A stretch of 64,000 bases of DNA. Origin: a virus. Taxonomy: Duplodnaviria > Caudoviricetes. The notes under the pieces were generated by a model. The model saw only the letters and a program-made list of their open reading frames with translations. It searched no databases and was not told the origin of the DNA. The translations under genes and the position numbers were made by a program. Positions 1 through 64,000 of the stretch are shown piece by piece. Position 1 is the stretch's first letter; every line of letters begins with the position of its first letter. The stretch is from the IMG/VR virus record IMGVR_UViG_3300035498_000877, positions 64,001 through 128,000 of that record. One strand, written 5' to 3'.

Positions 1-1
1 T

Positions 2-532
2 TCTGAGACAGATGAAGGTATTGCATTCAATGAGTCTAATCATACAGCAGAATGTATTTATGTAATGCATGATCGTTCTGGTGCACAGGTAGAACGTGCA
101 GTACTTCTTGCAGATATGTATCCAAAGGCAATCTCTCAGTCAAAGATTCTTGACATGGGTGAGGGTGGATCACATGATAATGTAACATATGATATTGCAT
201 TCAACTGTGTAGTCTATAGGTCTCCTATTATTACAGCAATTGCAAATGATCTTTTGAAGCAGTATAGAATTGTATCTAATTCACTTAACTTCAATCCTGA
301 ACTTGGTGATGCTATTTATGGTGCAAACAATACTAGCTTATTCCAGAGATCACTTGGTGCTGTTCCAGTTGATAGTGCTACAGGTACTAATATTGGTAAT
401 ACACCTGCATTCTATGCTACTAACACTCCTAAGACAGTTACTTCTGATCTTGTGGATATTAATGAAGGTAAACTTGCAGGTCAGTCTGGTCGTACGGTTA
501 GCAATGATTGGTCTAACTTCGTATCTGAATAA
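2..532 (+). CDS. 5'-truncated jumbo-phage virion protein, possibly tail tube
   Basis: Frame is open from base 2 (SETDEGIAFNESNHTAECIYVMHDRSG...). VERAVLLADMYP resembles jumbo-myophage tube proteins from memory. Confidence 0.45.
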   Translation, partial: SETDEGIAFNESNHTAECIYVMHDRSGAQVERAVLLADMYPKAISQSKILDMGEGGSHDNVTYDIAFNCVVYRSPIITAIANDLLKQYRIVSNSLNFNPELGDAIYGANNTSLFQRSLGAVPVDSATGTNIGNTPAFYATNTPKTVTSDLVDINEGKLAGQSGRTVSNDWSNFVSE

Positions 533-541
533 TTAATAATA

Positions 542-569
542 AAAGAGAGGGATATTAATCCCTCTCTTT
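542..569. terminator. Intrinsic terminator hairpin (AGAGGG...CCCTCT family)
   Basis: aaagagaggga-tattaa-tccctctcttt directly after the stop codon. Confidence 0.75.
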
Positions 570-599
570 ATTTTAACCGTTTTATTAAAAAGAAAGGAA

Positions 600-821
600 G
601 TGAATATCATGAAAATAACATGTCCAAAATGTGGCAGTGATAATATTATATCAGTTAATAATTCTCATTATATATGTAATAATCAATCTTGTATGAAAAG
701 AAATGGAACCAAGGTCCAATTTAAAATAGTCTATGATAAAGGAATTAAATTTCCATATAATCAAATATTTGTAGATAGATCAGAAAAAGAATTTTTCAAT
801 AAACCTTATCTAGTAATATAA
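600..821 (+). CDS. Small zinc-ribbon protein
   Basis: CPKC...CNNQSC; aggaag SD upstream. Confidence 0.6.
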   Translation: MNIMKITCPKCGSDNIISVNNSHYICNNQSCMKRNGTKVQFKIVYDKGIKFPYNQIFVDRSEKEFFNKPYLVI

Positions 822-834
822 AAAGAAAGAGGAG

Positions 835-1398
835 TTAATCCTCTTTCTTTTTTTCTGTTATATTTGGATTCAAATAATATGATGGTAATTTAGCTCTATA
901 TTTTGAACATACAACAAATGTTGGTTTCCATATTAAAGATGTTGGCCATGTTCCTTCAGATTTCTGTTCATCATATGCATCTATTATATTATCAATTGAT
1001 TTTTTGGTTTGTTCTTCAACAGCACACAAAGATGAATAAGCACATGTATCACAGATATAATTTATCTTTTTCTGATATTTAATATCTAATACTTTATCTA
1101 AGCTAAAATATTCACCTTCATATCCATATTCACATGGAGCAATATATCCCTCATCATGTTCATCATCTTCAATTGGTAACATATCTTTACTGATAAATGT
1201 ACCATAGAAATCAACCAGTATATCTTTATTATATTTATATCGACATGGGGTTCCATCAGATGAAGAATCACCTAGTTCATATAAATTATATTCAGCTGGT
1301 ATACTATTTCTTTCAATTCTGCTATCGCAGAAATATCCATCTACTCCTTTAATATTCATTTTACACCAGTCTTTTATTTCCATTGCATTATATCTCAT
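835..1398 (-). CDS. LPD28-like domain protein with Cys-containing C-terminus
   Basis: FCDSRIERNSIP..YNLYEL..DG.P...ILVDFYGTFI resembles large polyvalent protein domain 28. Confidence 0.55.
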   Translation of the reverse strand: MRYNAMEIKDWCKMNIKGVDGYFCDSRIERNSIPAEYNLYELGDSSSDGTPCRYKYNKDILVDFYGTFISKDMLPIEDDEHDEGYIAPCEYGYEGEYFSLDKVLDIKYQKKINYICDTCAYSSLCAVEEQTKKSIDNIIDAYDEQKSEGTWPTSLIWKPTFVVCSKYRAKLPSYYLNPNITEKKKED

Positions 1399-1400
1399 AT

Positions 1401-1535
1401 TTATATCCTTTCTTTTACTATTTTATACATTCCTCTAGCTTCTTTAAGCAGTTTCTTCTTTTTCTTTTTACATTTTTCTTTGTAGATTTTTTCTTTAGGA
1501 TTTTCTTCAAATTTTATTTTTTCAGGTTCATACAT
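1401..1535 (-). CDS. Small Lys-rich protein (44 aa, not in ORF track)
   Basis: MYEPEKIKFEENPKEKIYKEKCKKKKKKLLKEARGMYKIVKERI*; aaagga SD; abuts the next gene. Confidence 0.4.
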   Translation of the reverse strand: MYEPEKIKFEENPKEKIYKEKCKKKKKKLLKEARGMYKIVKERI

Positions 1536-1610
1536 TTTATCACATCCTTTCTATATTTATAATATATAATTATACTTATATTTAAAAAATTAAAAAGGAG
1601 GTTTTATATT

Positions 1611-2003
1611 ATGCATGAAACCATTAATTTGACACCTGTTATTGGAGCAATACTTGTATGTATCATATTTCCTCTTGTTGCTACTGGAGTAAAATATTTA
1701 TCAAGTAAAGCATCTGAAGAAAAGCTAGCAGAGATTTCACAATATGTACATATTGCTGTAACAGCAGCAGAACAATTATATCAGTCTGGTCAGATAAAAC
1801 GTGAAGAGCGTCATGAATATGTTGAATCAGTTTTAAAATCTAAAGGTATTGATATTGATTTAGATGAGATCGATGCATTAATAGAAAGTAATGTATTATA
1901 TTTGCCTAAATTACTATCACCTGTAGAATCTGTAACAGCTGAATTATCAGAAGTTAAAAATGATGATGAATCAACAACTTCAAAAGAAAATACAACTGAA
2001 TAA
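1611..2003 (+). CDS. Phage holin, LL-H family
   Basis: One N-terminal TM helix, AVTAAEQLY and IDALIESNV motifs; aggagg SD. Confidence 0.75.
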   Translation: MHETINLTPVIGAILVCIIFPLVATGVKYLSSKASEEKLAEISQYVHIAVTAAEQLYQSGQIKREERHEYVESVLKSKGIDIDLDEIDALIESNVLYLPKLLSPVESVTAELSEVKNDDESTTSKENTTE

Positions 2004-2033
2004 TAGAAGAGGGATCTTAATCCCTCTTCTATT
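2002..2033. terminator. Bidirectional terminator between convergent holin and RT
   Basis: aatagaagagggat-ctta-atccctcttctatt. Confidence 0.75.
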
Positions 2034-2035
2034 TA

Positions 2036-3199
2036 TTATATTTCTAAATATTCTAAATCATTTTCATGAATTAGCTCATAAATATAATTATAAAATTCAG
2101 GATCATCTTTTTTAATATTTTTAAGTTTCTTTTTAAAATTCTTATATTTATCATTTTCTGATATTTTAGAATGACATAATTCTATATCTACATATGGTTC
2201 AACAAAACCTTTCACCATATAATATATATCACAGTGATTTAGATTGCCCATGTATGATTCAATAGCTCTAGCATCAATTAATCGGATTCTATGATTTTTA
2301 TTAATTGTCATTGCTCTTCTAGTAAATCTCAGCATTGTTGATTTTCTAAGTTCTGTTCTATCCCTAAAAAATCTAAACCCGATAAAATCAAGATCTCTAC
2401 CATAATGAACACCATTTTGAATATAATCAAATCTAAATAATTGATAATTATGCTTTAATTCTAAATGTAAATTATCTTTTACATAATCTTGTATATTATA
2501 AAGCACATTATGTAATTTATATTTATTAGAATCAAATAAAGCCATATCATCCATAAATCTAGCATAGTGAGTAACTCCACACACTTCTTTAATCCAGTGA
2601 TCAAAATCTTGCATATAAAAATTAGCAAACCATTGGGACGTAAAAAAGCCTAATGGGAGACCATGATCTATGGTCCCCAATATGGCTTTAATCAATCTTA
2701 ATACTTTTGCATCTTTAATTTTAGTAGCTAATTTTTCATATAATATATCTTGATCAATAGAATCAAAGAAATGATGTATATCCATTTTAACACAATATTT
2801 TACATGCCGTGGGTCTTCTTTTATCCATTGTTTTATCTTTTTAGCACATTTATGTTGTCCTCTTCCAGGAATTGATGCATATGATAATTCATACATCTGA
2901 GACATTAATACAGGCATAATAGCTTGTATTAACATATGTTGAATTATCAATTCCATATATGTAGGAATATAAAGTTTTCGTTCTTTCTTAGTAGTTGGCT
3001 CAAATATTATTATAGCCGTATGTTCCTTAGGTTCATATGCTTCAGCATATTCAACTATTATAGGATAAAATGTATCAGGGTCATCTAAGATTTTTTGTAC
3101 TGATTCTCTGTCTCTCTTACGTTTTGAGGAATTTTTAATAGCTAATAATACATTCTCATAGCTAATTAAAGTATCCCATAAATTTTTATATGTTTTCAA
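2036..3199 (-). CDS. DGR reverse transcriptase
   Basis: KMDIHHFFDSI, GLPLGFFTSQWFAN (DGR-type SQ motif), YARFMDD, DFIGFRF; adjacent TR/VR pair. Confidence 0.95.
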   Translation of the reverse strand: MKTYKNLWDTLISYENVLLAIKNSSKRKRDRESVQKILDDPDTFYPIIVEYAEAYEPKEHTAIIIFEPTTKKERKLYIPTYMELIIQHMLIQAIMPVLMSQMYELSYASIPGRGQHKCAKKIKQWIKEDPRHVKYCVKMDIHHFFDSIDQDILYEKLATKIKDAKVLRLIKAILGTIDHGLPLGFFTSQWFANFYMQDFDHWIKEVCGVTHYARFMDDMALFDSNKYKLHNVLYNIQDYVKDNLHLELKHNYQLFRFDYIQNGVHYGRDLDFIGFRFFRDRTELRKSTMLRFTRRAMTINKNHRIRLIDARAIESYMGNLNHCDIYYMVKGFVEPYVDIELCHSKISENDKYKNFKKKLKNIKKDDPEFYNYIYELIHENDLEYLEI

Positions 3200-3375
3200 T
3201 TTTATCTTTTGTTATATAAATATCCAAAAAATGCCTAAAAATCACCTTGGCCACTTTCACCTTTCGGCTACTCACAGCATTTGTCGGGTCAATTTCCACC
3301 GATGGGTGTGGATGATACCGTGCATTATTATCACTTATTCCAATTCCAAAAGTAAGTACTAACTTACTTGTGATT
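3200..3375 (-). ncRNA. DGR spacer RNA between TR and RT (probable cDNA-priming structure)
   Basis: Relatively GC-rich non-coding segment (ccacacccatcggtgg...gtgagtagccgaaaggtgaaagtggcc) in the position of the DGR spacer. Confidence 0.55.
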
Positions 3376-3485
3376 TTTAGGAGAGCCGCCGTAGTTCCAG
3401 TTCGAGTCAGAAACCACACCAGAGAGATCCACGCACACCAAGCCCACATGAGACTCATTGTTCGTGTTGCCACCAAATTTCGCGA
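3376..3485 (-). repeat. DGR template repeat (TR)
   Basis: Aligns ungapped with 3994-4103. All 13 mismatches are T on + (A on the coding strand). Reads AKFGGNTNNESHVGLVCVDLSGVVSDSNWNYGGSPK in the VR frame. Confidence 0.95.
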
Positions 3486-3858
3486 TTCACACAGTACCAC
3501 CCAATATCGTTCCCTGAGCATTTGAAAATTAATAGCAATATACCTGGAATAAAAGATATATAATTTAATAGCTCACATGTCATAGCTCAGATCTTAGAAC
3601 ATTATTTGATATTTATATTTTTGAAACTTCATTAATAGTTACATAAATTATTTTATATAAAATAATTTTGATATAATTAGTAGAGTTCATTTACTCTAAA
3701 AGAAAATATAATATTATATAAATATTATATAAATATTATCTTAATATTTTCTCAATATAAATAAATATATTCTAAATATATCAAAATAATATATAATTAA
3801 ATAATATTGTATATTTTTAAAATATTTTTATTATGAATTTTATAAAAATAAATATAAA

Positions 3859-3936
3859 ATATCGAGGGAGATAATCTCCCTCGATATGATATCTTGATTT
3901 TTTATTATATAAGAGGGGACACAATAGTTTCCCCTC
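3859..3936 (-). promoter_or_regulatory. Two hairpins downstream of VR1 (DGR homing hairpin and/or terminator)
   Basis: atatcgagggaga-taa-tctccctcgatat and gagggga...tcccctc, about 35-110 bp past the target stop codon. Confidence 0.6.
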
Positions 3937-3969
3937 TCACTTCGTGATTCACCCTTTACAGATTTTCAT

Positions 3970-5493
3970 CTAAGCTGTCTTTTTAGGTAAACATTTAGGA
4001 GAGCCGCCGTAGGCCCAGAACGAGGCAGAAACCACACCAGAGAGATCCACGCACACCAAGCCCACAGGAGACTCAACGCTCGTGTCGCCACCAAAGGCCG
4101 CGACATCTACTTGAGAGTTGTTAAACCAAGCTCCAGATGTATAATAAGTTGACGCACTACCAGATACCTCTTTAATGAATATACCATTTTCAGTAAATGT
4201 CATACTCTTTAGATAACCACCATTAGTACCAGATGGTGTAGAACCAATATTAATATATCCATCACCAGTAAAGTTATATCCTTCTACTGTACTACCATCT
4301 TCGGTACCATAAGTAAGTTTTACTAACTGAGTACCTTTATTATTTATTAATCCATACATCCATCTCCATATATTACCCCAGAAATTCTCAATACCAAATA
4401 TTTTAACACCTGATACATTATCTGTTGTACCCCAGAATAAACCTTTTTGATCCATAGTACCTGATTTAATTTGTCCAGTATTAGAAGTAGATTTATAAGA
4501 ATTATTATTACCTCTACCAAATGCTGTTTTAGAATCAGTAGTCTTGCTAATTAATAGTGATAATAGTACTATTAATAACCAATCACTATATGTATTCATA
4601 CTCCATATATTGTCACCATTTTGATTATTTGCAGCTGCATATTCAGCAGTCTGTGTTGCATTAATATAATTGGCTACTGATAAACCGCTGATAGATCTTA
4701 ATACACTATCTACATTACTACCATCATATGCTGGCATATACATATATGGTACTTCATCGCCATAATTGTTTATATGAGCCCATGCATGATAATTAGTATC
4801 TACTTGTTTATTTGATATATAAACATTTACACTATCATCTGTTTGTAATACAAGTTTAAAATATACCTTTGGTATACCAACCATTACATTACCTGCAACA
4901 GTAGTATCTGAATTATATGCATCCTCTCCACTAATAGTTTTAGTATAATCATTTGGATCTAATAGATATGCCTCAGTACCATCATAATTCAACATGCATG
5001 GTCTAAGATTCTTTATAAAGAATGCATTACCCCAATCACCATAATCAAATACATCATTATCATAATCCATATGTGCTGCAGTATAATTTGTATTTTGGCC
5101 AATATATGATATCATACTATTAGGATCAGATGTCGATTGATTAAGATTGAATCCATATATTTCAGCATCCCTAATAGTTACTGTTCCAGTGTTTGAATCA
5201 CTATTAACCTCGATTACCATTTTGCTAATTAAATCATTGAACATTGTAGAAATATAATCATCTAATCCCAAATTATCCCTACCAAATTGCTTCTCTTCAT
5301 CAGTCAAATTTTGTTCTTCTGTAACATCTAATGCTTTATAATTTTCCACATTATCCAATCCAATATCGGATTTAGTAATATTATGTGGATTTGATGCTTG
5401 TATATGTTTTTCTATTCTAGTCTTACTATCCTTTTTACTTAATTTAACTAAATCACGAATTGAATTGGTACCAATATACTTATTATTACTCAT
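3970..5493 (-). CDS. DGR target: fibre/receptor-binding protein with C-type-lectin-like C-terminus
   Basis: N-terminal NPHNITKSDIGLDNVEN fibre motif; GIENFWGNIWRW CLec/FGE-type motif; VR at the 3' end. Confidence 0.85.
   Translation of the reverse strand: MSNNKYIGTNSIRDLVKLSKKDSKTRIEKHIQASNPHNITKSDIGLDNVENYKALDVTEEQNLTDEEKQFGRDNLGLDDYISTMFNDLISKMVIEVNSDSNTGTVTIRDAEIYGFNLNQSTSDPNSMISYIGQNTNYTAAHMDYDNDVFDYGDWGNAFFIKNLRPCMLNYDGTEAYLLDPNDYTKTISGEDAYNSDTTVAGNVMVGIPKVYFKLVLQTDDSVNVYISNKQVDTNYHAWAHINNYGDEVPYMYMPAYDGSNVDSVLRSISGLSVANYINATQTAEYAAANNQNGDNIWSMNTYSDWLLIVLLSLLISKTTDSKTAFGRGNNNSYKSTSNTGQIKSGTMDQKGLFWGTTDNVSGVKIFGIENFWGNIWRWMYGLINNKGTQLVKLTYGTEDGSTVEGYNFTGDGYINIGSTPSGTNGGYLKSMTFTENGIFIKEVSGSASTYYTSGAWFNNSQVDVAAFGGDTSVESPVGLVCVDLSGVVSASFWAYGGSPKCLPKKTA
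3994..4103 (-). repeat. DGR variable repeat VR1
   Basis: Encodes AAFGGDTSVESPVGLVCVDLSGVVSASFWAYGGSPK; A-to-N substitutions relative to TR. Confidence 0.95.
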
Positions 5494-5563
5494 ATTAATA
5501 CCATTCCTTTCATAATTAAATATGTTTATATAGCTATTATAAAAATGTAGGATACATCTTTAC

Positions 5564-7804
5564 TCATTGATTATCTACATATTTAGCTAGTGCTGCACAT
5601 TCCAATAGTTTTAATTCATACAACTCATTATCATCTATTACCAATAAAGCCCAATCATCTGGTACATTATTTATCCTTGGTATAAGATTAAAAGATTCAT
5701 ATTTCAAATATAAATTATTCCAATAATAAACATTAGCTAGTGCCTCAGCAATCATTTGTATACATGTGAATGTTGCTTTCTTATTTGGAGTTCCAAATAC
5801 TGTATGACCTAAGGCTGAACATGAAGCACAATCATTTCCAATTGGACAATCAAAACAAATATCATTAGTCTGAGATCTTCTAGTAATTGAATCGAGTAAT
5901 TTTAATACTTCTGAATCTTGTTCTCGTCCAACTAACCCATCATCAATATTTCCAATGCATAGATCTTTAACATCATTTCCTACAGATGTTGGCATATACC
6001 TGATACATGGATAGAATTGTCCATTAGGTCTTAATGCTAACATTGATCCAGTACCTCCACAGAAATTAGAATCATTATGTTTTGCTTCTTTATCCTCCTG
6101 CTTCTCATTAAATATAGATATATAAATATGCTCTAGATTATTAGATATTAAATATCGAGCAAGTTTCTTTAATTGATAATACTCAGTAGCTGCAGTATCT
6201 CTAGTCCATCCTTCCTCAAATACACAATTCATATTTATACATTTCATGTCATTCTTAATAAAGTCTACTACTGAATCATATAAATACATTATATTAGATG
6301 GAGCTAATGTCATCTTAGAATTTCTTTCAGAAGTATAATTCTTATTATAATGATTTAATGCTGCTATATCAATATCATATGATCCTTCTCCATTAGGTTG
6401 TATTCTACAAGAATCATGCAATTGTTTATTTCCATCTATTGATATATTGAATGAAATATTATGTGCATATTCTTTGAAGAATTCTTGTACTTCATCATCA
6501 AAATATTGCATACCATTAGAGCATATAGATAATCTATGTAAAGCAAACCAAGGATGATTTAATTTATAACACTGATCCAAAAAATATTCATAGATCTGTT
6601 TAATCAATTCAATTTCCAATAATGGCTCTCCACCAATAAATTCAATAATAATTGCAGGTGAATTATATCTATTTATATATCCATATTTATCAGCTAATAG
6701 ATTATCTACGAACTTCTTTGCAGTATCAAATGACATTCTATCATTAGTCTTATTAAACTGATAGCAGTATGTACAATTATGGACCACTGCATTATTAGCA
6801 ATATATGTATGACAAGTAGTTGTTAGATTACAAACAGTTCCAGAATCACATGCTTCTAATTTTTCAATCATAACACTATTGCTGGGGACGATCTGAATAC
6901 GTTTATCTATCAAGAAAACAAATAAATCATTATCATCTATAATTTGTTTAAATGGTTTAAATTCTCCATTTGAAGTTAAGAATGGATGATCATCTGTAAC
7001 TCTAAATAATTCTCTTCCTGAAGACTTGTCCTTCACAATATTTAGTGGCTCATACATACGCCACATATTTGTCACTATATATGGCTTAAAGTATTTGAAG
7101 TCATGATATTTTTTAGCATCACTTTCATCAATACCTAAAATTTCATCTCCACAACTAATATCTTCTATATTCTTTTCTGTCCAGTCAGCCATCAGAATTT
7201 TAGTTCCCATAGCAAAACAATTCAAAGAACATCTTTCAGTTACTTGGAAAGTAAAATTATGACAGAATACATCAGCATCGTCACCGCATCCAACTTGATC
7301 TTGTCTTTTATTTGAAAATAATTCTGGATATGCTTTAGCAATTGCATTATTATATGAATCAGTAGTAAATCTGAAATACTGATCTGGAAATATATCTAAT
7401 ACATCATTATCTGGTATCAAATTATCAACTGTTTGTAAAAATTCAACATCATCAGATAATAGTAACATCTTATATTTGCAATACATTGTATCGATTTCTA
7501 CATTCTGGATCAACATATCTTTGATTGGCATATCATTATTTTTAGATACTGATTGCAAAATATCAATTGCTATATTAGAAAACATTGATCTGAGCTGCAT
7601 ACTAGATTCAGTAAATTCTTTTCTCAAATCCGGAATCTTATCTAAATCATAATTGTGTTTAACCATATATTTCATTCTAAACAATAATGCGTCAATTTCA
7701 AGTGATAATCTATCTAATCTGTAATCTTTGTATTTCTCTAATACAAATTTATCAAATTGAACTTTGTATAATGTAATATCTTTTTCTAATAAATGAGTTT
7801 TCAT
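5564..7804 (-). CDS. Radical SAM/SPASM peptide maturase (Cxxx-repeat-target type), intein-containing
   Basis: After intein removal TFQVTERCSLNCTYCY; FIGGEPLL, SIDG, FCGG..ML..G.FYPC and CFDC...C..C SPASM cysteines. Confidence 0.85.
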   Translation of the reverse strand: MKTHLLEKDITLYKVQFDKFVLEKYKDYRLDRLSLEIDALLFRMKYMVKHNYDLDKIPDLRKEFTESSMQLRSMFSNIAIDILQSVSKNNDMPIKDMLIQNVEIDTMYCKYKMLLLSDDVEFLQTVDNLIPDNDVLDIFPDQYFRFTTDSYNNAIAKAYPELFSNKRQDQVGCGDDADVFCHNFTFQVTERCSLNCFAMGTKILMADWTEKNIEDISCGDEILGIDESDAKKYHDFKYFKPYIVTNMWRMYEPLNIVKDKSSGRELFRVTDDHPFLTSNGEFKPFKQIIDDNDLFVFLIDKRIQIVPSNSVMIEKLEACDSGTVCNLTTTCHTYIANNAVVHNCTYCYQFNKTNDRMSFDTAKKFVDNLLADKYGYINRYNSPAIIIEFIGGEPLLEIELIKQIYEYFLDQCYKLNHPWFALHRLSICSNGMQYFDDEVQEFFKEYAHNISFNISIDGNKQLHDSCRIQPNGEGSYDIDIAALNHYNKNYTSERNSKMTLAPSNIMYLYDSVVDFIKNDMKCINMNCVFEEGWTRDTAATEYYQLKKLARYLISNNLEHIYISIFNEKQEDKEAKHNDSNFCGGTGSMLALRPNGQFYPCIRYMPTSVGNDVKDLCIGNIDDGLVGREQDSEVLKLLDSITRRSQTNDICFDCPIGNDCASCSALGHTVFGTPNKKATFTCIQMIAEALANVYYWNNLYLKYESFNLIPRINNVPDDWALLVIDDNELYELKLLECAALAKYVDNQ
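6776..7219 (-). mobile_element. Mini-intein (148 aa, no endonuclease domain)
   Basis: Starts CFAMGTKILMAD, block B TDDHPF, ends YIANNAVVHN followed by +1 Cys. Confidence 0.92.
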
Positions 7805-7898
7805 TTATAAATCCCTCCTATAACATATTAGAATGAACGTTGATTAATTCGACGATTAAAATAGAAGAGGGACTAATATCCCTCTTCTATATTTTAAT

Positions 7899-9461
7899 TT
7901 ACTGATTAGAATCTTCACTATCTTTATCTTCTGAACCAGATGTTTCATCAACTGCTTTATCTTCATTTGAATCATTATCATTTTTAGTAGGTTCAGTATC
8001 TACATCTTCATCCTCTTGACCAGATTCAGTATCTTTATCTGATTCATTTGAATCTGTATTATCTGTAGGATCAGTAGTTTCAGAATTATCTGCCTCTGAT
8101 GTATCTGGTACTTCAGTTTCTTTATTATCATCTTCATTATCAGATGAATTATCACTGTTATCTGTATCTCCTTCTGATGGAGTTTCAGGAATTTCACTTT
8201 CAATAGGTGGATTCAGTATTTCATTATTGTTGTATAAATCAGTCAACTTATTAATTGCATTATATATTCCATTAAGTTGGAATTTAATTGTATCAATTTC
8301 ATTTTTGAGTTGAATATCTCCATTCTGAAGCTTCATTATTTTTGAATCAAATTCTTCAAAATTGATATCCTGTTCTTTATTTGTAGAAGCTGCTGGTACT
8401 ACTGGGACATTTGTATTAATATTAGATACTACTTCATCAGTATTATCATAAGCATCTTCTAAGAATGGAACTTGTAATACTTTTGCTATCTCAGTTGTAT
8501 CATTAACTATCATACAATCATTCTTGAATATATTAATTCTGAATACAATTCTATGACCTGGGTTAATAACAAATCTTCTATTAACATGAATTACGCCACA
8601 TGGTAATAGAGCAATCTGAGCTCTTGGATCATTAATCTCCTGAGCATGTAATATAATATTATCACCTGACTGAGTAAAGTGATAGAATCTATTGAATGAT
8701 GACATCAATGGAGGTGATATCAAACCATTAGTAGTTAATGATTCAGGACCACCAATTCTTTGAACTCTCTGATGTTCATTGTGATAGTTCCAAATATTTT
8801 TATCATTACTAAATAAATATTCTGGTATTGGATTATAAGGAACTCCTTCTGGCCAAGCTTCTCTATAAGGTTGACATTGCTGAAGCTGTTTAGCTTTAGG
8901 AACATCAGCTCTTAATGTTTCATAGAATAACTGAACTTTAGTAATTCTAAATAACATCTGTTCCATACCATATGTGAAGCTGTTAACAGTACTAACCAAT
9001 GTGCTACTGAAGTTGGTTATAAGAGCATTATCATTAATATCTCTTCCATTAATGTCAAGATAATATTCCCTATCAAATATTCTGAGATCCTCTGACATCT
9101 TTCTTAATATTTGTCCAGTATGAGAGTTTTCTATCTGATAGTTTACTCGAACAATAATTCCTCTTCTGAGAGTATTAAACTGATGATTCATTGCATATCC
9201 ATAATTAGCAATTGTATTAACCAATCTCTTATACATAGAACTATTTCCTTCAACTGCCGGTAATGAAGTACTAGCCCTTCTACCTATATCATCAATATTA
9301 AGATCTATGATTGCTCTCATTGAATCTTCTTGATTGATTGATATTTCACTTTTAATTATAGATCTATCTATCTGTGGAAACTGTTCTTTATCAGCATACT
9401 CAGATAATAGATATGGTATTCCATTCACATCAACGAATACATTTGTATGTTTATCTGACAT
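7899..9461 (-). CDS. Hypothetical (likely virion) protein with coiled coil and long acidic tail
   Basis: 520-aa ORF, aggaga SD, D/E/S/T-rich C-terminus. Confidence 0.6.
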   Translation of the reverse strand: MSDKHTNVFVDVNGIPYLLSEYADKEQFPQIDRSIIKSEISINQEDSMRAIIDLNIDDIGRRASTSLPAVEGNSSMYKRLVNTIANYGYAMNHQFNTLRRGIIVRVNYQIENSHTGQILRKMSEDLRIFDREYYLDINGRDINDNALITNFSSTLVSTVNSFTYGMEQMLFRITKVQLFYETLRADVPKAKQLQQCQPYREAWPEGVPYNPIPEYLFSNDKNIWNYHNEHQRVQRIGGPESLTTNGLISPPLMSSFNRFYHFTQSGDNIILHAQEINDPRAQIALLPCGVIHVNRRFVINPGHRIVFRINIFKNDCMIVNDTTEIAKVLQVPFLEDAYDNTDEVVSNINTNVPVVPAASTNKEQDINFEEFDSKIMKLQNGDIQLKNEIDTIKFQLNGIYNAINKLTDLYNNNEILNPPIESEIPETPSEGDTDNSDNSSDNEDDNKETEVPDTSEADNSETTDPTDNTDSNESDKDTESGQEDEDVDTEPTKNDNDSNEDKAVDETSGSEDKDSEDSNQ

Positions 9462-9504
9462 AATTTTATTCTCCTTTCAAAAAATAAATATTGTTATATT
9501 GGGG

Positions 9505-10722
9505 TTAATTCATCGATAATATCTCACGAATAATATATATAATTATTGGAGTAAATACAAATGCATCTTTACTATTATATACATTAACCAATGAATCTAT
9601 TAAATGTAAAGATATATCTTGAATTGATATTGAATCTTTCCTATTAATATATTTCCATATCATTTTTTCATACTCAGATGCAATTGGTTCTCTTCTATTA
9701 TCTAATAAAGCATTAAATGTTTTATCATTAAAATATGATAACTGAATATTATCAGCACCATAAGCTCCTGATAATCTAATTGGTTTTACAATCTGAATAT
9801 CTTCTTCACCCCATCTAAAAAAAGAAGAGTCAATATAAGCAGATGAATCAGTAATTCTGTAATAGAACTTCTGAATATCTTCATTAGGACATCCTTGTTC
9901 GAACCATCTGTATATTGATTGACTATACATCTGTGGAAGTTTACTGTCTATTACTTTATTACTTAACATAATCACATTTGCAGAATTATCATAATTCATC
10001 AGATTATGTTTTCTCATAAACTCATTTCCACAGAGATCAAAATATCTAGTTCCATTGTCATCAAATATGAAACAATTGTGACGTGGATTATAGTAAATAG
10101 CTTTATAGTTATCAATCATTACTGCAACCATTCTATTTATTTTTGATCTCAATATAAAATCATCTTTCTTAATGATTGGATTTACATTAGTACCAATTGC
10201 ATTTAAATCAGTATGATATGTTTCTACTGTTTGTTTCATTAGGTTTTCTATAGTTTCAGTAGATGTACTTTGAAGTCTATAATGTATCTTATAATATCCT
10301 TCAGTTTTCATTGTATCTACAGCAACGTCAGTAACTTCAAATACAGCATTCATCTTTAAATGATTAACTCTAAAGAAATCCATTGGTTTAGGTACTATTG
10401 TAGATGGAAGTATTATACAATCTCCTTCTACATTAATATCTTCTATCTGTTGTTCATCAGTATTATTTGGTGTAGCTTGATTAAATCCATATAATGGAAA
10501 ATTTTCAATTCTATTAAATCTCAATGGTGATTTAGATCCAAATAATTGTTCTATATTCTGAAGTCCTCTATCTACTGTAGTAGCATCATCTTTCTGTGCA
10601 AAGTATTCAGTCAATATTGCTCCATTCTCTACATATTTATTTACTTGGCTTTTTAGTCGTTGTTCATATTTAAATATATTACCATTTAACAATGGCTCTT
10701 CATTAAAAATTAATTCAGCCAT
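9505..10722 (-). CDS. Hypothetical jumbo-phage virion structural protein
   Basis: 405-aa ORF with aggaggg SD near the portal gene. Confidence 0.55.
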   Translation of the reverse strand: MAELIFNEEPLLNGNIFKYEQRLKSQVNKYVENGAILTEYFAQKDDATTVDRGLQNIEQLFGSKSPLRFNRIENFPLYGFNQATPNNTDEQQIEDINVEGDCIILPSTIVPKPMDFFRVNHLKMNAVFEVTDVAVDTMKTEGYYKIHYRLQSTSTETIENLMKQTVETYHTDLNAIGTNVNPIIKKDDFILRSKINRMVAVMIDNYKAIYYNPRHNCFIFDDNGTRYFDLCGNEFMRKHNLMNYDNSANVIMLSNKVIDSKLPQMYSQSIYRWFEQGCPNEDIQKFYYRITDSSAYIDSSFFRWGEEDIQIVKPIRLSGAYGADNIQLSYFNDKTFNALLDNRREPIASEYEKMIWKYINRKDSISIQDISLHLIDSLVNVYNSKDAFVFTPIIIYIIREILSMN

Positions 10723-10787
10723 TAATATCCCTCCTTTACTAAAGTATACTAATTAAATAGCGGTTTTTGAGTAAAAATAGGTGGACT

Positions 10788-11180
10788 TTATAGTCCACCA
10801 TCTGTGAATTCATCATCATTAAAATTATCATCTACAAAACCAGCCAATCTCGAAGCTTTTATTGTACTTATACCTATATATATCAAATCATATACTACAT
10901 GTACGAATTCATCTAGGTCTTCATATAATTCTTGCTCATCAATAAAACTCATTAATTCAGATTCTTTATCTGGATTAATATATATTATACTTGCAATTGA
11001 ATTAAAGTAATATGACATATTTATCAATCTTTTAACCAATTCAGATGTCAAATTATGATTTACTTCCGTATCTTTAGTATTAGGATACACTTCAAGTATG
11101 TCATATATGTCCGATTGTTCAAAACATAAATTTTTAAATACATCAATAATATTTTCCGAGCTATGTTGGGTGTTTTTCAT
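10788..11180 (-). CDS. Hypothetical protein
   Basis: 130-aa ORF, aggagga SD. Confidence 0.6.
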   Translation of the reverse strand: MKNTQHSSENIIDVFKNLCFEQSDIYDILEVYPNTKDTEVNHNLTSELVKRLINMSYYFNSIASIIYINPDKESELMSFIDEQELYEDLDEFVHVVYDLIYIGISTIKASRLAGFVDDNFNDDEFTDGGL

Positions 11181-11223
11181 TTTTGTAATTCCTCCTATAT
11201 TGTATCGCTAATATAATATATAA

Positions 11224-11559
11224 TCATGATAAGAAATGAATGAAACTAATTGCTGATTTAATAAATCGACCCATATTTTGTATATATTCTTCATAACTGA
11301 AATCCATTTTAGAAGCTTCATATTCAAATATCTGATAATATTCACCAGTATCATCTTTTGAAATAGCATTTGCAATTACATGCAAATTAGATATAAGATT
11401 ATGTAATGCCATGATTGTATATGTGATATCTTTCTTTTCCATCTTAGTTTCTGAGAAAACTATCCCTTCTGGTGGATTGTATTTGTAAATAGTTCTCTCT
11501 TTAATCAAAGTCATTAATGAATAATTTTCATTAATAATATGACTTATATCTATTTCCAT
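11224..11559 (-). CDS. Hypothetical protein
   Basis: 111-aa ORF, aaggaga SD. Confidence 0.6.
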   Translation of the reverse strand: MEIDISHIINENYSLMTLIKERTIYKYNPPEGIVFSETKMEKKDITYTIMALHNLISNLHVIANAISKDDTGEYYQIFEYEASKMDFSYEEYIQNMGRFIKSAISFIHFLS

Positions 11560-11696
11560 ATAAAAATCTCCTTTCTCATTTATAATATACCTTTATAATA
11601 TATTATTAAAAACAATGTAATCTTATTTATTATTATTTTTATCTCATTCCGACAGCTTATTAATTTTGAATAATTAAAAGTAAAGGAGAGTTTGAT

Positions 11697-14009
11697 ATGC
11701 CTAAGCAAGAAGATAAAATTATAGATGCCCTAAGCACTGATATAGCTGACACTGTCGGTAATATGCATGAAGATGAACTTGAAGTAATATCAAAAGAATT
11801 TGATAAAACAATGAAGGATGCTTTATCATCATTCAATTCAAATACTTTTGATGATGATGGATTTATTAAACGTATGAGAGATCTCAGTACTGATAATAAA
11901 TCTGATAAAGATATGGTAAACAACGTACTCAGTACAGTTGGAAAAGATTATATAAGTGCAGAATCATTACATCAAAATGAATTATTATTAAGAAGAGATA
12001 TAAAAAATATATGTGCTCAGTTACCTGAGATGCATGATGTAATAAATATTATTCGAGATTCAATTATTGAATGTAGTGTAGCAACTGGTGAAGTATCCAG
12101 AACACTAATATTTGAAAATCATTCTGGAAATGAAGTATACGAATCTAAAGCTAAAGAAATTGAGAAGACATATAATTTACCAATGGCAATTAAAAACTTT
12201 ATAGTTCCAAGAGGACTAGAAAGTGGAGAAATGTATATACAGGTAACTCCATATAAAAAGTTATTTGCTGAATTGGAATTAGCTAAGGAACGTAAGAGTG
12301 GTCATATAAATTATAATGGGGAAGTATTTAAAGAAAGTATTCCATATAAAGTAGCAAATTCATTCCAAGAATCTCACTCAATATATAGTAAAGAAAATCT
12401 TGATATCCTGATGGAGAGTGCGTCCAGTAATGTTAAATCTGATATTATTGATGATTATAAAACTGAAAATGGTAATGGTAAAACCATGAAGATATCAGAT
12501 GCAATTACTAAAGAAGATATTACATGTCTACTTGAGAGTATAGAAATATCAAATGGTTCTTCAGTAATGATGACTGAAATGGGTGAAGAAGGATTTGAAT
12601 CTTTTGTATATATGGAATATAATGATTATCTAAAGAAGACACAATCAAGTATTAGTAGAGATAATCATTTTATGGAAGCAATGGGAGATATCATCAGTAT
12701 TAATAATGATGAATTAGATGAGTTGGATATTGCTGCTGTGACTACCCAAAAATATAATGATATCAAAGGTGCATATGTTAAATATTTATCTCCATTACGC
12801 TTAGTACCTATTCGAATGGATAGACGTGTAATTGGATATTATTATGTGACATCAACAATGGATCTTCAAAGAAATTCTCTTCAGAAGAATGGTACTATAG
12901 ATGTATCATATCAACACTTTACAAAAGACAAGAAGATGGTAGATCAGTTAGCTTCTATTATAATAAGATCTTTTGATAAGAAGATGTTAGAGAAGAATAT
13001 CAAACTTAAAAATGAAATTGTTGAAATTATAATGGCACATAAATTTTCTGAAGGAAAATTATCTTTTATTTACATCCCAGAAAATGAAGTAGTAAGATTA
13101 GTTATTAATGAAGATGAAGATGGTAAAGGACATTCAACATTGGAACCATCTATATTTCCTGCTCGTATTACATTGATGCTCACAATGTACAATACTCTTT
13201 ATATTCTCAATAACAATCAAACTAGAATTCATTATATAAAATCATCTGGATTAAATAAAGATTATGCATCACAGATTCAGCGTACTATCAGAAAATTCCA
13301 ATCTAGAAGAATTTCAGTAGATGATATTTACTCATATTCAGGTGTATTGAATAAAGTAGGTGCAATGTCAGAAATGGTATTACCTGCCGGACGTAATGAT
13401 TATAAAGCATTGGAAACAGATACTATTGAAGCATCTAATGCTCCAATTAATACTGAATTCTTAGAGCAGAATAGAAAACAAATGTTATCTGGTACTGGTG
13501 TTCCTGCATTAATGTCTATCAATGCACTTGATGAAGTTGACTTTGCTAAGAGTTTGGAACTTGCCAATACTAGATTCTTATCAACTATATCTTCATATAA
13601 GATTGATTTCAATAATGGTATTACAGATCTATATCAACGTTTAATGAGATATACTACTGATATTGAAGAGGAAGTTATCAGAAGCTTTAAATTCAAATTC
13701 AATGCTGCTAAACAACAAGAACTTACTATTACATCTGAGATGATACAAAACTTCAATTCATTAGTAGAACTTGTAATGAGTGTTTATTACAGTAAATCAG
13801 ATATGGAAGATGAGAAAGGAAATGCATCACAGAAACAAATACATCTAAGAAAAGAATTAGCTAAAGAGTATTTACCTCAATTGAACTTTGATAGATTGGA
13901 TGAAATTGTTAAACAAGTTGAAGTAGATGCAAATGATGATATACTACAATCAAAAGTAACTCAAATCAGTATTGATCAAAATGATATTGATGAGATTACT
14001 TCTAAATAA
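11697..14009 (+). CDS. Portal protein (jumbo-phage type)
   Basis: 770 aa; GEMYIQV, YVKYLSPLRLVPI...IGYYYV, MLSGTGVP and FAKSLELANTRF match the layout of large myophage portals. Confidence 0.7.
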   Translation: MPKQEDKIIDALSTDIADTVGNMHEDELEVISKEFDKTMKDALSSFNSNTFDDDGFIKRMRDLSTDNKSDKDMVNNVLSTVGKDYISAESLHQNELLLRRDIKNICAQLPEMHDVINIIRDSIIECSVATGEVSRTLIFENHSGNEVYESKAKEIEKTYNLPMAIKNFIVPRGLESGEMYIQVTPYKKLFAELELAKERKSGHINYNGEVFKESIPYKVANSFQESHSIYSKENLDILMESASSNVKSDIIDDYKTENGNGKTMKISDAITKEDITCLLESIEISNGSSVMMTEMGEEGFESFVYMEYNDYLKKTQSSISRDNHFMEAMGDIISINNDELDELDIAAVTTQKYNDIKGAYVKYLSPLRLVPIRMDRRVIGYYYVTSTMDLQRNSLQKNGTIDVSYQHFTKDKKMVDQLASIIIRSFDKKMLEKNIKLKNEIVEIIMAHKFSEGKLSFIYIPENEVVRLVINEDEDGKGHSTLEPSIFPARITLMLTMYNTLYILNNNQTRIHYIKSSGLNKDYASQIQRTIRKFQSRRISVDDIYSYSGVLNKVGAMSEMVLPAGRNDYKALETDTIEASNAPINTEFLEQNRKQMLSGTGVPALMSINALDEVDFAKSLELANTRFLSTISSYKIDFNNGITDLYQRLMRYTTDIEEEVIRSFKFKFNAAKQQELTITSEMIQNFNSLVELVMSVYYSKSDMEDEKGNASQKQIHLRKELAKEYLPQLNFDRLDEIVKQVEVDANDDILQSKVTQISIDQNDIDEITSK

Positions 14010-14036
14010 AATAAAATATAGAAAGGAAATAAAGAA

Positions 14037-14588
14037 ATGATTGATTTACATGGTTTAAAGATGAAAGATTTAAATCAATATATGCAAGCTATTACTGAAG
14101 CTTTAGATGATGTTGACAATGATACATTAGATGCTGAAGTACCACCAGAGTTACCATCTGAAACAGATAGTGCTGAGTCATCTGGAAATAGTGAACAGGA
14201 ATTATTGGATAAACTCAATAAAGTATTTACTCCAATTCTTGTTATGCAGAAATATGAAGATGATACGTCAGATAATGTTAAAGAGTCTTTATCAGAATCA
14301 TCACTATTAACAGAAGCAAATATTGTTAAGTTTGATGATCAAACAAGGATGGCACAGTTAATAGCAACATGTGCATTATTGATAGCTCAACAAAAGAATA
14401 CAGATAAATATCAAATGTATGCTCAGGCAGCTGCAACACGCAATAAAATGAAATTGGAAATTCAAAAAGACGAATATGATGCCGCTAAAACATTAGCACA
14501 GAAGTATCTTATTAAAGTATCTACTACTAATAATAATGGAGATGCTAGAAAAGCTGCAACTAATCTATTGCCTGAGACACAGCACTAA
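14037..14588 (+). CDS. Putative head/scaffold-associated protein
   Basis: Follows portal; acidic N-terminus with xxE(S/A) sites. Confidence 0.5.
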   Translation: MIDLHGLKMKDLNQYMQAITEALDDVDNDTLDAEVPPELPSETDSAESSGNSEQELLDKLNKVFTPILVMQKYEDDTSDNVKESLSESSLLTEANIVKFDDQTRMAQLIATCALLIAQQKNTDKYQMYAQAAATRNKMKLEIQKDEYDAAKTLAQKYLIKVSTTNNNGDARKAATNLLPETQH

Positions 14589-14665
14589 TGCAAACTATTT
14601 AGTAATGAATCATATGAACCACATAATTCATAAAAATTTTTATATTCAGAAAGGAGATATATACT

Positions 14666-15850
14666 ATGACTTTTGGAGAAGTAGTATTAGAGAGTAAATT
14701 ATTTGAATACTCTAAAGAGTATTATGATTTACTAAAAGAGAGTTATGAAATATCACTGATGGAAACATACATTGAATCACTTGATTTTGTAAGAAATGGT
14801 GGATATGAATATGTTGCAGAAGCATCAGGAATTACAATTAAGACAGATAATTACTTTGTTGAGTCAGCTGACGATAATCAGTATGAGGAGCTTTGCAAAG
14901 CATATGAAGAGAAGGTTGGAAACTTCCTTGGTAATATTAAAGCAGGATTTGATAAGTTACTTAGTAAGGTAATTCCATTCTTTACGAGGATTGCAAATAA
15001 ATTTGATGCTACATGTCAGCAAGGTGATCGTCTTACTAATTATCTAAGTACAATCGAAGATGGTGGAGAAGATGCTAAACAAATTGGCGAAATAATTAAA
15101 AAATGTATTAATGATACTAAATTTGCTGGATATCTATTATCAGGCGATTCTCAAAAAGCATATAATCCGAATAAAAAATTACAATCAGTACCTCCTAAAA
15201 CTTTATTAGCAATTACTTTGGCTTCTAAATATCATGCTTTAGAGATATTATGCTCACAGGATTATGAATATTTGATTGTACAAGGTGGTGGCGATGCAGC
15301 TGTTTCACTTGATGATCTTACAAAGATATTCAAGATGGTTTCTAATGGATCTGAGGCTAAAAGAGCTGGTAATTATGGTAATGCAATAAAGAAATTAGAT
15401 TATATCCAGGAAGAAAATGCTAAAAATGGATTAAAGGTTAATATAAGTTCTGGATCTATTGAAAAGAATATTAAAGAACTTAATGAGCTCAAAGAAAAGA
15501 TTAGCAAGAAAGAAGAAAATCTATCAACTAATGGAGGATCTGATTTTGCTATTGACCATGAAGGTACTAAATCATTTGCAAATGATTTATCTCTACTTTA
15601 TAAGAGATTGACAAATACAATAGCATCAACTCTTTCTGCATATAGTGCATTGTTGGCATTTAGATCAACTACACTTAAAGCTACTGATGAGTATATCAAA
15701 GCACATCCATTACCAAAGAAAGAAGGTCCTGTATCAAAAGCAGTTAACAAGGTAAAGGGAGCAATTCACAAAAATAAAGGCGATGAAGATGATGATTTTA
15801 GTGATGATTTCTTTGATGATGACGAAGAAGATAATAATGACAAGAAGTAA
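14666..15850 (+). CDS. Putative internal head protein
   Basis: Glu-rich N-terminal propeptide-like region (VLES, LKES, FVES) followed by a helical body. Confidence 0.5.
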   Translation: MTFGEVVLESKLFEYSKEYYDLLKESYEISLMETYIESLDFVRNGGYEYVAEASGITIKTDNYFVESADDNQYEELCKAYEEKVGNFLGNIKAGFDKLLSKVIPFFTRIANKFDATCQQGDRLTNYLSTIEDGGEDAKQIGEIIKKCINDTKFAGYLLSGDSQKAYNPNKKLQSVPPKTLLAITLASKYHALEILCSQDYEYLIVQGGGDAAVSLDDLTKIFKMVSNGSEAKRAGNYGNAIKKLDYIQEENAKNGLKVNISSGSIEKNIKELNELKEKISKKEENLSTNGGSDFAIDHEGTKSFANDLSLLYKRLTNTIASTLSAYSALLAFRSTTLKATDEYIKAHPLPKKEGPVSKAVNKVKGAIHKNKGDEDDDFSDDFFDDDEEDNNDKK

Positions 15851-15893
15851 TTGAAATATGATAGGTCCTGTTATTCAGGACCTATCTTTTTAA

Positions 15894-16352
15894 TTGAGAA
15901 AGAAGTTGATTAAAATGATATATGGTACTTCAACAGTTGCTAGTGTTGTAGAAGAAAGTGTATGCAGAACTTCTAAAGATTATAAATTCACAGATATTGG
16001 AATTTATAAAGTACATTCAAATACATTATTACCAGATGTACCATTTGAGGAAGAATCAGATCAGCCATATGATATAGATGAAACTATATTTCTGAATGAT
16101 GAAGAAACTAAAATGGAATTTACAACTTTGACGGAATGCCAAAATTATATTACTGCCCGTTATATTGGTAGAGCTCCTCTGGAATGGTATGATAATAAAA
16201 CTACAACTAAGATGGGAAGACAATTTATTATGCAATGTAGAGGTGGAAAAACTGGAGATGATTATAGAATCTTTGGAACTGAAGATGCTATTCGAGGATA
16301 TAATAAGAATGCAAATGACAATAGTGAATTACCTGGAGGAGGTGAAACATAA
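15894..16352 (+). CDS. Hypothetical protein
   Basis: 152-aa ORF coupled to the next gene (TAATG). Confidence 0.55.
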   Translation: MRKKLIKMIYGTSTVASVVEESVCRTSKDYKFTDIGIYKVHSNTLLPDVPFEEESDQPYDIDETIFLNDEETKMEFTTLTECQNYITARYIGRAPLEWYDNKTTTKMGRQFIMQCRGGKTGDDYRIFGTEDAIRGYNKNANDNSELPGGGET

Positions 16353-16759
16353 TGTCAATGCCTGGAACCAATCAACCAGATATTACATATTTAGATACTT
16401 ATATTGAAGATGGTCAAAAAGCTACTATTTCACTTGCTAACTTTTATGATACTACATTGGTAAAAAATATGATTAGAGAAAATCATATTTATAGAACTGC
16501 AATGAATGATTTCTTTTTAAAACATAGAGATCAACTATCTGATTCAATTGAATTATATAGTATTCCAGATTCCATGTTTTATAGACCAAAGTCAGTTAGT
16601 CTAGATTTATATGGAACTACTGAATTATGGTTAGCATTATTAAGAGTTAATGATTTTAAATCGGTAGCTGACTTCCATTATAATGTTATAAAGGTATATA
16701 GCCCATCAGATTTATATGAGCTGATAAATATATTTTTTAAACGAGAAGGAATTCGATGA
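16352..16759 (+). CDS. Baseplate wedge protein, T4 gp53/LysM-like
   Basis: YRPKSVSLDLYGTTELWLALLRVN motif. Confidence 0.7.
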   Translation: MSMPGTNQPDITYLDTYIEDGQKATISLANFYDTTLVKNMIRENHIYRTAMNDFFLKHRDQLSDSIELYSIPDSMFYRPKSVSLDLYGTTELWLALLRVNDFKSVADFHYNVIKVYSPSDLYELINIFFKREGIR

Positions 16760-16831
16760 GATTACCACAATCTTGTAACTATTATAATAAAAAATAAAAT
16801 ATAGTAAATATCTGAAAGGAGATATAATAAA

Positions 16832-17752
16832 ATGACAAAGGATCAATTTAGTTTATTAGATGATTTACTCACCGAGTCAACGACTGATGAGAATAATGAT
16901 ACATTTGGAACTCAGCGTCATGATGTATCTATTCCAGTTCCACAGACGACTCAGCTCACTACTAAGCAACATGATGCTGCATTAACTGCATTAAAGCAGA
17001 GCTTTAAGGAAGCAGCTGATATTATTGATTCAATTATGAATGCTGAAATAGTTGATGATAAAGTATATGATGAGCAGGCTGAGTTTACAGAGAATGCACT
17101 CACAGATGCATTATATGAATCAGTAATCAATGGACCATTATTTGAGAAGGTTGATAGAACTGATAAGGAAGCTGTAAAGAATATTGTAAAAACAATTGGA
17201 CCAAAGGTTGGAAAGTTTGTTAAACAAGAGAAGACAGTGGTTTATAAACCATATAAGTTTGTTCTTAAGTTACTTACAGGAGCTGGGCTACTTGCTGCAA
17301 GTGGTGCTATTTCTACAGCTGCAGGTGTAGCTAATATGGCTGCTGCAGGCATTAACGTTGCTAAAGGTGCCGCAATTGCTACTGGAGCTATAGAAGGTGC
17401 TGCAAGTGGTGCTATTGCTACTTCAATTTCTCAATGCTGGAGTCAGCATGCATGGCAGTTTATTGGAACAATTGGATGTGAGAAAGCTGATATTCAAACA
17501 TTTGTTGATTCAATTAATAAAGAATTTGCTGAAGATCTCGGCGAATATAGAATACTTTATGTATCAACAACTCCAAATCTTGCTGATCTCTTCAGAACTA
17601 AGTTCAATTGGAAGAATCATAATCAATTCTATTTACTCTTAGTTGATAAGAAACTTCCTAAGGAAATTACAAAGGGTATTAAAGATACAGATAAGGCACT
17701 TGCTAGCTCAGGTGAAGAGAAAAAAGAAGAACCTAAAAATGATAACGAATAA
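16832..17752 (+). CDS. Putative internal head protein with Ala/Gly-rich hydrophobic segment
   Basis: LTES/LYES sites; GAGLLAASGAISTAAGVA stretch; aggaga SD. Confidence 0.5.
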   Translation: MTKDQFSLLDDLLTESTTDENNDTFGTQRHDVSIPVPQTTQLTTKQHDAALTALKQSFKEAADIIDSIMNAEIVDDKVYDEQAEFTENALTDALYESVINGPLFEKVDRTDKEAVKNIVKTIGPKVGKFVKQEKTVVYKPYKFVLKLLTGAGLLAASGAISTAAGVANMAAAGINVAKGAAIATGAIEGAASGAIATSISQCWSQHAWQFIGTIGCEKADIQTFVDSINKEFAEDLGEYRILYVSTTPNLADLFRTKFNWKNHNQFYLLLVDKKLPKEITKGIKDTDKALASSGEEKKEEPKNDNE

Positions 17753-17770
17753 TAAAAAAGAAGAGGGAGC

Positions 17771-18340
17771 TTATCCCTCTTCTTTTAACTTATTTAAGTG
17801 GTCTTGTAACTCAACTATCTCAAGCACATTGATAACAGCAATTAGATTATCATTGATATAAGTAAACTGATTATTATCAATCTGGATTTTAATTGGAAAT
17901 TCTTCTAGATCCATTTCTTCCATAAACTCATTCCAATGATTTTGCTGAAACTGAATAAATGCTTCATCAGATCCTCTTTCTCTGAATCTTCGCATAAATT
18001 CTTCCTTCACATAATCATCATTCTCTGGATATATCAGATAATAATTAATGCCATTCTCTCTCAATGCATCTCTAACGGCTTTATGAGATGATACAAATAT
18101 GATATCTTCAGCATCCATATGCTCTTTAATATGAGCAATATAGTTATTAGGGAAATCAGGATTTCTAGTATCAGTCTTATTACCCTCTTCATCATAAATC
18201 CAACTGAACAATGATGAATCAGAATCTAATATCTTTGATCCTTTCTCCTTATCTAAACACTTATCTGAATAAATCGAATAGTTATTGTAATACCATGACT
18301 TACCACATCCTGGGTATGCTGAAATAATTTTAGCTGACAT
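17771..18340 (-). CDS. P-loop NTPase / nucleotide-kinase-like protein
   Basis: IISAYPGCGKS Walker A; DSDSS. Confidence 0.7.
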   Translation of the reverse strand: MSAKIISAYPGCGKSWYYNNYSIYSDKCLDKEKGSKILDSDSSLFSWIYDEEGNKTDTRNPDFPNNYIAHIKEHMDAEDIIFVSSHKAVRDALRENGINYYLIYPENDDYVKEEFMRRFRERGSDEAFIQFQQNHWNEFMEEMDLEEFPIKIQIDNNQFTYINDNLIAVINVLEIVELQDHLNKLKEEG

Positions 18341-19264
18341 TTAGTTATCCTCCATTTTTGTATTTTTATTTATACCAGCATCAATAAAATTTTTACCATA
18401 GTCTTTCTTTGTTGTATCCAATATAATGCCTGATAAGTTCTCAGATATATTATCAATGATATCAGATGATTTACCTGCAGTTGATTTTGTATTTTTAATA
18501 ATATCATTGGCGATAGATTCTAATTTATTTATACTATCAATTGTTGGTCCTGCATCAGTTGCAGTCATTTTTTCATAATCTTTTAAATCAGATTCTACTT
18601 GTTCTCGTGATCCTGGTTCATTGCTGACTTGAACGCTTCGAACATCATCAATATTATCGGCATCATTATCAGTGATACTACTATTATTATCATTAGTGAC
18701 CATATTATCAATAATGCTACCATCATTACCTATCACCTCCTGATTATTGATATTATTATCTGAAGGTATTTTGGCTGTACTAACACAACATTCTGGATGG
18801 GTTACTTTCACAGCTGTTGTGACAGAATCTAAAAGATCATCACTTTCATCTATCACTGGATCAAGTCCTCTACCAATTTTGATTGCTTTAGTTATATTGA
18901 TAACTTTTTCTTTGGTATTTCCAGACATATCAATCCTAGCTATTACTTCATATAAATTATCTATCGAATATATAGCATTATAATGTTTCAATGATTGTGC
19001 TAATTTGTGTAATTCATCTTCAGGCTCAGGTTCACTGATATCTTTTTCCAGCTCTTCCAAGTCTTCAAAGAATTCATCCATTGGCACTTCAGTATTTTCC
19101 TTAGCTTCATCATGATCATAATCTTGAGATCTATCATTTGTATTAACTACCTGAGTAGATACTGGAATATTTGATTTAGATTTGAATGTCTTGTTAATGA
19201 AATTATGGAATTGCATCTTTAATTGGTTATCATAGATATTTCCATTATCGTCTTTAAATTTCAT
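18341..19264 (-). CDS. Hypothetical acidic protein
   Basis: 307-aa ORF, ggagga SD. Confidence 0.6.
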   Translation of the reverse strand: MKFKDDNGNIYDNQLKMQFHNFINKTFKSKSNIPVSTQVVNTNDRSQDYDHDEAKENTEVPMDEFFEDLEELEKDISEPEPEDELHKLAQSLKHYNAIYSIDNLYEVIARIDMSGNTKEKVINITKAIKIGRGLDPVIDESDDLLDSVTTAVKVTHPECCVSTAKIPSDNNINNQEVIGNDGSIIDNMVTNDNNSSITDNDADNIDDVRSVQVSNEPGSREQVESDLKDYEKMTATDAGPTIDSINKLESIANDIIKNTKSTAGKSSDIIDNISENLSGIILDTTKKDYGKNFIDAGINKNTKMEDN

Positions 19265-19273
19265 ATTATCCTC

Positions 19274-19522
19274 CTATTGTTTTGATATTTTTACATATAC
19301 TCCATCATCTTCTATTTCATCATTCTGTCCATTATCGATGATTATATTAGCATCTGGAATAGTCTTTTTACATGATGATACGAATTCATTAAATTGGCCT
19401 ATATTTTCAAAACTGTCTAACTTAATAATGAATATTTTTGTTATAGATGATGCTACCATGTTGACAATATCATCTAATTGATTTGAGTTGCTATTAACAT
19501 AATTCCTTTTTGTCATATTCAT
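19274..19522 (-). CDS. Hypothetical protein
   Basis: 82-aa ORF in a co-oriented run. Confidence 0.5.
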   Translation of the reverse strand: MNMTKRNYVNSNSNQLDDIVNMVASSITKIFIIKLDSFENIGQFNEFVSSCKKTIPDANIIIDNGQNDEIEDDGVYVKISKQ

Positions 19523-19570
19523 CTTATTTATCCCTCTTACTTTTACAAACTTTATTCATAGACTCCATAT

Positions 19571-20458
19571 TTAATTTTCTGAATATTCAAATAATTTTTT
19601 ATTATCATTACTGAATATTTCTATCTTGTACGATAATCCAGCTATTCTAATAAATCTAGAAAATATTTGAGCTGATAAAGGTTTCTTACCATTCAAAGTA
19701 GTCATCATATTATTGATAGTATAATCATCAACATTATCTGATTTTAATGTTGACTTGGTTATATTCTCCATGATTATCAATATCTTTATAATTTTCTTAA
19801 ATGGATCATCCTTAGTATTTAAAATATCATCATATTTAACAATTCCAGTATCAAATGTATTCTTTCTGTAATTATATGATAATAATCTTTTATTACCTTT
19901 ATATACAGTAACATTGTAATTTATGTGTAAAATCACATCTACCCATATACACCACTTGTCCATTCGCATAAATGTGATTTTAGATAGAGATTGATACATA
20001 TTAGTCAGTATCTTTTCTTCTATCTTTGGTCTGCACATATCTACTAGATCTACCATAGTAATATTCATTGCAGTTATTGTGCCTTTCACGCACTGTGTAA
20101 ACATATTATCTCCATCGCATAATTGAGGAACTAATATTTCATCGTTGTCACACAGCCGTTGTTTATAAAGTATCTTATTAGCTTCTTCATTTGTCAGTCT
20201 ATCAGATATATCTGATATACCAATTTTTATCATATCTTTAACATTTTTATTATTACTAAATTTAGTAATAATCTTTTTCTTCCCATCATATATAGGATAG
20301 AAACCAGTCAAAGCATCTGATGTTGTAGCAGCTCGGGAAAACATATACAGTCTTCCATCTGTTGGATCATAATACAATTTTCCTTCAAGCATATTAGGCT
20401 CATTTATATCCCCATATACTTCATATGTCTTTTTTGATCCAGCAATAATCCCGATCAT
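19571..20458 (-). CDS. Hypothetical protein
   Basis: 295-aa ORF, aaggag SD. Confidence 0.6.
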   Translation of the reverse strand: MIGIIAGSKKTYEVYGDINEPNMLEGKLYYDPTDGRLYMFSRAATTSDALTGFYPIYDGKKKIITKFSNNKNVKDMIKIGISDISDRLTNEEANKILYKQRLCDNDEILVPQLCDGDNMFTQCVKGTITAMNITMVDLVDMCRPKIEEKILTNMYQSLSKITFMRMDKWCIWVDVILHINYNVTVYKGNKRLLSYNYRKNTFDTGIVKYDDILNTKDDPFKKIIKILIIMENITKSTLKSDNVDDYTINNMMTTLNGKKPLSAQIFSRFIRIAGLSYKIEIFSNDNKKLFEYSEN

Positions 20459-20557
20459 AAAAATAAACTCCTTTCTATATTATTATACAAATATAATATA
20501 TAAGTAAAATCTTCAAGAATATAAATACAGGGGTTATATAACCCCTGTATTATTTGT

Positions 20558-21226
20558 TTATTTAAATTCATCAAACTTCGGCTGTATATCAACTATTGCT
20601 GGATTAGTGCCAGTATGTTCTACCTTATTCTTTTGATCAATAAACATATTGTACATTAATAATGATAATACATTAATATCCAATTTCTGTAAGGTGAATA
20701 ATAATGATGTCAATTCATTGAGAGTTAATAGAACAGATGACTGTTCATTATTAAATTTAATCTTTATACCCTCAATTCTATTATCATCCTGAGTTATCAC
20801 AACAGCTGACAATTCAATTGTCATAGTACCAATCATGAATACTCTACGCACCTTACTAGCAGCTTCTTCATTCAATTCTAATCGTTTTCCAGTGTATGTA
20901 TACAAATCAGGAATTAATAAATCTTTACTGATTAATTCCAATTCAGACACAAATACTGGTAGATTAAATTTAGTCATAGTTAATGTATCATTAGGATTCC
21001 ATATTGGTCTAATTCTATTACCATTCTCATCAACTGTATTTGCTCTAATGATAGATAATAATACAATTGGATATAACGCAACTGAATTACTCCTATTTCC
21101 ATCTACACTACTAATATACTCACTAGTCCTAGTATCATCCACATTAAGTCTTATCTCCAATCTGAGTTTATTAGGAATAGTTAAGCATTGATATCTTGCT
21201 GTTTGTTTCACATTTATGTCCTCCAA
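20558..21226 (-). CDS. Hypothetical protein downstream of RNAP beta
   Basis: 222-aa ORF starting 4 bp after the RNAP stop. Confidence 0.6.
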   Translation of the reverse strand: MEDINVKQTARYQCLTIPNKLRLEIRLNVDDTRTSEYISSVDGNRSNSVALYPIVLLSIIRANTVDENGNRIRPIWNPNDTLTMTKFNLPVFVSELELISKDLLIPDLYTYTGKRLELNEEAASKVRRVFMIGTMTIELSAVVITQDDNRIEGIKIKFNNEQSSVLLTLNELTSLLFTLQKLDINVLSLLMYNMFIDQKNKVEHTGTNPAIVDIQPKFDEFK

Positions 21227-21229
21227 TTT

Positions 21230-23864
21230 TTATTTTTCTTCCATTAATTGATTTTCATCAAATTTTCTATAATTATCCCTTGGATCTTTTTCTACAATAA
21301 TATCCATGGGTTCATTTGTAACTCCATATACTTTTAACTTTCCTTCAGATGCATGATATAATGCATCTAATGTTTTGTTATATTCTTCTTCTGAATCACA
21401 TACTATTCTTAATGATTCCCAATCGTCATCTAATTTTTCTTCTTCCATATACTTGGCTATTTTATAATGCATTTCGTTTTCATATAATGAATCATCAAAA
21501 TACATTGATTTCATATCACAAAATGGTGACAACTCCCCTGACTGGCCCGGATCTGAGGCACTGCCTTGTGCAAGGTCTGTCCAACCGACCATAGATGGAT
21601 GTAATATACGTTGACGAATTGGGATTCTTCTAGTATCATTTCCTCCTAGTGAATTTGGCAATTATCTTCATATTAGTTCGCAACACTAATACAGTTCCTT
21701 TATGAACTTCTCATACTCTCGTATGACAATAACCTATCTCAAGGTTAAGGTGTGTTTCCACAGTTGAGACTATATCTTTACTATATTATCTTTTACCAAT
21801 GAATATAGTACCACTCGTTTCCCATTACTCTATTCCCTGTCAGGGTTTATAGCCCTCATTAGCTTAGGGGGTACTCTACTGACTACATTGTATAGGTTAT
21901 TAGTCCATATACGTAGTTGACCGATAGTCGTTGAACTTTGTATTATTTTATTTTCACATTTTACTATTTAAAACTAAAATTAATTATACCTAGCTGCCTG
22001 TGATTGTCTAATCCTAAATGATTTTACCATCCGATAGTCGTTATACTATCTGCTACACTGTATCAGCTGCGGTTATTTAGGCTATAAAGAGTTTCCGGCA
22101 ATTAGTAGTGGTAAGGCTCGTAAATTTACTGCTATGAGGCTAGTAATAGGCAACCTTTTTTAGTGTATGTAAGGAAGGAATGAAAATCCATATCTGAATT
22201 TGATTCTGCATATCTAAGAACTCCAGATGAATATAACTTTGTTAGAAAAATATCTTCCAATTATCTTCACATAATTTCGCATGCGGATTATGTAGTTCCC
22301 TTATGAACTTCTCCTACTTTCATAGGACAACATGTTATTTCAAACATGAGGTGCATTACTGCAGTTGTGACTATATCTTCTATTATATTCTATTACCAAA
22401 TATAACAGTCTCTCGTTTCCTTTTACATATAACCATTCCATTGTTATATAACCCAATTCTACTTGGTAAGTACTCTACTGACTATATTAGTACCGTATTT
22501 CTCGAATACTATAGTTGGTCGATAGTCGATGAACACTCATCTTTACAGATGATTAGCTGCGATGATTATCCCTATTCAATACCTTTTAACTATACCTTGA
22601 GATATTACCTCTTGCCATTTATTATATTTCTATAATAATTTAGTAGTATTGACTTAGCAGGAACTTCCCGCAATTATGAGAGAATCCCCAAAGAGATTTT
22701 AGGGAATCTGAAAAGTTTTAAATAATCAGATATAAGAGCTTTATCACCCAGACTTACTATACGATTAATTCGTTTTGATACTTCAGCAGTTACAAAACTT
22801 CCTAAGTACTCATTGCATCTTAATCGCTTATTCTCCATTGATAAATTATCTTTTGCCCATAGTTTATGATAATTCTGAATTATCCATCTAAGTAAATGAT
22901 AAATATCTTGTTTATCGTAATCATTGATCTTTAATTCTTTCTTAGATACATCATCAAGTAATCTATTAAAGAATATATGTTGATATACTCCTCTACGTAC
23001 AGTATTCTTTCCACCTACTATTATCATCCACTCTTCCCAATCATCTATCTTGTCATATGAGATTTTAGTTTCTTCAAATAGTTTTATTAGACATCCTACT
23101 ATAGATCTTACATAGATTTCTTTATCAAATATATTCTTCTTCACTATAACAACAATATCACTTTTCTTTCCGCAGTCAAATTTAATTATTTTATCTGAAT
23201 CAGGATAGTTTCCATCTTTCTTTCCAACATAAATAAATTTATCCACTTCCATAAATATCAATGTCTTTGTAATACCAAGATTCGAATATATCAATAATAC
23301 ATTAATTGCATTCTTGAATATCTGAATTGTATATATTGGAATTTGATATTCATTTCCTTTGGTATCTGTAAAGTTTTCCTTTATAGTCTTTACACATATT
23401 GGCATTAGTGATTTAATTGTTACAGCTCCAAATGATGGATATAACATTTTATCTACCATCTGGTATATTAAATAACATTTCTTTCCTTTTATCATACAAT
23501 AACCATTCTCATCTATCAGTGGGATTAGAATTGGTTTCGTTAGATAGTGAACCTTTAGTACTCCATCTTTATCATGGCCAGATACTTCAATGTTTAAATA
23601 CATTACTCCACATCTAGTTTCTGATATATTTTTGATGGCCTTATTCTTATTTGCATTTCTTCTGATAACATGATCATTTACATCATACTTATCTTCATCA
23701 GGCTCCCATTCATAGCTCAATATTTTTATATTGGGCAGAATTTCAAATCCTTTAAATGCATCGAATATGTACTCTTCCAATGGTTTATCATATGACTTTT
23801 GAATTAATCCAACATTTAAATTTTCTTTGTATGGATTGGGTAATTTATTAATATATTTCTTCAT
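21230..23864 (-). CDS. Phage RNA polymerase beta subunit, N-terminal part; 3 exons (22701-23864, 22153-22257, 21230-21658), 565 aa spliced
   Basis: Splicing gives ...LFRFP|EDIFLTKLYSSGVLRY...TYTKKG|PNSLGGND...RILHPSMVGWTDL..SASDPGQSG. GKKCYLIYQMVD and NKRLRCNEY are beta-like motifs. Confidence 0.85.
21659..22152 (-). ncRNA. Group I intron (494 nt, no ORF)
   Basis: 5' exon ends in U (GGU), intron ends in G; P aattgccggaaac, Q aatcacaggcagc, R gttcaacgacta, S aagatatagtc. Confidence 0.9.
22258..22700 (-). ncRNA. Group I intron (443 nt, no ORF)
   Basis: P1 ttcccU|aaa...ttgggga; P aattgcgggaa, Q aatcatcgcagc, R gttcatcgacta, S aagatatagtc; terminal G. Confidence 0.9.
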
Positions 23865-24208
23865 GATACACCTCCTATTATATCATTATATTGATATCTA
23901 ATTGGCTCTCCTTTATTGTTGCATTTCATATTTAACAACCTCCTTTCACTTGTCCAATAAAAAATATATAATTAAAATTTTTATTAGGATCCATGTTTAT
24001 CATAATAACTGAATTTATTCTTGATAATTATCTCCTGACATCAAAAATATTAATAGTCCTAATAATATCAATAATTCTTCTCTGTTCTCTGTAATCCATT
24101 CAGTAAATTTTCCCATAACTATATACCCCCAGTAATATTATTTTTGTAATAATTATGTTCGTATAAAGAGGCGAAAAAATAGAGGGAGTTAATACTCCCT
24201 CTATCTAT

Positions 24209-25345
24209 TTACTGATTATTTTCTTTTGCTGCTCTATCAGCAATTGTTCCATATGTTGCAATGATATCATCATATAGTTGATCTAACAAGTTTTGAAGAT
24301 TTGTTTTGATTCTTTCTTTGATACTATCAGGAATAAGATTTCTGATATAATTATCAAGTGCAATAACCATTGCTGTTGTCTCTCTTCTATCTTTCCCATC
24401 ATAATTATCATAATTAGAATATGTTACTTTTGTCATGAAATATAAACAAATCATATTATTCAACTCACGATATTTTGTATCAAGAAATTTTTCTTCAAAC
24501 TTTGATAATTCAAATATGACCTTAGAAGGAATATGAATCTTATGAAGTTTATCAGATGCTCTATTAATTCTGTAATCAATATCTTTCTTGCTTCCCCATG
24601 CCTTAATTAATGATTTTTTCATTGTATCACTAATGGGTTCAGATAGAAAGTCAAGATATTTAGCCTGCTTATATTCATTTACACTAGCCAACATTTTCTC
24701 TTTCGATTCTTCATCTTCACATTCATTAGCAATTTTTTCTAACTCCAATATATGCTGCTCTTCATTCAATTCAATAAGCTTAGATCTAGACTCCTCTATA
24801 TTTCTGTATTCTTTAAGTGCAGATACATAATTAAATTGGTCATCAGCAGCTGCTTTAATACGATCCATTGTCTGCTCATGATCAACACCAATGATTGGAT
24901 GTCCTGATCCAAAGATTCCAATAACATCATCTTCAGTCATTGAATCTAAACCATTGAAGAAATTATATGTTTCTTCTGTTTGATCTTCTGTCTTAGGAGT
25001 GCAATGCTCATTATTAAAAGCCCATATCTTTTTCATCTGATCTTCAGTAATACTATATTCTTTCTTTGTCGCCTTTAAATCCTCTGACATGAGTTCAAGC
25101 ATCTCTCTGGCATTCTTAATCATATCATCAAGTTGATCTAATGTTTCAGGAGTTATTGTGCCATCTTCACCAATCAATGATACAGAATCTTCAGTATCAT
25201 CAGAATTATCAATACTCTTATTATTGTCATCAATAATCTCTTGTGATTCATCTTCACTCACTCCTTTACTCATCAAATAATCTTTCATATCTTGATCTGA
25301 TTGTGGGAATTGTACAATATTATCATCATTCTCGTTTGGTTCCAT
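24209..25345 (-). CDS. Hypothetical helical protein
   Basis: 378-aa ORF, ggagg SD, downstream of the chaperonin. Confidence 0.6.
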   Translation of the reverse strand: MEPNENDDNIVQFPQSDQDMKDYLMSKGVSEDESQEIIDDNNKSIDNSDDTEDSVSLIGEDGTITPETLDQLDDMIKNAREMLELMSEDLKATKKEYSITEDQMKKIWAFNNEHCTPKTEDQTEETYNFFNGLDSMTEDDVIGIFGSGHPIIGVDHEQTMDRIKAAADDQFNYVSALKEYRNIEESRSKLIELNEEQHILELEKIANECEDEESKEKMLASVNEYKQAKYLDFLSEPISDTMKKSLIKAWGSKKDIDYRINRASDKLHKIHIPSKVIFELSKFEEKFLDTKYRELNNMICLYFMTKVTYSNYDNYDGKDRRETTAMVIALDNYIRNLIPDSIKERIKTNLQNLLDQLYDDIIATYGTIADRAAKENNQ

Positions 25346-25359
25346 TATTGCTATACCTC

Positions 25360-27225
25360 CTATACATATGCTTCTACAGTTTCTTGATGTGAGTTATCAA
25401 CATCTGGGTCCATTACTATACATTGATTTCCTGAGATAAGGATCTTTACTAATTCAGAAGCAACTGTCAATACCATTACGTCAGTTTCAGCTGATGTTAC
25501 AATATTTTCATTGTACTCTAATGTCTCAATATCAAATACTTTCATACTCTTAATAGACTCTAAAAGTATTTCTTCTTTCTTTGCATTAGCTTCTTTATTT
25601 AATTCAGGAAGTCCTTCCTCAGTTGTATATTGCCATCTTGGAATCAATTTATGTATTCCTAATCCATCTGGACCACGAAGTACTTTTATGTATACCAACT
25701 CACATGATTTGACAATCATTTCTAATATCATAATCTCCAATATAACATCTTCTGGTATTTCACTATTTTGTGAATTATAATAAGATTGTAATTCTAATAT
25801 ACGATCAGTAGCTGCTTTTATTATACTTAACTGGCATCCTGGTACAATACCATACTTTATGGCTGATCTGATACACTTGATAACATCTTCAACTGAATCC
25901 CATATAATATTTTTCTGTAATGAGCTATCAGCTCCTATATAATAAATATATGTATTTAAATGAAGTTTCATGACTCTAGCATTAGCTTTATATATCTTTT
26001 CAGAGAATGATTGTCTTTCATTGTCTGTCTGAGATTCAATATCGCTAAGATCTTGATTAGCCCTATTGACAAGATCTTTATATCTGTCATACTCAAATAT
26101 ATCATCATCTGGTTTAAATATAGAACCATTATTACATGTCAACATAGCTGATTTAGCATGACATATTAATTGATATAATGGATATGTTTCATCTTCTAAT
26201 ATATTTTCAACCATCGTATCTGATCCATCTGCATAAATAGATGCTGTCATTTCTGTTGCTAAACTTTGTGTTATTACTTTTCCTTTTAATATAACAGCGA
26301 GATCACCAAGATCATTATCATCTACTTTAGACCGTAAATACTGAGCTGATATAAGATTTATATTTCCTTGTCTGAATTCTATAGTTGTATATTGCTGCAA
26401 TATTGTTTCACACATTAATACATCATACTGAGGAGCAATAATCAATAACTTAGATCCTTTAGCTTTCAATACTTCATTAATCTTAAATATGACATTCTGC
26501 ATGAAATCTGATTCTAATTTATGATCAAATATCATCACATAAATATCTGATTCTTCTGTACTTAAGTCTTCATTCTTTACATATGCATCACTAATTAAAT
26601 TAGCTGCAAAATCATACCCATCAATCTTCTCAACATATGATTTATTTGTAGGAGAATCTTTCTGTTTAATTGAAGGAGAAGCTGTTTCCTTGTATATATT
26701 AGCAATATTCTCACTTATCTCTTTATTACCATTACTAGAAACATATGCTAAATTATAAATAGTATCACTATCTAAATCAATTGGTTTAGAATAATCAGAT
26801 ACTCTATCACACAAATCTTTTACAACCTTATCCCAAGTATTTATAAATTGCCTTGGTAAACGGTATGAAGCATATATCTTATCTTTGCATGATTTATAGG
26901 TAGAAAATAATGCATCAGTCAATGCAATAGCTGTTGTAGTTCCATCACCTACAGTATTATTCATTTTGGTACATGGTCCCATTATTAAATTCAATATCAT
27001 TCTCTTATACTTATTATGAAAACGATAATTCTTTAATATTGAATATCCATCTTTAGTAGCTTCTGTCAATGATCCATCTAGTATAGTAGCTGATGATCCA
27101 AGTGGTCCAAGTGATTTAGATAAATTTGTAGATATTACATTGAATACTTCTTGTACCAATCCTTCAAACTCAGCTTGGGGGATAATGTTACTCTGTGTGT
27201 CATTTGAATATTTTAAAAATTCCAT
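25360..27225 (-). CDS. Phage chaperonin (GroEL/Cpn60-like)
   Basis: SLGPLG, TKDGYSIL, VGDGTTTA, GIVPG motifs. Confidence 0.9.
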   Translation of the reverse strand: MEFLKYSNDTQSNIIPQAEFEGLVQEVFNVISTNLSKSLGPLGSSATILDGSLTEATKDGYSILKNYRFHNKYKRMILNLIMGPCTKMNNTVGDGTTTAIALTDALFSTYKSCKDKIYASYRLPRQFINTWDKVVKDLCDRVSDYSKPIDLDSDTIYNLAYVSSNGNKEISENIANIYKETASPSIKQKDSPTNKSYVEKIDGYDFAANLISDAYVKNEDLSTEESDIYVMIFDHKLESDFMQNVIFKINEVLKAKGSKLLIIAPQYDVLMCETILQQYTTIEFRQGNINLISAQYLRSKVDDNDLGDLAVILKGKVITQSLATEMTASIYADGSDTMVENILEDETYPLYQLICHAKSAMLTCNNGSIFKPDDDIFEYDRYKDLVNRANQDLSDIESQTDNERQSFSEKIYKANARVMKLHLNTYIYYIGADSSLQKNIIWDSVEDVIKCIRSAIKYGIVPGCQLSIIKAATDRILELQSYYNSQNSEIPEDVILEIMILEMIVKSCELVYIKVLRGPDGLGIHKLIPRWQYTTEEGLPELNKEANAKKEEILLESIKSMKVFDIETLEYNENIVTSAETDVMVLTVASELVKILISGNQCIVMDPDVDNSHQETVEAYV

Positions 27226-27332
27226 ATTGATGTTTCCTTTCTTAATTTAATATTATCATTATTTGTAATTATATATGATTTTAATAATAACTGATTGTGG
27301 ATATTTACATTTAAAATAATAAAAAGGAGGGA

Positions 27333-27923
27333 TTGATTTTGATAGATGAAGATAAATTGTATGAACAAGCTTATGGAGATATTCCTGATACACAAATTGG
27401 AAGGGTTGAATATATATTAGGTAAAAGAGCTAATAATGAAAAGTTTAATGCTGAGATTGCTAAAGAAGGTAAAAAAATAAAAAGAATAAAATATAAGACT
27501 ATTGAATTCACAATGTGGAAAATTGTGAAACCATCTAGAAGACCTAGAGCTAATAGTCGAAGTGGATATATCAGAATGTATGTTCCGGGAGCAAGAGAAG
27601 CTGGAGATTGGTTTGAAAAATTTTGCAATGAAAATAATTTGCCATTCATAAATACCCCATGTAAATTATATATGGAAATATATGAGAAGACTCCATCTAG
27701 TTTCAGTATAAAGAATAAGGTATTAGCAGAATTGGGAATTATTAGACCATGGAAGAGAACTGGTGATTTTGATAATTATGCAAAGACAATAGCTGACTGT
27801 ATACAACATGGAATGCTTGAGGATGATTGTTTGATTATAGAATCTAAACAGCAGTTATTCTATTCGATAAAACCACATGCTCATGTTAAAATAGAATATA
27901 TGGAAAAATGGCCTGAATATTAA
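27333..27923 (+). CDS. rusA: RusA-like Holliday junction resolvase
   Basis: KPSRRPR N-terminal motif, GDFDNYAKTIADC...LEDD catalytic motif. Confidence 0.75.
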   Translation: MILIDEDKLYEQAYGDIPDTQIGRVEYILGKRANNEKFNAEIAKEGKKIKRIKYKTIEFTMWKIVKPSRRPRANSRSGYIRMYVPGAREAGDWFEKFCNENNLPFINTPCKLYMEIYEKTPSSFSIKNKVLAELGIIRPWKRTGDFDNYAKTIADCIQHGMLEDDCLIIESKQQLFYSIKPHAHVKIEYMEKWPEY

Positions 27924-27937
27924 GGAGGTGATTAATT

Positions 27938-28576
27938 ATGATGGGAAAGGATTGTGAATCTCTATTATCAGGGATTACAAGTATAAAGAAATCATTAGAT
28001 GATGGGATAGTCAGTTTGGCTGGTGAGTTAGCTAGCTCTACAGTAGTAATTGATACATCAATAAGTGTGAATGAAGATTCACACAGTGGTACATTGAAAG
28101 TAGATGAAAAAGAAAAAACAGCTTCTTCATCATCATATTTCTCAGCTGTTCAATCAGCTATATCAGAAAGTAATACTGTTATTGGACAGATGAAAACATT
28201 AGGTAGTCAGATGTATGTATCAGAACCAGAAGGATTTAACAACTCATATGGAAGTCCATGGAAAGAAATTAATAGATTATCTTCTATATTAACATCAGTA
28301 GAAACATATGCAAATGCTCACTCTACCATGAAACATGTTGGTGAGAAAGCAGGATTAATAGGACTGATGTCTATGGCTGCATCTGCATGTGTAGACGCTA
28401 AGTGGGCATTAATAACATACAATGACTATGTACAGAGAGGGTTTGATACCAAATATAATAACAATACTCCTTCAATAACATTTGCTAGAACAAAAAATAG
28501 AAGAACCACTGGAAATATTACACAGCCCATATCAGAAAATGTACATATTGCTGATGAATCTACAGATCCGTATTAA
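27938..28576 (+). CDS. Hypothetical protein
   Basis: 212-aa ORF, aaggaggt SD. Confidence 0.6.
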   Translation: MMGKDCESLLSGITSIKKSLDDGIVSLAGELASSTVVIDTSISVNEDSHSGTLKVDEKEKTASSSSYFSAVQSAISESNTVIGQMKTLGSQMYVSEPEGFNNSYGSPWKEINRLSSILTSVETYANAHSTMKHVGEKAGLIGLMSMAASACVDAKWALITYNDYVQRGFDTKYNNNTPSITFARTKNRRTTGNITQPISENVHIADESTDPY

Positions 28577-28608
28577 TACAAAAAAGAAGAGGGATTTATA
28601 TCCCTCTT

Positions 28609-28995
28609 CTAATCTTGTTTTGCTTTATAGTACTTATACAATCCATAACTGTTTATCATATCTTCTTCTGTATCTAATGCTTTATTATAAATATTTTCAA
28701 GTTGATCTATTATATCATCTTCTCTTCTGTTTTCATATATACATTCATATCTAACTTTAGAGAGCTCGGTAGATGTCAGCTCAACTAAGTGCGTAATTAA
28801 TACTAGATATACATTGTATCGCTGAATCAATAATTCACAATACTTAGCTATTTCACTATTAGATGAGACATATAACATTGCTAAGTTCAGGTACTGTGTA
28901 TATTCCTGGATTAAACCAATTGATCTCTCAGATGAACTGGTTATTGCATCAATATTGTTTTTTAATACATCTAAATGCTCTTTGTATTGTTCCAT
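28609..28995 (-). CDS. Hypothetical protein (start MEQYKEH)
   Basis: aagggga SD precedes MEQYK; the longer start overlaps the upstream gene. Confidence 0.55.
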   Translation of the reverse strand: MEQYKEHLDVLKNNIDAITSSSERSIGLIQEYTQYLNLAMLYVSSNSEIAKYCELLIQRYNVYLVLITHLVELTSTELSKVRYECIYENRREDDIIDQLENIYNKALDTEEDMINSYGLYKYYKAKQD

Positions 28996-29008
28996 ATTAT
29001 TTTCCCCT

Positions 29009-29527
29009 TTACAATTTAATTGCTTTTCTAATAATAGATGATATGTATCCTGGAAGATATTCAAGTGGTGATACATTCTCTAAATCTTTGGTAGTTGACA
29101 ATGGGTTGTCATAATCGGTATATCCATTATCACACTTAAATAGTTTCGCCTCTTCCTTATCTAAGAAAAGTATCACCCATTCTGCGATCTTGTTTTTACC
29201 AACTATATTAATCTGGTTTCCTCCATAGTAAATATGTAGTGCATAATTTCCACCTTCAAGTAATTTAATTTGTCCTGCATTCTTTTGTGCATACTCAAGA
29301 AAATCAGCATATGATAGCTGATCCTTATACCTGAGTTTATTAACTGCCTGATTCTTTGTAGCATATGTAGCTACTTTAGCTATGTTATCATTGTGAGGAG
29401 CAGATGCAATTAAGGTAAATTTTTCTTTTTCATCTCCTTCTCCATAACAGATACAGAAATCTTCAACCTCATATTTTTCCAGAGTATTGAGAATCTCTTT
29501 CATACAATCAAACTTGTTGTCCATCAT
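29009..29527 (-). CDS. Hypothetical protein
   Basis: 172-aa ORF, aggggga SD. Confidence 0.6.
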   Translation of the reverse strand: MMDNKFDCMKEILNTLEKYEVEDFCICYGEGDEKEKFTLIASAPHNDNIAKVATYATKNQAVNKLRYKDQLSYADFLEYAQKNAGQIKLLEGGNYALHIYYGGNQINIVGKNKIAEWVILFLDKEEAKLFKCDNGYTDYDNPLSTTKDLENVSPLEYLPGYISSIIRKAIKL

Positions 29528-29798
29528 TTATTTCCCCCTTAAATAAATTTTGTTCTATCATTGTTTTAATATCATAGATATTTGGATAAACTAAAATGAG
29601 TGGTACATATTTATCGTGATCACGTATTATAATTTCATCAATATGTACCGGTACTCTAATTAAATCATTATTATCCTTAATGCTTAGAAATAACGAGCTT
29701 GGTTTATTTGGGTCAATTTGAAGATATTTTCTATTTAGTATCATATCTTCTATTGATTTACTAAAACATATTCTTTGTTTCATTTTTATTTCCTCCAT
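29508..29798 (-). CDS. Hypothetical protein
   Basis: 96-aa ORF overlapping the next start. Confidence 0.5.
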   Translation of the reverse strand: MEEIKMKQRICFSKSIEDMILNRKYLQIDPNKPSSLFLSIKDNNDLIRVPVHIDEIIIRDHDKYVPLILVYPNIYDIKTMIEQNLFKGEINDGQQV

Positions 29799-29889
29799 TC
29801 AATTATATTGTAATAAACTCACTCTTTATTACATTATTAGAATATATAATTTCATAATAAAAGTATACGAACAAAAAATAGTGAGGACT

Positions 29890-30255
29890 TTAATCCTCAC
29901 TATTTTTAAATTCCTTATACAAATTATATGTATTTGTAATATCTGCTGCAACTCCATTTATGTCATCAATGAATTTATCTAACTTATTAATATACTCATC
30001 ATTTTCAATTTTTGATTTATAATCATTTATTTCTGTGGTAAGTTGAGTATATGTATTTGTTAAGTTGCTATATAAATCATCATATGACATAAATATTCCC
30101 TCAGGTTGTTCATCTGGTGTATTTTGTCCATGACCCATAGCAATCATACCATTCCATTGTTCACATATTGCATTAGAAACTTTGACAATATTTTGAACTT
30201 TCTTCTCCTCCTCTTCTATAAATTTTTCATCAAATGACATATCATTCATTGTCAT
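29890..30255 (-). CDS. Hypothetical helical protein
   Basis: 121-aa ORF, aggagg SD. Confidence 0.6.
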   Translation of the reverse strand: MTMNDMSFDEKFIEEEEKKVQNIVKVSNAICEQWNGMIAMGHGQNTPDEQPEGIFMSYDDLYSNLTNTYTQLTTEINDYKSKIENDEYINKLDKFIDDINGVAADITNTYNLYKEFKNSED

Positions 30256-30271
30256 ATTATTATACCTCCTA

Positions 30272-31414
30272 TTATATCATAGCTTTTTTAATATATTTTT
30301 CTAATTTAGATTTACTCATTGGAGTATCATACTCGATAGCTAGATACTGATAATATTTTTCTACTATTGGTACAGATGGGTCCAATATGAAATTATATGT
30401 TGTATCAGAATCATCTTCTAGTCCATTATCTATTACTTCATATGATGTTTCCTTAATAGATGTAGTGAATAGTTTTTCATTAAATAAAACTGAAGTAAGA
30501 TTCTCTTTGAATGATGGATCTAAGTTATCAGGAGTTTTAAATACCAATTTAATCTTTCCTACTTTATTACCGCTAAACAAATCAACATTCTCATCTTTAA
30601 TTCTATTAATCTCATTTATTATATTTTCTTGACTTAAATATATCTCTGATTGTGGATTATATTCATATGTCTTATAAATATAAGCTTCAGTATTTTCTAC
30701 AAATATAAATTTATCATCTTCTATAATACCATATCCTTTTGGATCTTCCTCTCCAAAACAACTTCTAAACAATGACCCTACATAATAAACTTTATCATCA
30801 ATATTAGTATATGTATGGTAGTGCCCAAATACAGTTAAGATAGAAGCATTAATTAGTTCCTGTGATTTAAATCTAGGAACTTGTTTTTCATTATTAGATT
30901 TATTATTTGATGAATATGATATTATCGAAGGCATTCCATCTTCTATTATTCCATGCCCGAATATATAGTCATACTTTTTATTACTATATAAATAGTCTTT
31001 ATAAAATTCATGTTTATCATCAATATATTCCTCAGGTAAATATAAGATATTCTTACCATCGATGCATTCTTCAGTAGCAGTATCAAATACTTTCATGTCC
31101 ACATTTTTAGAAGTTAAATGATAATTAAATAATTTATATTGATTCATCTCATGTGATTCTGTTCCATATATTATTCTAATTTTGGTATTATTTCGTTTTG
31201 ATAATCTAATTATTAGTGACATTATATTCACTGCTAGTGATATATATTCTTCATTGGCTTTAAATAGCCTGTCAAAATAATCTCCCAATATAACTATCAT
31301 ATCACATTTCTTATATCCTGCTTCTTTTTCTAATATATCAGTTACTACATGATAGAAATATTGCGTATCTTTAATTGATCCAATATGCAGATCAGCAATT
31401 AATAATATTCTCAT
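30272..31414 (-). CDS. SbcD/Mre11-like metallophosphoesterase nuclease
   Basis: IADLH, LGDYFD, GTESHE, GHG, GHYH, YVGS motifs; start reassigned to MRILL behind ggagga. Confidence 0.85.
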   Translation of the reverse strand: MRILLIADLHIGSIKDTQYFYHVVTDILEKEAGYKKCDMIVILGDYFDRLFKANEEYISLAVNIMSLIIRLSKRNNTKIRIIYGTESHEMNQYKLFNYHLTSKNVDMKVFDTATEECIDGKNILYLPEEYIDDKHEFYKDYLYSNKKYDYIFGHGIIEDGMPSIISYSSNNKSNNEKQVPRFKSQELINASILTVFGHYHTYTNIDDKVYYVGSLFRSCFGEEDPKGYGIIEDDKFIFVENTEAYIYKTYEYNPQSEIYLSQENIINEINRIKDENVDLFSGNKVGKIKLVFKTPDNLDPSFKENLTSVLFNEKLFTTSIKETSYEVIDNGLEDDSDTTYNFILDPSVPIVEKYYQYLAIEYDTPMSKSKLEKYIKKAMI

Positions 31415-31590
31415 TTTTATTCCTCCATTTATATGAAAATAATATATTATTAAAAACAATGTATTTTCACAATACAAATTTTTAAATATTAAAAATATTA
31501 TAATTACATCTAATGGAATATGACATAATAGCCTAATATTTTTGATAAAATAACTTTATAACATTTTAAAAATAGAAGGGAGAAACTATT

Positions 31591-33298
31591 ATGAGCAATA
31601 AGTACTTGGGGGGGGGATTCCCAGATTAAAAGCCTAATACAAAATATAATAAAAAATGTACCACGTGAAGAATATAGTGGTGATGATATTAAAAAGATGC
31701 GAATGCAAACGTGTAAACATGAAAATCTAATATATCAATATAATAATGATGCAACATGTACTGAAGATGGTACTGAGGATGAGATATGTAATGAATGTGG
31801 ATATACAGAAACAAAAATTAAAGTAGGATCGGCTTTAGGTCATATTTATCCATCTGAGTGGACTATCAGTAAAGAAGCTACTTGTGAAGAAGATGGTATA
31901 AAAATAAAAGTATGTACTAGATGTGGTAACGATCAGATTACTGATACTATTTTTAAATTAGGGCATAGTTATCCTGATGATTGGACTATAGTAACACCAG
32001 CATCTTGTGAAGTTGAAGGACTTAAGAAAAAGAAATGTATTAGATGTGATAATGAAATAACAGAAGTTATACCAGCATTGGAACATACATGGTCTGATAA
32101 TGGAGATGGTACTCACACATGTATTACAGAAGGTGGATGTGGTACAACAGAAGAATGTAGCCCATCAGATCCAGGAACTACATGTGAAAAATGTGGATAT
32201 GAATTCGAAGATGTTGAATTAGCAATTACAACTACATCTATAGATGGTATGGTAATTGATACTGAGTATACTAAACAATTAGAAAAGAATATTGATAAAT
32301 CAGCTAAATGGTCTATTTCATCTGGATCATTGCCTGATGGAATATCATTGTCTGAAGATGGTATCATTAGTGGTACTCCTACTACATCTGGTATTTATAC
32401 ATTCATAGTTAAATGTGTATGTGGAACTCAGGAAGCTACTAAGGAATATAGCACATCGATTGCTAAGAGAATATTTACAGTTACATTCAATGCAATGGAT
32501 GGTGAATGTTCAGAAACTACAAGACAAATCGCTGATGGTAGTACAATTGGTGAATTACCAACTGCTAGTATGGATGGAATGGTATTCGGCGGATGGTTCA
32601 CAGCTGAAACATTAGGTATGCAAGTTGATGCTCAATATACTGTAACAGCTGATGTTACACTATATGCTAGATATGGTGAAGATAGTGGTATTGTATTTGG
32701 TGATGCAACTACAACATTCAATATTGCATATAATAATGATAGAACAAATTATCAAAATCAACCATATACATTATATAGTAGAAACCATGATGGTACTACA
32801 TCATCTAACATTGTATTCCAGACGGGAATTGCATGTGCTGATGGTACTGGATCTAATAACTTATCGGCTGATAATGATGAAGTTACATTGTATATCAAAG
32901 TAACTAATAATGGAACTGCCAACTCATTTGACTTTGGTTTCGATTGTGACTCTTATATTAATACAGATGAGGATCATCTTGATAATGTTATGATAACTCG
33001 TCTTGAGAATGGTGTTCAGTTATCTGATAAGATCCAAGTTACTGTACCATATACAATGACAGCATGGATCGGTAAATATAATAGTAGAACGTCTAATAGA
33101 TATAATGATGTTGCTGTTGGATATTCAGCTGGATATGGATCTACTGCTGGTGATATGGATACTGGTTATGCTCTTACAATGTATGATTTATTTATCAATA
33201 GTGGAGCATATATCATACTTGAAGTTACATTCAAATATATTGGTACTGGAACTACAGATTCTTCATCTAGTGGAAGTGATACAGGTAATAAATCATAA
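31591..33298 (+). CDS. Surface/fibre-like protein with Cys-His repeats, Ig-like domain and Listeria-Bacteroides repeat; frameshifted at a G9 tract (31608-31616)
   Basis: ATG 31591 with aaggga SD reads MSNKYLGGGFPD*. Removing one G gives MSNKYLGGDSQIKSLIQNI... in frame with 31697..33298. ATCTEDG..C..CG repeats, SGSLPDGISL..GTPT and VTFNA..G...F.GWFT motifs. Confidence 0.75.
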
Positions 33299-33308
33299 AA
33301 TATTAATA

Positions 33309-33340
33309 AATAGAAGAGGGAATTAATTCCCTCTTCTATT
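33309..33340. terminator. Bidirectional terminator
   Basis: aatagaagagggaattaattccctcttctatt palindrome between convergent genes. Confidence 0.75.
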
Positions 33341-33352
33341 ATAATTATTATT

Positions 33353-35353
33353 TTATTTTAATACTATCTTAACTATGTTATCAGATACTCTTTTAATTAC
33401 TCTATAACCACTATCTGATTTAGTAGCTATTGAATTATCATTACATTTACAATATCCATTTACTTCACATGTACCATCATCATATACAGCAAGTACACCA
33501 AGCATACCAATAGCACTCCATTCTGGTCTATCATCTCTTTGAATATAACCTTTATCTAGATCATAATCAGGATTTACTTTATAGAACTCTACTTCTACTT
33601 CCTGATCTACTTCTTCAATAGTGGTATTACCATTTTCATCTTTAATTTCCTGCGGTACTTTAATAGTTTGCATAGTTTTTTCTTTAATATATGCCCCAAA
33701 TTCATCTTTCATGAATTTACCTTGCCACTCAGTATCAGTATTACCAAGTACACATGGATTAGCAGATACTATTCCTAGTACCCAATCTCCTTCTTTGGCA
33801 AGTACAATTTTATCTTCAGATAATGTTACAAACTTTCCTCTTCTATCTTCATTATCTGGATTACCATCTAACCATTCGAAGTACTCTGCATAGTCAGCAC
33901 CAGTTGCAGAATATGCAGCTTGAGCATATGTCGCTCCATCATAATCGACTCTAAATGCATTACTATCACCAGCTGATGTACCGTTACCAATTACAAATGC
34001 AGTGCCACTAGTATCTTTAATAGTTCCTCCAGTTGCTAATTCTGGATCATTATAATGACCTTGTGCATGTTGATAGTCTTCAGCAATGGTATACCAACCT
34101 TCTGCGTGTGAAACACCGCCATTAGCTTTAGTAGCATATCCTTCTGCATGCGATTCTCCTCCAATTGATTGTGTCCCGTAACCTTCTGCATGCGAGTAAT
34201 TTCCTTTAGCTTTACCAAATCCTTCTGCATGTGAGTAATCACCAGATGCTGTGGTACTATTACCTTCAGCATGCGATCCAGGACCAGATGCAGTAGTATA
34301 ACCACCTTCAGCATGAGAACTATTTCCTGAAGCTACTGTAGTATCACCTTCAGCATGAGAACATAAACCACTGGCAATAGTACTTTCACCCTCAGCATGC
34401 GTACTATCCTTAGTAGCTGATGTAGTATTTCCTTCAGTGTGACTATAAGTACCAGATGCTGTAGTTTTATAACCCTCTGCATGTGATGCAGTACCAGTAG
34501 CAGTAGTACCTTCACCTTCTGCATGTGAGTAATCACCAGATGCACTTACCCAACCACTTTCTTTACCATATTCACATCCTGCGCCCTCGGCATGAGAACA
34601 TGAACCTGTTGCTTCAGTACGATATCCCTCAGCATGAGAGCAAGGATCTATTGTACTGGTATCATATCCTTCAGTATGAGAATAATCACCTGATGCATAA
34701 CTATATCCTTCTGAATGTGAATATTTACCCTTAGCCTCAGAATACAGTATATCTTCAGCACTAGATCCACCATCATCAAGATGTCCACCACCCTCAGCAT
34801 GAGAATAATCACCAGAAGCTTTAGTTAAAGTACCCTCAGCATGAGATCCTTTACCACTAGCTTTAGTACCAGATCCTTCTGCATGTGAGTAATCACCAGA
34901 CGCTTCTACATATATTAGAATTTCATCATTTATATTACGCATATATCCTTCGGCATGGGAACCTTCACCGCCAGCAATTGTATCTGCACCCTCGGCATGA
35001 GAATAATCACCTGATGCTGTAGTATTATTACCTTCAGCAGTAGAACAATCTCCAGCATCTGTTTCTTTTTTTCTTCCAAGATTTATTGAAGCATCACTGT
35101 ATATTGATAGTTTAGCATATTCATCATCAGCTCCAATATTGGTTCTGATATTATCCTTTTCTTCATCAGTAAGTTCTTGTACTTCAGTAGATACTGCTTT
35201 GTAATTCTCCACATTATCCAATCCAATTGTAGATTTAGTAATATTATGTGGATTTAATGTATCAATATGCTCTTGTAATTTATTATCAACATCCTGTTTG
35301 CTTACATCAATTAGAGTCTTTATTGAATTTTCACCAGCATATTTTTTGCTCAT
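33353..35353 (-). CDS. Tail fibre/spike with about 20 SHAEG (YadA/Hep-Hag-like) repeats and a C-terminal peptidase-G2-type intramolecular chaperone
   Basis: 14-aa SHAEG repeats; ADYAEYFEW...GIVSANP...RPEWSAIGMLG; N-terminus shared with the DGR target. Confidence 0.8.
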   Translation of the reverse strand: MSKKYAGENSIKTLIDVSKQDVDNKLQEHIDTLNPHNITKSTIGLDNVENYKAVSTEVQELTDEEKDNIRTNIGADDEYAKLSIYSDASINLGRKKETDAGDCSTAEGNNTTASGDYSHAEGADTIAGGEGSHAEGYMRNINDEILIYVEASGDYSHAEGSGTKASGKGSHAEGTLTKASGDYSHAEGGGHLDDGGSSAEDILYSEAKGKYSHSEGYSYASGDYSHTEGYDTSTIDPCSHAEGYRTEATGSCSHAEGAGCEYGKESGWVSASGDYSHAEGEGTTATGTASHAEGYKTTASGTYSHTEGNTTSATKDSTHAEGESTIASGLCSHAEGDTTVASGNSSHAEGGYTTASGPGSHAEGNSTTASGDYSHAEGFGKAKGNYSHAEGYGTQSIGGESHAEGYATKANGGVSHAEGWYTIAEDYQHAQGHYNDPELATGGTIKDTSGTAFVIGNGTSAGDSNAFRVDYDGATYAQAAYSATGADYAEYFEWLDGNPDNEDRRGKFVTLSEDKIVLAKEGDWVLGIVSANPCVLGNTDTEWQGKFMKDEFGAYIKEKTMQTIKVPQEIKDENGNTTIEEVDQEVEVEFYKVNPDYDLDKGYIQRDDRPEWSAIGMLGVLAVYDDGTCEVNGYCKCNDNSIATKSDSGYRVIKRVSDNIVKIVLK

Positions 35354-35445
35354 AATAGTATATCTCCTTTCTAGTATTTATTTTGTGTTATTTAATAACT
35401 AATAGAGCTTTATAAAATGGTAAAAAATAAAGAGAGGGATTAGTA
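35347..35445 (-). repeat. Copy of the shared fibre-gene leader (hairpin arm, promoter region, RBS, ATG)
   Basis: Near-identical to 43683-43781; the RBS-proximal part also matches 45309-45388. Confidence 0.9.
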
Positions 35446-35459
35446 CCCCTCTCTTTCAG

Positions 35460-35942
35460 TTATATTCCATCAATTTCCCCATTAAACATATTTTTGAGTG
35501 TATATATTGTAGTATCAATAATATATTGATTTATGTATTCTTTTGTATATATCAGATTTTCATAATCAATATTATTAAAATTAATATCATTCTTTACTAT
35601 AGTCACAGTATCACCAAGCATTCTCTTTAGATGTTCCTTAGTAATCTTTTCTAAATCATGATTATCTGAGAATGTTCTGTATTTAACAGTAGTTACTGAT
35701 GCTATAGCTTCTCTTATAGATTTCAATAATAATTCTGAATACTCTAATATCTCTTTATCTTTAATAATTTTTTCTTTAGAAGATTCCTCTAGTTTCTTTT
35801 TTTCTAGATTATATAATTCTTCCTCCTTATCCATTAATGCATGAATCTTAATAATAAGATGAATTAGTAATATTATTAGTAATAATATAAATGCTAATCC
35901 AGCATCCATGCATGCTGTATAAACATATTCAAGTGTTTCCAT
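35460..35942 (-). CDS. Hypothetical membrane-anchored protein
   Basis: N-terminal hydrophobic helix AGLAFILLLIILLIHLII; aaggag SD. Confidence 0.6.
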   Translation of the reverse strand: METLEYVYTACMDAGLAFILLLIILLIHLIIKIHALMDKEEELYNLEKKKLEESSKEKIIKDKEILEYSELLLKSIREAIASVTTVKYRTFSDNHDLEKITKEHLKRMLGDTVTIVKNDINFNNIDYENLIYTKEYINQYIIDTTIYTLKNMFNGEIDGI

Positions 35943-35957
35943 TTCACAGTCTCCTTT

Positions 35958-38900
35958 TTATTCATCTTCTAATCTAGCAAATTTTGATAAATTATTTTTG
36001 AATAGTTGGACAATATTATCAGTTAGATGCTTTTTCTTAAATGGTATATTGTCCATAACCCATTCCATCATCTCATCATAATCATTACCAATCTCATGAG
36101 GATGTAATTTCATCCATATTACATATGTTTTGATTAATTTATTCAGATAATAATATTCGGCTTTAGTACACAATATAGTTGCATCACCAAAACGATATTC
36201 ATTAACTATTTCTTCATCTTCTGCTTGTCCAATAAATTCATCTTCATCATCTATTGTTTGCATTTCAACACCTAATGATTTAAGATAAACTTGTAATATT
36301 TCAGATGTTCTAGAAGTAAATGAATCAGGAATATTATATTTATTATCATCTGATAAAATTGCTTCATACATATATTTTCTACCATCTACTGAAGATCTAT
36401 ATAATGCAGTAATTAATGCAAAGTCTTCTGGGTTAGTTATGATCATGAAGTTGGGCATTTCATATTCGCCGAACCTGATTGGTTTGCTAGAATACCAAGA
36501 TTTACCTATCTTATTTTCATGAGATTTCTCTGGTAATCCCTCATCAGATATTGATCCAGATGAACGTACTGAGAATCCCTTTTCACCTGATTGTTTTAAC
36601 ATCATCATATACTGATATCCAATATTATCACTACCTATATAGATATCTCTACCCCACTTTGGTTTAGGTACAAATATATGATATGGAGTGAATATATCAG
36701 GATATTTTTCATATACCTGAATAATCTTATCTCTCCATGTTTTATAATCAGGCTCTGAACTATCTTCAAATGCTTCCCATCTGATATATAATGTATCATC
36801 AGTTCTTAATGTACCATCTCTATTCAAATTAATGGTACTATCAATAAATTTAACTTTCTCTCGGTCTGATAATCCATCATAAATATTTTCAAATTCTTTA
36901 GCTTCTTTTTCATTAAGTATTTTCATGATATCAAATAAGAATTCTTTACGTTCTTCATTTGTTTCCAAAGTGGCAGCATGTTTTCTAGCAATGTCTTGTA
37001 TGTATGTAACACTACCTTCAAGCATAACCATTGGAATAGTTCTATTAATAATAGCTAGAGGATTTGTAATCATATCTACTCTTTCGATAATACCTTTTGG
37101 ATGTTTAACTCCATATTTATCTACAGTATATTCCCTAGTAAGATATGGCATTTCTTCATCTGCTCTAATCTGACAAATCACTGTTTTGTCATTTCCTTCA
37201 CATAGTTCGCAACACTATGCAGTTCTCTTATGAACTTCTCATACTCTCGTATGACAATAATCTATCTCAAGGTTAAGGTGTATTTCTACAGTTGAGACTA
37301 TATCTTTAGCTCATTTATATGAACAGAGCTAGGCTTTTCCAATTAAGGGAATTTCACCCGCTACCATTAGCTTGTAGCCGTACTCCTGTTGGCTTGTTAG
37401 GCCCGAGGGATAGTCGTTGAACTTCTTTATTTTGATATACTTTACATGCATAATGCATATGTTATAATTAATTGAATTATATGAAAACATTGATCTTGTA
37501 TCAAATTAATCTTCAATAAATTCGCTTTAATATGATCTATGATATAATGAGCAATTGAATTTACAAATAACATGATTGTTATAATAAGATATTTATCTTC
37601 ATTATGATAATTATAAATTACAATTGGTAGCATTATACAGAATGCCCATTGAAATGAATGCAAATATAATGCTATAATATAATCATATTGATATAAAGGT
37701 GATGGAGCATTTTCTTCCCACCACTTTTTCTGTTTCATAGATCCCATTAATCCTTGTAAGTTAAAATCAGCAAATATGTGCATAAATAACATTGCTGAGT
37801 ATACTATATATTTTGGAATAATCATAATATCACTTCCTTTCTTATTGGAAGTATATCAAAATAAATTTAGCTGCGGATCTTCTCTATTAACTACATTATT
37901 ACTATACCTAAGGCATTACCCTTCGCCATCATTATATTACTATAATGATTTAGTAGTGTTACTTTACAAGATTTGCCCGCAATTAACCTAGTTTTACATG
38001 GGCCAAAACATACATATGCTCCCATGTCGGCCTACGATCTTTCGGCCGATGATTGCTTGTTCTTTCTTACGTACTAAAATCTCTACCATCATATTAGAGA
38101 ATACATTATCATTATATGCCCATACTGCTTGAGTATCTAGATAATTCATTGCAATTCTCTTCCAATGATTAATATTTTTATGGATATTTTTACATCCCGA
38201 TTTCAGTATCTTATTGCATATTTTATATACCTTAGTATAGAACCATCTGCTGTCATTGTAATATTGAACAAGTTGTTTATTCACTTTATTAACTTTTATA
38301 TTGGAATTATTGCAATAGATATTGATATCAATTATTTCACCATCTGCATAGAATATTTGATCTGTTTGAGCATTGATGTGAGTAAGTGAAGAATCTCTGA
38401 GATCTGAAAACATTCTAGTCTCTTTAATGGTACGAGTAGCTGCCAATATACCATTATCTATTTTATCTCCAATATTAGGAAGTCCAATATAATCGTTATT
38501 ATCCTTCCCATATAAATTCAATAGAATCGTATTTTCATTGATTGGTATTGTAATAGATTTCACATTATTAGTCACCATTCGTTTTGCAAATGATTCTGAT
38601 ACTACAATAGCATCATCCTGTACAGCTGGATCAACCCCATACAATATTCTTCCATTAATACCAACTCCAACATTCATATCTTCATCATATGATGTAGATG
38701 CATATACTAATGTATCTTTGGATATAGTTTCACCAACTTCGCATTGATCCAGAAAATCATTATCATAAGCAAATCCAAAATTTTCTGTTAGATCCTCTAC
38801 CTCTTTGCGTTCCAATACAATATACTTATCTTCTTTCTCTGAATATAGAAAGTATAGTGCCATATAAGATTTACCTTTTAACAGTTCTTCATACTTCTTA

Positions 38901-39172
38901 GCAATATCAACTACTTTGTAGTCAGTATCGGCACGAAAATAATTTGAAGATTGCTCACCTATTAGATTCTCCTTACCATCAAAGAACATAGGAAATTCTG
39001 GATTATCAATTGCTAAATGTTGAACCTTATGTTTGATATTCATGGTAGATCTCATAACATTGTTACCACCAGGAAAATCTCCTTGACCAACTAAAGCTAA
39101 TCTTTTGTTACCTTTGAGCTCTTCATTTTTCTTTTGAAGTTCGTATATAAGGTTATACTTCTCTCTAGCCAT
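35958..39172 (-). CDS. Phage RNA polymerase beta subunit, C-terminal part; 2 exons (38020-39172, 35958-37189), about 794 aa
   Basis: RSTMNIKH, QDDAIVVSES, spliced GRKIVGRHGNKTVI...EEMPYL, ITNPLAIINR, GYQYMMMLKQ, PIRFGEYE. Confidence 0.9.
37190..38019 (-). ncRNA. Group I intron (830 nt) containing a non-endonuclease ORF
   Basis: P aattgcgggcaaa, Q agatccgcagc, R gttcaacgacta, S aagatatagtc; 3' region nearly identical to intron 21659-22152. Confidence 0.88.
37442..37825 (-). CDS. Intron-encoded DUF3307-like membrane protein
   Basis: HIFADFNLQ, H..QW, HYIIDHIK, DQCFH motifs with hydrophobic helices; own SD aaggaagtg. Confidence 0.75.
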   Translation of the reverse strand: MIIPKYIVYSAMLFMHIFADFNLQGLMGSMKQKKWWEENAPSPLYQYDYIIALYLHSFQWAFCIMLPIVIYNYHNEDKYLIITIMLFVNSIAHYIIDHIKANLLKINLIQDQCFHIIQLIITYALCM

Positions 39173-39318
39173 TTTACTTATTCCTCCTTTAAAAATGTTA
39201 ATAGTAATAGTTCTCACTTACCGAAAAAGAATATATAAATAAAAATAAATATAGATCCTTAATTTTTATTCACTTTTTACAGTTTCTATAATAATATTTA
39301 AGTAAAGGAGAGAATCTT

Positions 39319-42300
39319 ATGAATATTGAATTAGTTGATATGAATAGGATTATAGGTGTTAATAAGTTAGAAGAAGTCAGTGGACCTAGATTATTTTCTT
39401 CTAAGATGACTTATGATCCTGCAGGTATATTATCGAATGAAATATTTGGTATTTCTAAACAAGATAGACGTAATACATTTGCCTATATAAATCTTAGAAG
39501 ACCTTTTATTCATCCGCATATCTATAATAATGTATTGATACCCACATATCGAAAAGCTATTGGTATTGTTGCTGGTCAGAAATATGTAAGTGTTAAAGAT
39601 GGAATTATAATAGATGATCCTGATAATGGATGGACTGGTATATCTAATTTATATTCACATTGGGATGAAATAGACTGGAAGAAAGTCAAACTCAATGAAT
39701 CCAATAATAGATCACTATTAGTGAATCTAAAAAGAGATCAAGTATTTATTGACAAGATACTAGTATCACCACCAGCCTATCGTGATGTAATGATTAGTGG
39801 TACAGTAGATTCTTCAGATCATGTCAGTGAAGTAAATGATTTATATTTAAAATTAATCAGATCAGTTGCTTTATTATCTGAGGGAGGAATGTTTGCTAGA
39901 ACACAGTATGCCACTCAGAAAAATATACAGGATACATTAGTAGCTATTTATAATTACTATAAGAATCTTATATCAAAGAAACAAGGATTGATCAGAAAGT
40001 ATTTACTAGGTAAGAGTGTTGACTATGGTACCAGATCAGTTATATCAGCTCCATCTTATAACCATGAGAGATTTGAAGATAATATAATTGATATGGATCA
40101 CTCTGCAATACCAATAGAACAATGTTGCTCTAACTTTTATCCATTTATAGAAGCATGGGTAAAAAATTTCTTTACAAGGGAAATTATTAATGATCCAAAT
40201 GTAATGACTTTTTATGACCCAGAATTGAAAAGAGAAATTACTGCATCTATTAAAGATCCAGAAATACAATTCTCTGAAAAGAATGTAAAGAAGATGATAA
40301 ATGATTACTGTTTGAATCCTGATAATAGATATAAAATAATAACAATGGATGTTGTTATTCCCACAGCTAAAGAGGATAAAATATTGAAAGCAAATCTATT
40401 ATTGAAAGGAAAAGTAATTCTTCCTAATAATGCTTCTACCCAATTAGCAAGACAACTAACAGTAACAGATATCTTATATTTGGCATGTGTTGATGTATGT
40501 GAAAAAAGACATATAATGATATCAAGATATCCTGTAGGTACAGATAAAGGAATATACTTTAATAAGATAAGAGTTCAATCAACACGTAATCATATTAAAT
40601 TAGTATTCAATGGAAAAGAATATCCTTTTTATCCAGATATACGATTAGATACTGATCATGATAAAGTAGGAATTCAATTTATTGATTCATTAGTTCTATC
40701 CAATGCTCATTTGGATGGCATGGGTAAATCAGTGCTCATGTAAAACCTTTTTAACTGCCGGGAACTCCATTAATCATAAATAACTGCAGCTAGTAGTGAT
40801 ACATAGTGTAGCAATATACATAACGGTATATGGATAGTAAAATCATTTATGATTGGATAATCATAGGCAGCCAAGTATCTATATTTATATAGATAAAGGT
40901 TCAGAGACTATCGGCCAACTATAATATGCGAGAAACTCGGTATTAATAGTCATTAGAGTAGATCTATCACGATAGATAGACCACCAATCTTGGCAGGAAG
41001 TGGAGTAATTCGAAATGGAAGGTGGGGGATATCGGTAACAGGTATTCTCTGAAGATATAGTCCAAAATTAAAGTTCTAACCCCAGTAAAATCGCTGGCTG
41101 ATTATGATGGCGATGTACTTAGCTTAAGGGGTATATGGTCCGATGAAGCTAATCAAGAAGCTGAAGAGATCATGAATAAGAAAATAAGTGTATTAAATAT
41201 TACTGGTACTAATGCTAAAGGAGTATCTAAGGAATTAGTAAACTCTATGTACGAATTAACTAAAACTATGAAAGGATCTAGATCAATCAATGAAGAAGAA
41301 ACTAAAGAATTACTTAGTATTAGTTTTAACGATATTACTAGAAGTAAACTTGCAGATTGGTTTGCTGATACAGTAGATTGTTCAGTAAAGAATCAAGCAG
41401 GTAAAAGACATTCTAGGTTTAATACATGGGATCTAATGAATGTTCCTAGAAATTATTTTTATGATGGACAACCTGCATTGACTACTACTGTAGGTAAATT
41501 TGTGTACAATAAATTTGTATTGGAAGCATCTGGAATTATTGGTGCAGTAGGATATATATCTGATACTATCAATAAAGGCAAGAATGGTGATATTGATAAT
41601 CTAGTAGGAGATCTTTTATTGAATGATAAAATTAATAAGACTCAATTCAATAATTATATTGATAGAAGAGATACTTTAGGTTATTGGATAAATGGCATGT
41701 TAGCACATACAATATCTGAAAAGATGCTTAAGCCATTACCAGAAGTTGAGAAGAAGAAAGCAGAATTAATTAAAGCACATGAAAAAGAATTAGCTGAAGG
41801 AAATATTGATGTAATGACTCAGATAAGTGATGAGCTTGTTTCTTATGCTAAAGATATACTTAAAGATGATCCTGGCATGGATCTATATACTTCGGGTGAT
41901 CTTGATTTTGGTAACAATTATAAATGTAATTCAATATTGAAAGGTGCTGTAAAGAATGAGATCACAGGTGAATATGATTTTATTGGATCATCATTTATGG
42001 ATGGTATTGAAATTAAAGATATTCCATCACATGCAAATTCAATATTGGCATCTCAATATCCTGCATCAATTGCAACTAAAGATGCTGGTTATCTCGGTAA
42101 GAAATTATTAGCATTACTTCAGATGATGGAATTAGATGAACCTGATACTGATTGTGGTACTAAACAATTGGTACCAGTAGAAATTACCAAATCTAATAAA
42201 TCCAATATGATATATTCATATATAGATGAGGGTGGCGGAAAACTCACTATGCTAGATAATTCTAATATTGGATCATATATTGGAAAGACTGTTAAAATGA

Positions 42301-42500
42301 GATCTCCTATGACATGTACTGGTCAAAAGATATGTTCTAAATGTGCTGGTAAACTATTCTATATGATAGGAGCTGAACATATTGGATTATTTGCAGTACA
42401 GATTTCACATGCTGATCTTAACTTGGCATTGAAAGCTAAACATGATGCATCAGTAAAACTTCATGTTTTTAATCCTGATGAAATCCTTGAGGATATTTAA
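39319..42500 (+). CDS. Phage RNA polymerase beta' subunit (catalytic); 2 exons (39319-40725, 41097-42500), 936 aa
   Basis: GILSNEIFG, PPAYRD, LLGKSVDYGTRSVI, SRYP; splicing restores GMG|ADYDGD; DCGT, RSPMTC, ICSKCAG. Confidence 0.92.
40726..41096 (+). ncRNA. Group I intron (371 nt) inside the catalytic DxDGD region
   Basis: P1 catgggU|...gctcatg with U.G pair; P10 aatcagt/gctgatt; P aactgccgggaa, Q aatcataggcagc, R gttcagagacta, S aagatatagtcc; terminal G. Confidence 0.92.
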
Positions 42501-42609
42501 TTATATATTATAATAGTAATGATATAGTCGGTATTATAAAAATATCGTCGGGTATACACTATGTCATTAAAAGTTATAACTTTAAATAAAAAGAAGGGAG
42601 CTCTCAAAC

Positions 42610-43389
42610 ATGAGTAAAGGAACAATCAATTTTAAAACAGCGTGCCCCAAATGCGGAACAAAATTAACGATTGATAATGTTAAAAAAGAAGATGTATTGC
42701 CGGCACCAAAACTCAGAAGTGGTCACAAACCAGCTGGTGAATTACTTCTGTACAGAGAAACAACTGAATCAATCAAACAATTTCTGATTGATAAGTGTAG
42801 GGCATATGCCCCTGATATCTCAGTTGAAATATTGACGAGATATAATGAAAAGAAACATGGAAAATCATTTGATCCACACAGATGTTATGCTTATTTCATT
42901 TTAGCAATGACAGCTAATGAAGCATTGACTGCAGAGTCAGATGATATGTATGTACGTATTGGATCTGAAGGAAATGATAATCTTTCATTCATATCTGAAA
43001 TTAAGTATCATATAATCAATAAATATCGCTGGGATAAAAAGTGGCTTTCTGATACATTAAAATCATATGCAGCAATGGAAAAGCTTGAAGCTGCATTAGG
43101 TTTAACACCAGCAATGTTATCTGAGATCAATAAGTTTTCAAATCCTACTATTATTAAATCAAATAATATAGCATGGGTTGAAGTAGCAATACAGGCTGAG
43201 AAAGTTTTGGCTGATATGTTTACTGATACATCAACAAATGAATCAATTCCATTTAAGATTAATGATATTAGACCAATATCAGAAAATAACATTCAGTATG
43301 ATATCTTGGTTGATCCAGATGCTAAGAAGATACTTACACCAGATGATTCTGTTATGTTATTGATTAAGAATAGCATTAAGAATAAATAA
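42610..43389 (+). CDS. Hypothetical protein with N-terminal CPKC
   Basis: 259-aa ORF, aagggag SD. Confidence 0.6.
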   Translation: MSKGTINFKTACPKCGTKLTIDNVKKEDVLPAPKLRSGHKPAGELLLYRETTESIKQFLIDKCRAYAPDISVEILTRYNEKKHGKSFDPHRCYAYFILAMTANEALTAESDDMYVRIGSEGNDNLSFISEIKYHIINKYRWDKKWLSDTLKSYAAMEKLEAALGLTPAMLSEINKFSNPTIIKSNNIAWVEVAIQAEKVLADMFTDTSTNESIPFKINDIRPISENNIQYDILVDPDAKKILTPDDSVMLLIKNSIKNK

Positions 43390-43411
43390 TTATTAAAGGA
43401 GATAAACATCA

Positions 43412-43666
43412 ATGGGAAAGACAGAAAAATTAACAGGTAAGGTTAAATGGTTCAATGAGCAGAAAGGATTTGGATACATCACAGCTGATGATGGAACAGA
43501 TTACTTTGTACATCGTTCAGGGATTAAGAAGGCTCATCCAAAGACAATTGTAGTATCAAATCTTGAAAAAGATGATGTTGTAGAATTTACAATTCAGGAT
43601 GCACCAAAGGGACCACAGGCAGTATCTGTTACAGTAGTAGATGATACTGATGAAGCTACAGAATAA
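43412..43666 (+). CDS. cspA: Cold-shock domain protein
   Basis: GKVKWFNEQKGFGYI, DYFVH, KGPQA. Confidence 0.9.
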   Translation: MGKTEKLTGKVKWFNEQKGFGYITADDGTDYFVHRSGIKKAHPKTIVVSNLEKDDVVEFTIQDAPKGPQAVSVTVVDDTDEATE

Positions 43667-43701
43667 TAATATAAGGGAGGGATACTAATCCCTCTCTTTA
43701 T

Positions 43702-43796
43702 TTTTTACCAATAAATAAAGCTCTATTAGTTATTAAATAACACAAAATAAATACTAGAAAGGAGATATACTATTATGAGCAAGAAGTACTTGGGGG
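43702..43796 (+). repeat. 95-bp inverted repeat, left arm
   Basis: Perfect reverse complement of 45294-45388. Confidence 0.92.
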
Positions 43797-45136
43797 GGGG
43801 TTCATTAAAATCCCTAATACAAACTATATTAACAACATTTCCAACAAGTGAAATTACTGAAGATGAAATAAATGATATGTACTATCCACCAAATGTATAT
43901 GGTTTTAGTATAGATCAAACAGCAACCAACTCAGATAGTGCTATATCATATATTGGGCAGAATGTAAATTATACTGCAGCACAAAAGACAGATGCTTACG
44001 TATTTGATTATGGGGATTGGAAAGATGCATTCTTTATAAAGAATCTTAGACCATGTATGTTGAATTATGATGGTACTGAGGCATATCTATTAGATCCAAA
44101 TGATTATAGTAAGAAATTAGATAGTACTGATTCAGATATAGATAATAGTGATTTTGCTGGAAATGTAATGGTAGGAATACCAAAAGTATATTTTAAGATA
44201 GTTAAAGTGGATGATGATCATATCAATTTTTATTTTTCAGATAAGAAAGTAGATGATAACTATCATTGTTGGGCTCATATAAATAACTATGGTGATGAAG
44301 TACCATATTATTATTTATCAATATATTTTGGGCAACTTATTGATGGAAAAATAAGATCATTTTATAATTCTAATGGACGTGAAACTAATTTTAACTTCGA
44401 TACAGGTATAAATGATTCTGGTATAGTTGATTATTATGAAAAAGGTAACAATATTAAAGATTATGCTATGGCAAATAATATAAATGGTAATAATATTTGG
44501 GGTTTAGAAACATATAGTAGTTGGTTATTAATCACGTTATTGTCTATTTTGATATTTAAGGATTCTGATATATCGGATATATATCGTCCATTTGGTTCAA
44601 CATGCATCTGGGGTAATTATCCAAAACTTATTAATGGATTTTTATTTAATATTCAGAATAGACAATTTCTAGTAAAACTTACATATGGTACTCAAGATGG
44701 TAGTACTGTAGAAGGATATAATTTTGCTGGAGATGGATATATTGAAGGCCCTATATTATCTTCTGCATTTGATCACCAAGATGACTGCAATAATACATAT
44801 TGTACTGCTCATGTTAACACTGACTATGGAGTTGATATAGGAATAACCGGTCGAGTGTCAAAAATGAAATTCACTGAGCAAGGTATTATGTTTCCAGTGG
44901 AAAGTATGCACTTTGAAGATGATACTGCGTATCGTTTTACAATATTTGCAGAATATGGTGATGTGTATGGTGACCCAATTACAGATAGAAATACGTTATA
45001 TTGTCTCGCTAATGGAAATTGCGCACTTAGCAGTAACGAAAAAATACCATATAATATGATATTTATTGGGAGTATATTTACTAATTTTTATTGTAAAACA
45101 TCTTTAATTTGTCTACCAAAAATCCAGACAAAATAA
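43775..45136 (+). CDS. Paralog of the DGR target protein; G9 tract at 43792-43800 (in frame)
   Basis: Shares YIGQN.NYTAA, FFIKNLRPCMLNYDGTEAYLLDPNDY, VKLTYGT.DGSTVEGYNF and terminal CLPK with 3970..5493. Confidence 0.85.
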   Translation: MSKKYLGGGSLKSLIQTILTTFPTSEITEDEINDMYYPPNVYGFSIDQTATNSDSAISYIGQNVNYTAAQKTDAYVFDYGDWKDAFFIKNLRPCMLNYDGTEAYLLDPNDYSKKLDSTDSDIDNSDFAGNVMVGIPKVYFKIVKVDDDHINFYFSDKKVDDNYHCWAHINNYGDEVPYYYLSIYFGQLIDGKIRSFYNSNGRETNFNFDTGINDSGIVDYYEKGNNIKDYAMANNINGNNIWGLETYSSWLLITLLSILIFKDSDISDIYRPFGSTCIWGNYPKLINGFLFNIQNRQFLVKLTYGTQDGSTVEGYNFAGDGYIEGPILSSAFDHQDDCNNTYCTAHVNTDYGVDIGITGRVSKMKFTEQGIMFPVESMHFEDDTAYRFTIFAEYGDVYGDPITDRNTLYCLANGNCALSSNEKIPYNMIFIGSIFTNFYCKTSLICLPKIQTK

Positions 45137-45148
45137 ATAATATAATAT

Positions 45149-45175
45149 TAGAAGAGGGATTTAATCCCTCTTCTA
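45149..45175. terminator. Bidirectional hairpin between the paralog and the VR2 remnant
   Basis: tagaagagggat-tta-atccctcttcta. Confidence 0.7.
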
Positions 45176-45191
45176 TATTTTTATTGATCTA

Positions 45192-45315
45192 TTAACTAAC
45201 TGATTTGGGTAGACATTTAGGAGAGCCGCCGCAGGGCCAGCCCGAGCTAGAAACCACAACACCGAGAACCACGCACAACAAGCCCACACGACGCCCCCAA
45301 GTACTTCTTGCTCAT
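45192..45315 (-). pseudogene. Internally deleted DGR target: MSKKYLG start fused out of frame to a VR copy (VR2, 45216-45296)
   Basis: VR frame reads RVGLLCVVLGVVVSSSGWPCGGSPKCLPKSVS*; 62/75 identity to TR over 45216-45290. Confidence 0.85.
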
Positions 45316-45388
45316 AATAGTATATCTCCTTTCTAGTATTTATTTTGTGTTATTTAATAACTAATAGAGCTTTATTTATTGGTAAAAA
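45294..45388 (-). repeat. 95-bp inverted repeat, right arm
   Basis: Perfect reverse complement of 43702-43796. Confidence 0.92.
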
Positions 45389-45472
45389 TGAACATTTTTT
45401 GGTTATATATTTTTAATTTAAATGACCAACATATTTATCAATTCAATATTAATAAAATTGGAGGAAGTAGAA

Positions 45473-47632
45473 ATGAGTGAATATGAAGTTTATAATTTAC
45501 CAATAATAAGAACTGTTGAAGATTGCGAAAGAGAATTTCCAGATGTGTATATAATATCTAGATTTGACACATATGAAAAATTCGATGATTTTTATTACAA
45601 GATATACTATGCAATATGTGCATGTGCAGAAATTAAAGCATGTCTTAGTTACAAAATCAAATTTAAATTTTATCCAGAAGATGAAATTATCTATGAATTA
45701 TCTATGCCAAAATTATTATTAAATATGAATTCATGGCGTCCATTAATCGAATTAAATACCATTCAAGATCACTATATTAAAAAGATAGAAGTATTAGATG
45801 AATCATATATTGTGGGTACAATGATGTCTAATAAATTACGTGTAGGGTTAGAGTCAAAAGTAATGAATGTATTAAGTGATTATGGTATTACATTTGAAAG
45901 AATATCTGAATTGCTTAAAGAATTGATTGAGAGATATCAACAAGCATCAGTAGAATTTGCATTAAGCTCTAAGGCAGCAATCATGACATATGAAAGTATA
46001 TTCCTCAATGACTATAGAAACTCTGAAAAGATTAGGGAACTAAATAATACTAAGATAAGCCAGGAATTACAGACATCTGAAGTTGAAGAAGTATTAAATA
46101 AGAAAACAGCTGAACTAATCACTGAGATGGGTAAGACAAAGAATCCAATATGGTATGTATCTAAAGCTGGTAATCATATTAAAGAGAAACAGGTACAGGA
46201 ATTATTTATATCTTATGGACAGATACCAAATGTAGATGGTAATGTTATTCCATATACAATGCAGGGAAATGGATTTTCTACTGGATATATTGATCCAGCT
46301 ACATATTATGTTGCAGCTACAGGTGCTCGATTATCTAATATTATGAATAAAGCTCACATGGGTGAAGCTGGATATCTATCACGTAACCTTATATTGGCAT
46401 CTCGTACTATGACATTATCTCATACTGTATTTGATTGCGGAACTAAGCATCTATTGAAACTCCATGTTACTGATAGTGCATTTCTTCATAGATTGGAAAA
46501 CAAATGGATCACAGAAACTCAAGGTGGTAAACTAGAATTATGCCACTATGAAAAACATAAATATCTTATTGGAAAAGATATCTATGTTAGATCACTTGTA
46601 ACATGTGCTGGAGGAAATGAAGTATGCCATATGTGTTATGGTGGCGATGCTAAACTAGTAATGAATATGCCTGGTATGGCTATATTTAATACTGAAGTAT
46701 ATTCAGAACCAGTAGGTCAGAATATCCTATCAACAAAACATCTTCTATATACAGCTGCAAATAAGATTACATTTAGTGATTCATTTAATAAATATTTTAA
46801 GTTCAATGCAGGTGATATTTATCTCAAAGATAAAGATGATTGGGATTTAGATGTTCCATTCGATCAATTATACATTAGAATAGAAGAAGGTAATGTGGTA
46901 TCAGTTAATAATAATGATATGGCTGAATATAATACCTTTGGTAATAATATTGAAAGCCCATTATTTATATATAATAATAGGACTAATGAATATGATAAAA
47001 TAGAGATTATTAATTATGAATCAATGTTTATTGATTCTGAATCTATGAGATCATTTAAATTAGTATTGGATAAGACTAATGGAAAGAAATATTATCAAAT
47101 ATCATTAGTTTCATTATCATCTGATCTTGAAGGAAGATTGATGTCAATTGATATTAAGAATAATGGATTAACTGATAATCTGTATATGATTATGGATCTT
47201 ATCAATAAGAATGCTAGAAAGTATACTGATTATAATCAGTTAGCACAAGACTTCTTTGAGAGTATGATTAAAGCTAATATTAAATGTAGACATGTGCAAG
47301 TAGAAGTCATCTTAAATAGACTGATTAGAGATACTGATAATATCTATAAGAGACCTGACTTTACTAAGTTTGAAAATCCTAAATATCAGATATTAAATCT
47401 AAATCAAGCATTATTAAATACAGATGCACCTACTATTGGATTATCATATCAGGAAGTTAAACGACAAATATTGTCAGATGCATTGTATGAAGATAAGAAT
47501 GGATCTTCATACCTCGATCCATTATACGCAAACAAAGTAAGTACTAAACATCTCAAAGAATTAATTGCTAAAGTAGCAGAAAGAAAGAGGAGAGAAAAGG
47601 ATGAACGAGAACGAAGAGAGCAAGAGGAGTAA
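45473..47632 (+). CDS. Phage RNA polymerase beta' subunit, C-terminal part (second enzyme)
   Basis: GARLS...AGYLSRNL, FDCGT, VRSLVTC...VCHMCYG, SEPVGQNILSTKH, HVQVEVIL; start MSEYEV behind ggagga. Confidence 0.85.
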   Translation: MSEYEVYNLPIIRTVEDCEREFPDVYIISRFDTYEKFDDFYYKIYYAICACAEIKACLSYKIKFKFYPEDEIIYELSMPKLLLNMNSWRPLIELNTIQDHYIKKIEVLDESYIVGTMMSNKLRVGLESKVMNVLSDYGITFERISELLKELIERYQQASVEFALSSKAAIMTYESIFLNDYRNSEKIRELNNTKISQELQTSEVEEVLNKKTAELITEMGKTKNPIWYVSKAGNHIKEKQVQELFISYGQIPNVDGNVIPYTMQGNGFSTGYIDPATYYVAATGARLSNIMNKAHMGEAGYLSRNLILASRTMTLSHTVFDCGTKHLLKLHVTDSAFLHRLENKWITETQGGKLELCHYEKHKYLIGKDIYVRSLVTCAGGNEVCHMCYGGDAKLVMNMPGMAIFNTEVYSEPVGQNILSTKHLLYTAANKITFSDSFNKYFKFNAGDIYLKDKDDWDLDVPFDQLYIRIEEGNVVSVNNNDMAEYNTFGNNIESPLFIYNNRTNEYDKIEIINYESMFIDSESMRSFKLVLDKTNGKKYYQISLVSLSSDLEGRLMSIDIKNNGLTDNLYMIMDLINKNARKYTDYNQLAQDFFESMIKANIKCRHVQVEVILNRLIRDTDNIYKRPDFTKFENPKYQILNLNQALLNTDAPTIGLSYQEVKRQILSDALYEDKNGSSYLDPLYANKVSTKHLKELIAKVAERKRREKDERERREQEE

Positions 47633-48104
47633 TGCATACCAAGGTATGATAGATGCAGTAAAGGCTGAGTCTGAAGCATTTAATAAATCTTTAAAAGAAT
47701 TAGATAAGAAGAAAAAAGAGAATCCTGATATGGAAAATGATGGTAATGAAGTAGGTTATGTTTTATATAAAGCTATTCTTGATAGTAATATTAGAATGAT
47801 GGAAACTAAACAAGTTGAGGATATCTTTAATAAACTATCAATATCAATAGGAGAAGATTCAGCTTTATCAATTGTTGCACTATTTATCACATGCATGAAT
47901 AATTCATCATATAATGCATTAACGTTTTATGATGAATTATTAAAAGGAGAATTGAATCAACAATTTGAACCTATGTGTACTAATATCAATAAAAACCATA
48001 TTGATATTCAGACGCTAACTCAGGTATTAGAGATTCATAAAAAATCTATCAGCGAATTAAAAGAAGCTATTACTATCAATAATATCAATAAAGAAATGAG
48101 GTAA
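47601..48104 (+). CDS. Hypothetical protein
   Basis: 167-aa ORF overlapping the beta' stop. Confidence 0.6.
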   Translation: MNENEESKRSNAYQGMIDAVKAESEAFNKSLKELDKKKKENPDMENDGNEVGYVLYKAILDSNIRMMETKQVEDIFNKLSISIGEDSALSIVALFITCMNNSSYNALTFYDELLKGELNQQFEPMCTNINKNHIDIQTLTQVLEIHKKSISELKEAITINNINKEMR

Positions 48105-48111
48105 ACAGAAT

Positions 48112-48447
48112 ATGGCAGATGAATGTAAAAAGTTACTAGAAGATATAGCTAATGATGTTACTGATTTTAGAGAAATACTAGAAAGATATGCTTCAGAACT
48201 TAGGAATATTGCTGATCAACTTAGATCATGTAGTGATGATATTAGAGATGAAGCTATGATTTGCTCAGATAAAAATATTGATACAATAAAGTCATTTATA
48301 GAATCATCTGGAGTAAAAACTATTGCTAAGGATAGTAAAAGCAAGAAATATTATATTTCTGAAAATGATGTTATTGAAGTTCAGAAAATAAGATTACTTA
48401 ACGAGAGTTTGCGAAGTAGTACATATAAACTGATGGATGACATATAA
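48112..48447 (+). CDS. Hypothetical helical protein (distant member of tandem family)
   Basis: LERYASELRNIADQLRSCSDDI resembles the helix in the three following genes. Confidence 0.55.
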   Translation: MADECKKLLEDIANDVTDFREILERYASELRNIADQLRSCSDDIRDEAMICSDKNIDTIKSFIESSGVKTIAKDSKSKKYYISENDVIEVQKIRLLNESLRSSTYKLMDDI

Positions 48448-48474
48448 ATCAATATAATTAAAGGAGTTGAAAAA

Positions 48475-48915
48475 ATGGATCAAGATAAATTAAAACAATT
48501 ACAAGATGAATTTGAAGTTGCAAATGCTAAATTAGATCTTGCTAATACTGTAGATATTATATCCTATTATGGTGATATTCTTATCAAATATGGTAATGAA
48601 ATTATAAAAATTGGTGAGGATATCAAAATAAACTCTTCATCAGTTGAATCTTTGATAAAATCTATAGATAGTCCTCAAAGATTGAGACCATGCGAACAAT
48701 TTGTATCATATGCTAATATTCCTTTAAAAATTCCAGCTAGTTCTATTGATAGGAAAAATATTGATATTGCTGATATTGATTCATATCAATATTTATTAAA
48801 ATATCAAAAAATGTTACATGACTCAATAAATAGATTGACTAACAAATTATCAGGAACTTCAGATGATCATCATATGAAAATTAGTACGGATGATATTATT
48901 AATGACTTAGGATAA
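48475..48915 (+). CDS. Tandem paralog 1, hypothetical
   Basis: DLANTVD...GDILIKYGNEIIKIGEDIK. Confidence 0.65.
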   Translation: MDQDKLKQLQDEFEVANAKLDLANTVDIISYYGDILIKYGNEIIKIGEDIKINSSSVESLIKSIDSPQRLRPCEQFVSYANIPLKIPASSIDRKNIDIADIDSYQYLLKYQKMLHDSINRLTNKLSGTSDDHHMKISTDDIINDLG

Positions 48916-48928
48916 TAGGAGGAATAAT

Positions 48929-49324
48929 ATGGATATAGATAAATTAAATCAATATCGTACTGATGCAAATATAAACAATATAAGATATGAGTTAGCTAAA
49001 TCAGCTGATAATATTTCAAAGTGTGGAGATTTCTTGATTGATTATGCAAATGAAATTATTAAGGTAGCCGAAGATTTGAAGAGATATTCTAAGAAAATCG
49101 AAGACAATGTGGAAAAAATTAATAATGATAAGAAAGTATCTGATGCTGCAGTATTTGTAACAGCTACTAAAACTCCACCAAATATTCCACGGCTTTTAAT
49201 TAATTTGAAAGATCCTGATATTTATAAAACTGAATCCTTAAAATATTTATATAGCTATAGTGAAAATTATAAACATGAACTCAGTGATCTTATTTCATCA
49301 ATTAATATGATTGAAAAGAGGTAA
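48929..49324 (+). CDS. Tandem paralog 2, hypothetical
   Basis: ELAKSAD...GDFLIDYANEIIKVAEDLK. Confidence 0.65.
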   Translation: MDIDKLNQYRTDANINNIRYELAKSADNISKCGDFLIDYANEIIKVAEDLKRYSKKIEDNVEKINNDKKVSDAAVFVTATKTPPNIPRLLINLKDPDIYKTESLKYLYSYSENYKHELSDLISSINMIEKR

Positions 49325-49330
49325 ATTATT

Positions 49331-49732
49331 ATGACTGAGAAAGAATTAAAACATTTTAAAGATCATGAATACATTGTTAAAGCCAGAGCTGATCTTGCAG
49401 AAACAGTTGATATGTATCAAAAAACTGGAGATTATCTAATTGAATATGGTGAAAAGATGAAAACAATGGGTGAACAATTTAAATGGTATGGTAAATCATT
49501 AGATAAGAAAATAGAAAATGTGTGCACTACTACAGATGCAGGTATCGTAAATAAACTTATCGAAGCAAGGGTCACCCCTAATGTAATACCATGTATGTAT
49601 ATTCATAGAAATATTAAGTCTGATGTGAAAGTATCGGAATCTGAGCCTGTAAATTATCTACGTGGTTTACTTGAAATAATCTCTGAACGTGTAAGAGAAA
49701 TAAGAACAATACCAAAACATTTTTGGTGTTAA
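49331..49732 (+). CDS. Tandem paralog 3, hypothetical
   Basis: DLAETVD...GDYLIEYGEKMKTMGEQFK. Confidence 0.65.
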   Translation: MTEKELKHFKDHEYIVKARADLAETVDMYQKTGDYLIEYGEKMKTMGEQFKWYGKSLDKKIENVCTTTDAGIVNKLIEARVTPNVIPCMYIHRNIKSDVKVSESEPVNYLRGLLEIISERVREIRTIPKHFWC

Positions 49733-49753
49733 GAATATAGGGAGGATAAAAAT

Positions 49754-49897
49754 ATGATTGAAGGGTTAAGTAAAGAATACATGGATATGTATCATACGAA
49801 TGAAGAAGAATTAATAGAGATGTGTGAAAAAGGAATTGATAACATTCCATTTGAATTTTATGCTAGAACTGGTTTAGATCCCGATGATATGATTTAG
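49754..49897 (+). CDS. Small acidic protein (47 aa, not in ORF track)
   Basis: gggagga SD; MIEGLSKEYMDMYHTNEEELIEMCEKG...DPDDMI*. Confidence 0.5.
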   Translation: MIEGLSKEYMDMYHTNEEELIEMCEKGIDNIPFEFYARTGLDPDDMI

Positions 49898-49937
49898 ATT
49901 AGTTTACTTATTCACCCATAATAAAAGTAGTGAGGAT

Positions 49938-50096
49938 TTATTCCTCACTACTTTTTTCTTTATTTTCTTGAGCTAATTTATTTACTTTTTCTAATACTTC
50001 TGCTTTAATATTCTCAGGAACATCATCAATTGTTCTATATCCTTTGTTTACTAAACTTGTGTAAAAATTAATTAATGCTGTTTGTTTTACTCCCAT
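49938..50096 (-). CDS. CD1375-like small phage protein (52 aa, not in ORF track)
   Basis: FYTSLVNKGYRTIDDVPENIKAEV motif; aaggag SD. Confidence 0.65.
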   Translation of the reverse strand: MGVKQTALINFYTSLVNKGYRTIDDVPENIKAEVLEKVNKLAQENKEKSSEE

Positions 50097-50184
50097 AATT
50101 GTTACTCCTTTCAATATAAATTAATTAAACTTTGGTGTTCAGAATACATCTAACATAAAAATATTAAATATTGGGGGAATAAAA

Positions 50185-51198
50185 ATGAGCAAGTATATTA
50201 AACTTCATACATTATCAGTTGGGTATAATATAGATTTAGGACAACAATTTTTTGATTTATTACATGAATATGATGAGTATATACATTCATATTTTTTCTC
50301 AGTTCATGAAAGATTTTATAACAATCCAAATCAACCTGAATTACAATATGATGATGTTATTGATAACTTAGCATTATTAAATACATATAACTATCCTGCT
50401 AATTTATTGTTCAATAATTATAATAATAAAAATTTTGAAATATATAATCATACTATTGATAAATTACTGAATGTTGGAATTAATATAAAAGCAGTAACTG
50501 TATTAGATCTTGATCTAGCAAAATTAATAAAGACTGATTTTCCACAATTAGAGATACATTCATCTGTTAGATATTTTGATACTTATTTAAGAAATTATAT
50601 GAATCTAACACCAGTTAATTTCATAGATCATATTAATGATTTCATTGGATTAATTGATGTGGTAAATCTATCTGGTACATATAGTATGTTTGATTATGAT
50701 ATTCAAAATAAATGCAGAGAGCTTGGTTTCAAAATTAAGTATATTACAAATGAAGGATGTATTAGAAATAGAGATCTGAATTATTCAAAATTTAAAGGAT
50801 ATGAAAATAATAAATGTTATAACCCTGATAAAGGATGCCAAATTTTATGCACAAATAAATTAGTTAAATCATATCCATGGTTAGAACTAGCAAGAGCTAA
50901 TTTATATAAAGAATCTATTCAATATATTGATTATGATATTCTAAAAATATCTGGTAGGAATATATCAGATATTAATAAAATCAGATCAATGTTGAATTAT
51001 TGGACATCTGATGATGGAACTAATTATATTGCAAACATATCAATGTATAATGATATTAATACATATAATATCTTTAAAGAATACATAAGGGATTCTGCAA
51101 CATGTAATGGGATGTGTAAAGAATGTAGAAAATGTGAGAAATATTATAGTAGGATGATTTTAAGTTCAACCAAATATGAAAATATATATCAAAGATAG
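50185..51198 (+). CDS. Peptidase U32-like Fe-S protein
   Basis: LEIHSSV, TNEGC, LKISGR and C-terminal CNGMCKECRKC. Confidence 0.65.
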   Translation: MSKYIKLHTLSVGYNIDLGQQFFDLLHEYDEYIHSYFFSVHERFYNNPNQPELQYDDVIDNLALLNTYNYPANLLFNNYNNKNFEIYNHTIDKLLNVGINIKAVTVLDLDLAKLIKTDFPQLEIHSSVRYFDTYLRNYMNLTPVNFIDHINDFIGLIDVVNLSGTYSMFDYDIQNKCRELGFKIKYITNEGCIRNRDLNYSKFKGYENNKCYNPDKGCQILCTNKLVKSYPWLELARANLYKESIQYIDYDILKISGRNISDINKIRSMLNYWTSDDGTNYIANISMYNDINTYNIFKEYIRDSATCNGMCKECRKCEKYYSRMILSSTKYENIYQR

Positions 51199-51225
51199 TA
51201 GTGAGTAATTACTCACTACTATCTT
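51192..51225. terminator. Perfect 34-bp palindrome between convergent U32 and rSAM genes
   Basis: aagatagtagtgagtaattactcactactatctt. Confidence 0.75.
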
Positions 51226-51232
51226 CTATAAT

Positions 51233-52351
51233 TTAATTTATTGATGGATCAATTGTGCATTTACCAACTTTAATCCTATGAACATGTTTTGTTTCTTTAT
51301 ATGATTGAATAATATTTGTTTTTGATACTTTATATATGAATTTATTTCTAATAAAATCAAATGTTGATAATATATCTTCTTGAATTGGTCCCAATCTACT
51401 GATAGACGAATGATTACAACCACCTAATCCCATTACTATATTATTTTTAACAATATCGATATTACTATCCATTACTACTTTTGAATTTATAAAGAAATCT
51501 CTATAGCTTCCATTTTTTAGTAAATGATAAGGCTCTTCACCATAATCAATTATGTCTCCAATATTAAGTGATAGAGATGAATCTTTTTCTAAAGAATATT
51601 CATCAGTACTTAACACAATATCTTTTAATAATTCTCTAAACTTAATTGATTTTAGATAATATTTATCAACTCTAAAATTAGGAATGGAACATATTTCATC
51701 AGGTTTTAATTCATTAATGCATTTATTCATATCATCAACATAAATATCCCATCCCATATCATTATCATAATTAAATAATGCAACTATATCAATATTTGCA
51801 TATCTATCATTTTCATGGAAAATATCAATAGCTTTCTTCAATTTATCAATATCATAGGGTATTCTATTTTGTTGTTTATTTGATTTTAAATCAAATGACT
51901 GAATACCAATACTCAATCGCTTAATATCCATATCATTAATTAAAAATGATAAAAATTCATCGGTTAAATCAATAGGATGAACTTCGAATGATATATTAGT
52001 CGTATTATGATATCCAGGAATATTATTTATTATTTCAATCAAAGCATCTTTATTCCATAATGATGGAGTACCTCCACCAAAATAAATTTGATCCATTTTA
52101 ACAGGAAATACATCTTTCATATTCTGAACTAAAGATACTACACTATCTTCATATATTTTTATTTTATCTTTATATTCATAATATTTGTTACTGCCAAATG
52201 CACAGAATTTACATATTGATCTGCAAAATGGAAAATCTATATATAATTCAAATTTGGTATCATCAGTTATTGGATATTCATTGAAATATCGTTTCCAATA
52301 TTCTATAAATTCACCATCATTATGTAAATAATAAGGATAATCTTTATTCAT
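51233..52351 (-). CDS. HemN-like (class C) radical SAM enzyme
   Basis: LYIDFPFCRSICKFC, IYFGGGTPS, RLSIGIQSF. Confidence 0.85.
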   Translation of the reverse strand: MNKDYPYYLHNDGEFIEYWKRYFNEYPITDDTKFELYIDFPFCRSICKFCAFGSNKYYEYKDKIKIYEDSVVSLVQNMKDVFPVKMDQIYFGGGTPSLWNKDALIEIINNIPGYHNTTNISFEVHPIDLTDEFLSFLINDMDIKRLSIGIQSFDLKSNKQQNRIPYDIDKLKKAIDIFHENDRYANIDIVALFNYDNDMGWDIYVDDMNKCINELKPDEICSIPNFRVDKYYLKSIKFRELLKDIVLSTDEYSLEKDSSLSLNIGDIIDYGEEPYHLLKNGSYRDFFINSKVVMDSNIDIVKNNIVMGLGGCNHSSISRLGPIQEDILSTFDFIRNKFIYKVSKTNIIQSYKETKHVHRIKVGKCTIDPSIN

Positions 52352-52354
52352 AAT

Positions 52355-53164
52355 TTATTCCTTTCTTACCATATTTGCAAACTCTTTTGGATATGAGCAA
52401 TATTTTTGTAATCTACATGGTCTGCATCTATTTATCATAGAACATTCATAACATTCTTTCGGAACATAAATTTGTAAACCATGTGGGCATGAATTCTTTA
52501 ATGATCCATCTGGGTATAACGTGTATATATTAGTACAATCATAACACCAGTTATTTATTCTATCAGCAATTTCTAACTCAATATTTGATTGCCATTTATT
52601 ATATAAATTACATAGCCATTGATCAGCCGATTTATAATATGATGGATCATTTTCTTCACCAACATAATGTTCAAATTTAATACACTTAACTCCCTTAATA
52701 TTCCATGTATCAACAAGTGATATAAATTCATCTATATTCATATTAAATAAATCTTTAGTTAATGTAATCATTATAGTATGAGATATTCCATTATCTGATA
52801 TAATCTTTCGATTTTTCATCCAGATATCATATTCTTTATCATTAAATCTTTTAGAATTCCAAGATGTTGATATACCATCGAATGTTTTATATATTTCTAT
52901 TAATCTATCATTTAGAATAAGTAAATTGGTTGATATACCATTTATCTTACTGATGCCATTAATATTATTAGATTCAATTATTTCATATAATCTATCAAGA
53001 TGTGTTGTAGCTTCTCCTCCAAAGATTGTTATTTGTCCATCAAATTTATTTAATTCATATAGGAATTTATCTTTATCATAAAATTCATCTCTATCTTTAG
53101 CAAAACAATGTGGACAATTTAAATTGCAGTGCCACGTGGGCACTGCATATAAATGTTTGTACAT
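52355..53164 (-). CDS. Radical SAM/SPASM-like protein
   Basis: CNLNCPHC, FGGE, C-terminal CYEC...CRPC. Confidence 0.85.
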   Translation of the reverse strand: MYKHLYAVPTWHCNLNCPHCFAKDRDEFYDKDKFLYELNKFDGQITIFGGEATTHLDRLYEIIESNNINGISKINGISTNLLILNDRLIEIYKTFDGISTSWNSKRFNDKEYDIWMKNRKIISDNGISHTIMITLTKDLFNMNIDEFISLVDTWNIKGVKCIKFEHYVGEENDPSYYKSADQWLCNLYNKWQSNIELEIADRINNWCYDCTNIYTLYPDGSLKNSCPHGLQIYVPKECYECSMINRCRPCRLQKYCSYPKEFANMVRKE

Positions 53165-53165
53165 G

Positions 53166-54146
53166 TTAAATCTCCTTTACCCATCCATATTTAATTAGCT
53201 TTGGTTTTAATTTAAGCATTTCCTCACAATGTTCTGGTGGATAATGTTTTTTCTGTGATTGACATCCATTGCATAATGCAAACAATTCACATGATGCACA
53301 TTTTTCATTGACATGATATGCAACTGGTGGATATTGTGGCACTGGTATTAAATTATTATCATTCTTATAATCTTTCAATATCTCAGGTTGTTCTTCACAG
53401 CATCCATAATAATGAAGCTTATCATCTGTATCAACATAGCAGCATCTAATTGATGATTTACATAACATGTTGATATTCAAATTACATGCATTGAAATTAT
53501 ATTTACTTGTATATATTTCATAATCACCTAATCCAGCATCTAATATTTCCATGTATTTAATAAACATCTTATATCTTGGATATGTGACTGTACATCTACC
53601 TTGTTCTGTCGCATTATTTATTCTAACTTTAGTATTTAATCTTTTTGCCAATTCAACTGTTTTTATTACAGTATCTTCATTACTCTCATCTATTACAGCA
53701 ATAAATGGTAATGTTTTATCTGAATTTATTTTTTCTCGAAATAAATTGAATATTTCAATAAACTTATCTTCAGTAAATGGAGTATCTTTATCCCATCTTC
53801 TACTTTCTCCATAATTAAAAGATGTTGTTATTCCAACATTATCATCATTGAATAGGTCAACCCATTTATCTGGATGATAATAGAATTCTTTAAGATTAGT
53901 TGTGATTGACATTGTTCCTTTTGGTGATTGTTCATGCATAATATCCAACAATTCCCAATAATAATCTGGATCGACTAATAATGGCTCTCCTCCACTCACA
54001 ACAATAGAATTTGGTTTTATTGTTCTAATTACATCTTTTATTTGTTCTGGAACACCGTTTGTTGGATGTTTAATATATAATGATCCAGCGCTACAAAATG
54101 TGCAATCAAAATTACATAAACCAGTTACTCTGATGATTAAATCCAT
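53166..54146 (-). CDS. Radical SAM/SPASM protein
   Basis: CNFDCTFC, SGGEPLL, CASCELFALCNGC. Confidence 0.88.
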   Translation of the reverse strand: MDLIIRVTGLCNFDCTFCSAGSLYIKHPTNGVPEQIKDVIRTIKPNSIVVSGGEPLLVDPDYYWELLDIMHEQSPKGTMSITTNLKEFYYHPDKWVDLFNDDNVGITTSFNYGESRRWDKDTPFTEDKFIEIFNLFREKINSDKTLPFIAVIDESNEDTVIKTVELAKRLNTKVRINNATEQGRCTVTYPRYKMFIKYMEILDAGLGDYEIYTSKYNFNACNLNINMLCKSSIRCCYVDTDDKLHYYGCCEEQPEILKDYKNDNNLIPVPQYPPVAYHVNEKCASCELFALCNGCQSQKKHYPPEHCEEMLKLKPKLIKYGWVKEI

Positions 54147-55259
54147 TTATTTAACCTCCGAATTATCAGATGTATTTATATCTTCTTCATATGGCTCGCC
54201 AACCTTGGCAATGGTCACAAATTCGTCATGATTAATTTCTTCATAACTTTTAGTGAGATCAGATATAGTAGTTCCAGTTTGATATGCATAAAATTCTGGT
54301 TGTAATATAATATTCAGTATATCAGCTGATTGATATAATTGCTTATTTCCCAATAAATCAATAATTTTATTTGATAATGATGACTCATTTGAAAAATAAA
54401 TATTGACTGGAATATATGGAATTTTTAGCATCTTAGCTATCAATATTGTAATCATTGTATCATCTTCTGGTGATGATAGAACTCCACCATTCAATCTCAT
54501 GAATAATGGGTTTTGAATTCCATTGGTTGCTATATCTATTATTTTAGCCTCAAATTCTTCTTGGGTATATGGTCCGAATGAGTATTCTTTGGTATCAATA
54601 TCTTGTGTATAAATTCCATATGGAAGTGGTTGTATTTTATATATTTCATATGGAATATTAGTACTCAAAATTGTTATTGGATCAATATATGAATCGAAGT
54701 ATTCATTATATACAAAATTAGAATTATTAAACATTGTATATTTCAATATATTTGGTAATGCAATATTGAAATTGCATGGAGTTACCTTCAATTTAGTATG
54801 ATCTAGAAAATGATCCTGTTTCTGATGGTATCCTACTATCTTACTTCGTAACATTTCATTGCGTAGATCAATTTTGAATAAACTATCAGCATCATATACA
54901 TTTACTAAAATATCTTTATTATTATTTTTTGCCCATGATAGATAATACATCAATGGAAGATATCTTTCATAATTTCCATAATATTCTGATATACCATAAC
55001 CATTAGTAATATCAGAAAAATCATAATCATTCATGTATACTGAATCAGCATCCAATAACTTATTATATTCATCAATATCATTTTTTACAAACCATGAATT
55101 TTCATCTTTGGATAATTGATCCATTTCATCAAGCGTAAGTGATATTATTTGACGTGATTTCAAATGTTGTGTTGTTTGATCTAATCGATCAATCATATAT
55201 AACTTTTTATCTAAATCAGGGGATTTATATGAATTGAGTTTCTCAGCAATTGTCTTCAT
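54147..55259 (-). CDS. Hypothetical protein of the rSAM operon (possible degenerate ParB/Srx-like segment)
   Basis: 370-aa ORF coupled on both sides; IATNGIQNPL...AKMLKIPYIPV. Confidence 0.55.
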   Translation of the reverse strand: MKTIAEKLNSYKSPDLDKKLYMIDRLDQTTQHLKSRQIISLTLDEMDQLSKDENSWFVKNDIDEYNKLLDADSVYMNDYDFSDITNGYGISEYYGNYERYLPLMYYLSWAKNNNKDILVNVYDADSLFKIDLRNEMLRSKIVGYHQKQDHFLDHTKLKVTPCNFNIALPNILKYTMFNNSNFVYNEYFDSYIDPITILSTNIPYEIYKIQPLPYGIYTQDIDTKEYSFGPYTQEEFEAKIIDIATNGIQNPLFMRLNGGVLSSPEDDTMITILIAKMLKIPYIPVNIYFSNESSLSNKIIDLLGNKQLYQSADILNIILQPEFYAYQTGTTISDLTKSYEEINHDEFVTIAKVGEPYEEDINTSDNSEVK

Positions 55260-55980
55260 TTACTTGTACCTCACTTTCTTGACTCACAATTTTCACAAAT
55301 TCAGTTATAGCATCCTTCTGAACTTCTTGTGGTGCAAATAATAATGATAGAATATTATAGAATGGCAAATTCTCAATTATTCTATGCAAATAATACTGAT
55401 TATCTTTATCATTAAATAAACTGAAATATCCTGGCTCTTGGCCTTCTATTGATTTATCATATTCAGTCAATAATAATGAAAATGTATTATATCCTGCCAA
55501 GTAATATATATTAACTATTTTTATTTCATCATCCTCAATAAATGGAACATTACTCATATCAATATAATCACCATTCGTATTATATGTTTCCATTGAATAA
55601 TAAGGTAATGAATTTATAAGCCTTCTTACTTTATTAATGAAAGATTTATTATTATTAATGAATTTAATAATTTCATCTTTGGTTAATATACTATCAAGAT
55701 ATATATTATCATCTATATAAAATGTAAGTATATTTGTCCATGTATCTGAGAATATCTTAAAGCTGATCTCAATATCAGTAGATAAATATAGTTTAAGATA
55801 TTCTTCTTTATCTTCATATGAGCAATTATCAAAATTTAATTTTGGATTTGTTCCAATATTTCTTAAAAATGTTAATGCATATTTTTTCTTTTTTTCTTCA
55901 GGAACATCAAAATTCAAATTGCTCATATCGACTTCATCATCTATTGTCGGTACCTCATTAGGGATAATTACACATTTCAT
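55243..55980 (-). CDS. Hypothetical protein of the rSAM operon
   Basis: 245-aa ORF overlapping the next gene. Confidence 0.6.
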   Translation of the reverse strand: MKCVIIPNEVPTIDDEVDMSNLNFDVPEEKKKKYALTFLRNIGTNPKLNFDNCSYEDKEEYLKLYLSTDIEISFKIFSDTWTNILTFYIDDNIYLDSILTKDEIIKFINNNKSFINKVRRLINSLPYYSMETYNTNGDYIDMSNVPFIEDDEIKIVNIYYLAGYNTFSLLLTEYDKSIEGQEPGYFSLFNDKDNQYYLHRIIENLPFYNILSLLFAPQEVQKDAITEFVKIVSQESEVQVNEDNC

Positions 55981-56011
55981 ATTTTATACAACCTTCTTTT
56001 ATTTTTATTTA

Positions 56012-56620
56012 TTACTTATAGCAACCATTATTACTATGGCAATTATGATGGCAATCAGAATGACACACTGAATGGCATATTATTATTTCTTTACTTGCTT
56101 GATGGTAACCACTATTAGCCCAAGCTGTATTTAATGCTGTATACAGATCATTCATTTTGGAAATACTCATTATATCATTTGCTTTGATTTTCCCATTTGT
56201 ATATGAAGAATTTAATGTTTTTATATATGAATCCGCAAATAATGCTCGTCCACTAGCTGAAGTCATTGTACTATATGAATGTGATCCATTTCTTGAAGAA
56301 TGATATAATCTTGTATATCTCCATGTTCCAACTCTTGTCAACATATGTGTACATTCAACCAAAAATGAGAGCATTCTTGCAGCATCAGGTTTTCCTTCAT
56401 GTACACCACTACTCTCCAAATAATTTTGAATCTGTTTTCTAAATATTGTCACATTTCCAAGTGCTTCATCTATCTCTTTATATTCAGTAGAACCATATGT
56501 ATCTACTGGCAAATTTGTGCTATGGATTAATGATGATGTAGTAATAACATCATAAACATTTGTCCAAAAACCATTTATAACATCATTATGCACTATTTTT
56601 TCCTTTGTTGCTAATGCCAT
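56012..56620 (-). CDS. Putative rSAM substrate: protein with C-terminal CHxx repeats
   Basis: Ends ICHSVCHSDCHHNCHSNNGCYK; first gene of the rSAM operon. Confidence 0.65.
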   Translation of the reverse strand: MALATKEKIVHNDVINGFWTNVYDVITTSSLIHSTNLPVDTYGSTEYKEIDEALGNVTIFRKQIQNYLESSGVHEGKPDAARMLSFLVECTHMLTRVGTWRYTRLYHSSRNGSHSYSTMTSASGRALFADSYIKTLNSSYTNGKIKANDIMSISKMNDLYTALNTAWANSGYHQASKEIIICHSVCHSDCHHNCHSNNGCYK

Positions 56621-56653
56621 AATTACCAAATCCTTTCATTTTTTTTATTTTAA

Positions 56654-56693
56654 AAAATACATAATAGGATTATATAATCCTATTATGTATTTT
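56654..56693. terminator. Perfect 40-bp palindrome between fibre genes and rSAM operon
   Basis: aaaatacataataggattatataatcctattatgtatttt. Confidence 0.65.
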
Positions 56694-56706
56694 AATATAA
56701 TATTAA

Positions 56707-57216
56707 TCAACCCCAACCAGCTCTACATCTATACCATGTAGGTTGGCTATCACCTGACAGTTTGGCATATACTTTTATACAACATTCTTCGCTTGAACTC
56801 GTATCAATCCATATTTCACCTTTGTCTACAAGTGGTGCTGATGGAGCAGATGATGCTATTGTAACTCTTACACCGTTTACTCTAGCTGAGTTTCCACCAT
56901 TTGCGGTCATTGAAGTTGGATAATCGTTTAAATCATAAAAGCTACCTGTATTAGCCACTTTATGAAGACCAGTAATCATTGTATATGGATGGGTAGCAGG
57001 ATGTGGATTATTAAGTGCACCGGTTTCTATTCCAGCTAATTTAGTTTTTTCTGCATTTGTATAATCATTAATACTAAATCCAGCTTCTGTACCATTACCA
57101 AGTTTATGATTATTAGTGCCACCTGCACCAATATGGTTGGTTAGGTCAACAATATTTTTATTCCATTTAGCTCTTTCAGCTGCACTAATATGCTCTCTAA
57201 TATCTGAATTAGCCAT
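56707..57216 (-). CDS. Short tail-fibre-associated protein
   Basis: HISAAERAKWN, NDYTNAEKTKLAGIE, LHKVANTGSFYDLND, APSAP...GEIWIDT fibre-type motifs. Confidence 0.65.
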   Translation of the reverse strand: MANSDIREHISAAERAKWNKNIVDLTNHIGAGGTNNHKLGNGTEAGFSINDYTNAEKTKLAGIETGALNNPHPATHPYTMITGLHKVANTGSFYDLNDYPTSMTANGGNSARVNGVRVTIASSAPSAPLVDKGEIWIDTSSSEECCIKVYAKLSGDSQPTWYRCRAGWG

Positions 57217-57222
57217 AGTTTA

Positions 57223-60200
57223 TCATCCTTTCTTTTTCAAATTTCTTAATGGGCTTACTGATAGCATATTTCTGAATTTTTCAATAAATTTATCAGCTCC
57301 AGTTCCAGCAATCTGTATACCAACATCATATGCATTGCCTCTATCATATTGAGATAGAGTTAACCCATTACCTTCTATTTTATCAACTGCGTCAGAAGAT
57401 ACAGTTACAGTTGCGGTATATGAAGATGTATCAAGCATAAATGAACGCATATTTGCATCTCCCGATATTGAATCTGGTATAGTAATATCCTGATTGAATG
57501 ATGAGCATTTCCATAAGAAATGATCAAGACATTGCCGTCCAGATACTCCTGGATGTATTATAGTACTACCTTCAGTCTTCTTATCTGGAATTGTTAATGG
57601 TTTATTAAATGACGTACATCCATGCAAGAATTTCATCAAACATTTATCTCCAGTTACACCACTAGGTATTGTAAGATCTTGATTAAATGACGTACATCCA
57701 TCCAGAAATCCTTCCAAGCAACGTTCTCCAGTTACACCGCTAGGTATGGTAATTGCTTGGTTGTATGATGTGCATCCTTTTAAGAATCCTTCAAGACAGC
57801 GTGCACCAGTTACACCGCTAGGTATTGTCAATGACTGATTGAATGATGTACAGCCAGCCAAGAAGTTTCTAAGAGAACCTCCTCCAGATACAGAGTCTGG
57901 TATTCTGTCAATAGATGTTAAACTTGTAAAGTTTCTTGCAAAGTTAGCTAATGATGTAATACTATATGTTTCCGGATTATCAATTTCTTTTTCTTCATAT
58001 TCATCTGGATCACCTGGATTAACTTTGTCTTTCAGTTTTTTCTCTATAACCTTTGAGCTCCAGAATGATATTTTAGTTACCTGATTCTTAGTAAATGATG
58101 ATCCACCTGCTGTTATAGTAGTATTTGCTGGTAAATTATTACTTAAATTGTATATTTCTTCTTCATTAAAAATGGATACAGTATTATTGTTGCTAAGAGT
58201 CAATTTTAAAACTTCATATTTATGAGTTGAAGGAGCATAAAAGTTAATATTAAAGTCTTGCGTATAACTTTCTCCAGTATGCTTATAATATTTATGCTCA
58301 TCCTTAGAAACTTTGTTGTATGCAGAGCCATCCCATTTATAATATTTATTATTAACATTGGATGCCAGTATATTATTATATATTTTATTAGAATCTGGAG
58401 TTATTTCATCTTTATATGCCGAATTATCAGAATCATATGATGAATAAAATGTACCTTTATACAAATATCCATTCTCAACATCTTTATCAAATTTTCCAGT
58501 TGCATACCATGTGTATTCTTCTTTTGTTCCATTTGCAACAGTAGCTCGAATTTTACATGTTCCAGCTGCAGTTGCTGTCAATACTCCATTACTAATTGAA
58601 GCATTTGTTGATCCTTTATCAACTATTGACCATGATACATCTGAATAGCTAGGAATTTCAGTATCATATGTTTGAGTATCCCTAGCAACAACTGATAAAT
58701 TAGTTTCACATTCAGGGCCTAGTACCATTCTAACATTAGTTGGGAATGATGAAGGTATATTAATAATATCTGCTACTGGAATATATTCTGGAAGGAATGT
58801 TACAGTTCTAAATGTCTCATAATTAACATAACTAGTCTCTCCGGCATCATTTACTTGCTGAATTGCTGATGCTGATTGGGTGACTTCATAAAAATCTCCA
58901 TCTTCAAAATTATAGAAGTAATCATAAGAATCTTTACTTCCCTCAGGAGCTTTATAATCCCAATCATATTCAGAATCCATTGTAACATTATAAGTTTCTT
59001 TCCATGTTGCCGCATCTTGTGTATAAGGCAAAAATTGTAATCCCATTCCACCAGTGGCATTTAATAAACCATTATCTGGATCTCTATTATTATCATTTAT
59101 ATTCCTAGAATATGAAATTATTATACCACCATCACCAGTTGATGCATTCCATGGATCTTTCTCTGCCATAGATAATATTATTGGTCTCTTAGCTCTAATG
59201 ATAGAAGGATATTCCAACTTAACATTTTCAAGATTAATATGTGCCGATGGAGCATCAGGAAATATTAATACAATTTCTACCTTAAATTCAGCATCACTTT
59301 TATTTGCACCGCCACCTTTAACAGTTGCTTTCAATTCTACAGTTTTATCATCAAATGCTTCTATATAAAAACTATCCTGAGTATCATCTTCACTACTAGA
59401 GTTAACATAATCAGGATTTTCTTCCCACCATGTTACAGAATCAGCTGCGATTGAAAGTGTTTTAGTATTTTTATCAAATGTAACATTGGCAGGAGTAGGA
59501 TTAACTAATTCCCATTCAATTGTTTTGACAGATGCAGTAGATGGTGAAACTGTTGCACTAGCTAATGAAAGTGGCTCTGATACTTTATCCCATGTACTAG
59601 GAACACCTGATATACCCTCAGCAACAATAAATGCACCATTGACACTAATTGAAAATTCTTTAGTAAAATCTTCTCCTATTGCTTTACCATTTTTTACAGT
59701 AGCTGTAATTTTTGCTACACCACTTTTAGTAGCAGTAAATATTCCATCATCATACAAAATAGCATCAGTTGATCCTTTACTCGTAATAGCAGCTGTTACA
59801 TTTGTATATGATGGATAATTGGTAACTGATGTATCCCATGATGCCACAAATTTAAGTCTACAAAATTCTCCTGAATTATATGAACCATTATATCCAGTCA
59901 TAATAATATCATTTATTGGATAATATTTATTTATTACCTGTATATCAAATACTTCTACATAGTCATATATAATTTTCGTATATGTATTTTTCTCTGCTGA
60001 ATACATGTATCTATCAGATGATGTGGCATCAATATAAATCTTATACTCTTCACCAGCAATTTCTGTTGTATAACTAGCATCTCTATAAAATTTATTACTG
60101 CTAGATACAAAGTACCCATTAACAGTCTCATATGCAGATCCCTCATTAGGTCTTAAACCATTCTTGATGGTTGCTTGTACTCTTAAATATCCAATATTGC

Positions 60201-62004
60201 TAGCTCTTAATACCTTTGATCCATTTCCTGATGCAGTTAATTTTGCTGATGTAGAAAATACATTATTATTATATAATAATTCCCAGATAATTTCTTTCTT
60301 CTCAGCATTGCTAGGTTTAACTGTTCCTGATAAAATATAATCAGTATCTGTTTCAATTACAGTTGGAACATTTTCAATACCAGTGACTCTAACATATTGC
60401 TTTATATCAATATTAAGAGTATCACTAAAGATTTCCCCATTAACAGGTGCTGTTTTTGCGACTATAGTTGATCCAGTAATATCTTTATCAATATGGATAT
60501 ATCCATGATTATCACGACTGAAATTTCCGCTACTATCTTTTGCTGAAGCAACTGGGTAATCATCTAATGCAACTATTAATGTACCTTTTTCATCCAAACG
60601 ACATAATTGATCATCAGTCTTAAGGTACCATGTTATTGATGGTAAGTCTGCATCGGTTGGAATTGGATTTGCAGTTAATTGGTATTTATTTGTTATTTCA
60701 TACACTGACGTTGATGAAGTAATTTTAATACCAGTTAATTTTGGTTTTACGATAACCTGTGAAATGCTTGTATAAACATCATTTGCACCGGGGCTAGATA
60801 ATTTACAGAAATAGTAGTAAGTTCCAGATGTTGTTGATTGAGGAATCACGTATGTCGAATTTGTTTCTCCCTCAAGCAATGTAGCACCGTTAGTACTATT
60901 AATGCTATTTCTATACCATTGATAATATATAACATCACTTGTTGATTTAGCGACAACTGATAATTGTTGATTTATATTATCAAGAGTAATATATGAATAT
61001 GATGATGGATTGGTAACAATTGTTATTACATTCTTTTTAGCAGTAATTGTAAAATCTTGTGTAAAATTAGATTTAACATTATTTGATCCATTGACTGCAT
61101 TATTCAAAGTAGCTCTAATTTTAATTGTACCTGCAGTATTTGTTAAAATTATATTATCATTGATAGCGGCAGTACCTGATACTACCGACCATATTATTGA
61201 TGATACTGAAGCATTATATGGAACCACCTGTGCCCCTGATAAATTATATGGAACTCCTGTTAATATTTCTGCAGGAACATCAATTATCTTTGTTACAGAT
61301 ACAAATGGTACATCATCGATATAATTCAAACGAAAATAAGCATTTTGACTCATATATACTAATATACATGGAGAATTTGCTGGATAAGATGAATTCATAT
61401 CAAATAATACTACAGCACAATCTAAATTAGTTTTTACAACTTGGGGATTCGATAGTTTGATTATAGTTCCATCACCCATTTGTACACCCCAATGTGATGA
61501 ATCCCGAGATATATAAAATTCAATATTGGGAGCTTGAGGGGGATATGAAAATGTTGCTAATAATTTATCAGTATTACCATTTTCATCAGTAGTAGCTCCA
61601 TAGTTATTAGTTGTGAATGCGAAATTTCCTGATGCATGCTGTTTAAAAGTAACCTGCTGATCATCCTGATATGAAATCTTAAATCTAGCAGTATCACTTC
61701 TATATACTAATAAACACGGAGAATTAGATGGGTATGATTTACTCATATCAAACTGAACAATCGCACTATCTCTATTAAGATATAAAAGTACGGGGTTTGA
61801 AAGGGGGATGATAGAACCATCCCCCATTTGTGCACCCCAGTCATTATTATCAGTACTAATATGAAAATTTATATCAGATGGCTGATGGGGAAATCCAATC
61901 GAAAACATGCATTTACTAACTTGACCATTAGTATCAGATAATCCACCAGATATGCCATCAATAGTAAATCCACAATATCCAGTTTGTTTATTAATGACTG
62001 CCAT
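57223..62004 (-). CDS. Large adhesin-like tail protein: Ig-like domains plus C-terminal 26-aa LRR-like (BspA/DUF285-like) repeats
   Basis: V.P.NA....I.W Ig motifs, YQWY..YYFC Ig, repeats of FLxGCTSFNQxLTIPSGVTGxxCL. Confidence 0.75.
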   Translation of the reverse strand: MAVINKQTGYCGFTIDGISGGLSDTNGQVSKCMFSIGFPHQPSDINFHISTDNNDWGAQMGDGSIIPLSNPVLLYLNRDSAIVQFDMSKSYPSNSPCLLVYRSDTARFKISYQDDQQVTFKQHASGNFAFTTNNYGATTDENGNTDKLLATFSYPPQAPNIEFYISRDSSHWGVQMGDGTIIKLSNPQVVKTNLDCAVVLFDMNSSYPANSPCILVYMSQNAYFRLNYIDDVPFVSVTKIIDVPAEILTGVPYNLSGAQVVPYNASVSSIIWSVVSGTAAINDNIILTNTAGTIKIRATLNNAVNGSNNVKSNFTQDFTITAKKNVITIVTNPSSYSYITLDNINQQLSVVAKSTSDVIYYQWYRNSINSTNGATLLEGETNSTYVIPQSTTSGTYYYFCKLSSPGANDVYTSISQVIVKPKLTGIKITSSTSVYEITNKYQLTANPIPTDADLPSITWYLKTDDQLCRLDEKGTLIVALDDYPVASAKDSSGNFSRDNHGYIHIDKDITGSTIVAKTAPVNGEIFSDTLNIDIKQYVRVTGIENVPTVIETDTDYILSGTVKPSNAEKKEIIWELLYNNNVFSTSAKLTASGNGSKVLRASNIGYLRVQATIKNGLRPNEGSAYETVNGYFVSSSNKFYRDASYTTEIAGEEYKIYIDATSSDRYMYSAEKNTYTKIIYDYVEVFDIQVINKYYPINDIIMTGYNGSYNSGEFCRLKFVASWDTSVTNYPSYTNVTAAITSKGSTDAILYDDGIFTATKSGVAKITATVKNGKAIGEDFTKEFSISVNGAFIVAEGISGVPSTWDKVSEPLSLASATVSPSTASVKTIEWELVNPTPANVTFDKNTKTLSIAADSVTWWEENPDYVNSSSEDDTQDSFYIEAFDDKTVELKATVKGGGANKSDAEFKVEIVLIFPDAPSAHINLENVKLEYPSIIRAKRPIILSMAEKDPWNASTGDGGIIISYSRNINDNNRDPDNGLLNATGGMGLQFLPYTQDAATWKETYNVTMDSEYDWDYKAPEGSKDSYDYFYNFEDGDFYEVTQSASAIQQVNDAGETSYVNYETFRTVTFLPEYIPVADIINIPSSFPTNVRMVLGPECETNLSVVARDTQTYDTEIPSYSDVSWSIVDKGSTNASISNGVLTATAAGTCKIRATVANGTKEEYTWYATGKFDKDVENGYLYKGTFYSSYDSDNSAYKDEITPDSNKIYNNILASNVNNKYYKWDGSAYNKVSKDEHKYYKHTGESYTQDFNINFYAPSTHKYEVLKLTLSNNNTVSIFNEEEIYNLSNNLPANTTITAGGSSFTKNQVTKISFWSSKVIEKKLKDKVNPGDPDEYEEKEIDNPETYSITSLANFARNFTSLTSIDRIPDSVSGGGSLRNFLAGCTSFNQSLTIPSGVTGARCLEGFLKGCTSYNQAITIPSGVTGERCLEGFLDGCTSFNQDLTIPSGVTGDKCLMKFLHGCTSFNKPLTIPDKKTEGSTIIHPGVSGRQCLDHFLWKCSSFNQDITIPDSISGDANMRSFMLDTSSYTATVTVSSDAVDKIEGNGLTLSQYDRGNAYDVGIQIAGTGADKFIEKFRNMLSVSPLRNLKKKG
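57430..57900 (-). repeat. Tandem ~78-bp (26-aa) coding repeats
   Basis: ccagttacacc(g/a)ctaggtat recurs at 78-bp spacing; about 6 units at protein level. Confidence 0.8.
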
Positions 62005-62019
62005 AGGTATTCCTCCTTA

Positions 62020-63999
62020 TTAAAGTTCTTTAATTGTATAATAAGCTTTGTTGGTTCTATATACAAGTTGACATGGAGAATTAGAAGCATACCAGTTATC
62101 ACCCAATGAGAATTCTGCAACAACACTTGTACTAGTTGTTGAGATTGTTGCTGAATATGTTGCTGGAATAATTGTTCCATCACCCATCTTAAGACCCCAG
62201 CAATTTGTATTAGTTGCAAAATCAACAGTAATATCATTTGCTTGCTGACTGAAGTTAATAGTAATCCATGCTCTATTAACATTTCCAGATGTTGATATAC
62301 CACCAGAACCTTGAGTGGTAACACCATTATATCCAGATAGTTTATTTATAACCGTTTCGTCGCTAGTATCTTCAGCTGGATTTGGGTTAGCCCCAATAGT
62401 GAGTCCACCATTAACAAGTAATCCAGTACCAGGAACAGGATTGATCAATCTCCAATATGTTCCATCAAATACAAATACATGAGTGAAATTCTTTCCAATC
62501 ATATAATTTGATACTGCTTCGCCAGCATATATAACTTTTGCTGCTCCAGTTCCATTGACATCCAACGTAGTATTATTATCTTTTCCACTTCTATCTTCTT
62601 CATCAAATGTTAATGAAACAGTACTACCAATTTGACGAATAAATACAACTGGATCCATATAAGTTGAAACCAATGTTGCAATCTTAGCAGCTGTATATTT
62701 ATCAGTATGACAATAACCTTTTGCAACACCAACAGCATTTCTACGTACCCACTCAGAAGATACAATTGAGTTAGAATTATCAGAGTCTTTTAATGTCTGA
62801 ATACCTGTTGGATTTTCAAGGTTCCAATTAGTTCCATCATATGTGAAAAGATAAGTATAACCAGCTCTTATCATCTCTGATAAAATATTCATTCCACCAT
62901 ACTTAATAGGCTTAGGTCCTGAACTCTCAAGGTCAGGAATATCAAGATAATAAGTATCACCAGTTTTACCATTTGCACTATCAGCTTGTTCTTTAATCGC
63001 ATCTTTACTAAATGTGATTGATACTGTAGATCCTTGCTGCATCATAAATACTGCAGGTTTAACAAACCTCATATCAAGTACTACTGTCTTTATTTTTACA
63101 TCTGTATCAGTATCACATCTACCAAATGCAACACCAACAGCATTACGTCTAACCCATTCAGTAGTTGCAATTCTATTATCATTAGAATCATCTGGAGCTA
63201 TAACAGCTCTTGGTTCTCCAGTCATTTCATACTGATTATGTTCAACATCAGGCCAATGAATAGGAGCACGAGAAATATCAGTAGGATGCCTATGATCTCC
63301 TCTAGCATAATATCCATCATCTGTACCCTTAGAAGGAGATCCATCCATCAATGGTTCAACATCAGTTGCTCTGGTATGTCCAAATACTGATACCGTTGCT
63401 CTACCAAATGTAGATCCAGAAGGAGATGTATGAACTCTAGGAGCTTTAATCTCATCTAAATATCTACCCATATTAGCTGATAATGCTGCTAATGAATCAG
63501 TAGAGTCCAGATTATCTATAACCTCAAGTCCTTCCATATCATTAATGATTTGAATGACATCGTCAATATCAGCTTTCTTAGCATTCAATATTCTACCTTG
63601 ATTTGCTGATAATGGTCTATCAGTCTCATATGATATAAGATTATCAATTACGGTATTATGAACATATTCAGTTGTAGCTATTCTGGTAGATACATCAGTT
63701 GCATTCTGTGTTGTTGTAGTAGGTGATCCTTTTAGATGTACTGACTGAGCAATTTCTGTTTCCGTAATTGAATTAGGAACAATAGTTGCTTTGATAGTAC
63801 ATGTATCCTGATCAACTTCTACATTGACATTAGTACTTAATGAACCCATATAAATTCTAATAAGTGAAGATAGATCTACTCTACGTTCACTTCCATCTGG
63901 CAATACGAGTACTAATTGATTTTCAGCTCTATCACAATATGTCTTCTCAAATATCTCAGCAATTGGGACATGTACTTCTAATAATGACCCATCTCTATA
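62020..63999 (-). CDS. Tail fibre protein (5'-truncated by window end)
   Basis: Frame is open to the window end; G.PT..T...IATTEYV, LSANQG/LSANMG, ARGDHRHP fibre motifs; internal duplication EWVRRNAVGVA. Confidence 0.75.
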   Translation of the reverse strand, partial: YRDGSLLEVHVPIAEIFEKTYCDRAENQLVLVLPDGSERRVDLSSLIRIYMGSLSTNVNVEVDQDTCTIKATIVPNSITETEIAQSVHLKGSPTTTTQNATDVSTRIATTEYVHNTVIDNLISYETDRPLSANQGRILNAKKADIDDVIQIINDMEGLEVIDNLDSTDSLAALSANMGRYLDEIKAPRVHTSPSGSTFGRATVSVFGHTRATDVEPLMDGSPSKGTDDGYYARGDHRHPTDISRAPIHWPDVEHNQYEMTGEPRAVIAPDDSNDNRIATTEWVRRNAVGVAFGRCDTDTDVKIKTVVLDMRFVKPAVFMMQQGSTVSITFSKDAIKEQADSANGKTGDTYYLDIPDLESSGPKPIKYGGMNILSEMIRAGYTYLFTYDGTNWNLENPTGIQTLKDSDNSNSIVSSEWVRRNAVGVAKGYCHTDKYTAAKIATLVSTYMDPVVFIRQIGSTVSLTFDEEDRSGKDNNTTLDVNGTGAAKVIYAGEAVSNYMIGKNFTHVFVFDGTYWRLINPVPGTGLLVNGGLTIGANPNPAEDTSDETVINKLSGYNGVTTQGSGGISTSGNVNRAWITINFSQQANDITVDFATNTNCWGLKMGDGTIIPATYSATISTTSTSVVAEFSLGDNWYASNSPCQLVYRTNKAYYTIKEL

Positions 64000-64000
64000 T

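Follow-up and report, generated by a model that had tools for sequence, protein, structure and literature searches.

DGRs have been described chiefly in temperate phages and bacterial chromosomes. In BPP-1, a 42-kb temperate podovirus, the cassette is ordered mtd-avd-TR-Sp-brt, and its accessory protein Avd is essential and, at the same time, poorly conserved (PMC5758913). Synthesis of the cDNA is primed by a template:primer duplex between spacer and template repeat (10.1101/2023.10.23.563531), and in BPP-1-type targets the variable repeat is followed, at a distance of 4-34 bp, by a hairpin or cruciform whose GC-rich stem of 7-10 bp is capped by a GRNA tetraloop (Guo et al. 2011, PMC3240598). 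Cassettes lacking any accessory gene (Architecture A) account for 29% of curated DGRs, and one lineage, Lineage 3, is entirely without avd; for such accessory-free cassettes, no remote avd was found either (Wu et al. 2018, NAR 46:11, PMC5758913). Among large phages, crAss-like phages diversify a tail fibre by means of a DGR, are rarely integrated and encode their own RNA polymerase (LMMB, PMC7290462; zeta, PMC12386605); the LMMB report describes its cassette as containing 'all the essential elements' (PMC7290462). Not one DGR-type lectin (FGS) domain came up in a survey of 224 jumbo phages (PMC7824862), and the jumbo-phage reviews turned up by our literature search leave DGRs unmentioned.

The cassette described here lies within a window of 64,000 nt taken from a 289-kb IMG/VR virus record, a phage genome of 289,234 bp with a CheckV completeness of 100% (Table 1). 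Very likely, it is a genuine accessory-free DGR, in which the target comes first and is followed by TR, spacer RNA and RT. Adenine-restricted differences between TR and VR, an RT of the DGR clade, a 3'-terminal VR in a lectin-fold target and a structured spacer are all present, and the sequence points to a real, ordinary and probably functional DGR within an unusual host genome. The jumbo-phage setting alone is unusual, as the helper-free layout has already been described; since the mechanism is textbook and the architecture published, the gain is incremental. The initial annotation had proposed a lytic-type jumbo phage with RNA polymerase genes, and sequence searches support both parts of this description. 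Beyond its size of >200 kb, the genome carries split multisubunit RNA polymerase genes of the AR9/PBS1 type, with beta-type subunits assigned to PHROG 3295 and PHROG 3015, whose best named matches, at ~25% identity, are in Staphylococcus phage Machias, Bacillus phages BpSp, AR9 and PBS1, and Yersinia phage phiR1-37. Six-frame searches of the genome found neither a tyrosine integrase nor a serine recombinase. The phage is therefore apparently virulent, in contrast to BPP-1. Compared with the crAss-like phages, it belongs to another phage order, has a different type of RNA polymerase and carries an RT only ~30-33% identical to theirs.

Table 1. Features of the DGR cassette and of the second variable repeat, in window coordinates
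Feature	Position	Strand	Description
DGR reverse transcriptase (RT)	2036..3199	-	387 aa; TTG start; LGFFTSQ and RFMDD; RVT_1 8.6e-17
Spacer (Sp) of DGR RNA	3200..3375	-	hairpin, P1, P2 and TR-pairing segment
TR:Sp duplex	3245..3234 with TR 3' boundary 3381..3370	-	12 bp
Helix P2	3278..3274 with 3254..3250	-	90% paired in alignment A5
Helix P1	3308..3305 with 3300..3297	-	96% paired in alignment A5
8-bp spacer hairpin	3369..3350	-	adjoins TR
Template repeat (TR)	3376..3485	-	52% GC; 22 adenines in 110 nt; gapless alignment with VR
Extreme A/T tract	3530..3858	.	11-nt phased repeats; contains GC minimum of genome
Strong intrinsic terminator	3859..3887	-	13-bp stem followed by T-run; between target gene and TR
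GC-rich inverted repeat	3911..3940	-	8-bp stem AGAGGGGA/TCCCCTCT; 53 nt downstream of VR
DGR target gene	3970..5493	-	507 aa; PHROG 5302 tail protein, E 1.1e-77
Variable repeat (VR, VR1)	3994..4103	-	61% GC within a 30% GC gene; gapless alignment with TR
Fossil second VR (VR2)	45216..45315	-	final ~75 nt of VR; 3' flank same as VR1

Information flow from TR to VR is A-specific, as in BPP-1. The two repeats, read on the coding (minus) strand, are 88% identical, and all 13 mismatches between them fall at TR adenines, with none at the 88 non-A positions (hypergeometric p 1.9e-11), exactly as had been noted from the letters of the sequence; two additional A-site mismatches immediately precede the repeat on its 5' side, at the homology boundary. 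All but one of the 13 changes fall on codon positions 1-2, and the TR codons hit are AAC, AAT, AAA, CAT and GAC. Within the target protein, the VR encodes residues 464-500 and ends seven codons ahead of the stop. The 3' end of the TR is GC-rich (GGCGGCTCTCC), as it is in BPP-1 and similarly in the relatives, and is followed by TAAA. Beyond this common GGCGGCTCTCC and TAAA the repeats part, continuing as TGTTTACC in the VR and AATCACAAG in the TR, so that an IMH/IMH*-type 3' boundary is present whose divergence parallels the IMH*/IMH pair of BPP-1. Furthermore, the genome holds a dead second target, VR2, which is joined to the start module of a fibre gene (MSKKYLG), lacks a gene body and differs from the TR by five non-A mismatches. 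At the sequence level, five such mismatches in ~75 nt give a local picture of drift, against none in VR1, a signature which suggests that VR diversification is continuing.

The product of the target gene combines two parts. Residues 1-110 form a low-confidence, partly helical adaptor that is common to other fibre genes of the phage and 60-72% identical to two further loci in the genome. Residues 110-507 are modelled by AlphaFold2 at pLDDT >90 across most of their length, with TaqVP (5vf4, E 6.5e-12), Mtd, FGE and TvpA as the top Foldseek matches. On the strength of this model, they represent a C-type-lectin-fold receptor-binding body resembling BPP-1 Mtd, in keeping with the earlier suggestion that VR1 encodes the C-terminus of a lectin-like fibre. 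A C-terminal VR on a lectin fold is shared with Architecture A1 and Lineage 3 (Wu et al. 2018). A target homologue with 52% identity is also carried by a 110-kb contig (L025), yet an RT is absent from the fragment examined.

The RT, the only one in the genome, is a full-length relative of the BPP-1 enzyme. Its best PDB sequence match is Bordetella bRT (8ub7_A, E 2e-28), on which the predicted structure superposes with a target-normalised TM-score (TMt) of 0.89 and an rmsd of 2.8 A. By both sequence and fold bRT outranks group II intron RTs, and every NCBIfam match to another RT class stays under its cut-off. Unlike bRT, the enzyme carries a helical C-terminal extension of ~50 aa and an FMDD box. 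The SQ motif and the FMDD in place of YxDD had both been recognized beforehand; across the RT clade, the SQ motif and the catalytic D217/D218 are invariant, whereas FMDD is unique to this RT, with YMDD in 15/15 aligned relatives. Phenylalanine at this position of the xxDD box is known in active RTs, for instance in the FADD of LINE-1 ORF2p. The TTG start aligns with Met1 of the relatives, and TTG starts are frequent in the clade; no Shine-Dalgarno sequence is evident at this start. All 387 codons are open, and the gene, at 26% GC, has adopted the composition of the phage. In a phylogeny, proposed as a check by the initial annotation, the RT nests within a clade of Avd-less relatives (support 94/90), on a long branch (1.3 vs a median of 0.61).

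What is new here, as read from sequence comparison, is the conserved RNA located between TR and RT, which covaries and includes a 12-bp TR:spacer duplex. Covariation in helices P1 and P2 extends over 13 cassettes, with changes on both sides in 9/14 tested pairs, and 87% of the cells of alignment A5 are paired overall, compared with 31-47% when partners are slid. An outer helix, P0 (UCC with GGA), was rejected as unsupported, being 68% paired with zero compensatory change. The same RNA core occurs in Butyrivibrio phage Arawn, and no Rfam family matches the spacer. The TR:Sp duplex was matched by none of 300 shuffles, and its counterparts in four relatives (L011, L013, L005 and L010) use different sequences; its alteration on both strands relative to the relatives indicates that the RNA stayed under selection once the lineages had separated. 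As in BPP-1, the spacer thus pairs with the 3' end of the TR, comparable to the template:primer duplex of that system, and by analogy the TR:Sp duplex would prime cDNA synthesis. The covarying spacer RNA and the duplex may therefore offer handles on how Avd-less DGRs prime cDNA without Avd.

The initial annotation had also reported no visible avd and called for a profile search of the whole genome, and the search bears this out. Six-frame searches of the 289-kb genome gave no match to the Avd-type profiles PF22296, NF033474, TIGR02436 and PF05635, nor to the HRDC profile. In a positive control covering three of the four, BPP-1 Avd was recovered by PF22296 (2e-37) and NF033474 (2e-32); PF05635 misses BPP-1's own Avd and was dropped as a test. 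The absence accordingly rests on the two profiles validated on BPP-1. Inspection of ORFs in the cassette revealed none able to encode MSL or CH1, no conserved ORF lies between target and RT, and downstream the RT is followed by a convergent holin gene. With a TR-RT core lacking avd, HRDC, MSL and CH1 genes, an adjacent upstream target and no ORF inside, the cassette falls within Architecture A1, resembles the avd-less Lineage 3 (Wu et al. 2018) and stands outside the BPP-1-type Architecture B, since no recognisable avd was found in either cassette or genome.

In addition, the whole RT clade lacks Avd, which is thus not a quirk of this phage. The nearest named cassettes are those of Butyrivibrio phages Arawn, Idris and Closwp03, Faecalibacterium phage FP_Epona, Lactobacillus phage LBR48 and Psychrobacillus phage Perkons. 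The Arawn-group cassettes share the gene order, lack avd and have target-RT gaps of 375-445 nt; the phages are 28-137 kb in size, several of them temperate, identity to the present cassette is at most ~44%, and none has the A/T tract. For Arawn, with a 31-kb genome, identity is 40.5% for the RT and 31% for the target. Arawn, FP_Epona, LBR48 and Perkons, all four represented by complete genomes, yielded no Avd in searches with PF22296 and NF033474. In 15/22 relatives with a TR/VR pair, moreover, VR and TR start just ~200-280 nt apart, leaving no space for an avd gene. Since the Avd-less layout extends across the clade and matches an architecture already in print (Wu et al. 2018, PMC5758913), it is much less surprising than it was first taken to be. 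Scans with the TR/spacer junction pattern in IMG/VR and with a 28-nt VR 3'-flank pattern in metagenome contigs yielded no further copy of the phage, and RT protein scans of both collections returned relatives only, all at <=50% identity.

The region between target and TR sets this cassette apart from its Architecture A1 relatives, in that it contains a terminator and an extreme A/T tract. The VR-TR gap measures ~510 nt, as opposed to ~100-170 nt in close relatives. The interval 3486-3969 has 20.5% GC, and its longest ORFs are 42, 35 and 25 aa, in agreement with the earlier statement that it holds no Avd-sized ORF. Its core (3651-3850) has 7.5% GC, the lowest of any 200-nt window in the 289-kb genome, followed by 16.5%. 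The tract was considered as a replication origin and rejected, cumulative GC skew placing no origin there. The GC-rich inverted repeat 3' of the target is possibly a cruciform or a terminator, as suggested by its sequence; it lies beyond the 4-34 bp range and lacks the GRNA tetraloop, and a further GC-rich inverted repeat 107 nt downstream of the VR also has a loop other than GRNA. A GRNA-looped, GC-rich hairpin of 8 bp, as in BPP-1, is lacking within 34 bp of the VR. Where the relatives have a GC-rich hairpin just 3' of the VR, with the stop codon inside its tetraloop, only a 4-bp AGAT-GAAA-ATCT hairpin is found here, ~26 nt downstream of the VR. As for promoters, sigma-70-like sites (27 found vs 31 expected) and the AR9/MarsHill early motif TATATTAT (39 vs 39) are not above chance. 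The k-mers enriched upstream of genes yielded the Shine-Dalgarno sequence alone, and the 7-mer ATATAGT had no bearing on the cassette; no TR-RT promoter was identified.

Taken jointly with the host genome, this arrangement is open to a possible, if doubtful, broader interpretation, in which the cassette was rebuilt for a self-transcribing jumbo phage and the DGR is one arm of a two-tier receptor-binding system. The target may be terminated and TR-Sp-RT may have become a unit of its own, preceded by the genome's most AT-rich 300 nt, with the A/T tract as a candidate promoter for the phage RNA polymerase or a DNA-unwinding element. The DGR may then provide always-on fine-tuning, while the other members of the same six-member lectin-fibre family may switch by poly-G slippage. 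If true, retrohoming that needs no Avd, is controlled by a phage RNA polymerase and is coupled to phase variation would be documented here for the first time. Whether or not this interpretation holds, the element shows that a giant phage of virulent type, equipped with RNA polymerases of its own, can harbour a compact helper-free DGR beside phase-variable paralogues of the same fibre.

By analogy with BPP-1, a transcript spanning the TR and the ~175-nt spacer would fold into the conserved structure, the 3' part of the spacer would pair with the TR 3' boundary, and the RT would copy the TR to cDNA, misincorporating opposite template adenines. The cDNA would then replace the 3'-terminal VR of the tail-protein gene, such that up to 14 codons could be re-randomised on the C-type-lectin fold, corresponding to ~5e12 possible proteins. 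The cassette shares ancestry with the compact Avd-less cassettes of small, often temperate or proviral Clostridia-type phages, its lectin body having been joined to the jumbo phage's own fibre adaptor. The initial annotation had proposed that an accessory-less or trans-assisted DGR diversifies the fibre. The A-specific TR/VR signature, the RT and target families, the conserved RNA and the lack of recognisable Avd stand as observed; from these features we infer the priming mechanism, independence from a helper and present-day activity.

An alternative is that the VR was written in the past and that retrohoming has since ceased in this phage lineage. Such a loss would accommodate the Y-to-F change unique to this RT and its long branch, although F at that position of the box is compatible with activity, as in LINE-1 FADD. 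It would also fit a TTG start without Shine-Dalgarno sequence, but such starts are frequent in the clade. The weak hairpin just downstream of the VR, the separation of VR from TR by a terminator and a 330-nt A/T tract with no TR-RT promoter identified, and a second target already dead all point the same way. This explanation is nevertheless unlikely: VR1 shows no non-A mismatch in 110 nt compared with five in dead VR2, the RT has kept an open frame at 26% GC (by our own estimate, a random open frame of 387 codons has a probability of ~1e-15), and the spacer retains P1, P2 and the co-changed 12-bp duplex.

A functional DGR might instead depend on help in trans, from a divergent Avd-like or other nucleic-acid-binding protein supplied by the host or by another locus of the 289-kb genome. 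BPP-1 cannot do without Avd, a poorly conserved protein (PMC5758913), so a divergent helper might evade profiles, and the failure of PF05635 on BPP-1 Avd illustrates that profile searches can fail. The genome is also rich in genes of unknown function, and three distant relatives (L019, L021 and L023) have a conserved 104-114-aa VR-TR ORF without Pfam match. Set against these points, none of the four Avd-type profiles or HRDC has a six-frame match in the genome, nothing homologous to the small L019/L021 ORF occurs there, and Wu et al. found no remote avd for accessory-free cassettes (PMC5758913). Small complete phages of the same clade, such as Arawn, likewise lack Avd, so a helper specific to the jumbo phage is unnecessary to explain the layout, and dependence on help in trans appears quite improbable.

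Finally, a 111-aa ORF at 3186-3521 (minus strand), which overlaps TR and spacer and had been overlooked earlier, is Avd-sized and placed as avd is in an avd-TR-RT layout, but it is most improbable as an Avd substitute and, on sequence grounds, is treated as spurious, because it has zero Pfam/NCBIfam matches even up to E 10, reads the GC-rich TR in a frame different from that of the VR to give a Trp/Cys-rich product, recurs as the same spurious frame in the VR (3966-4106), is not conserved in relatives (56 and 91 aa in the near-identical cassettes L008 and L009) and lies in a region constrained as RNA. Among small ORFs of the relatives, those between VR and TR in L019, L021 and L023 were set aside as not Avd-like and without a homologue in this genome, and a 124-aa ORF of L020 proved to be a split RT N-terminus.

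The DGR cassette comprises a target gene with an internal variable repeat (VR), a template repeat (TR), a spacer (Sp) and a reverse transcriptase (RT) gene. TR and VR align at 88% identity with zero gaps, and all 13 mismatches fall at TR adenines, which number 22 among 110 nt (hypergeometric p = 1.9e-11). The gapless, adenine-confined pairing reported in the initial annotation was thus borne out. Codon positions 1-2 take 12 of the 13 changes, in codons AAC, AAT, AAA, CAT and GAC, and ~5e12 protein variants were computed to be possible from the 14 A-containing TR codons. The homology stops 3' at GGCGGCTCTCC followed by TAAA, beyond which VR and TR diverge; the boundary resembles that of Bordetella phage BPP-1, where the corresponding sequences IMH (VR) and IMH* (TR) likewise differ. 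Apart from TR and VR themselves, A-degenerate TR patterns matched a single short relic (45216-45290) in the whole 289-kb genome.

Coordinates of the cassette, relic and lectin-body paralogues (window positions unless marked genome)
Feature	Position	Strand	Remark
Target ORF	5493..3970	minus	
VR	4103..3994	minus	inside target ORF, gapless match to TR
Intrinsic terminator	3887..3859		13-bp stem, in VR-TR gap
TR	3485..3376	minus	beyond long gap after VR
Spacer		minus	non-coding, 176 nt, between TR and RT
RT	3199..2036	minus	
Relic VR	45216-45315	minus	last ~75 nt of a VR with VR1 3' flank (TAAATGTyTACCyAAA)
Lectin-body paralogue	43775-45136		
Lectin-body paralogue	genome 21359-22645		
Lectin-body paralogue	genome 168014-169189		
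Lectin-body paralogue	genome 281702-282889		
Lectin-body paralogue	genome 287934-289094		

The RT, the only one in the genome, carries the DGR hallmark LGFFTSQ together with RFMDD, as expected from the SQ motif and the FMDD in place of YxDD recognized earlier. Its closest solved structure by sequence is the BPP-1 enzyme bRT (8ub7_A, E 2e-28, full length), with group II intron RTs ranking behind, and its AlphaFold2 model (pLDDT 86.7) fits 8ub7_A with a target-normalised TM-score of 0.89. Alignment of this RT with 15 relatives showed no variation in the catalytic aspartates or the SQ motif, and F replaces the Y of YMDD in this RT alone. A C-terminal extension past the bRT end was common to the clade; here it was modelled as two helices at lower confidence. 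The TTG start lines up with Met1 of the relatives, several of which also use TTG. In the maximum-likelihood tree, a check proposed in the initial annotation, the RT nests on a long branch within the clade of its relatives (support 94/90), which lack Avd, the accessory protein essential in BPP-1; BPP-1 Brt falls outside.

The A/T-rich stretch between target and TR (20.5% GC) holds no ORF longer than 42 aa, in keeping with the earlier claim that no Avd-sized ORF lies there. The whole-genome profile search also proposed then was run in six frames with PF05635, NF033474, TIGR02436 and PF22296, and no Avd was matched. When PF05635, PF22296 and NF033474 were run on the BPP-1 genome as a positive control, its Avd was detected by PF22296 (2e-37) and NF033474 (2e-32). 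PF05635 (23S_rRNA_IVP) missed this prototype in the six-frame search, even at E up to 10, and is therefore uninformative on Avd; a claim of "no Avd" resting on that profile alone is unsafe. The validated PF22296 and NF033474 also found no Avd in the complete genomes of phages Arawn, FP_Epona, LBR48 and Perkons. HRDC was absent from the present genome, and a 111-aa ORF across TR and spacer was rejected as a gene, having neither a family match nor a conserved counterpart. In more distant DGR relatives, a conserved 104-114-aa ORF lies between VR and TR (L019:1567-1881, L021:5369-5713, L023:5408-5722); it has no Pfam match and no homologue in this genome, and could be either a hitherto undescribed accessory gene or some unrelated phage gene.

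RT scans retrieved 23 loci in IMG/VR and 52 in metagenome contigs, with RT identity of at most ~50% and no near-identical phage among them; the records of 5 of 18 searchable relatives are classed as provirus by IMG/VR. Of the 22 IMG/VR relatives that have a TR/VR pair, 15 show VR and TR starts ~200-280 nt apart, and the TR-RT gap spans 124-186 nt in 18 of 19 measured; an accessory gene would fit into neither. Among named phages, the nearest cassettes belong to Butyrivibrio phages Arawn, Idris and Closwp03 (RT 40.5%, target 31% identical), followed by FP_Epona, LBR48 and Perkons; where the stretch analysed includes the upstream target, the order is target, a 375-445-nt gap and RT, with no avd annotated. 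Wu et al. reported no accessory gene in 29% of 372 curated DGRs (Architecture A) and one DGR lineage without avd, and their profile searches for a remote avd serving accessory-free cassettes turned up nothing (Wu et al., 2018; PMC5758913). Taken together, these cassettes and that survey show the lack of Avd to be an already published trait of the RT clade and no peculiarity of this phage; neither the mechanism nor a layout free of accessory genes is new.

The spacer has a core common to this cassette and 12 others, without a matching Rfam family. Pairing reaches 96% in the first of its two helices and 90% in the second, both sides have changed in 9 of 14 tested pairs, and 87% of cells are paired overall versus 31-47% with slid partners. 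The second helix is followed directly on its 3' side by a segment whose complement is the 3' boundary of TR, CCUAAAAAUCAC pairing with GUGAUUUUUAGG over 12 bp, a length reached by 0 of 300 shuffles. The counterpart is UCUUAUC with GAUAAGA in most relatives, UCUUGAAUC with GAUUCAAGA in relative L011 and AUCUUGUAG with CUACAAGAU in L013. This TR:Sp duplex occupies the same position as the template:primer duplex of BPP-1 (10.1101/2023.10.23.563531) and would act in the same way. Since both of its strands changed in the jumbo phage, these comparisons indicate selection on the RNA since the split from the relatives.

The VR-TR gap measures ~510 nt here versus ~100-170 nt in close relatives. It includes an A/T tract with 11-nt phased AAATATTATAT repeats. 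At 7.5% GC, the core of this tract (3651-3850) is by far the poorest in GC of all 200-nt windows in the genome, the runner-up having 16.5%. Neither sigma-70-like sites nor the AR9-type early motif TATATTAT were enriched, and GC skew did not point to a replication origin at the tract. Just downstream of VR, relatives carry a GC-rich hairpin whose GTAG or GTAA tetraloop holds the stop codon, whereas only a 4-bp hairpin, AGAT-GAAA-ATCT, occupies this spot here. In eight relatives (L004, L005, L010-L012, L014, L016, L022) the short hairpin lies 17-25 nt downstream of VR, with a GTAG, GTAA, ATAG or CTGA tetraloop that contains all or part of the target stop codon. The arrangement is reminiscent of BPP-1, where a hairpin overlaps the stop codon of mtd.

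The target was assigned to the "tail protein" family PHROG 5302 (E 1e-77), and its model is confident across most of residues 110-507. Because Foldseek matched this model to TaqVP (E 6.5e-12) and Mtd, then to formylglycine-generating enzymes and TvpA, the modelled body indicates a C-type-lectin fold, consistent with the lectin-like target described initially. Four full-length paralogues of this body and a truncated one (49-68% identity) are encoded in the genome; all five have (K)CLPK as their last residues, and TR has no match in any of them. Several open with MSKKYLGGG, a poly-G start module absent from the DGR target, and in the 168-kb paralogue adaptor and body lie in different frames. The relic VR, flanked by two plus-strand genes, is joined without a break to the ribosome-binding site and start module (MSKKYLG) of a fibre gene. 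It has five non-A and eight A-site mismatches to TR and is read as a dead second target.

Judging from sequence, the DGR is likely to be currently active. Inactivity would fit the F for Y in the catalytic box, translation signals that are weak, and the weakness of the hairpin at the target site. A functional element is nevertheless favoured because VR, unlike the relic, has no non-A mismatches, the RT frame is intact and AT-ameliorated, the catalytic residues are conserved and the RNA structure has been under selection. The host genome (289,234 bp, 29.8% GC, complete per CheckV) encodes AR9/PBS1-type RNA polymerase subunits, confirming a jumbo phage with RNAP genes; no tyrosine integrase or serine recombinase was found in it. 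The literature search found no paper describing a DGR in a jumbo phage, and a survey of 224 jumbo phages recorded the DGR-type lectin (FGS) domain in none (PMC7824862). Directly upstream of the target, in the same orientation, lies a gene for a 746-aa radical-SAM protein with an internal Hint/intein domain (5564-7804, minus). A Holin_LLH-family holin gene (1611-2003, plus) converges with the RT gene on a common bidirectional terminator (2002-2033) and adjoins a gene for an LPD28-domain protein (835-1398, minus).

Follow-up and report, generated by a model that had tools for sequence, protein, structure and literature searches.

Why does one peptide of about 16 residues stand at the start of fibre-like genes that carry unrelated heads, and what does it do there? 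The question arises in a 64,000-nucleotide stretch of DNA (the window, meaning the whole stretch analysed), which covers bases 64001-128000 of a 289,234-bp jumbo phage genome encoding phiKZ-type split RNA polymerases. A sequence-only reading of the window had listed five starts with a common motif, at 5493, 31591, 35353, 43775 and 45315. All five are present at these coordinates and four are real genes; the fifth, taken for another fibre gene, is a relic composed of a leader, 22 coding bases and a truncated old copy of a variable repeat (VR).

A genome-wide search for the peptide and the leader revealed a larger family than had been claimed. The N-peptide, with consensus M-S-(N/K)-K-[YF]-x-G-x-x-S-[IL]-[KR]-x-L-[IV], begins nine genes, and one further fibre gene, which spans the contig ends and carries Cys-His repeats and a lectin head, has another N-terminus. 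These fibre-like genes, about ten in all, are scattered over the genome. Their leaders fall into three classes (5, 2 and 2 copies genome-wide), their linkers are of several types (the NPHNITK module, the TTFPTSEI segment and Cys-His repeats), and their heads are of three types (C-type lectin, YadA-like repeats with an autocleaving chaperone, and Flg_new/Ig-like). Two further leader-A copies, at least two poly-G genes and three lectin-head paralogues are located outside the window. The family carries matches to the phrog_5302 "tail protein" and to the phrog_4775 pre-neck appendage. Its membership, its G tracts with their frame states, one difference in tract length, the signature of a diversity-generating retroelement (DGR) and the mosaic pattern can all be read from the sequences. 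We consider it likely that these are dispersed paralogous receptor-binding (tail-fibre or tail-spike) genes of a phiKZ-like jumbo phage, organised as single-gene cassettes and acted on by three diversifying processes. Poly-G slippage, a mutagenic retroelement and recombination are each already known as mechanisms; here they come together in one family, the products of which would sit on the virion.

The family members in the window, with their leaders, are as follows.

3970-5493, minus strand: P0001 (ORF of 507 aa), with N-peptide MSNNKYIGTNSIRDLV, NPHNITK linker and C-type-lectin head; DGR target; leader class C; no poly-G.
4940-5061, minus strand: lectin-body patch of 122 nt, 91% identical to 43991-44112; the surrounding lectin bodies are roughly 70-75% identical.
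31478-31590, plus strand: leader class B, about 110 nt; a second copy is upstream of genome position 260826.
31591-33298, plus strand: family member with N-peptide, G9 tract, Cys-His repeats, Flg_new and CARDB-like domains.
33353-35353, minus strand: P0002 (ORF of 666 aa), with N-peptide MSKKYAGENSIKTLI, NPHNITK linker, YadA-like SHAEG repeats and Peptidase_G2 intramolecular-chaperone (IMC) C-terminus; no poly-G.
35354-35456, minus strand: leader class A copy, 94% identical to the other copies, with a terminator hairpin (35429-35456) ahead of the leader.
43673-43774, plus strand: terminator hairpin (43673-43698) and leader class A (43702-43774).
43775-45136, plus strand: P0003 (ORF of 453 aa), with N-peptide, in-frame G9 tract (43792-43800) and lectin head.

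The payloads named in the sequence-only reading were recovered by database and structure comparison. P0001 and P0003 both match phrog_5302 (P0001, E 1e-77). In the AF2 model of P0001, residues 110-507 have a pLDDT of about 97, and the best PDB folds found by Foldseek were DGR variable proteins, TaqVP (E 2.5e-11) and Mtd (E 2.5e-4), with 5vf4, 1yu1 and 2y3c as the matching structures. The N-module (residues 1-90) had no relatives beyond this genome in a word-indexed search. P0002 combines SHAEG repeats with a C-terminal Peptidase_G2 IMC (PF11962, E 7.7e-40), which is also present in the paralogue g260826 (E 2.9e-40), both above the curated cut-off; the P0002 sequence additionally matches the chaperone domain of the phi29 gp12 pre-neck appendage and the adhesin BpaC. 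In the gene at 31591, the Cys-His repeats are followed by Flg_new and a weak CARDB match.

How modules are distributed among these genes supports the earlier suggestion of module shuffling. The reported near-identical leader occurs in three places in the window: 43702-43796 and 45294-45388 are inverted copies, 100% identical over 95 nt, and 35340-35426 is 94% identical to the other leader-A copies. Across the genome, three copies of leader A agree at all 95 nt. The genes at 5493 and 35353 share an N-terminal module (5329-5497 and 35192-35360; 169 nt, 72%), and the lectin body described as common to those at 5493 and 43775 corresponds to the 122-nt patch, which spans the intervals given for it (4945-5027 and 44025-44108). 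This patch is a recombination or gene-conversion tract, and is the apparent crossover site of a chimeric contig. Two contigs, L021 and L036, are chimeric, with a clean switch between two paralogues; both may have arisen by misassembly through repeats of about 60-256 nt. Across 10 genes, there is almost no fixed association among leader class, linker and head type. In the proposed organisation every gene forms its own cassette, made up of a terminator hairpin, a leader of 30-110 nt with a strong Shine-Dalgarno sequence, the coding sequence and a terminator; terminators are present on both sides. One 8-mer in leader A, ATAAATAA, shows about 7-fold enrichment in the regions upstream of ORFs. Homologous recombination or gene conversion at the shared leaders, N-peptide and body patches would re-assort the modules, and the same process would keep three leader copies identical.

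We then asked whether the peptide is kept as a protein. P0002 and P0003 have 10 of their first 15 residues in common, with six synonymous codon differences. Retention of the peptide despite synonymous changes argues for some function, which may be to attach the proteins to the virion. The sequence-only reading had interchangeable heads compete for a single virion docking site; in this putative arrangement the peptide would be the docking element. A loosely similar N-terminal motif was found in 10 of 121 proteins comprising family members and homologue matches, four of the 10 being the genome's own paralogues, and had no matches in 62,098 residues elsewhere in these proteins; the motif-bearing proteins from other contigs are P0008, P0014, P0021, P0026, P0034, P0039 and P0094. 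Of 16 occurrences of the post-tract motif in the six-frame translation, six are at family N-termini.

The leader and N-peptide could instead be a copied cassette for expression and switching (promoter, ribosome-binding site, start and G-run) that is spread by gene conversion, with the fibres attaching through other parts or adaptors. The three leader-A copies are 100% identical, whereas the proteins encoded by the gene bodies share about 55-60% identity, a pattern typical of homogenisation at the DNA level. The fibre gene at the contig ends, which shares the Cys-His repeats and lectin head, also has a wholly different N-terminus, the peptide is far below the size of known fibre anchor domains, and residues 1-20 of P0001 are modelled with a pLDDT below 50. 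However, the peptide is kept across three leader classes that differ in DNA, with many synonymous changes, and is retained in P0001 and P0002, both of which have no G-run. The residues S-[IL]-[KR]-x-L-[IV] behind the tract are conserved although a switch does not need them, and the homologues on other contigs have the loosely similar motif without Gly-Gly-Gly at the tract site. We regard a purely copied cassette as improbable; the peptide may contribute to virion attachment.

Five of the N-peptide genes carry a run of nine to eleven G at codons 7-9. The 289-kb genome has no other G/C run of 8 or more; for runs of 9 or more the expectation is 0.018 per genome, and the five observed are all at the same family codons. 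GGG is the rarest glycine codon in the genome (4.3% of Gly codons). Two of the five tracts keep the reading frame; the other three disrupt it and are followed by uninterrupted frames of 421, 426 and 560 codons. In the gene at 31591 (plus strand), MSNKYL is followed by an out-of-frame G9 tract (31608-31616) and a stop comes after 12 codons; a tract length of G8 or G11 would connect this start to the 560-codon open frame ending at 33298. Outside the window, the G9 tract of g21359 has a G10 counterpart in L035, a locus from another assembly, the 4182 nt compared being otherwise identical (0 mismatches, 1 gap); it is the sole tract seen to differ in length between assemblies, and homopolymer length in short-read assemblies is error-prone. 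The tracts in the window showed no length change among the compared contigs: that at 43792 is G9 in two further assemblies as well, and that at 31608 is also G9 in one contig of another sample. The proposal of poly-G switching is thus borne out, as far as the DNA can indicate, by five tracts at one codon position, mixed ON and OFF states, and one G9/G10 difference between assemblies. Slippage at these runs, which form the G-x-x codons of the peptide, would shift a head in or out of frame, so that each virus lineage would carry a heritable, reversible subset of heads, and tract changes would alter host range. Since two tracts are in frame at once, expression of one head at a time is not indicated.

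A non-functional origin of these states, with the out-of-frame genes as decaying pseudogenes or the G-run lengths as sequencing or assembly errors, seems to us very unlikely. Gene decay does occur in the family, as g167685 is broken by a frameshift away from any homopolymer and 45315 is a dead relic. Short reads err at G homopolymers (one contig has garbled bases at the expected tract), and the tracts in the window are constant across assemblies. Against this, the long frames behind the out-of-frame tracts are intact, the rarest glycine codon is used at one fixed position in five paralogues, the difference between the two near-identical assemblies is exactly one G, and the same mechanism is described as experimentally established in Campylobacter phages, in the work cited below.

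The second diversifying process, DGR mutagenesis, had been claimed for one family member, and is consistent with three features at the left of the window.

2036-3199, minus strand: DGR reverse transcriptase (RT), 387 aa (Pfam RVT_1, E 8.6e-17; phrog_1423, E 2.5e-94).
3376-3485, minus strand: template repeat (TR), 110 nt with 22 adenines, adjoining the RT.
3994-4103, minus strand: variable repeat VR1, encoding the C-terminus of the gene at 5493.

The RT, the only one in the genome, has a GxxxSQ-type motif and FMDD in its translation. VR1 differs from TR at 13 of 110 nt, and 13/13 mismatches are at TR adenines, with none elsewhere. This adenine-specific signature and the RT beside TR support the claim at the level of sequence, and by its RT, TR/VR signature and lectin-fold target the predicted element is a textbook DGR. 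Of the six lectin-head paralogues only P0001 matches TR; the relic matches it as well. The Avd family PF05635 was absent from all frames of the genome, and there is no Avd-sized ORF between target and TR; because Avd is not universal in DGRs, membership stands without it. The RT and TR would rewrite, with adenine specificity, the C-terminus of one lectin head. Activity is only putative, since an identical P0001 protein including the VR is found on 5 contigs, three of them from three samples (consensus sequences).

The relic lies downstream of P0003, the C-terminus of which no longer matches TR.

45149-45175, either strand: bidirectional terminator hairpin between P0003 and the relic.
45216-45291, minus strand: VR2 relic, a 5'-truncated VR copy of 76 nt, out of frame with the ATG at 45315.
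45294-45388, minus strand: the "fifth start", an inverted leader-A copy with the first 22 coding bases, ending in G5; 100% identical.

The frame from 45315 (minus strand) opens for 22 codons only, and, compared with TR, the VR2 relic has changes at 8 of 11 adenines plus 5 further positions. This suggests that a former member, now 45216-45388, carried both a switch and a VR; if so, phase variation and retro-mutagenesis once acted on one gene. That the perfect inverted repeat of 95 nt marks an invertible host-range segment of the Mu Gin, P1 Cin or shufflon type is largely refuted and hardly credible: the repeats do flank a fibre gene and the remnant of a second fibre C-terminus, and L021 joins two fibre genes in opposite orientation, as after inversion, but a search of the 289-kb genome for serine and tyrosine recombinases (Resolvase and Phage_integrase families) found none, both arms include the whole leader and start codon so that inversion would give the same two products, and the right-hand partner is the 22-codon out-of-frame relic.

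Our tentative, and less than even, reading of the whole is that the receptor-binding family may act as a combinatorial host-range generator, in which a portable leader, a docking peptide and a poly-G switch can be placed before any head and a DGR tunes one head. If true, one genome could specify as many as 32 fibre sets through its five independent switches. Accounts of phage host range usually take DGRs, poly-G tracts, invertible segments and mosaic recombination singly; here three would meet in one family of an uncultured jumbo phage, with the portable start module as their organising element. If the N-peptide is a virion attachment element, it would be a minimal tag that could explain the exchange of very different heads, and would offer a practical handle for engineering receptor-binding proteins.

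Multi-receptor-binding-protein phages are the nearest comparison in gene content. The Klebsiella jumbo phage phiKp24 and the Agtrevirus tail spikes reportedly combine many such proteins with a conserved N-terminal anchor and variable heads. There, most of the genes lie in clusters, whole domains serve as anchors and, as a rule, all the proteins are expressed constitutively. The family described here likewise has many host-recognition proteins per genome, conserved N-termini, divergent C-terminal heads and mosaic exchange. In contrast, its genes lie scattered as single-gene cassettes across 289 kb, the common part is about 16 residues, and slippage tracts would gate half the genes. Fibres of the phi29 gp12 and endosialidase type likewise end in an IMC, and P0002 and g260826 match 3gqh and 3suc; here, however, the shaft consists of YadA-like SHAEG repeats and the N-terminus is the family peptide, with no gp12 anchor.

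The DGR of Bordetella phage BPP-1 comprises Mtd, TR, bRT and Avd (Liu et al. 2002, Science 295:2091; cited in PMC10579305). As in BPP-1 and in TaqVP/TvpA, the RT is beside TR, the VR is at the C-terminus of a C-type-lectin-fold protein, and mismatches are at adenines only. Unlike in BPP-1, Avd was not detected, the target belongs to a set of six lectin-head paralogues, and it shares its N-peptide with poly-G-switched genes. For the switch, the closest precedent is the Campylobacter Fletchervirus phages, whose receptor-binding-protein genes are described as containing hypermutable poly-G tracts (Sorensen et al. 2021, Cell Rep 35:109214; cited in PMC10579305 and PMC10877375). Both systems place a G homopolymer inside host-recognition coding sequence, where its length sets the frame, with several tracts per genome and lengths that differ between otherwise identical genomes. 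Here, however, the five tracts occupy the same codons of one N-peptide in paralogues whose heads are of three unrelated types, a copied leader accompanies the tract, one family member is also a DGR target, and the carrier of the predicted switch is a 289-kb phiKZ-like jumbo phage. Poly-G contingency loci would then extend beyond Campylobacter phages.

The sequence-only reading had proposed a dispersed fibre family whose members share an N-terminal peptide, and all five of its claimed starts were found, at window positions 5493, 31591, 35353, 43775 and 45315. Open reading frames begin at 5493 (-) (507 aa; product P0001), 35353 (-) (666 aa; P0002) and 43775 (+) (453 aa; P0003). The start at 31591 (+) reads MSNKYL, followed by a G9 run and a stop after 12 codons; with G8 or G11, 560 codons are open, to window 33298. 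At 45315, on the minus strand, just 22 codons are open. We extended the peptide and leader search to the whole genome and found that the family exceeds the window, with nine genes (one a relic) carrying the shared start of ~16 residues (the N-peptide) behind one of three classes of short leader (A, B and C):

Genome 21359 (+): leader A; G9, in frame; lectin head
Genome 69493 (-), window 5493: leader C; no poly-G; NPHNITK linker, lectin head, DGR target
Genome 95591 (+), window 31591: leader B; G9, out of frame; Cys-His repeats, Flg_new
Genome 99353 (-), window 35353: leader A; no poly-G; NPHNITK linker, SHAEG repeats, Peptidase_G2
Genome 107775 (+), window 43775: leader A; G9, in frame; lectin head
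Genome 109315 (-), window 45315: leader A; G5; relic only
Genome 167685 (+): leader C; no poly-G; NPHNITK linker, lectin head; frameshifted at a site without a homopolymer
Genome 260826 (+): leader B; G10, out of frame; SHAEG repeats, Peptidase_G2
Genome 281598 (+): leader A; G11, out of frame; lectin head

A tenth fibre gene lies across the contig ends (genome 1-2254 and 287943-289234); it combines Cys-His repeats with a lectin head, and its N-terminus differs from the N-peptide. A contig from another sample (L021:1972-2015) fills the 44 nt between the genome ends and restores the frame, and the full-length 726-aa product is on record (P0125). This makes a circular or circularly permuted genome probable, the assembly having broken at a repeat. 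The 289,234-bp IMG/VR record, of which the window covers bases 64001-128000, was rated complete by CheckV, and G+C in the window is ~30%. Several split RNA-polymerase beta/beta' fragments, a GroEL and virion structural proteins are encoded in the window, which therefore belongs to a phiKZ-like jumbo phage. Megablast of 20 kb against INPHARED gave no match, related loci revealed relatives at 29-49% identity only, and the exact leader and tract patterns had no match in IMG/VR or JGI metagenome contigs when records of this genome were excluded. Rfam and tRNA scans of the window were likewise without matches. A 92-nt repeat family (74-93% identity) occurs at window 21689-21780, 22290-22381 and 37217-37308, one copy sitting between the two parts (35958-37181 and 37994-39217) of a gene for an RNA-polymerase beta subunit. 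A 1593-aa ORF at window 57223-62004 (-) contains four tandem repeats of 78 nt (57587-57898) and lacks a PHROG match; the protein next to it (62020-63999) has tail-fibre hits.

Module exchange shows most clearly in how leader class, linker and head type are assorted, with almost every combination represented. The modules said to be shared between members were also recovered: the genes at 5493 and 35353 have a common N-module (169 nt at 72% identity), and those at 5493 and 43775 a near-identical patch (122 nt at 91% identity). Identity among the lectin paralogues is patchy, with 91% patches against a background of ~70-75%. Two contigs, both from other samples, are cleanly chimeric. One (L036) is 100% identical to the P0003 gene over its first ~345 nt and then 100% identical to the gene at genome 21359; in the other (L021), a shared segment of ~256 nt connects the 5' half of the 31591 gene with the contig-end gene's lectin head. 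True recombination may have produced these joins, or they may be artefacts of assembly across repeats (shared segments of 60-256 nt). In the leader C gene with NPHNITK linker and lectin head at genome 167685-169186, the frame is broken at ~167950-167965, where neither a homopolymer nor a slippery site is present. The site of the frame change lacks a slippery heptamer, which led us to reject programmed ribosomal frameshifting; this gene is probably a pseudogene or an imprecise recombination joint.

The claim of a copied expression leader held as well, since window 43702-43796 and 45294-45388 are perfect 95-nt inverted copies, with a third copy at 35340-35426 (94%). Leader A has five copies in the genome, three of them 100% identical over 95 nt and the others at 95% and 94%; leaders B and C have two copies each. 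Strong terminator hairpins lie on both sides of each in-window family gene, pointing to the short leader as the likely source of each gene's own promoter and ribosome-binding site. Leader A includes ATAAATAA, a putative phage promoter element; this 8-mer lies upstream of 19 of 222 ORFs (2.5 expected). A sigma-70 promoter scan showed no excess over shuffled expectation, as expected for a phage that encodes RNA polymerases of its own. A conserved terminator hairpin family (stem AGAGGGA / TCCCTCT, AT loop of 3-8 nt, often bidirectional) delimits single-gene cassettes throughout the window, at 534-574, 2002-2050, 7860-7908, 28576-28630, 33309-33357, 35421-35461, 43664-43704 and 45149-45175. An invertase-driven switch of the Gin/Cin type at the 95-nt inverted repeat was rejected, because a search of the genome found no recombinase and inversion would regenerate the same products.

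Long G runs are confined to this family. Genome-wide, G/C runs number 19 at length 5, two at 6, one at 7, none at 8, three at 9, one at 10 and one at 11, and all five long G runs form G-x-x codons of the N-peptide, GGG being the rarest glycine codon (4.3%). Two of the five tracts are in frame; the other three are out of frame, each followed by 421-560 uninterrupted codons. In one contig (L035, JGI sample 3300035497) the 21359 locus has G10 vs G9 in the genome, and is otherwise identical over 4182 nt. Most contigs from other samples break at the repeated leaders, leaving L035 alone informative on a difference in tract length; in the few other assemblies read, neither in-window tract differed in length. 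Homopolymer lengths called at contig ends should not be relied on: the first bases of one contig (L033:1-14, sample 3300035495) are a garbled GC-rich string, at the very place where the 281598 gene should have its G11 tract.

The DGR and its traces comprise the following features:

Window 2036-3199: DGR reverse transcriptase (RT), the only RT in the genome
Window 3376-3485: template repeat (TR)
Window 3994-4103: variable repeat VR1, in the C-terminus of P0001
Window 45294-45388: relic, leader A plus the first 22 coding bases, ending in G5 and running straight into VR2
Window 45216-45291: VR2, 76 nt copied from the 3' part of the VR and not in frame with the ATG

TR and VR1 differ at 13 positions, all 13 among the 22 TR adenines. 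The accessory protein Avd was not found in the genome. The DGR target protein is identical on five contigs, three of which were read and represent three samples. VR2 differs from the TR (window 3376-3451) at 8 of 11 adenines and at five other positions. We read the relic as the probable remains of a former lectin-head paralogue, once a DGR target, whose body was deleted; one end of the deletion falls in the G-run. Given the five non-adenine differences, an older TR could have been the template for VR2. Immediately upstream of the DGR target gene lies a 746-aa radical-SAM-type protein (window 5564-7804 (-)) with Hint/intein-like matches at residues ~195-283.

All four lectin bodies scanned matched phrog_5302 ('tail protein'). 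An AlphaFold2 model of P0001 (51-sequence alignment) had a pLDDT of ~97 over residues 110-507, and its best PDB matches were DGR variable proteins, TaqVP (E 2.5e-11) and the BPP-1 receptor-binding protein Mtd (E 2.5e-4), followed by formylglycine-generating enzymes and TvpA; the predicted fold is that of a C-type lectin. P0002 and the 260826 product end in a Peptidase_G2 intramolecular-chaperone domain (E ~1e-40). P0002 also matches the chaperone domain of the phi29 gp12 pre-neck appendage, and the P0002 repeats show weak similarity to a trimeric autotransporter adhesin. The 31591 protein contains the Listeria-Bacteroides repeat (Flg_new) and a weak CARDB match; a PDB sequence search with it gave no match. 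By homology, the family products are fibre- or spike-type proteins, for which we infer a virion location.

The N-peptide (consensus M-S-(N/K)-K-[YF]-x-G-x-x-S-[IL]-[KR]-x-L-[IV]) is kept as protein across leader classes of differing DNA. P0002 and P0003 share 10 of their first 15 residues, with six synonymous codon differences. It is also present in two members without a G-run, so the switch alone does not account for it. A loosely similar N-terminal motif occurred in 10 of 121 proteins (the family's own and related-protein hits, including proteins of other contigs), with no match away from N-termini in the 62,098 residues of the same set. A word-indexed search of 5.8 billion proteins with N-module residues 1-90 returned own-genome paralogues only. 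In the monomer model the N-peptide has low prediction confidence. We conclude that it has a protein-level function, for which attachment to the virion would, by analogy with other fibres, be the most natural candidate.

The sequence-only reading had combined these elements into one host-range system, in which interchangeable heads compete for one virion docking site. The part that stood on sequence evidence is that a single family is subject to poly-G switching, to DGR targeting and to module exchange. That the N-peptide is a shared docking element we put at about an even chance, and a single docking site for all heads is something we infer. The poly-G mechanism is known in Campylobacter Fletchervirus phages (Sorensen et al. 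2021, as cited in PMC10579305 and PMC10877375). The components are of known kinds; what is new is that a jumbo phage brings them together around a portable cassette of leader, N-peptide and poly-G run.

Follow-up and report, generated by a model that had tools for sequence, protein, structure and literature searches.

The ORFs found within group I introns of phages and bacteria are treated as homing endonucleases, or as transposases in the case of the IStrons. In the td and nrdB introns of T4 the ORFs for I-TevI and I-TevIII are situated in P6, where they encode nucleases of the GIY-YIG or HNH type that have late promoters of their own. The annotation of intron ORFs in databases looks for nucleases only (PMC11835236). 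Within the jumbo phages an HNH-carrying group I intron has been described in the RNA polymerase (RNAP) gene gp210 of PhiPA3, and the HNH enzyme carried by a jumbo phage RNAP beta intron has a known role when phages compete with one another (PMC11620839). IStrons combine a group I intron with IS605 transposase genes (PMC4227781, PMC3984707), and in fungal mitochondria rps3 is found inside the mL2449 group I intron of rnl (PMC5626475).

The 64,000-nt stretch of DNA analysed here, hereafter the window, comes from a 289-kb jumbo phage in which the gene for a beta-like subunit of a multisubunit RNAP is interrupted by an intron (Table 1). The reading that we regard as quite probable is that this is a group IA intron which has acquired a DUF3307 gene as cargo in P6, that the cargo is expressed, and that it is accessory to the phage. 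As such it would be a rare case of a group I intron that carries ordinary cargo in its endonuclease loop.

The window intron has in common with those of PhiPA3 and AR9 that it interrupts a conserved RNAP beta motif and that it has an ORF with its own start in a peripheral loop; it differs in that this ORF is a DUF3307 gene and not HNH, in that there is no self-encoded homing, and in its insertion site. The AR9 intron g189/g190 (GenBank KU878088) has a 3' core that is ~79% identical over 87 nt to that of the window, with R following closely on the end of its HNH gene. It was considered as an ortholog and rejected, as the matching AR9 intron lies elsewhere in the gene. With the td and nrdB introns of T4 the window intron shares subgroup IA with P7.1/P7.2, a P6 loop that contains an ORF and is closed by a stem, and a hairpin that holds the ribosome-binding site, whereas neither a nuclease nor a promoter is seen in the window intron. 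As in mL2449, a group I intron houses a gene unrelated to mobility, however mL2449 lies in an organelle rRNA gene and rps3 is essential, ancient and fungi-wide, whilst the window cargo appears to be an accessory gene of a single phage lineage. The IStrons are likewise bacterial-type IA introns with ORFs other than homing endonucleases, but their mobility ORFs are at the 3' end and the cargo of the window is a non-mobility gene in P6; IS200/IS605 transposase genes are absent from the 3' end of the window intron, in which the only ORF that matches a family is the DUF3307 gene in P6. Finally, the free-standing DUF3307 genes of phages (PF11750; phrog_2470) share family, length and invariant residues with the cargo, but they are found in ordinary gene arrays: each of the 16 further phage homologues looked at stands free, and none has an intron signal in its vicinity.

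Table 1. Coordinates in the window of the interrupted gene, the intron with its helices, and the cargo ORF
Feature	Position	Strand	Basis or remark
Exon 1, RNAP beta-like gene	38020..39217	-	phrog_3295 'RNA polymerase beta subunit', E 4e-55; profile positions 25-402 of 698
P1	37996..38027	-	exon 38027-38021 (ACATGGG) pairs with guide 38002-37996 (CCCATGT), 7 bp
Group I intron, subgroup IA (P7.1/P7.2)	37190..38019, 830 nt	-	RF00028 29 bits, E 4e-5; helices checked
P10 part of guide, TGTTTTG	38004..38010	-	pairs with exon 2 37188-37182 (CAAAACA), 7 bp
Block of P3 5' strand, J3/4, P4 and P5	37866..37992	-	helix check and blastn
P3 5' strand	37991-37987	-	one compensatory change relative to L015
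P4	37981-37976 with 37877-37872	-	one compensatory change relative to L015
P5 and ~80-nt extension	37962-37884	-	drawn helices
Q element TCCGCAGC	37877-37870	-	core
P6 5' strand	37849..37865	-	perfect 17-nt inverted repeat with 37426-37442
Hairpin ACTTCC/GGAAGT holding Shine-Dalgarno GGAAGTGA (37837-37830)	37830..37852	-	folding
Cargo ORF, 127 aa, DUF3307/phrog_2470 small polytopic membrane protein	37442..37825	-	Pfam, phrog_2470, AlphaFold2; ATG 37825, stop 37444-37442
P6 3' strand	37426..37442	-	first base is the last base of the ORF stop codon
3' core and periphery	37190..37425	-	RF00028 match and helix check
R element GTTCAACGACTA	37422-37411	-	core
R/P7 5' strand GACTAT	37415-37410	-	
P7.1/P7.2, between P7 and P3'	~37409-37334	-	
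P3'	37333-37329	-	
P8	37330-37326 with 37312-37308	-	
S/P7 3' strand	37301-37296	-	
P9, GAAA loop	37290-37279	-	
Three hairpins beyond P9	37254-37239, 37235-37222, 37219-37201	-	
Exon 2, RNAP beta-like gene	35958..37189	-	phrog_3295 profile positions 407-695

The DUF3307 gene in the P6 loop

An initial annotation of this DNA had placed a 127-aa ORF, preceded by a Shine-Dalgarno sequence of its own, between the Q and R elements, in the P6 region, and this is where it is found. The Shine-Dalgarno GGAAGTGA is 4 nt 5' of the ATG (7 nt counted from GGAAG), and the ORF lies in the loop of a perfect 17-bp stem which flanks it exactly and whose arms are 406 nt apart. When the ensemble of folds is computed for the complete intron, the pairs of this stem have probabilities of 0.8-1.0; the P6 hairpin, lengthened in this way, seals off the 406-nt loop, so that the ribozyme core can fold around the cargo.

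The ORF had also been called DUF3307-like, which is borne out by a score of 24.9 bits for Pfam DUF3307 (PF11750) over residues 11-124, against a cut-off of 23, and by a match to phrog_2470 'membrane protein' (E 4e-12, residues 7-126), with no other family in Pfam or PHROG matching it. The H..AD..LQ, H..ID..K and DQ..H motifs pointed out at the time are real, they fall among the 20 invariant columns of the subfamily, which include His, Asp, Gln and Trp positions (as H16..D20..Q24, H93..D97..K100 and D111-Q112..H115), and all 20 of these columns are kept by the cargo ORF. The AlphaFold2 model is a helical bundle (pLDDT 96.4) with a TM-score of 0.91-0.93 to viral DUF3307 clusters, and the protein is modelled as a four-helix inner-membrane protein in which the invariant His, Asp and Gln residues would form a buried cluster.

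In keeping with the lack of a nuclease motif in the initial annotation, no nuclease signal was found in the cargo protein using Pfam, NCBIfam, PADLOC, a sequence-profile search of the PDB and three fold searches. Foldseek gave no match to the model in the PDB at E<=0.001, and the best match from VIA-align wide was a designed helical repeat (Z 8.1), which is within the background expected of helical bundles. A search without a match does not prove that a nuclease fold is absent, but the homing nucleases known to us do not resemble an all-helical four-helix bundle. Nor does the intron contain a remnant of an endonuclease, the sole tblastn match reflecting homology between the P5 extension and ICP1 at the nucleotide level. 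When the same protein was searched for clues to the function of DUF3307 there was no informative match from Foldseek against the PDB, VIA-align wide, PDB profiles, NCBIfam or PADLOC, nor from the ESM Atlas by structure or by features, and the literature searched has DUF3307 only as a name in a list. The category of phrog_2470 is 'moron, auxiliary metabolic gene and host takeover', and the cargo might tentatively be seen as an accessory 'moron'-type protein, possibly a membrane enzyme that depends on metal and has as its target the envelope of the host or a host signalling or defence pathway, and perhaps as neither a mobility factor nor a splicing factor.

It could be argued that the cargo ORF is a neutral hitch-hiker, captured by chance, which is expressed barely or not at all and will decay in the manner of orphaned intron ORFs. 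Its Shine-Dalgarno is partly held in a hairpin atop the 17-bp stem, there are no sigma-70-like promoters or terminators above chance inside the intron, and relatives thrive without a DUF3307 gene, which is absent from two relatives with complete genomes of 292 kb and 270 kb. We nevertheless think this improbable, since the ORF has kept its full length, a good start context and every one of its invariant residues, and its frame is without defect even though its homologues are <=58% identical to it. Furthermore its GC3 of 0.195 is inside the range of the exons (0.17-0.23), and a composition so like that of the host genes implies that it is not a very recent arrival. The hairpin itself is modest (-6.8 kcal/mol, z -2.67, equalled by 4 of 200 shuffles), and the probability of its top three pairs is only 0.45-0.6 in the full intron, where it is partly formed because its base competes with P6. 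This partly sequestered Shine-Dalgarno may be a hint, and is the sole one in the sequence, of coupling between cargo expression and the RNAP transcript or the excised intron.

The interrupted polymerase gene and its proposed splicing

The insertion splits the codon for Asn in GRHG-N-KTV, a conserved motif that the beta-like gene encodes. Exon 1, the start of which is probably ATG 39172 with AAAGGAGG upstream, ends in ...VGRHG followed by A38020, the first base of the Asn codon, and exon 2 begins with AC AAA ACA GTG (..N-K-T-V); the two exons match consecutive stretches of the single profile phrog_3295 (Table 1). An uninterrupted ...VGRHGNKTVV... is found in the closest relatives, L011, L012 and L013, which are 72-76% identical, and the beta-like gene of L017 is likewise intronless. 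Joining the exons in silico gives an 809-aa protein with 67% identity to the intronless relatives over ~790 columns, there is no gap at the junction and the product is colinear with L011 and L013.

Two IMG/VR loci of related uncultivated phages have an intron at the insertion site of the window intron, in one case a 214-nt intron without an ORF (L015) and in the other, at the identical site, a 1015-nt intron with a 252-aa HNH_3+HTH ORF between Q and R (L014). Both share with the window intron the insertion point GR(H/S)G-N-KTV, the P1 frame including an A at position -1, the core, covarying P1, P3 and P4, and the location of any ORF in P6; they differ from it in that the P5 extension and the extra P9 hairpins are features of the window intron.

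When the ends of the intron were derived independently, from exon conservation, P1/P10 pairing and the omega-G, the result was the same as in the initial annotation (38019..37190 on the minus strand), with a 3' end of ...GGAAATG and omega-G at 37190. P1 has three compensatory changes relative to L014 and L015 (AGCGGG/CCCGCT), and the first pair of P10 is compensated in L015, which has A-T for G-C. In group I introns the 5' splice site is marked by a U.G pair, of which the U, at position -1, is near-universal. This wobble is not found in the window, where the G of the guide (G38003) is present and covarying but the base opposite it at -1 is A38020, related introns having a U.G pair there. The A at -1 is also present in the diverged orthologues L014 and L015, whilst ICP1 and the beta' introns have an identical P1 frame but with U.G. 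As position -1 is A and not U, efficient self-splicing is not assured.

Alternative in-frame junctions were compared by hand from the sequence. Among the in-frame pairs checked, those junctions that have U at -1 and G at omega were rejected as they insert junk residues. The CAT|GGA junction, which would give GRHGNDKTV, would require the window to have A at omega or else G at -1, it also adds an Asp that is absent from all the intronless relatives, and GGG A|AC is preferred.

P3, P4, P6, P7, P8 and P9 can all be drawn, as would be expected of a group I core. By blastn the region 38006-37840 is similar to ICP1-type introns, and the matches of the intron are to ICP1-like, AR9/PBS1 and Staphylococcus phage introns. 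A search of the whole window with Rfam at the gathering threshold gave no match to RF00028, the window intron scoring 29 bits (E 4e-5) in its 3' half and 11.7 bits in its 5' half where the gathering score is 50. It is the 406-nt P6 loop that splits the model and brings about these sub-threshold scores, and the reading of the missing Rfam match as there being no intron was rejected because the ORF within P6 explains it. The ORF-less orthologue L015, at the identical site, reaches 66.3 bits.

A second explanation is that the ribozyme is dead or crippled and that the subunit is made as two polypeptides (or through trans-association), with the DUF3307 gene lying between the gene halves amid intron debris. 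RNAP subunits of jumbo phages are often split by nature, exon 2 has an in-frame GTG 12 nt behind AAGGA, and the A at -1 and the sub-threshold RF00028 score would both fit with such an explanation. It is however very improbable, as the break occurs mid-codon inside the invariant GRHGNKTV block and exon 1, if read through into the intron, would gain 8 extra junk residues before the stop at TAA 37996-37994. All of the core helices are intact and show covariation against the orthologue, the P10 guide fits exon 2 over 7 bp, the orthologue without an ORF passes RF00028 and the A at -1 is common to L014 and L015. The identical intron and ORF were also recovered from three further metagenomes (four samples in total), the copies being 100% identical; the JGI samples that contain this phage include 3300035497, 3300043104 and 3300043075. 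The initial annotation had considered that its reading would fall if the ORF lay outside a folded intron or matched a nuclease; what is found is an intron that can be folded, rejoined exons that match the intronless relatives, and Pfam and fold searches without a nuclease. We infer from the sequence that the intron would self-splice at 38020|37189.

Related introns and the probable origin of the cargo

The initial annotation took as its premise that the slot in P6 normally holds a nuclease, and there is good agreement with this from the introns compared: there is an HNH ORF in P6 of L014, HNH genes are present in the introns of ICP1 and AR9, which have core sequence in common with the window intron, and another intron of the same phage genome has a PD-(D/E)xK-like ORF in P6. 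The content of P6 is a 6-bp hairpin in L015, an 11-bp stem with HNH in L014 and a 17-bp stem with DUF3307 in the window, and the P6 stem is different in every intron version that was compared. In the genome G000 there is one copy of the DUF3307 gene. At 58555-58802 this genome has an intron without an ORF that matches the 3' half of the window intron with 84% identity over 253 nt, and for the 5' half the best matches (72-77%) are three other introns. Another G000 intron has a 260-aa ORF in P6 with one distant homologue and no match in Pfam, PHROG or the phage database.

The closest paralogues are not the same for the 5' and the 3' half of the intron, which suggests that ORFs have been exchanged in P6 by recombination. 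The most likely origin of the DUF3307 gene would be recombination in the P6 loop, given that the P6 stem varies with each version of the intron and that the closest complete relatives are without the gene. Without a nuclease of its own the intron would have lost autonomous mobility, and so it would be able to spread only vertically, by ordinary recombination or via a nuclease supplied in trans. Transcription of the cargo would come with that of the polymerase gene, and ribosomes would begin at the cargo's own start, either on the precursor or, with greater likelihood, on the intron after its excision. It would seem that the folding of the ribozyme and the translation of the cargo are mutually exclusive on one RNA molecule, because the hairpin that stacks on P6 partly holds the Shine-Dalgarno and the 3' strand of P6 overlaps the stop codon.

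It is hardly credible that the DUF3307 protein serves the intron as a new mobility, maturase or competition factor in place of the homing endonuclease (for example by excluding co-infecting intronless phages), as this polytopic membrane protein has no likeness to nucleic-acid-binding proteins or nucleases and the other members of the family examined are free-standing and far from introns, even though it occupies the endonuclease slot exactly and an intron-borne HNH enzyme in a jumbo phage RNAP beta gene does act in phage competition (PMC11620839).

Implications for large phages

The initial annotation interpreted the locus as an intron that shelters a cargo gene inside an essential RNAP gene and ties the expression of the cargo to that transcript or to the excised intron. 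The part of this that stands is the anatomy, namely a group I intron in an RNAP gene with a DUF3307 ORF in its P6 loop and no homing endonuclease. A wider proposal is that the group I introns of large phages are carriers of accessory genes, in which the endonuclease slot of P6 is refilled and the intron gives its cargo a safe harbour and also acts as its timer; we consider this doubtful. As a harbour, the intron would protect the cargo in that a sloppy deletion of it would kill the essential polymerase gene. As a timer, it would allow the cargo to be translated only after excision, since the ribosome-binding site and the stop codon are tied into P6.

The window intron is a compact test case for reconciling the translation of an intron ORF with the folding of a ribozyme. 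Together with the introns of the L014/L015 type it makes a natural pair with A, and not U, at the 5' splice site, which is relevant to ribozyme mechanism. One intron is found at one site in three forms, empty, with HNH and with a membrane-protein gene, which suggests that the P6 loop works as an exchangeable cassette site and that ordinary genes can be taken up there as cargo. Provided that the DUF3307 gene is expressed, introns would be a further route by which large phages gain accessory genes and shield them from deletion.

The split RNA polymerase gene and its intron

The window (bases 64001-128000) belongs to a phage record of 289,234 bp in IMG/VR (CheckV completeness 100%); its G+C content is 29.8%. 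Two minus-strand ORFs of 407 aa cover consecutive parts of one PHROG profile, phrog_3295, that of the phage RNA polymerase beta subunit, with a 127-aa ORF lying between them (table). In the closest IMG/VR relatives, L011, L012 and L013 (exon 1 identity 72-76%), the gene is unbroken and reads ...VGRHGNKTVV..., and the sole junction in the window that gives back the GRHGNKTV reading is ...CAT GGG A / AC AAA ACA GTG..., which places an intron of 830 nt at exactly the coordinates proposed in the initial annotation. The product spliced in silico, of 809 aa, is 67% identical over ~790 columns to the intronless proteins of 785-797 aa without a gap at the junction; the exons therefore rejoin colinearly with the intronless proteins, which argues for an intron in the polymerase gene, as had been suggested, over two separate halves.

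Two further relatives, L014 and L015 (70-71% identical), have an intron at the identical point, that of L015 being 214 nt long, devoid of an ORF and scoring 66.3 bits with RF00028, the Rfam group I model (gathering score 50). No match to RF00028 at the gathering threshold was found in the window, where the two halves of the intron score separately, the 3' half with 29 bits (E 4e-5) and the 5' half with 11.7 bits, because a loop of 406 nt splits the model. Independent blastn searches tied 38006-37840 to introns found in ICP1-like Vibrio phages and 37433-37336 to those of AR9/PBS1 and large Staphylococcus phages.

In addition to the helices detailed in the table, P7.1/P7.2, P8, P9 (with a GAAA loop), three more 3' hairpins and the terminal G could be placed. 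Comparison with L014 and L015 revealed three compensatory double changes in P1 (CATGGG/CCCATG vs AGCGGG/CCCGCT) and one each in P3, in P4 and in the opening pair of P10. A U.G pair marks the 5' splice site of nearly all group I introns, but here the base that precedes this site (38020, minus strand) is an A opposite the guide G (38003). The diverged orthologous introns of L014 and L015 keep that A (at 5679), and it is set by an Asn codon and hence not an assembly slip; the usual U.G occurs in the same frame in the paralogous beta' intron of the window (CATGGGU/GCUCAUG) and in that of ICP1 (CUGGGU/GCUCAG). The intron belongs to the group I family in all tested respects except the U.G pair.

Features of the beta intron, its relatives and other introns of the phage (window positions unless marked)
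Feature	Position	Strand	Detail
Polymerase ORF, 407 aa	39217..37994	-	phrog_3295 positions 25-402 of 698
Intron	38019..37190	-	
Q	37877-37870	-	TCCGCAGC
P6 5' arm	37865-37849	-	3' of Q
DUF3307 ORF, 127 aa	37825..37442	-	between both polymerase ORFs
P6 3' arm	37442-37426	-	
Polymerase ORF, 407 aa	37181..35958	-	phrog_3295 positions 407-695 of 698
P1			exon ACATGGG with guide CCCATGT
P3			CTAGG/CCTAG
P4			TGCGGG/TCCGCA
P5			extension of ~80 nt, common to ICP1 intron
P7			GACTAT/ATAGTC
P10			TGTTTTG with exon 2 CAAAACA
P6 of window intron			17-bp stem; DUF3307 gene
P6 of L014 intron			11-bp stem; 252-aa HNH_3+HTH gene
P6 of L015 intron			6-bp stem; no loop content
Beta' intron, ORF-less	about 40726-41095	+	RF00028 50.7 bits
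Intron-core pair	21748-22378	-	
P6 ORF of another intron, 370 aa	whole record 272066-273178 (L038, a part of it, 1067-2179)		
P6 ORF of yet another intron, 260 aa	whole record 273697-274479 (L038 2698-3480)		10-bp flanking stem

The P6 loop and its cargo

The 5' arm of P6 is a perfect 17-nt match to its partner, which begins on the last base of the ORF stop codon and ends 3 nt short of R; a partition function computed over the full intron of 830 nt gives these pairs probabilities of 0.8-1.0. P6 thus ends in a loop made up of the ORF and its leader, between Q and R, where they had been anticipated. The P6 stems are unrelated among the window, L014 and L015 versions. The introns of the phage contigs L014 (5680-6694) and L015 (5680-5893) are near-identical and differ solely in an HNH gene that brings a P6 stem of its own; a homing endonuclease gene was recently gained or lost here.

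The description of the cargo as a DUF3307-like membrane protein that is not a nuclease is supported, as it exceeds the Pfam cut-off for DUF3307 (24.9 bits against 23) and matches phrog_2470 "membrane protein" (E 4e-12), with no match in the PDB profile search, NCBIfam or PADLOC and nothing that points to a nuclease. All 20 positions invariant in an alignment with 24 homologues are kept (H16, D20, Q24, K31, Q32, W35, W36, Y45, D48, H56, W60, H93, D97, K100, N102, L108, D111, Q112, H115 and Q118). The confident AlphaFold2 model (pLDDT 96.4) has four long and two short helices. It clearly resembles only viral DUF3307 clusters (TM-score 0.91-0.93), and fold searches of the PDB gave helical-bundle matches at background level. 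The invariant His/Asp residues, spaced i/i+4 on three helices, suggest a buried polar or metal site.

The Shine-Dalgarno of the cargo, GGAAGTGA, lies 4 nt 5' of the ATG (7 nt counting from GGAAG) within a 6-7-bp hairpin, ACTTCC/GGAAGT (-6.8 kcal/mol, z -2.67). This hairpin competes at its base with the top of P6, such that only the upper three pairs reach 0.45-0.6 in the whole-intron ensemble. No promoter signal above chance was found in the intron. A ribosome at the cargo stop codon would have to open the 3' strand of P6, so translation and an intact P6 would be mutually exclusive on any one molecule, which would favour translation on intron RNA that has already been excised, or on a subset of the transcripts. 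The intron may shelter its cargo, as was first proposed.

Origin of the cargo and other introns of the phage

The phage has one copy of DUF3307. The gene is missing from two complete relatives, of 292 kb and 270 kb, as well as from three others that are partial or more distant, and among 5.8 billion proteins the nearest non-identical homologues are at most 58% identical. In 16/16 further contexts that were looked at, the homologue is a free-standing gene in a tightly packed phage gene array, and no group I signal lies nearby. On the large phage contig L005 (3585-4608) a homologue (3998-4378) sits within a tRNA gene array, a tRNA beginning at its stop codon.

The cargo ORF resembles the exons in GC3 (0.195 against 0.17-0.23), so it did not arrive very recently. 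The intron is a mosaic: the part from the 3' strand of P6 to the 3' end has 84% identity, across 253 nt, with an intron without an ORF at 58.5 kb of the whole record, in which P6 is a plain hairpin, and for the 5' half the nearest matches are three other introns (72-77%). No fragment of an HNH gene is left in it. The simplest reading is that the P6 cassette was exchanged by recombination of introns with one another or with a free-standing gene, which fits the long-known separate evolutionary histories of phage introns and the ORFs in them (references cited in PMC11620839). The identical intron and ORF were assembled from three other metagenomes, hence the arrangement is stable in nature.

Intron cores of subgroup IA, with R and S elements that match, number ~15 in the phage genome, and at least five of them cluster around a second beta-like gene (278-280 kb of the whole record). 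No more than two HNH_3 genes and a single LAGLIDADG domain were found, the latter in an 846-aa open frame that is perhaps an intein. The beta' intron splits its gene just 5' of the ADYDGD catalytic motif, and its P1 and downstream TAAAAC are nearly the same as those of the beta intron.

Two more introns have P6-loop ORFs with the same GAAAGGAGG leader. That of 370 aa matches neither Pfam nor PHROG, and ~40 homologues of it occur on large phage contigs; its product combines an N-terminal CxxC..CxxC zinc-ribbon, NUMOD3-like repeats (W.N.S.EEK units) and, at the C-terminus, an H.WDF...VDVDGSIHD domain, whose best structural neighbours are, with weak E-values, the PD-(D/E)xK nucleases Hjc (probability up to 0.98) and I-Ssp6803I, and it is probably an undescribed homing-endonuclease family. 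The 260-aa orphan matches no family and has a single distant homologue; it might be either a novel nuclease or, after the DUF3307 gene, a second cargo that is not a nuclease. Given this nuclease-like ORF in the same genome and the HNH genes in the P6 slot of the L014 intron and of the ICP1 and AR9 introns, which share core sequence with the beta intron, the slot normally holds a nuclease, as the initial annotation had presumed.

Comparison with known introns

The anatomy of the intron is solid. In its workings it would resemble the subgroup-IA introns with ORFs known from T4, SPO1/AR9 and PhiPA3, from which it differs in its cargo. A non-mobility gene within a group I intron is already known from fungal mitochondria (rps3 in mL2449), and IStrons have non-endonuclease ORFs in group I introns (PMC4227781); our literature search turned up no phage group I intron described as carrying a membrane-protein gene.

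Follow-up and report, generated by a model that had tools for sequence, protein, structure and literature searches.

Invertible tail-fibre segments are known from phage Mu, with its G segment and Gin, and from phage P1, with its C segment and Cin. Poly-G contingency tracts occur in receptor-binding genes of Campylobacter phages, and contingency loci in phages are treated in a recent preprint ("Phages use contingency loci", bioRxiv 10.1101/2025.10.21.683753). The non-adjacent targets of phage DGRs nearly always lie within 50 kb of the reverse transcriptase (RT), and second targets often carry several differences that are not A-to-N, whereas first targets carry none (Wu et al. 2018, NAR; PMC5758913). 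Two-target phage DGRs with C-type-lectin variable proteins have also been described (Baykov et al. 2023; PMC10743442). In BPP-1, homing requires the IMH plus, 4-34 bp beyond the variable region (VR), a GC-rich hairpin whose stem has 7-10 bp and whose loop is a 4-nt GRNA; at least 8 bp of identity suffices for 5' cDNA integration, and cryptic sites can be used when the VR is truncated (PMC3240598).

Here, we describe a locus that bears on several of these systems. The source is a single-contig IMG/VR virus of 289,234 bp (IMGVR_UViG_3300035498_000877; 30% GC; CheckV 100%), and the window analysed is a stretch of 64,000 nt from it (positions 64,001 to 128,000 of the record); coordinates below are those of the window unless they are marked as genome. 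We consider it fairly probable, at roughly 70%, that the locus is a convergent pair of tail-protein genes whose right-hand member is a pseudogenised former second target of the DGR, with a second variable region (VR2) that is a fossil and a template repeat (TR) that has since changed. The features on which the argument draws are as follows.

2036 to 3199, minus strand: DGR reverse transcriptase (RVT_1, E 2e-18), directly downstream of the TR
about 3376 to 3485, minus strand: TR of the genome's single DGR
3970 to 5493, minus strand: current DGR target, 507 aa, with its variable region (VR1) at 3994-4103
35340 to 35426, minus strand: third leader copy within the window, without a G-run, heading a 666-aa fibre gene
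43702 to 43796, plus strand: left arm of the inverted repeat, with leader, RBS, ATG at 43775 and the first five of nine G
43775 to 45136, plus strand: gene for a 453-aa tail protein paralogous to the DGR target; with nine G it is in frame
45149 to 45175, both strands: 12-bp hairpin common to both convergent genes
45192 to 45315, minus strand: remnant gene of 124 nt, with ATG, five G, VR2 and gene tail
45216 to 45288, minus strand: VR2 core, defined by its match to the TR
45294 to 45388, minus strand: right arm of the inverted repeat, an identical module of leader, RBS, ATG and five G that heads the remnant gene

The two arms (43702-43796 and 45294-45388) are 95 nt each, 100% complementary and separated by 1497 nt. 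Each holds an AT-rich leader, AGGAG, the ATG and then AGCAAGAAGTACTTGGGGG, and both terminate in ATGAGCAAGAAGTACTTGGGGG. A sequence-only reading of this stretch had reported a perfect inverted repeat of which the left arm opens a 453-aa DGR-target paralog with a C-terminus unlike the TR and the right arm opens a 124-nt remnant with its G-run fused to a VR copy, plus a hairpin between the two genes; we verified the exact complementarity of the arms, the open reading frame at 43775-45136, the sequence of the remnant and the 12 bp at 45149-45175. That hairpin has a terminator score on either strand and is a member of a hairpin family found genome-wide. A search of the locus for an RNA element gave merely sub-threshold sraA matches in Rfam, which lie on the terminator, and this candidate was set aside. 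The convergent pair is flanked by split RNA-polymerase beta'-like genes (phrog_2962 and phrog_3015). For a neighbouring protein of 736 aa, no exact record was found.

The RVT_1 match in the DGR is the only one in the 289-kb genome, which thus has a sole RT, and the TR and the 507-aa target gene adjoin it directly upstream. TR and VR1 differ exclusively at TR adenines (10/10 differences). At E<=1 the genome has no match to Avd (PF05635), nor is there a suitable ORF between VR1 and the RT. An AlphaFold model of the full target (pLDDT 64.7, pTM 0.72; VR part of low confidence, with residues 488-507 below 50) has the Thermus DGR variable protein TaqVP as its top PDB match (5vf4; E 2.5e-6), followed by formylglycine-generating enzyme at just E 0.6. 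The exact VR1-bearing protein was encountered on five contigs, which represent at least three further samples, and has no variant in its 90% cluster, a recurrence that is read from consensus contigs and is uninformative on current DGR activity. Relatives of the RT are at most 44% identical, and none of them has a similar TR.

The target has five more paralogs in the genome, which share 59-70% identity over the common body, and the family matches PHROG 5302, annotated "tail protein" (phrog_5302; E 9.8e-27 for the 453-aa protein). Residues 41-323 of the 453-aa protein align with residues 111-413 of the target at 49% identity, and its last ~130 aa remain unaligned. The C-terminal part of this gene is diverged and AT-rich, and its 3' end has no TR match at the DNA level; indeed, VR1 and VR2 are the only DNA-level TR matches among the paralogs. 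Other relatives of the 453-aa protein are at most 34% identical.

Over 73 nt, VR2 and the TR are 83.6% identical (E 2.7e-8 against the 289-kb genome); the coding strand of VR2 has a single A among 79 nt, the GC content of the genome being 30%. From its ATG at 45315 (minus strand), the remnant reads through five G straight into a GC-rich, TR-like stretch and reaches a stop at 45192. The frame set by the ATG stops after 22 codons, and the VR frame, which is shifted, ends in GGSPKCLPKSVS*; repair would need six or three G, and the present five leave the frame broken. VR2 begins in mid-TR, ~30 nt short of the 5' limit of VR1. At the 3' end, VR1 and VR2 have GGCGGCTCTCCTAAATGT in common (AAATGT CTACC...), where the TR reads GGCGGCTCTCCTAAAAAT (...AAAAAT), and over 18 nt the putative IMH-like end of VR2 is identical to that of VR1. 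Beyond this end, the tail of VR2, CTACCCAAATCAGTTAGTTAA (KCLPKSVS*), departs from that of VR1 (KCLPKKTA*) and resembles the tails of poly-G paralogs (KCLPKLVS*, KCLPKLAS*). The sequence of VR2 and its tail have no other occurrence in the genome.

Judged by these sequence features, we take VR2 to be a genuine variable region of the DGR type, which forms the 3' end of a second target some 42 kb away from the sole RT. This supports the earlier proposal of a remote second VR at that distance, in a gene whose body is gone from the G-run to mid-VR. An ectopic insertion of TR cDNA was ruled out: because VR2 has a VR-type end and its own gene tail, both absent from the TR, it is not a stray copy of this kind. 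A recent copy of VR1 was ruled out as well, given the many differing sites and the different tails.

The inverted repeat is the shared start module of two convergent neighbours and is incidental, with no special inversion structure. A whole-genome BLAST locates another 100% copy of the 95-nt leader, the third, at genome 281525-281619, and these three leaders are 100% identical to one another. Further copies, 95-96% identical by BLAST, lie at genome 21284 and window 35340-35426, both at fibre genes; the copy in the window comes out at 94-96% and heads a fibre gene (666 aa, 33353-35353) that carries a Peptidase_G2 domain. A pattern scan for "RBS-ATGAGYAA...TACTTG-Gn" finds six such modules in the genome, with G-runs of 9, 9, 9, 10, 11 and 5. 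All six head fibre-type genes, and both in-frame and out-of-frame states occur. Since the same module stands at six loci, its inverted occurrence here follows from how the two genes are oriented. We found no variation in G-run length at the locus between the window and two other contigs, L005 and L008, both of which show the same nine G and the former also the same five G. Sites for a sigma-70 promoter are no more frequent in the leader than in shuffled sequence, and a promoter role for the leader is suggested by its position. The sequence-only reading had explained the pair as an inverted gene duplication; this is not supported, as the module is present at six loci and the tail of VR2 (GGSPKCLPKSVS) is closer to that of a paralog at genome 281702-282889 (GGSPKCLPKLVS) than to that of the facing 453-aa gene.

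The mismatches between VR2 and the TR carry the evidence on its age. There are 13 differences in 25 codons, all of them at codon positions 1-2 and none at third positions. All of the mutable adenines are changed (8/8), and five non-adenine sites are changed in addition. The agreement at all third positions indicates that VR2 and TR are of one lineage, and the five non-adenine misfits to the present TR mark VR2 as an old, not a current, product. In 39 related loci that have the TR beside its target, each TR/VR pair shows 5-23 mismatches, of which 0-1 are off adenine. To compare TRs, the codons of the relatives' TRs were mapped to a VR-region alignment made at the protein level; these relatives are distant (at most 52% aa identity), so "ancestral AAY" denotes a family consensus and not a sister genome. 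The informative columns are the following.

Column 44: own TR GAT, VR2 GTT, relatives' TRs AAY in 39 of 39
Column 46: own TR TCT, VR2 GGT, relatives' TRs AAY in 38 of 38
Column 47: own TR GGT, VR2 GTT, relatives' TRs AAY in 36 of 37
Column 51: own TR GAC, VR2 AGC, relatives' TRs AAY in 36 of 37

Four of the five non-adenine differences of VR2 fall within columns 46, 47 and 51. In residues, the TR pattern of the family is ...NLNN..SN.NWN..., compared with ...DLSG..SD.NWN... in this phage; the family pattern recurs in an extra relative, at 54% identity, whose mismatches fall at adenines in 20/20 cases. The sole VR2 difference that adenine mutagenesis from a family-type TR leaves unexplained is at column 41 (GTG/TTG). 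Nor is there an explanation for the CGT that separates the G-run from the first codon with a clear match. Thus, the differences of VR2 from the present TR are not confined to adenines, whereas those from the inferred earlier TR would be, but for column 41. Altogether, this suggests that the last TR to write VR2 was an older form with more adenines, some of which have since been lost.

The changes in the TR itself may have a related origin. When today's TR is set against 37-39 related TRs and the state implied by VR2, AAY AAY has become TCT GGT and AAC has become GAC, all of them A-to-N changes; the change at column 44 (AAT to GAT) departs from the family TRs only. Because the TR's own changes are all A-to-N, they suggest a copy-back of mutagenised cDNA or of VR1. 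It is possible, though we hold this tentatively and at somewhat less than even odds, that the DGR rewrote its own template in this manner. A limited literature search yielded no description of TR rewriting by its own DGR. If such copy-back did occur, four binding-site positions would be "hardened" and the future search space of the element would be smaller.

We propose the following history. The right-hand gene would have been a poly-G-module paralog and, formerly, the second and non-adjacent target of the phage's only DGR, and VR2 would have been last written while the TR had adenines in at least three more codons (N-L-N-N...S-N). An internal deletion of ~1.2 kb would have joined the G-run after codon 6 to mid-VR, leaving behind a frame-broken 124-nt pseudogene in which the leader, the 3' half of the VR, the IMH-like end, the tail and the terminator are intact. 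After that last writing of VR2, the TR would have changed to D-L-S-G...S-D, and VR1 alone would have been rewritten from the changed TR. VR2 would then most likely be an inert molecular fossil, and its non-adenine mismatches would show merely that no homing product became fixed there since the TR change. Both the deletion within one gene and the order of events we infer from a right-hand gene that is known in one state only.

A full-length allele of the right-hand gene would read from the unique flank 45389-45420 through the leader into GGGGGGGGGTTCATT. Such an allele, which the sequence-only reading had suggested looking for in related genomes, was not among the homologs retrieved: apart from the target, the matches of at least 57% identity (P0002, P0003, P0020 and P0043) trace to the phage's own paralogs. 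The INPHARED phage collection has no match to 43000-46000. In viral_contigs, exact-pattern scans were negative for the leader, for the VR2 tail and for the TR/VR invariants, and the VR2-tail pattern was likewise not found in metagenome_contigs. A shorter IMH pattern gave one match in metagenome_contigs (L121), which is unrelated and due to chance. These pattern scans and the homolog searches retrieved no variants of VR2, among consensus contigs in which rare homing is invisible and from which near-identical records may be missing.

How the body of the gene was lost admits an alternative in which the DGR itself made the deletion: after priming at the VR2 IMH, the 5' end of the mutagenised cDNA would have joined not inside the VR but a cryptic site at the G-run, close to the start of the gene, removing the body. 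The junction lies exactly between the G-run and a G-rich, adenine-mutagenised stretch (GGGGG CGT CGT GTG), there is the BPP-1 precedent of cryptic-site 5' integration (PMC3240598), and the start of VR2 in mid-TR, short of the 5' limit of VR1 by ~30 nt, would be consistent with it. However, no identity of at least 8 nt is visible between the TR and the leader or G-run, and slippage or a microhomology deletion at the poly-G fits the junction equally well. As one junction is insufficient to separate both routes, we regard a deletion made by the DGR as unlikely.

It is highly unlikely that the remnant is still used, either through a +1 slip to six G, which would yield a 41-aa hydrophobic peptide, or with VR2 as a live homing target or decoy. 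Its leader is undecayed, at 100% identity to two other copies, its IMH-like end is the same as that of VR1 over 18 nt, TR identities of 9-16 nt persist and a hairpin lies ~40 nt downstream. Nevertheless, 41 aa cannot form the lectin-like fold of the family, and a run of five G slips far less than one of 9-11 G. Nor has VR2 been rewritten since the TR changed at five sites. The only hairpin available to VR2 is the shared terminator, with 12 bp, five GC pairs and a 3-nt loop at ~40 nt past the TR homology; the loop is one nucleotide short of the 4-nt GRNA loop, and the distance falls outside the 4-34 bp range, of phage DGRs (PMC3240598). By comparison, the nearest strong hairpin to VR1 is ~57 nt away. 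The hairpins after VR2 and VR1 are thus both too distant by the BPP-1 rule, which may not transfer to this lineage.

An assembly artefact, in which the leader was misjoined to a VR-bearing fragment through poly-G errors or repeat collapse, retains very little probability. The leader is multi-copy, in other samples contigs terminate within it (L007 at 43741 and L009 at 43706) and poly-G is error-prone on some sequencing platforms; since the leader is multi-copy, contig ends within the left arm are expected in any case. Against a misjoin, the JGI contig Ga0376450_001665 (13.5 kb, sample 3300035497), which belongs to another assembly than the 289-kb record, matches window 37775-45605 at 100% identity and has both arms, VR2 and the five G in the same orientation, so that junction and flanks are the same in a second assembly; the two assemblies that span both arms may derive from related samples. 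Judging by its full length, of which the part at 37775-45605 was compared, the contig should also cover the third leader copy of the window. Three assemblies end at 45605-45648, where an insertion or intron polymorphism may lie. Moreover, VR2 and its tail could not have been drawn from another place in the genome, which holds no second copy; VR2 is continuous with the shared terminator, and the other side runs into unique sequence before the RNA-polymerase gene. Finally, five G are too short a repeat to collapse a gene.

Similarly little probability attaches to the suggestion, made in the sequence-only reading, that the segment may invert or act as a silent VR donor. A perfect 95-nt inverted repeat suffices for homologous recombination, and phage tail-fibre genes, such as those of Mu G and P1 C, are classic inversion targets, so a segment that recombines to switch fibre expression was worth weighing. 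However, there is no match to Resolvase (PF00239) or Phage_integrase (PF00589) anywhere in the genome, so that serine and tyrosine recombinases are both missing. Both arms contain the leader, RBS, ATG and six codons. Because each arm has its own leader, RBS and start, both isomers would give the same two transcripts and express identical products, and a flip would be functionally silent. The presence of the module at six loci makes the repeat a by-product of orientation, as above, and the sole other contig with both arms has the same orientation. For the donor cassette, neither mechanism nor evidence was found, and no path is known by which VR2 would reach an expressed gene. Taken by itself, the locus is a pseudogene and shows nothing of a switch.

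Compared with the known systems, the locus resembles Mu G and P1 C in that inverted repeats flank tail-fibre coding sequence. It differs from them in having no invertase, in repeats that hold leader and start and not the constant 5' part of a gene, and in that flipping would not swap C-termini. As in poly-G contingency fibre genes, the reading frame depends on a G-run that closely follows the start codon; unlike contingency tracts, the run of the remnant is merely five G and marks a deletion end-point. In the literature examined, we found no description of a gene that combines a poly-G switch with a DGR variable region. If our reading of the right-hand gene as a former DGR target is correct, the second target also had a poly-G on/off module, and two hypervariation mechanisms acted on one gene.

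The closest parallels are among DGRs. As in the systems of Baykov et al., BPP-1 Mtd and TaqVP, the VR occupies the 3' end of a gene of tail or receptor-binding type, the TR has AAY codons and mismatches, here those of VR1, are adenine-specific. Unlike the two-target lectin DGRs, this genome yielded no Avd-family gene, and the second target comes from a six-member paralog family that is mostly not DGR-linked. As with the trans targets of Wu et al. (PMC5758913), a single RT and TR would have served a second VR elsewhere in the phage genome, so that the single DGR of a jumbo phage would formerly have served two tail-protein genes 42 kb apart, inside the 50 kb usual for trans targets; unlike those targets, the second one here is a deleted, frame-broken stump. 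What the analysis adds to the sequence-only reading is that VR2 misfits the present TR at five non-adenine sites, and the most interesting by-product is the probable loss of adenines from the TR. The fossil suggests that TRs can lose adenines by an adenine-specific route, which bears on how DGRs age. In contrast to the survey of Wu et al., the non-A differences here can be followed back to codons for which related TRs have AAY, an indication of a change in the TR rather than of non-canonical mutagenesis. Thus, the non-A-to-N mismatches that surveys report for second targets may record later TR change and not sloppy reverse transcription.

Two split RNA-polymerase beta'-like genes (phrog_2962, phrog_3015) flank a group made up of the fibre pair (two convergent fibre genes headed by a perfect 95-nt inverted repeat), one gene of 259 aa, and another with a cold-shock domain:

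window 41172-42500, split RNA-polymerase beta'-like gene
window 45422-47632, split RNA-polymerase beta'-like gene

Within the 736-aa beta'-like gene, several assemblies break at a common place (window 45605-45648): the contig that spans both arms of the repeat ends at 45605, and in three other samples the contigs begin at 45639 (twice) and 45648. This interval has no second copy elsewhere in the genome, and the shared break may reflect a structural or intron polymorphism.

Three more poly-G start modules (leader, RBS, ATG, and G-run) have runs of 9, 10, and 11 G and, as assembled here, do not read in frame:

window 31591 (genome 95591), out-of-frame poly-G start module
genome 260826, out-of-frame poly-G start module
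genome 281598, out-of-frame poly-G start module, heading the DGR target's nearest paralog

Another paralog (genome 287944-289234) runs off the end of the record. In a different sample, a 4.2-kb contig (L122) codes for a protein of 572 aa that shares its C-terminus and is probably the full-length form of the truncated paralog, so the record is probably circularly permuted.

At the DGR itself, the target gene and the TR are separated by a non-coding, strongly AT-rich spacer of roughly 400 nt (window 3200-3970 region), and a whole-genome profile search of the 289-kb genome found no Avd-family (PF05635) gene. Adjoining the target is:

window 5564-7804, minus strand, 746-aa gene with a weak precomputed Pfam match to Hom_end_hint

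This gene also carries cysteine motifs that we take to be typical of radical-SAM enzymes; given both features, its product may be an enzyme that contains an intein. In its central part, the TR (window 3376-3485) reads VDLSGVVSD and has no AAY codons, whereas the TRs of related DGR loci read NLNN..SN there, with AAY in 36/37 to 39/39 sequences per column. In the alignment with these related TRs, every departure of the TR from the family pattern is A-to-N.
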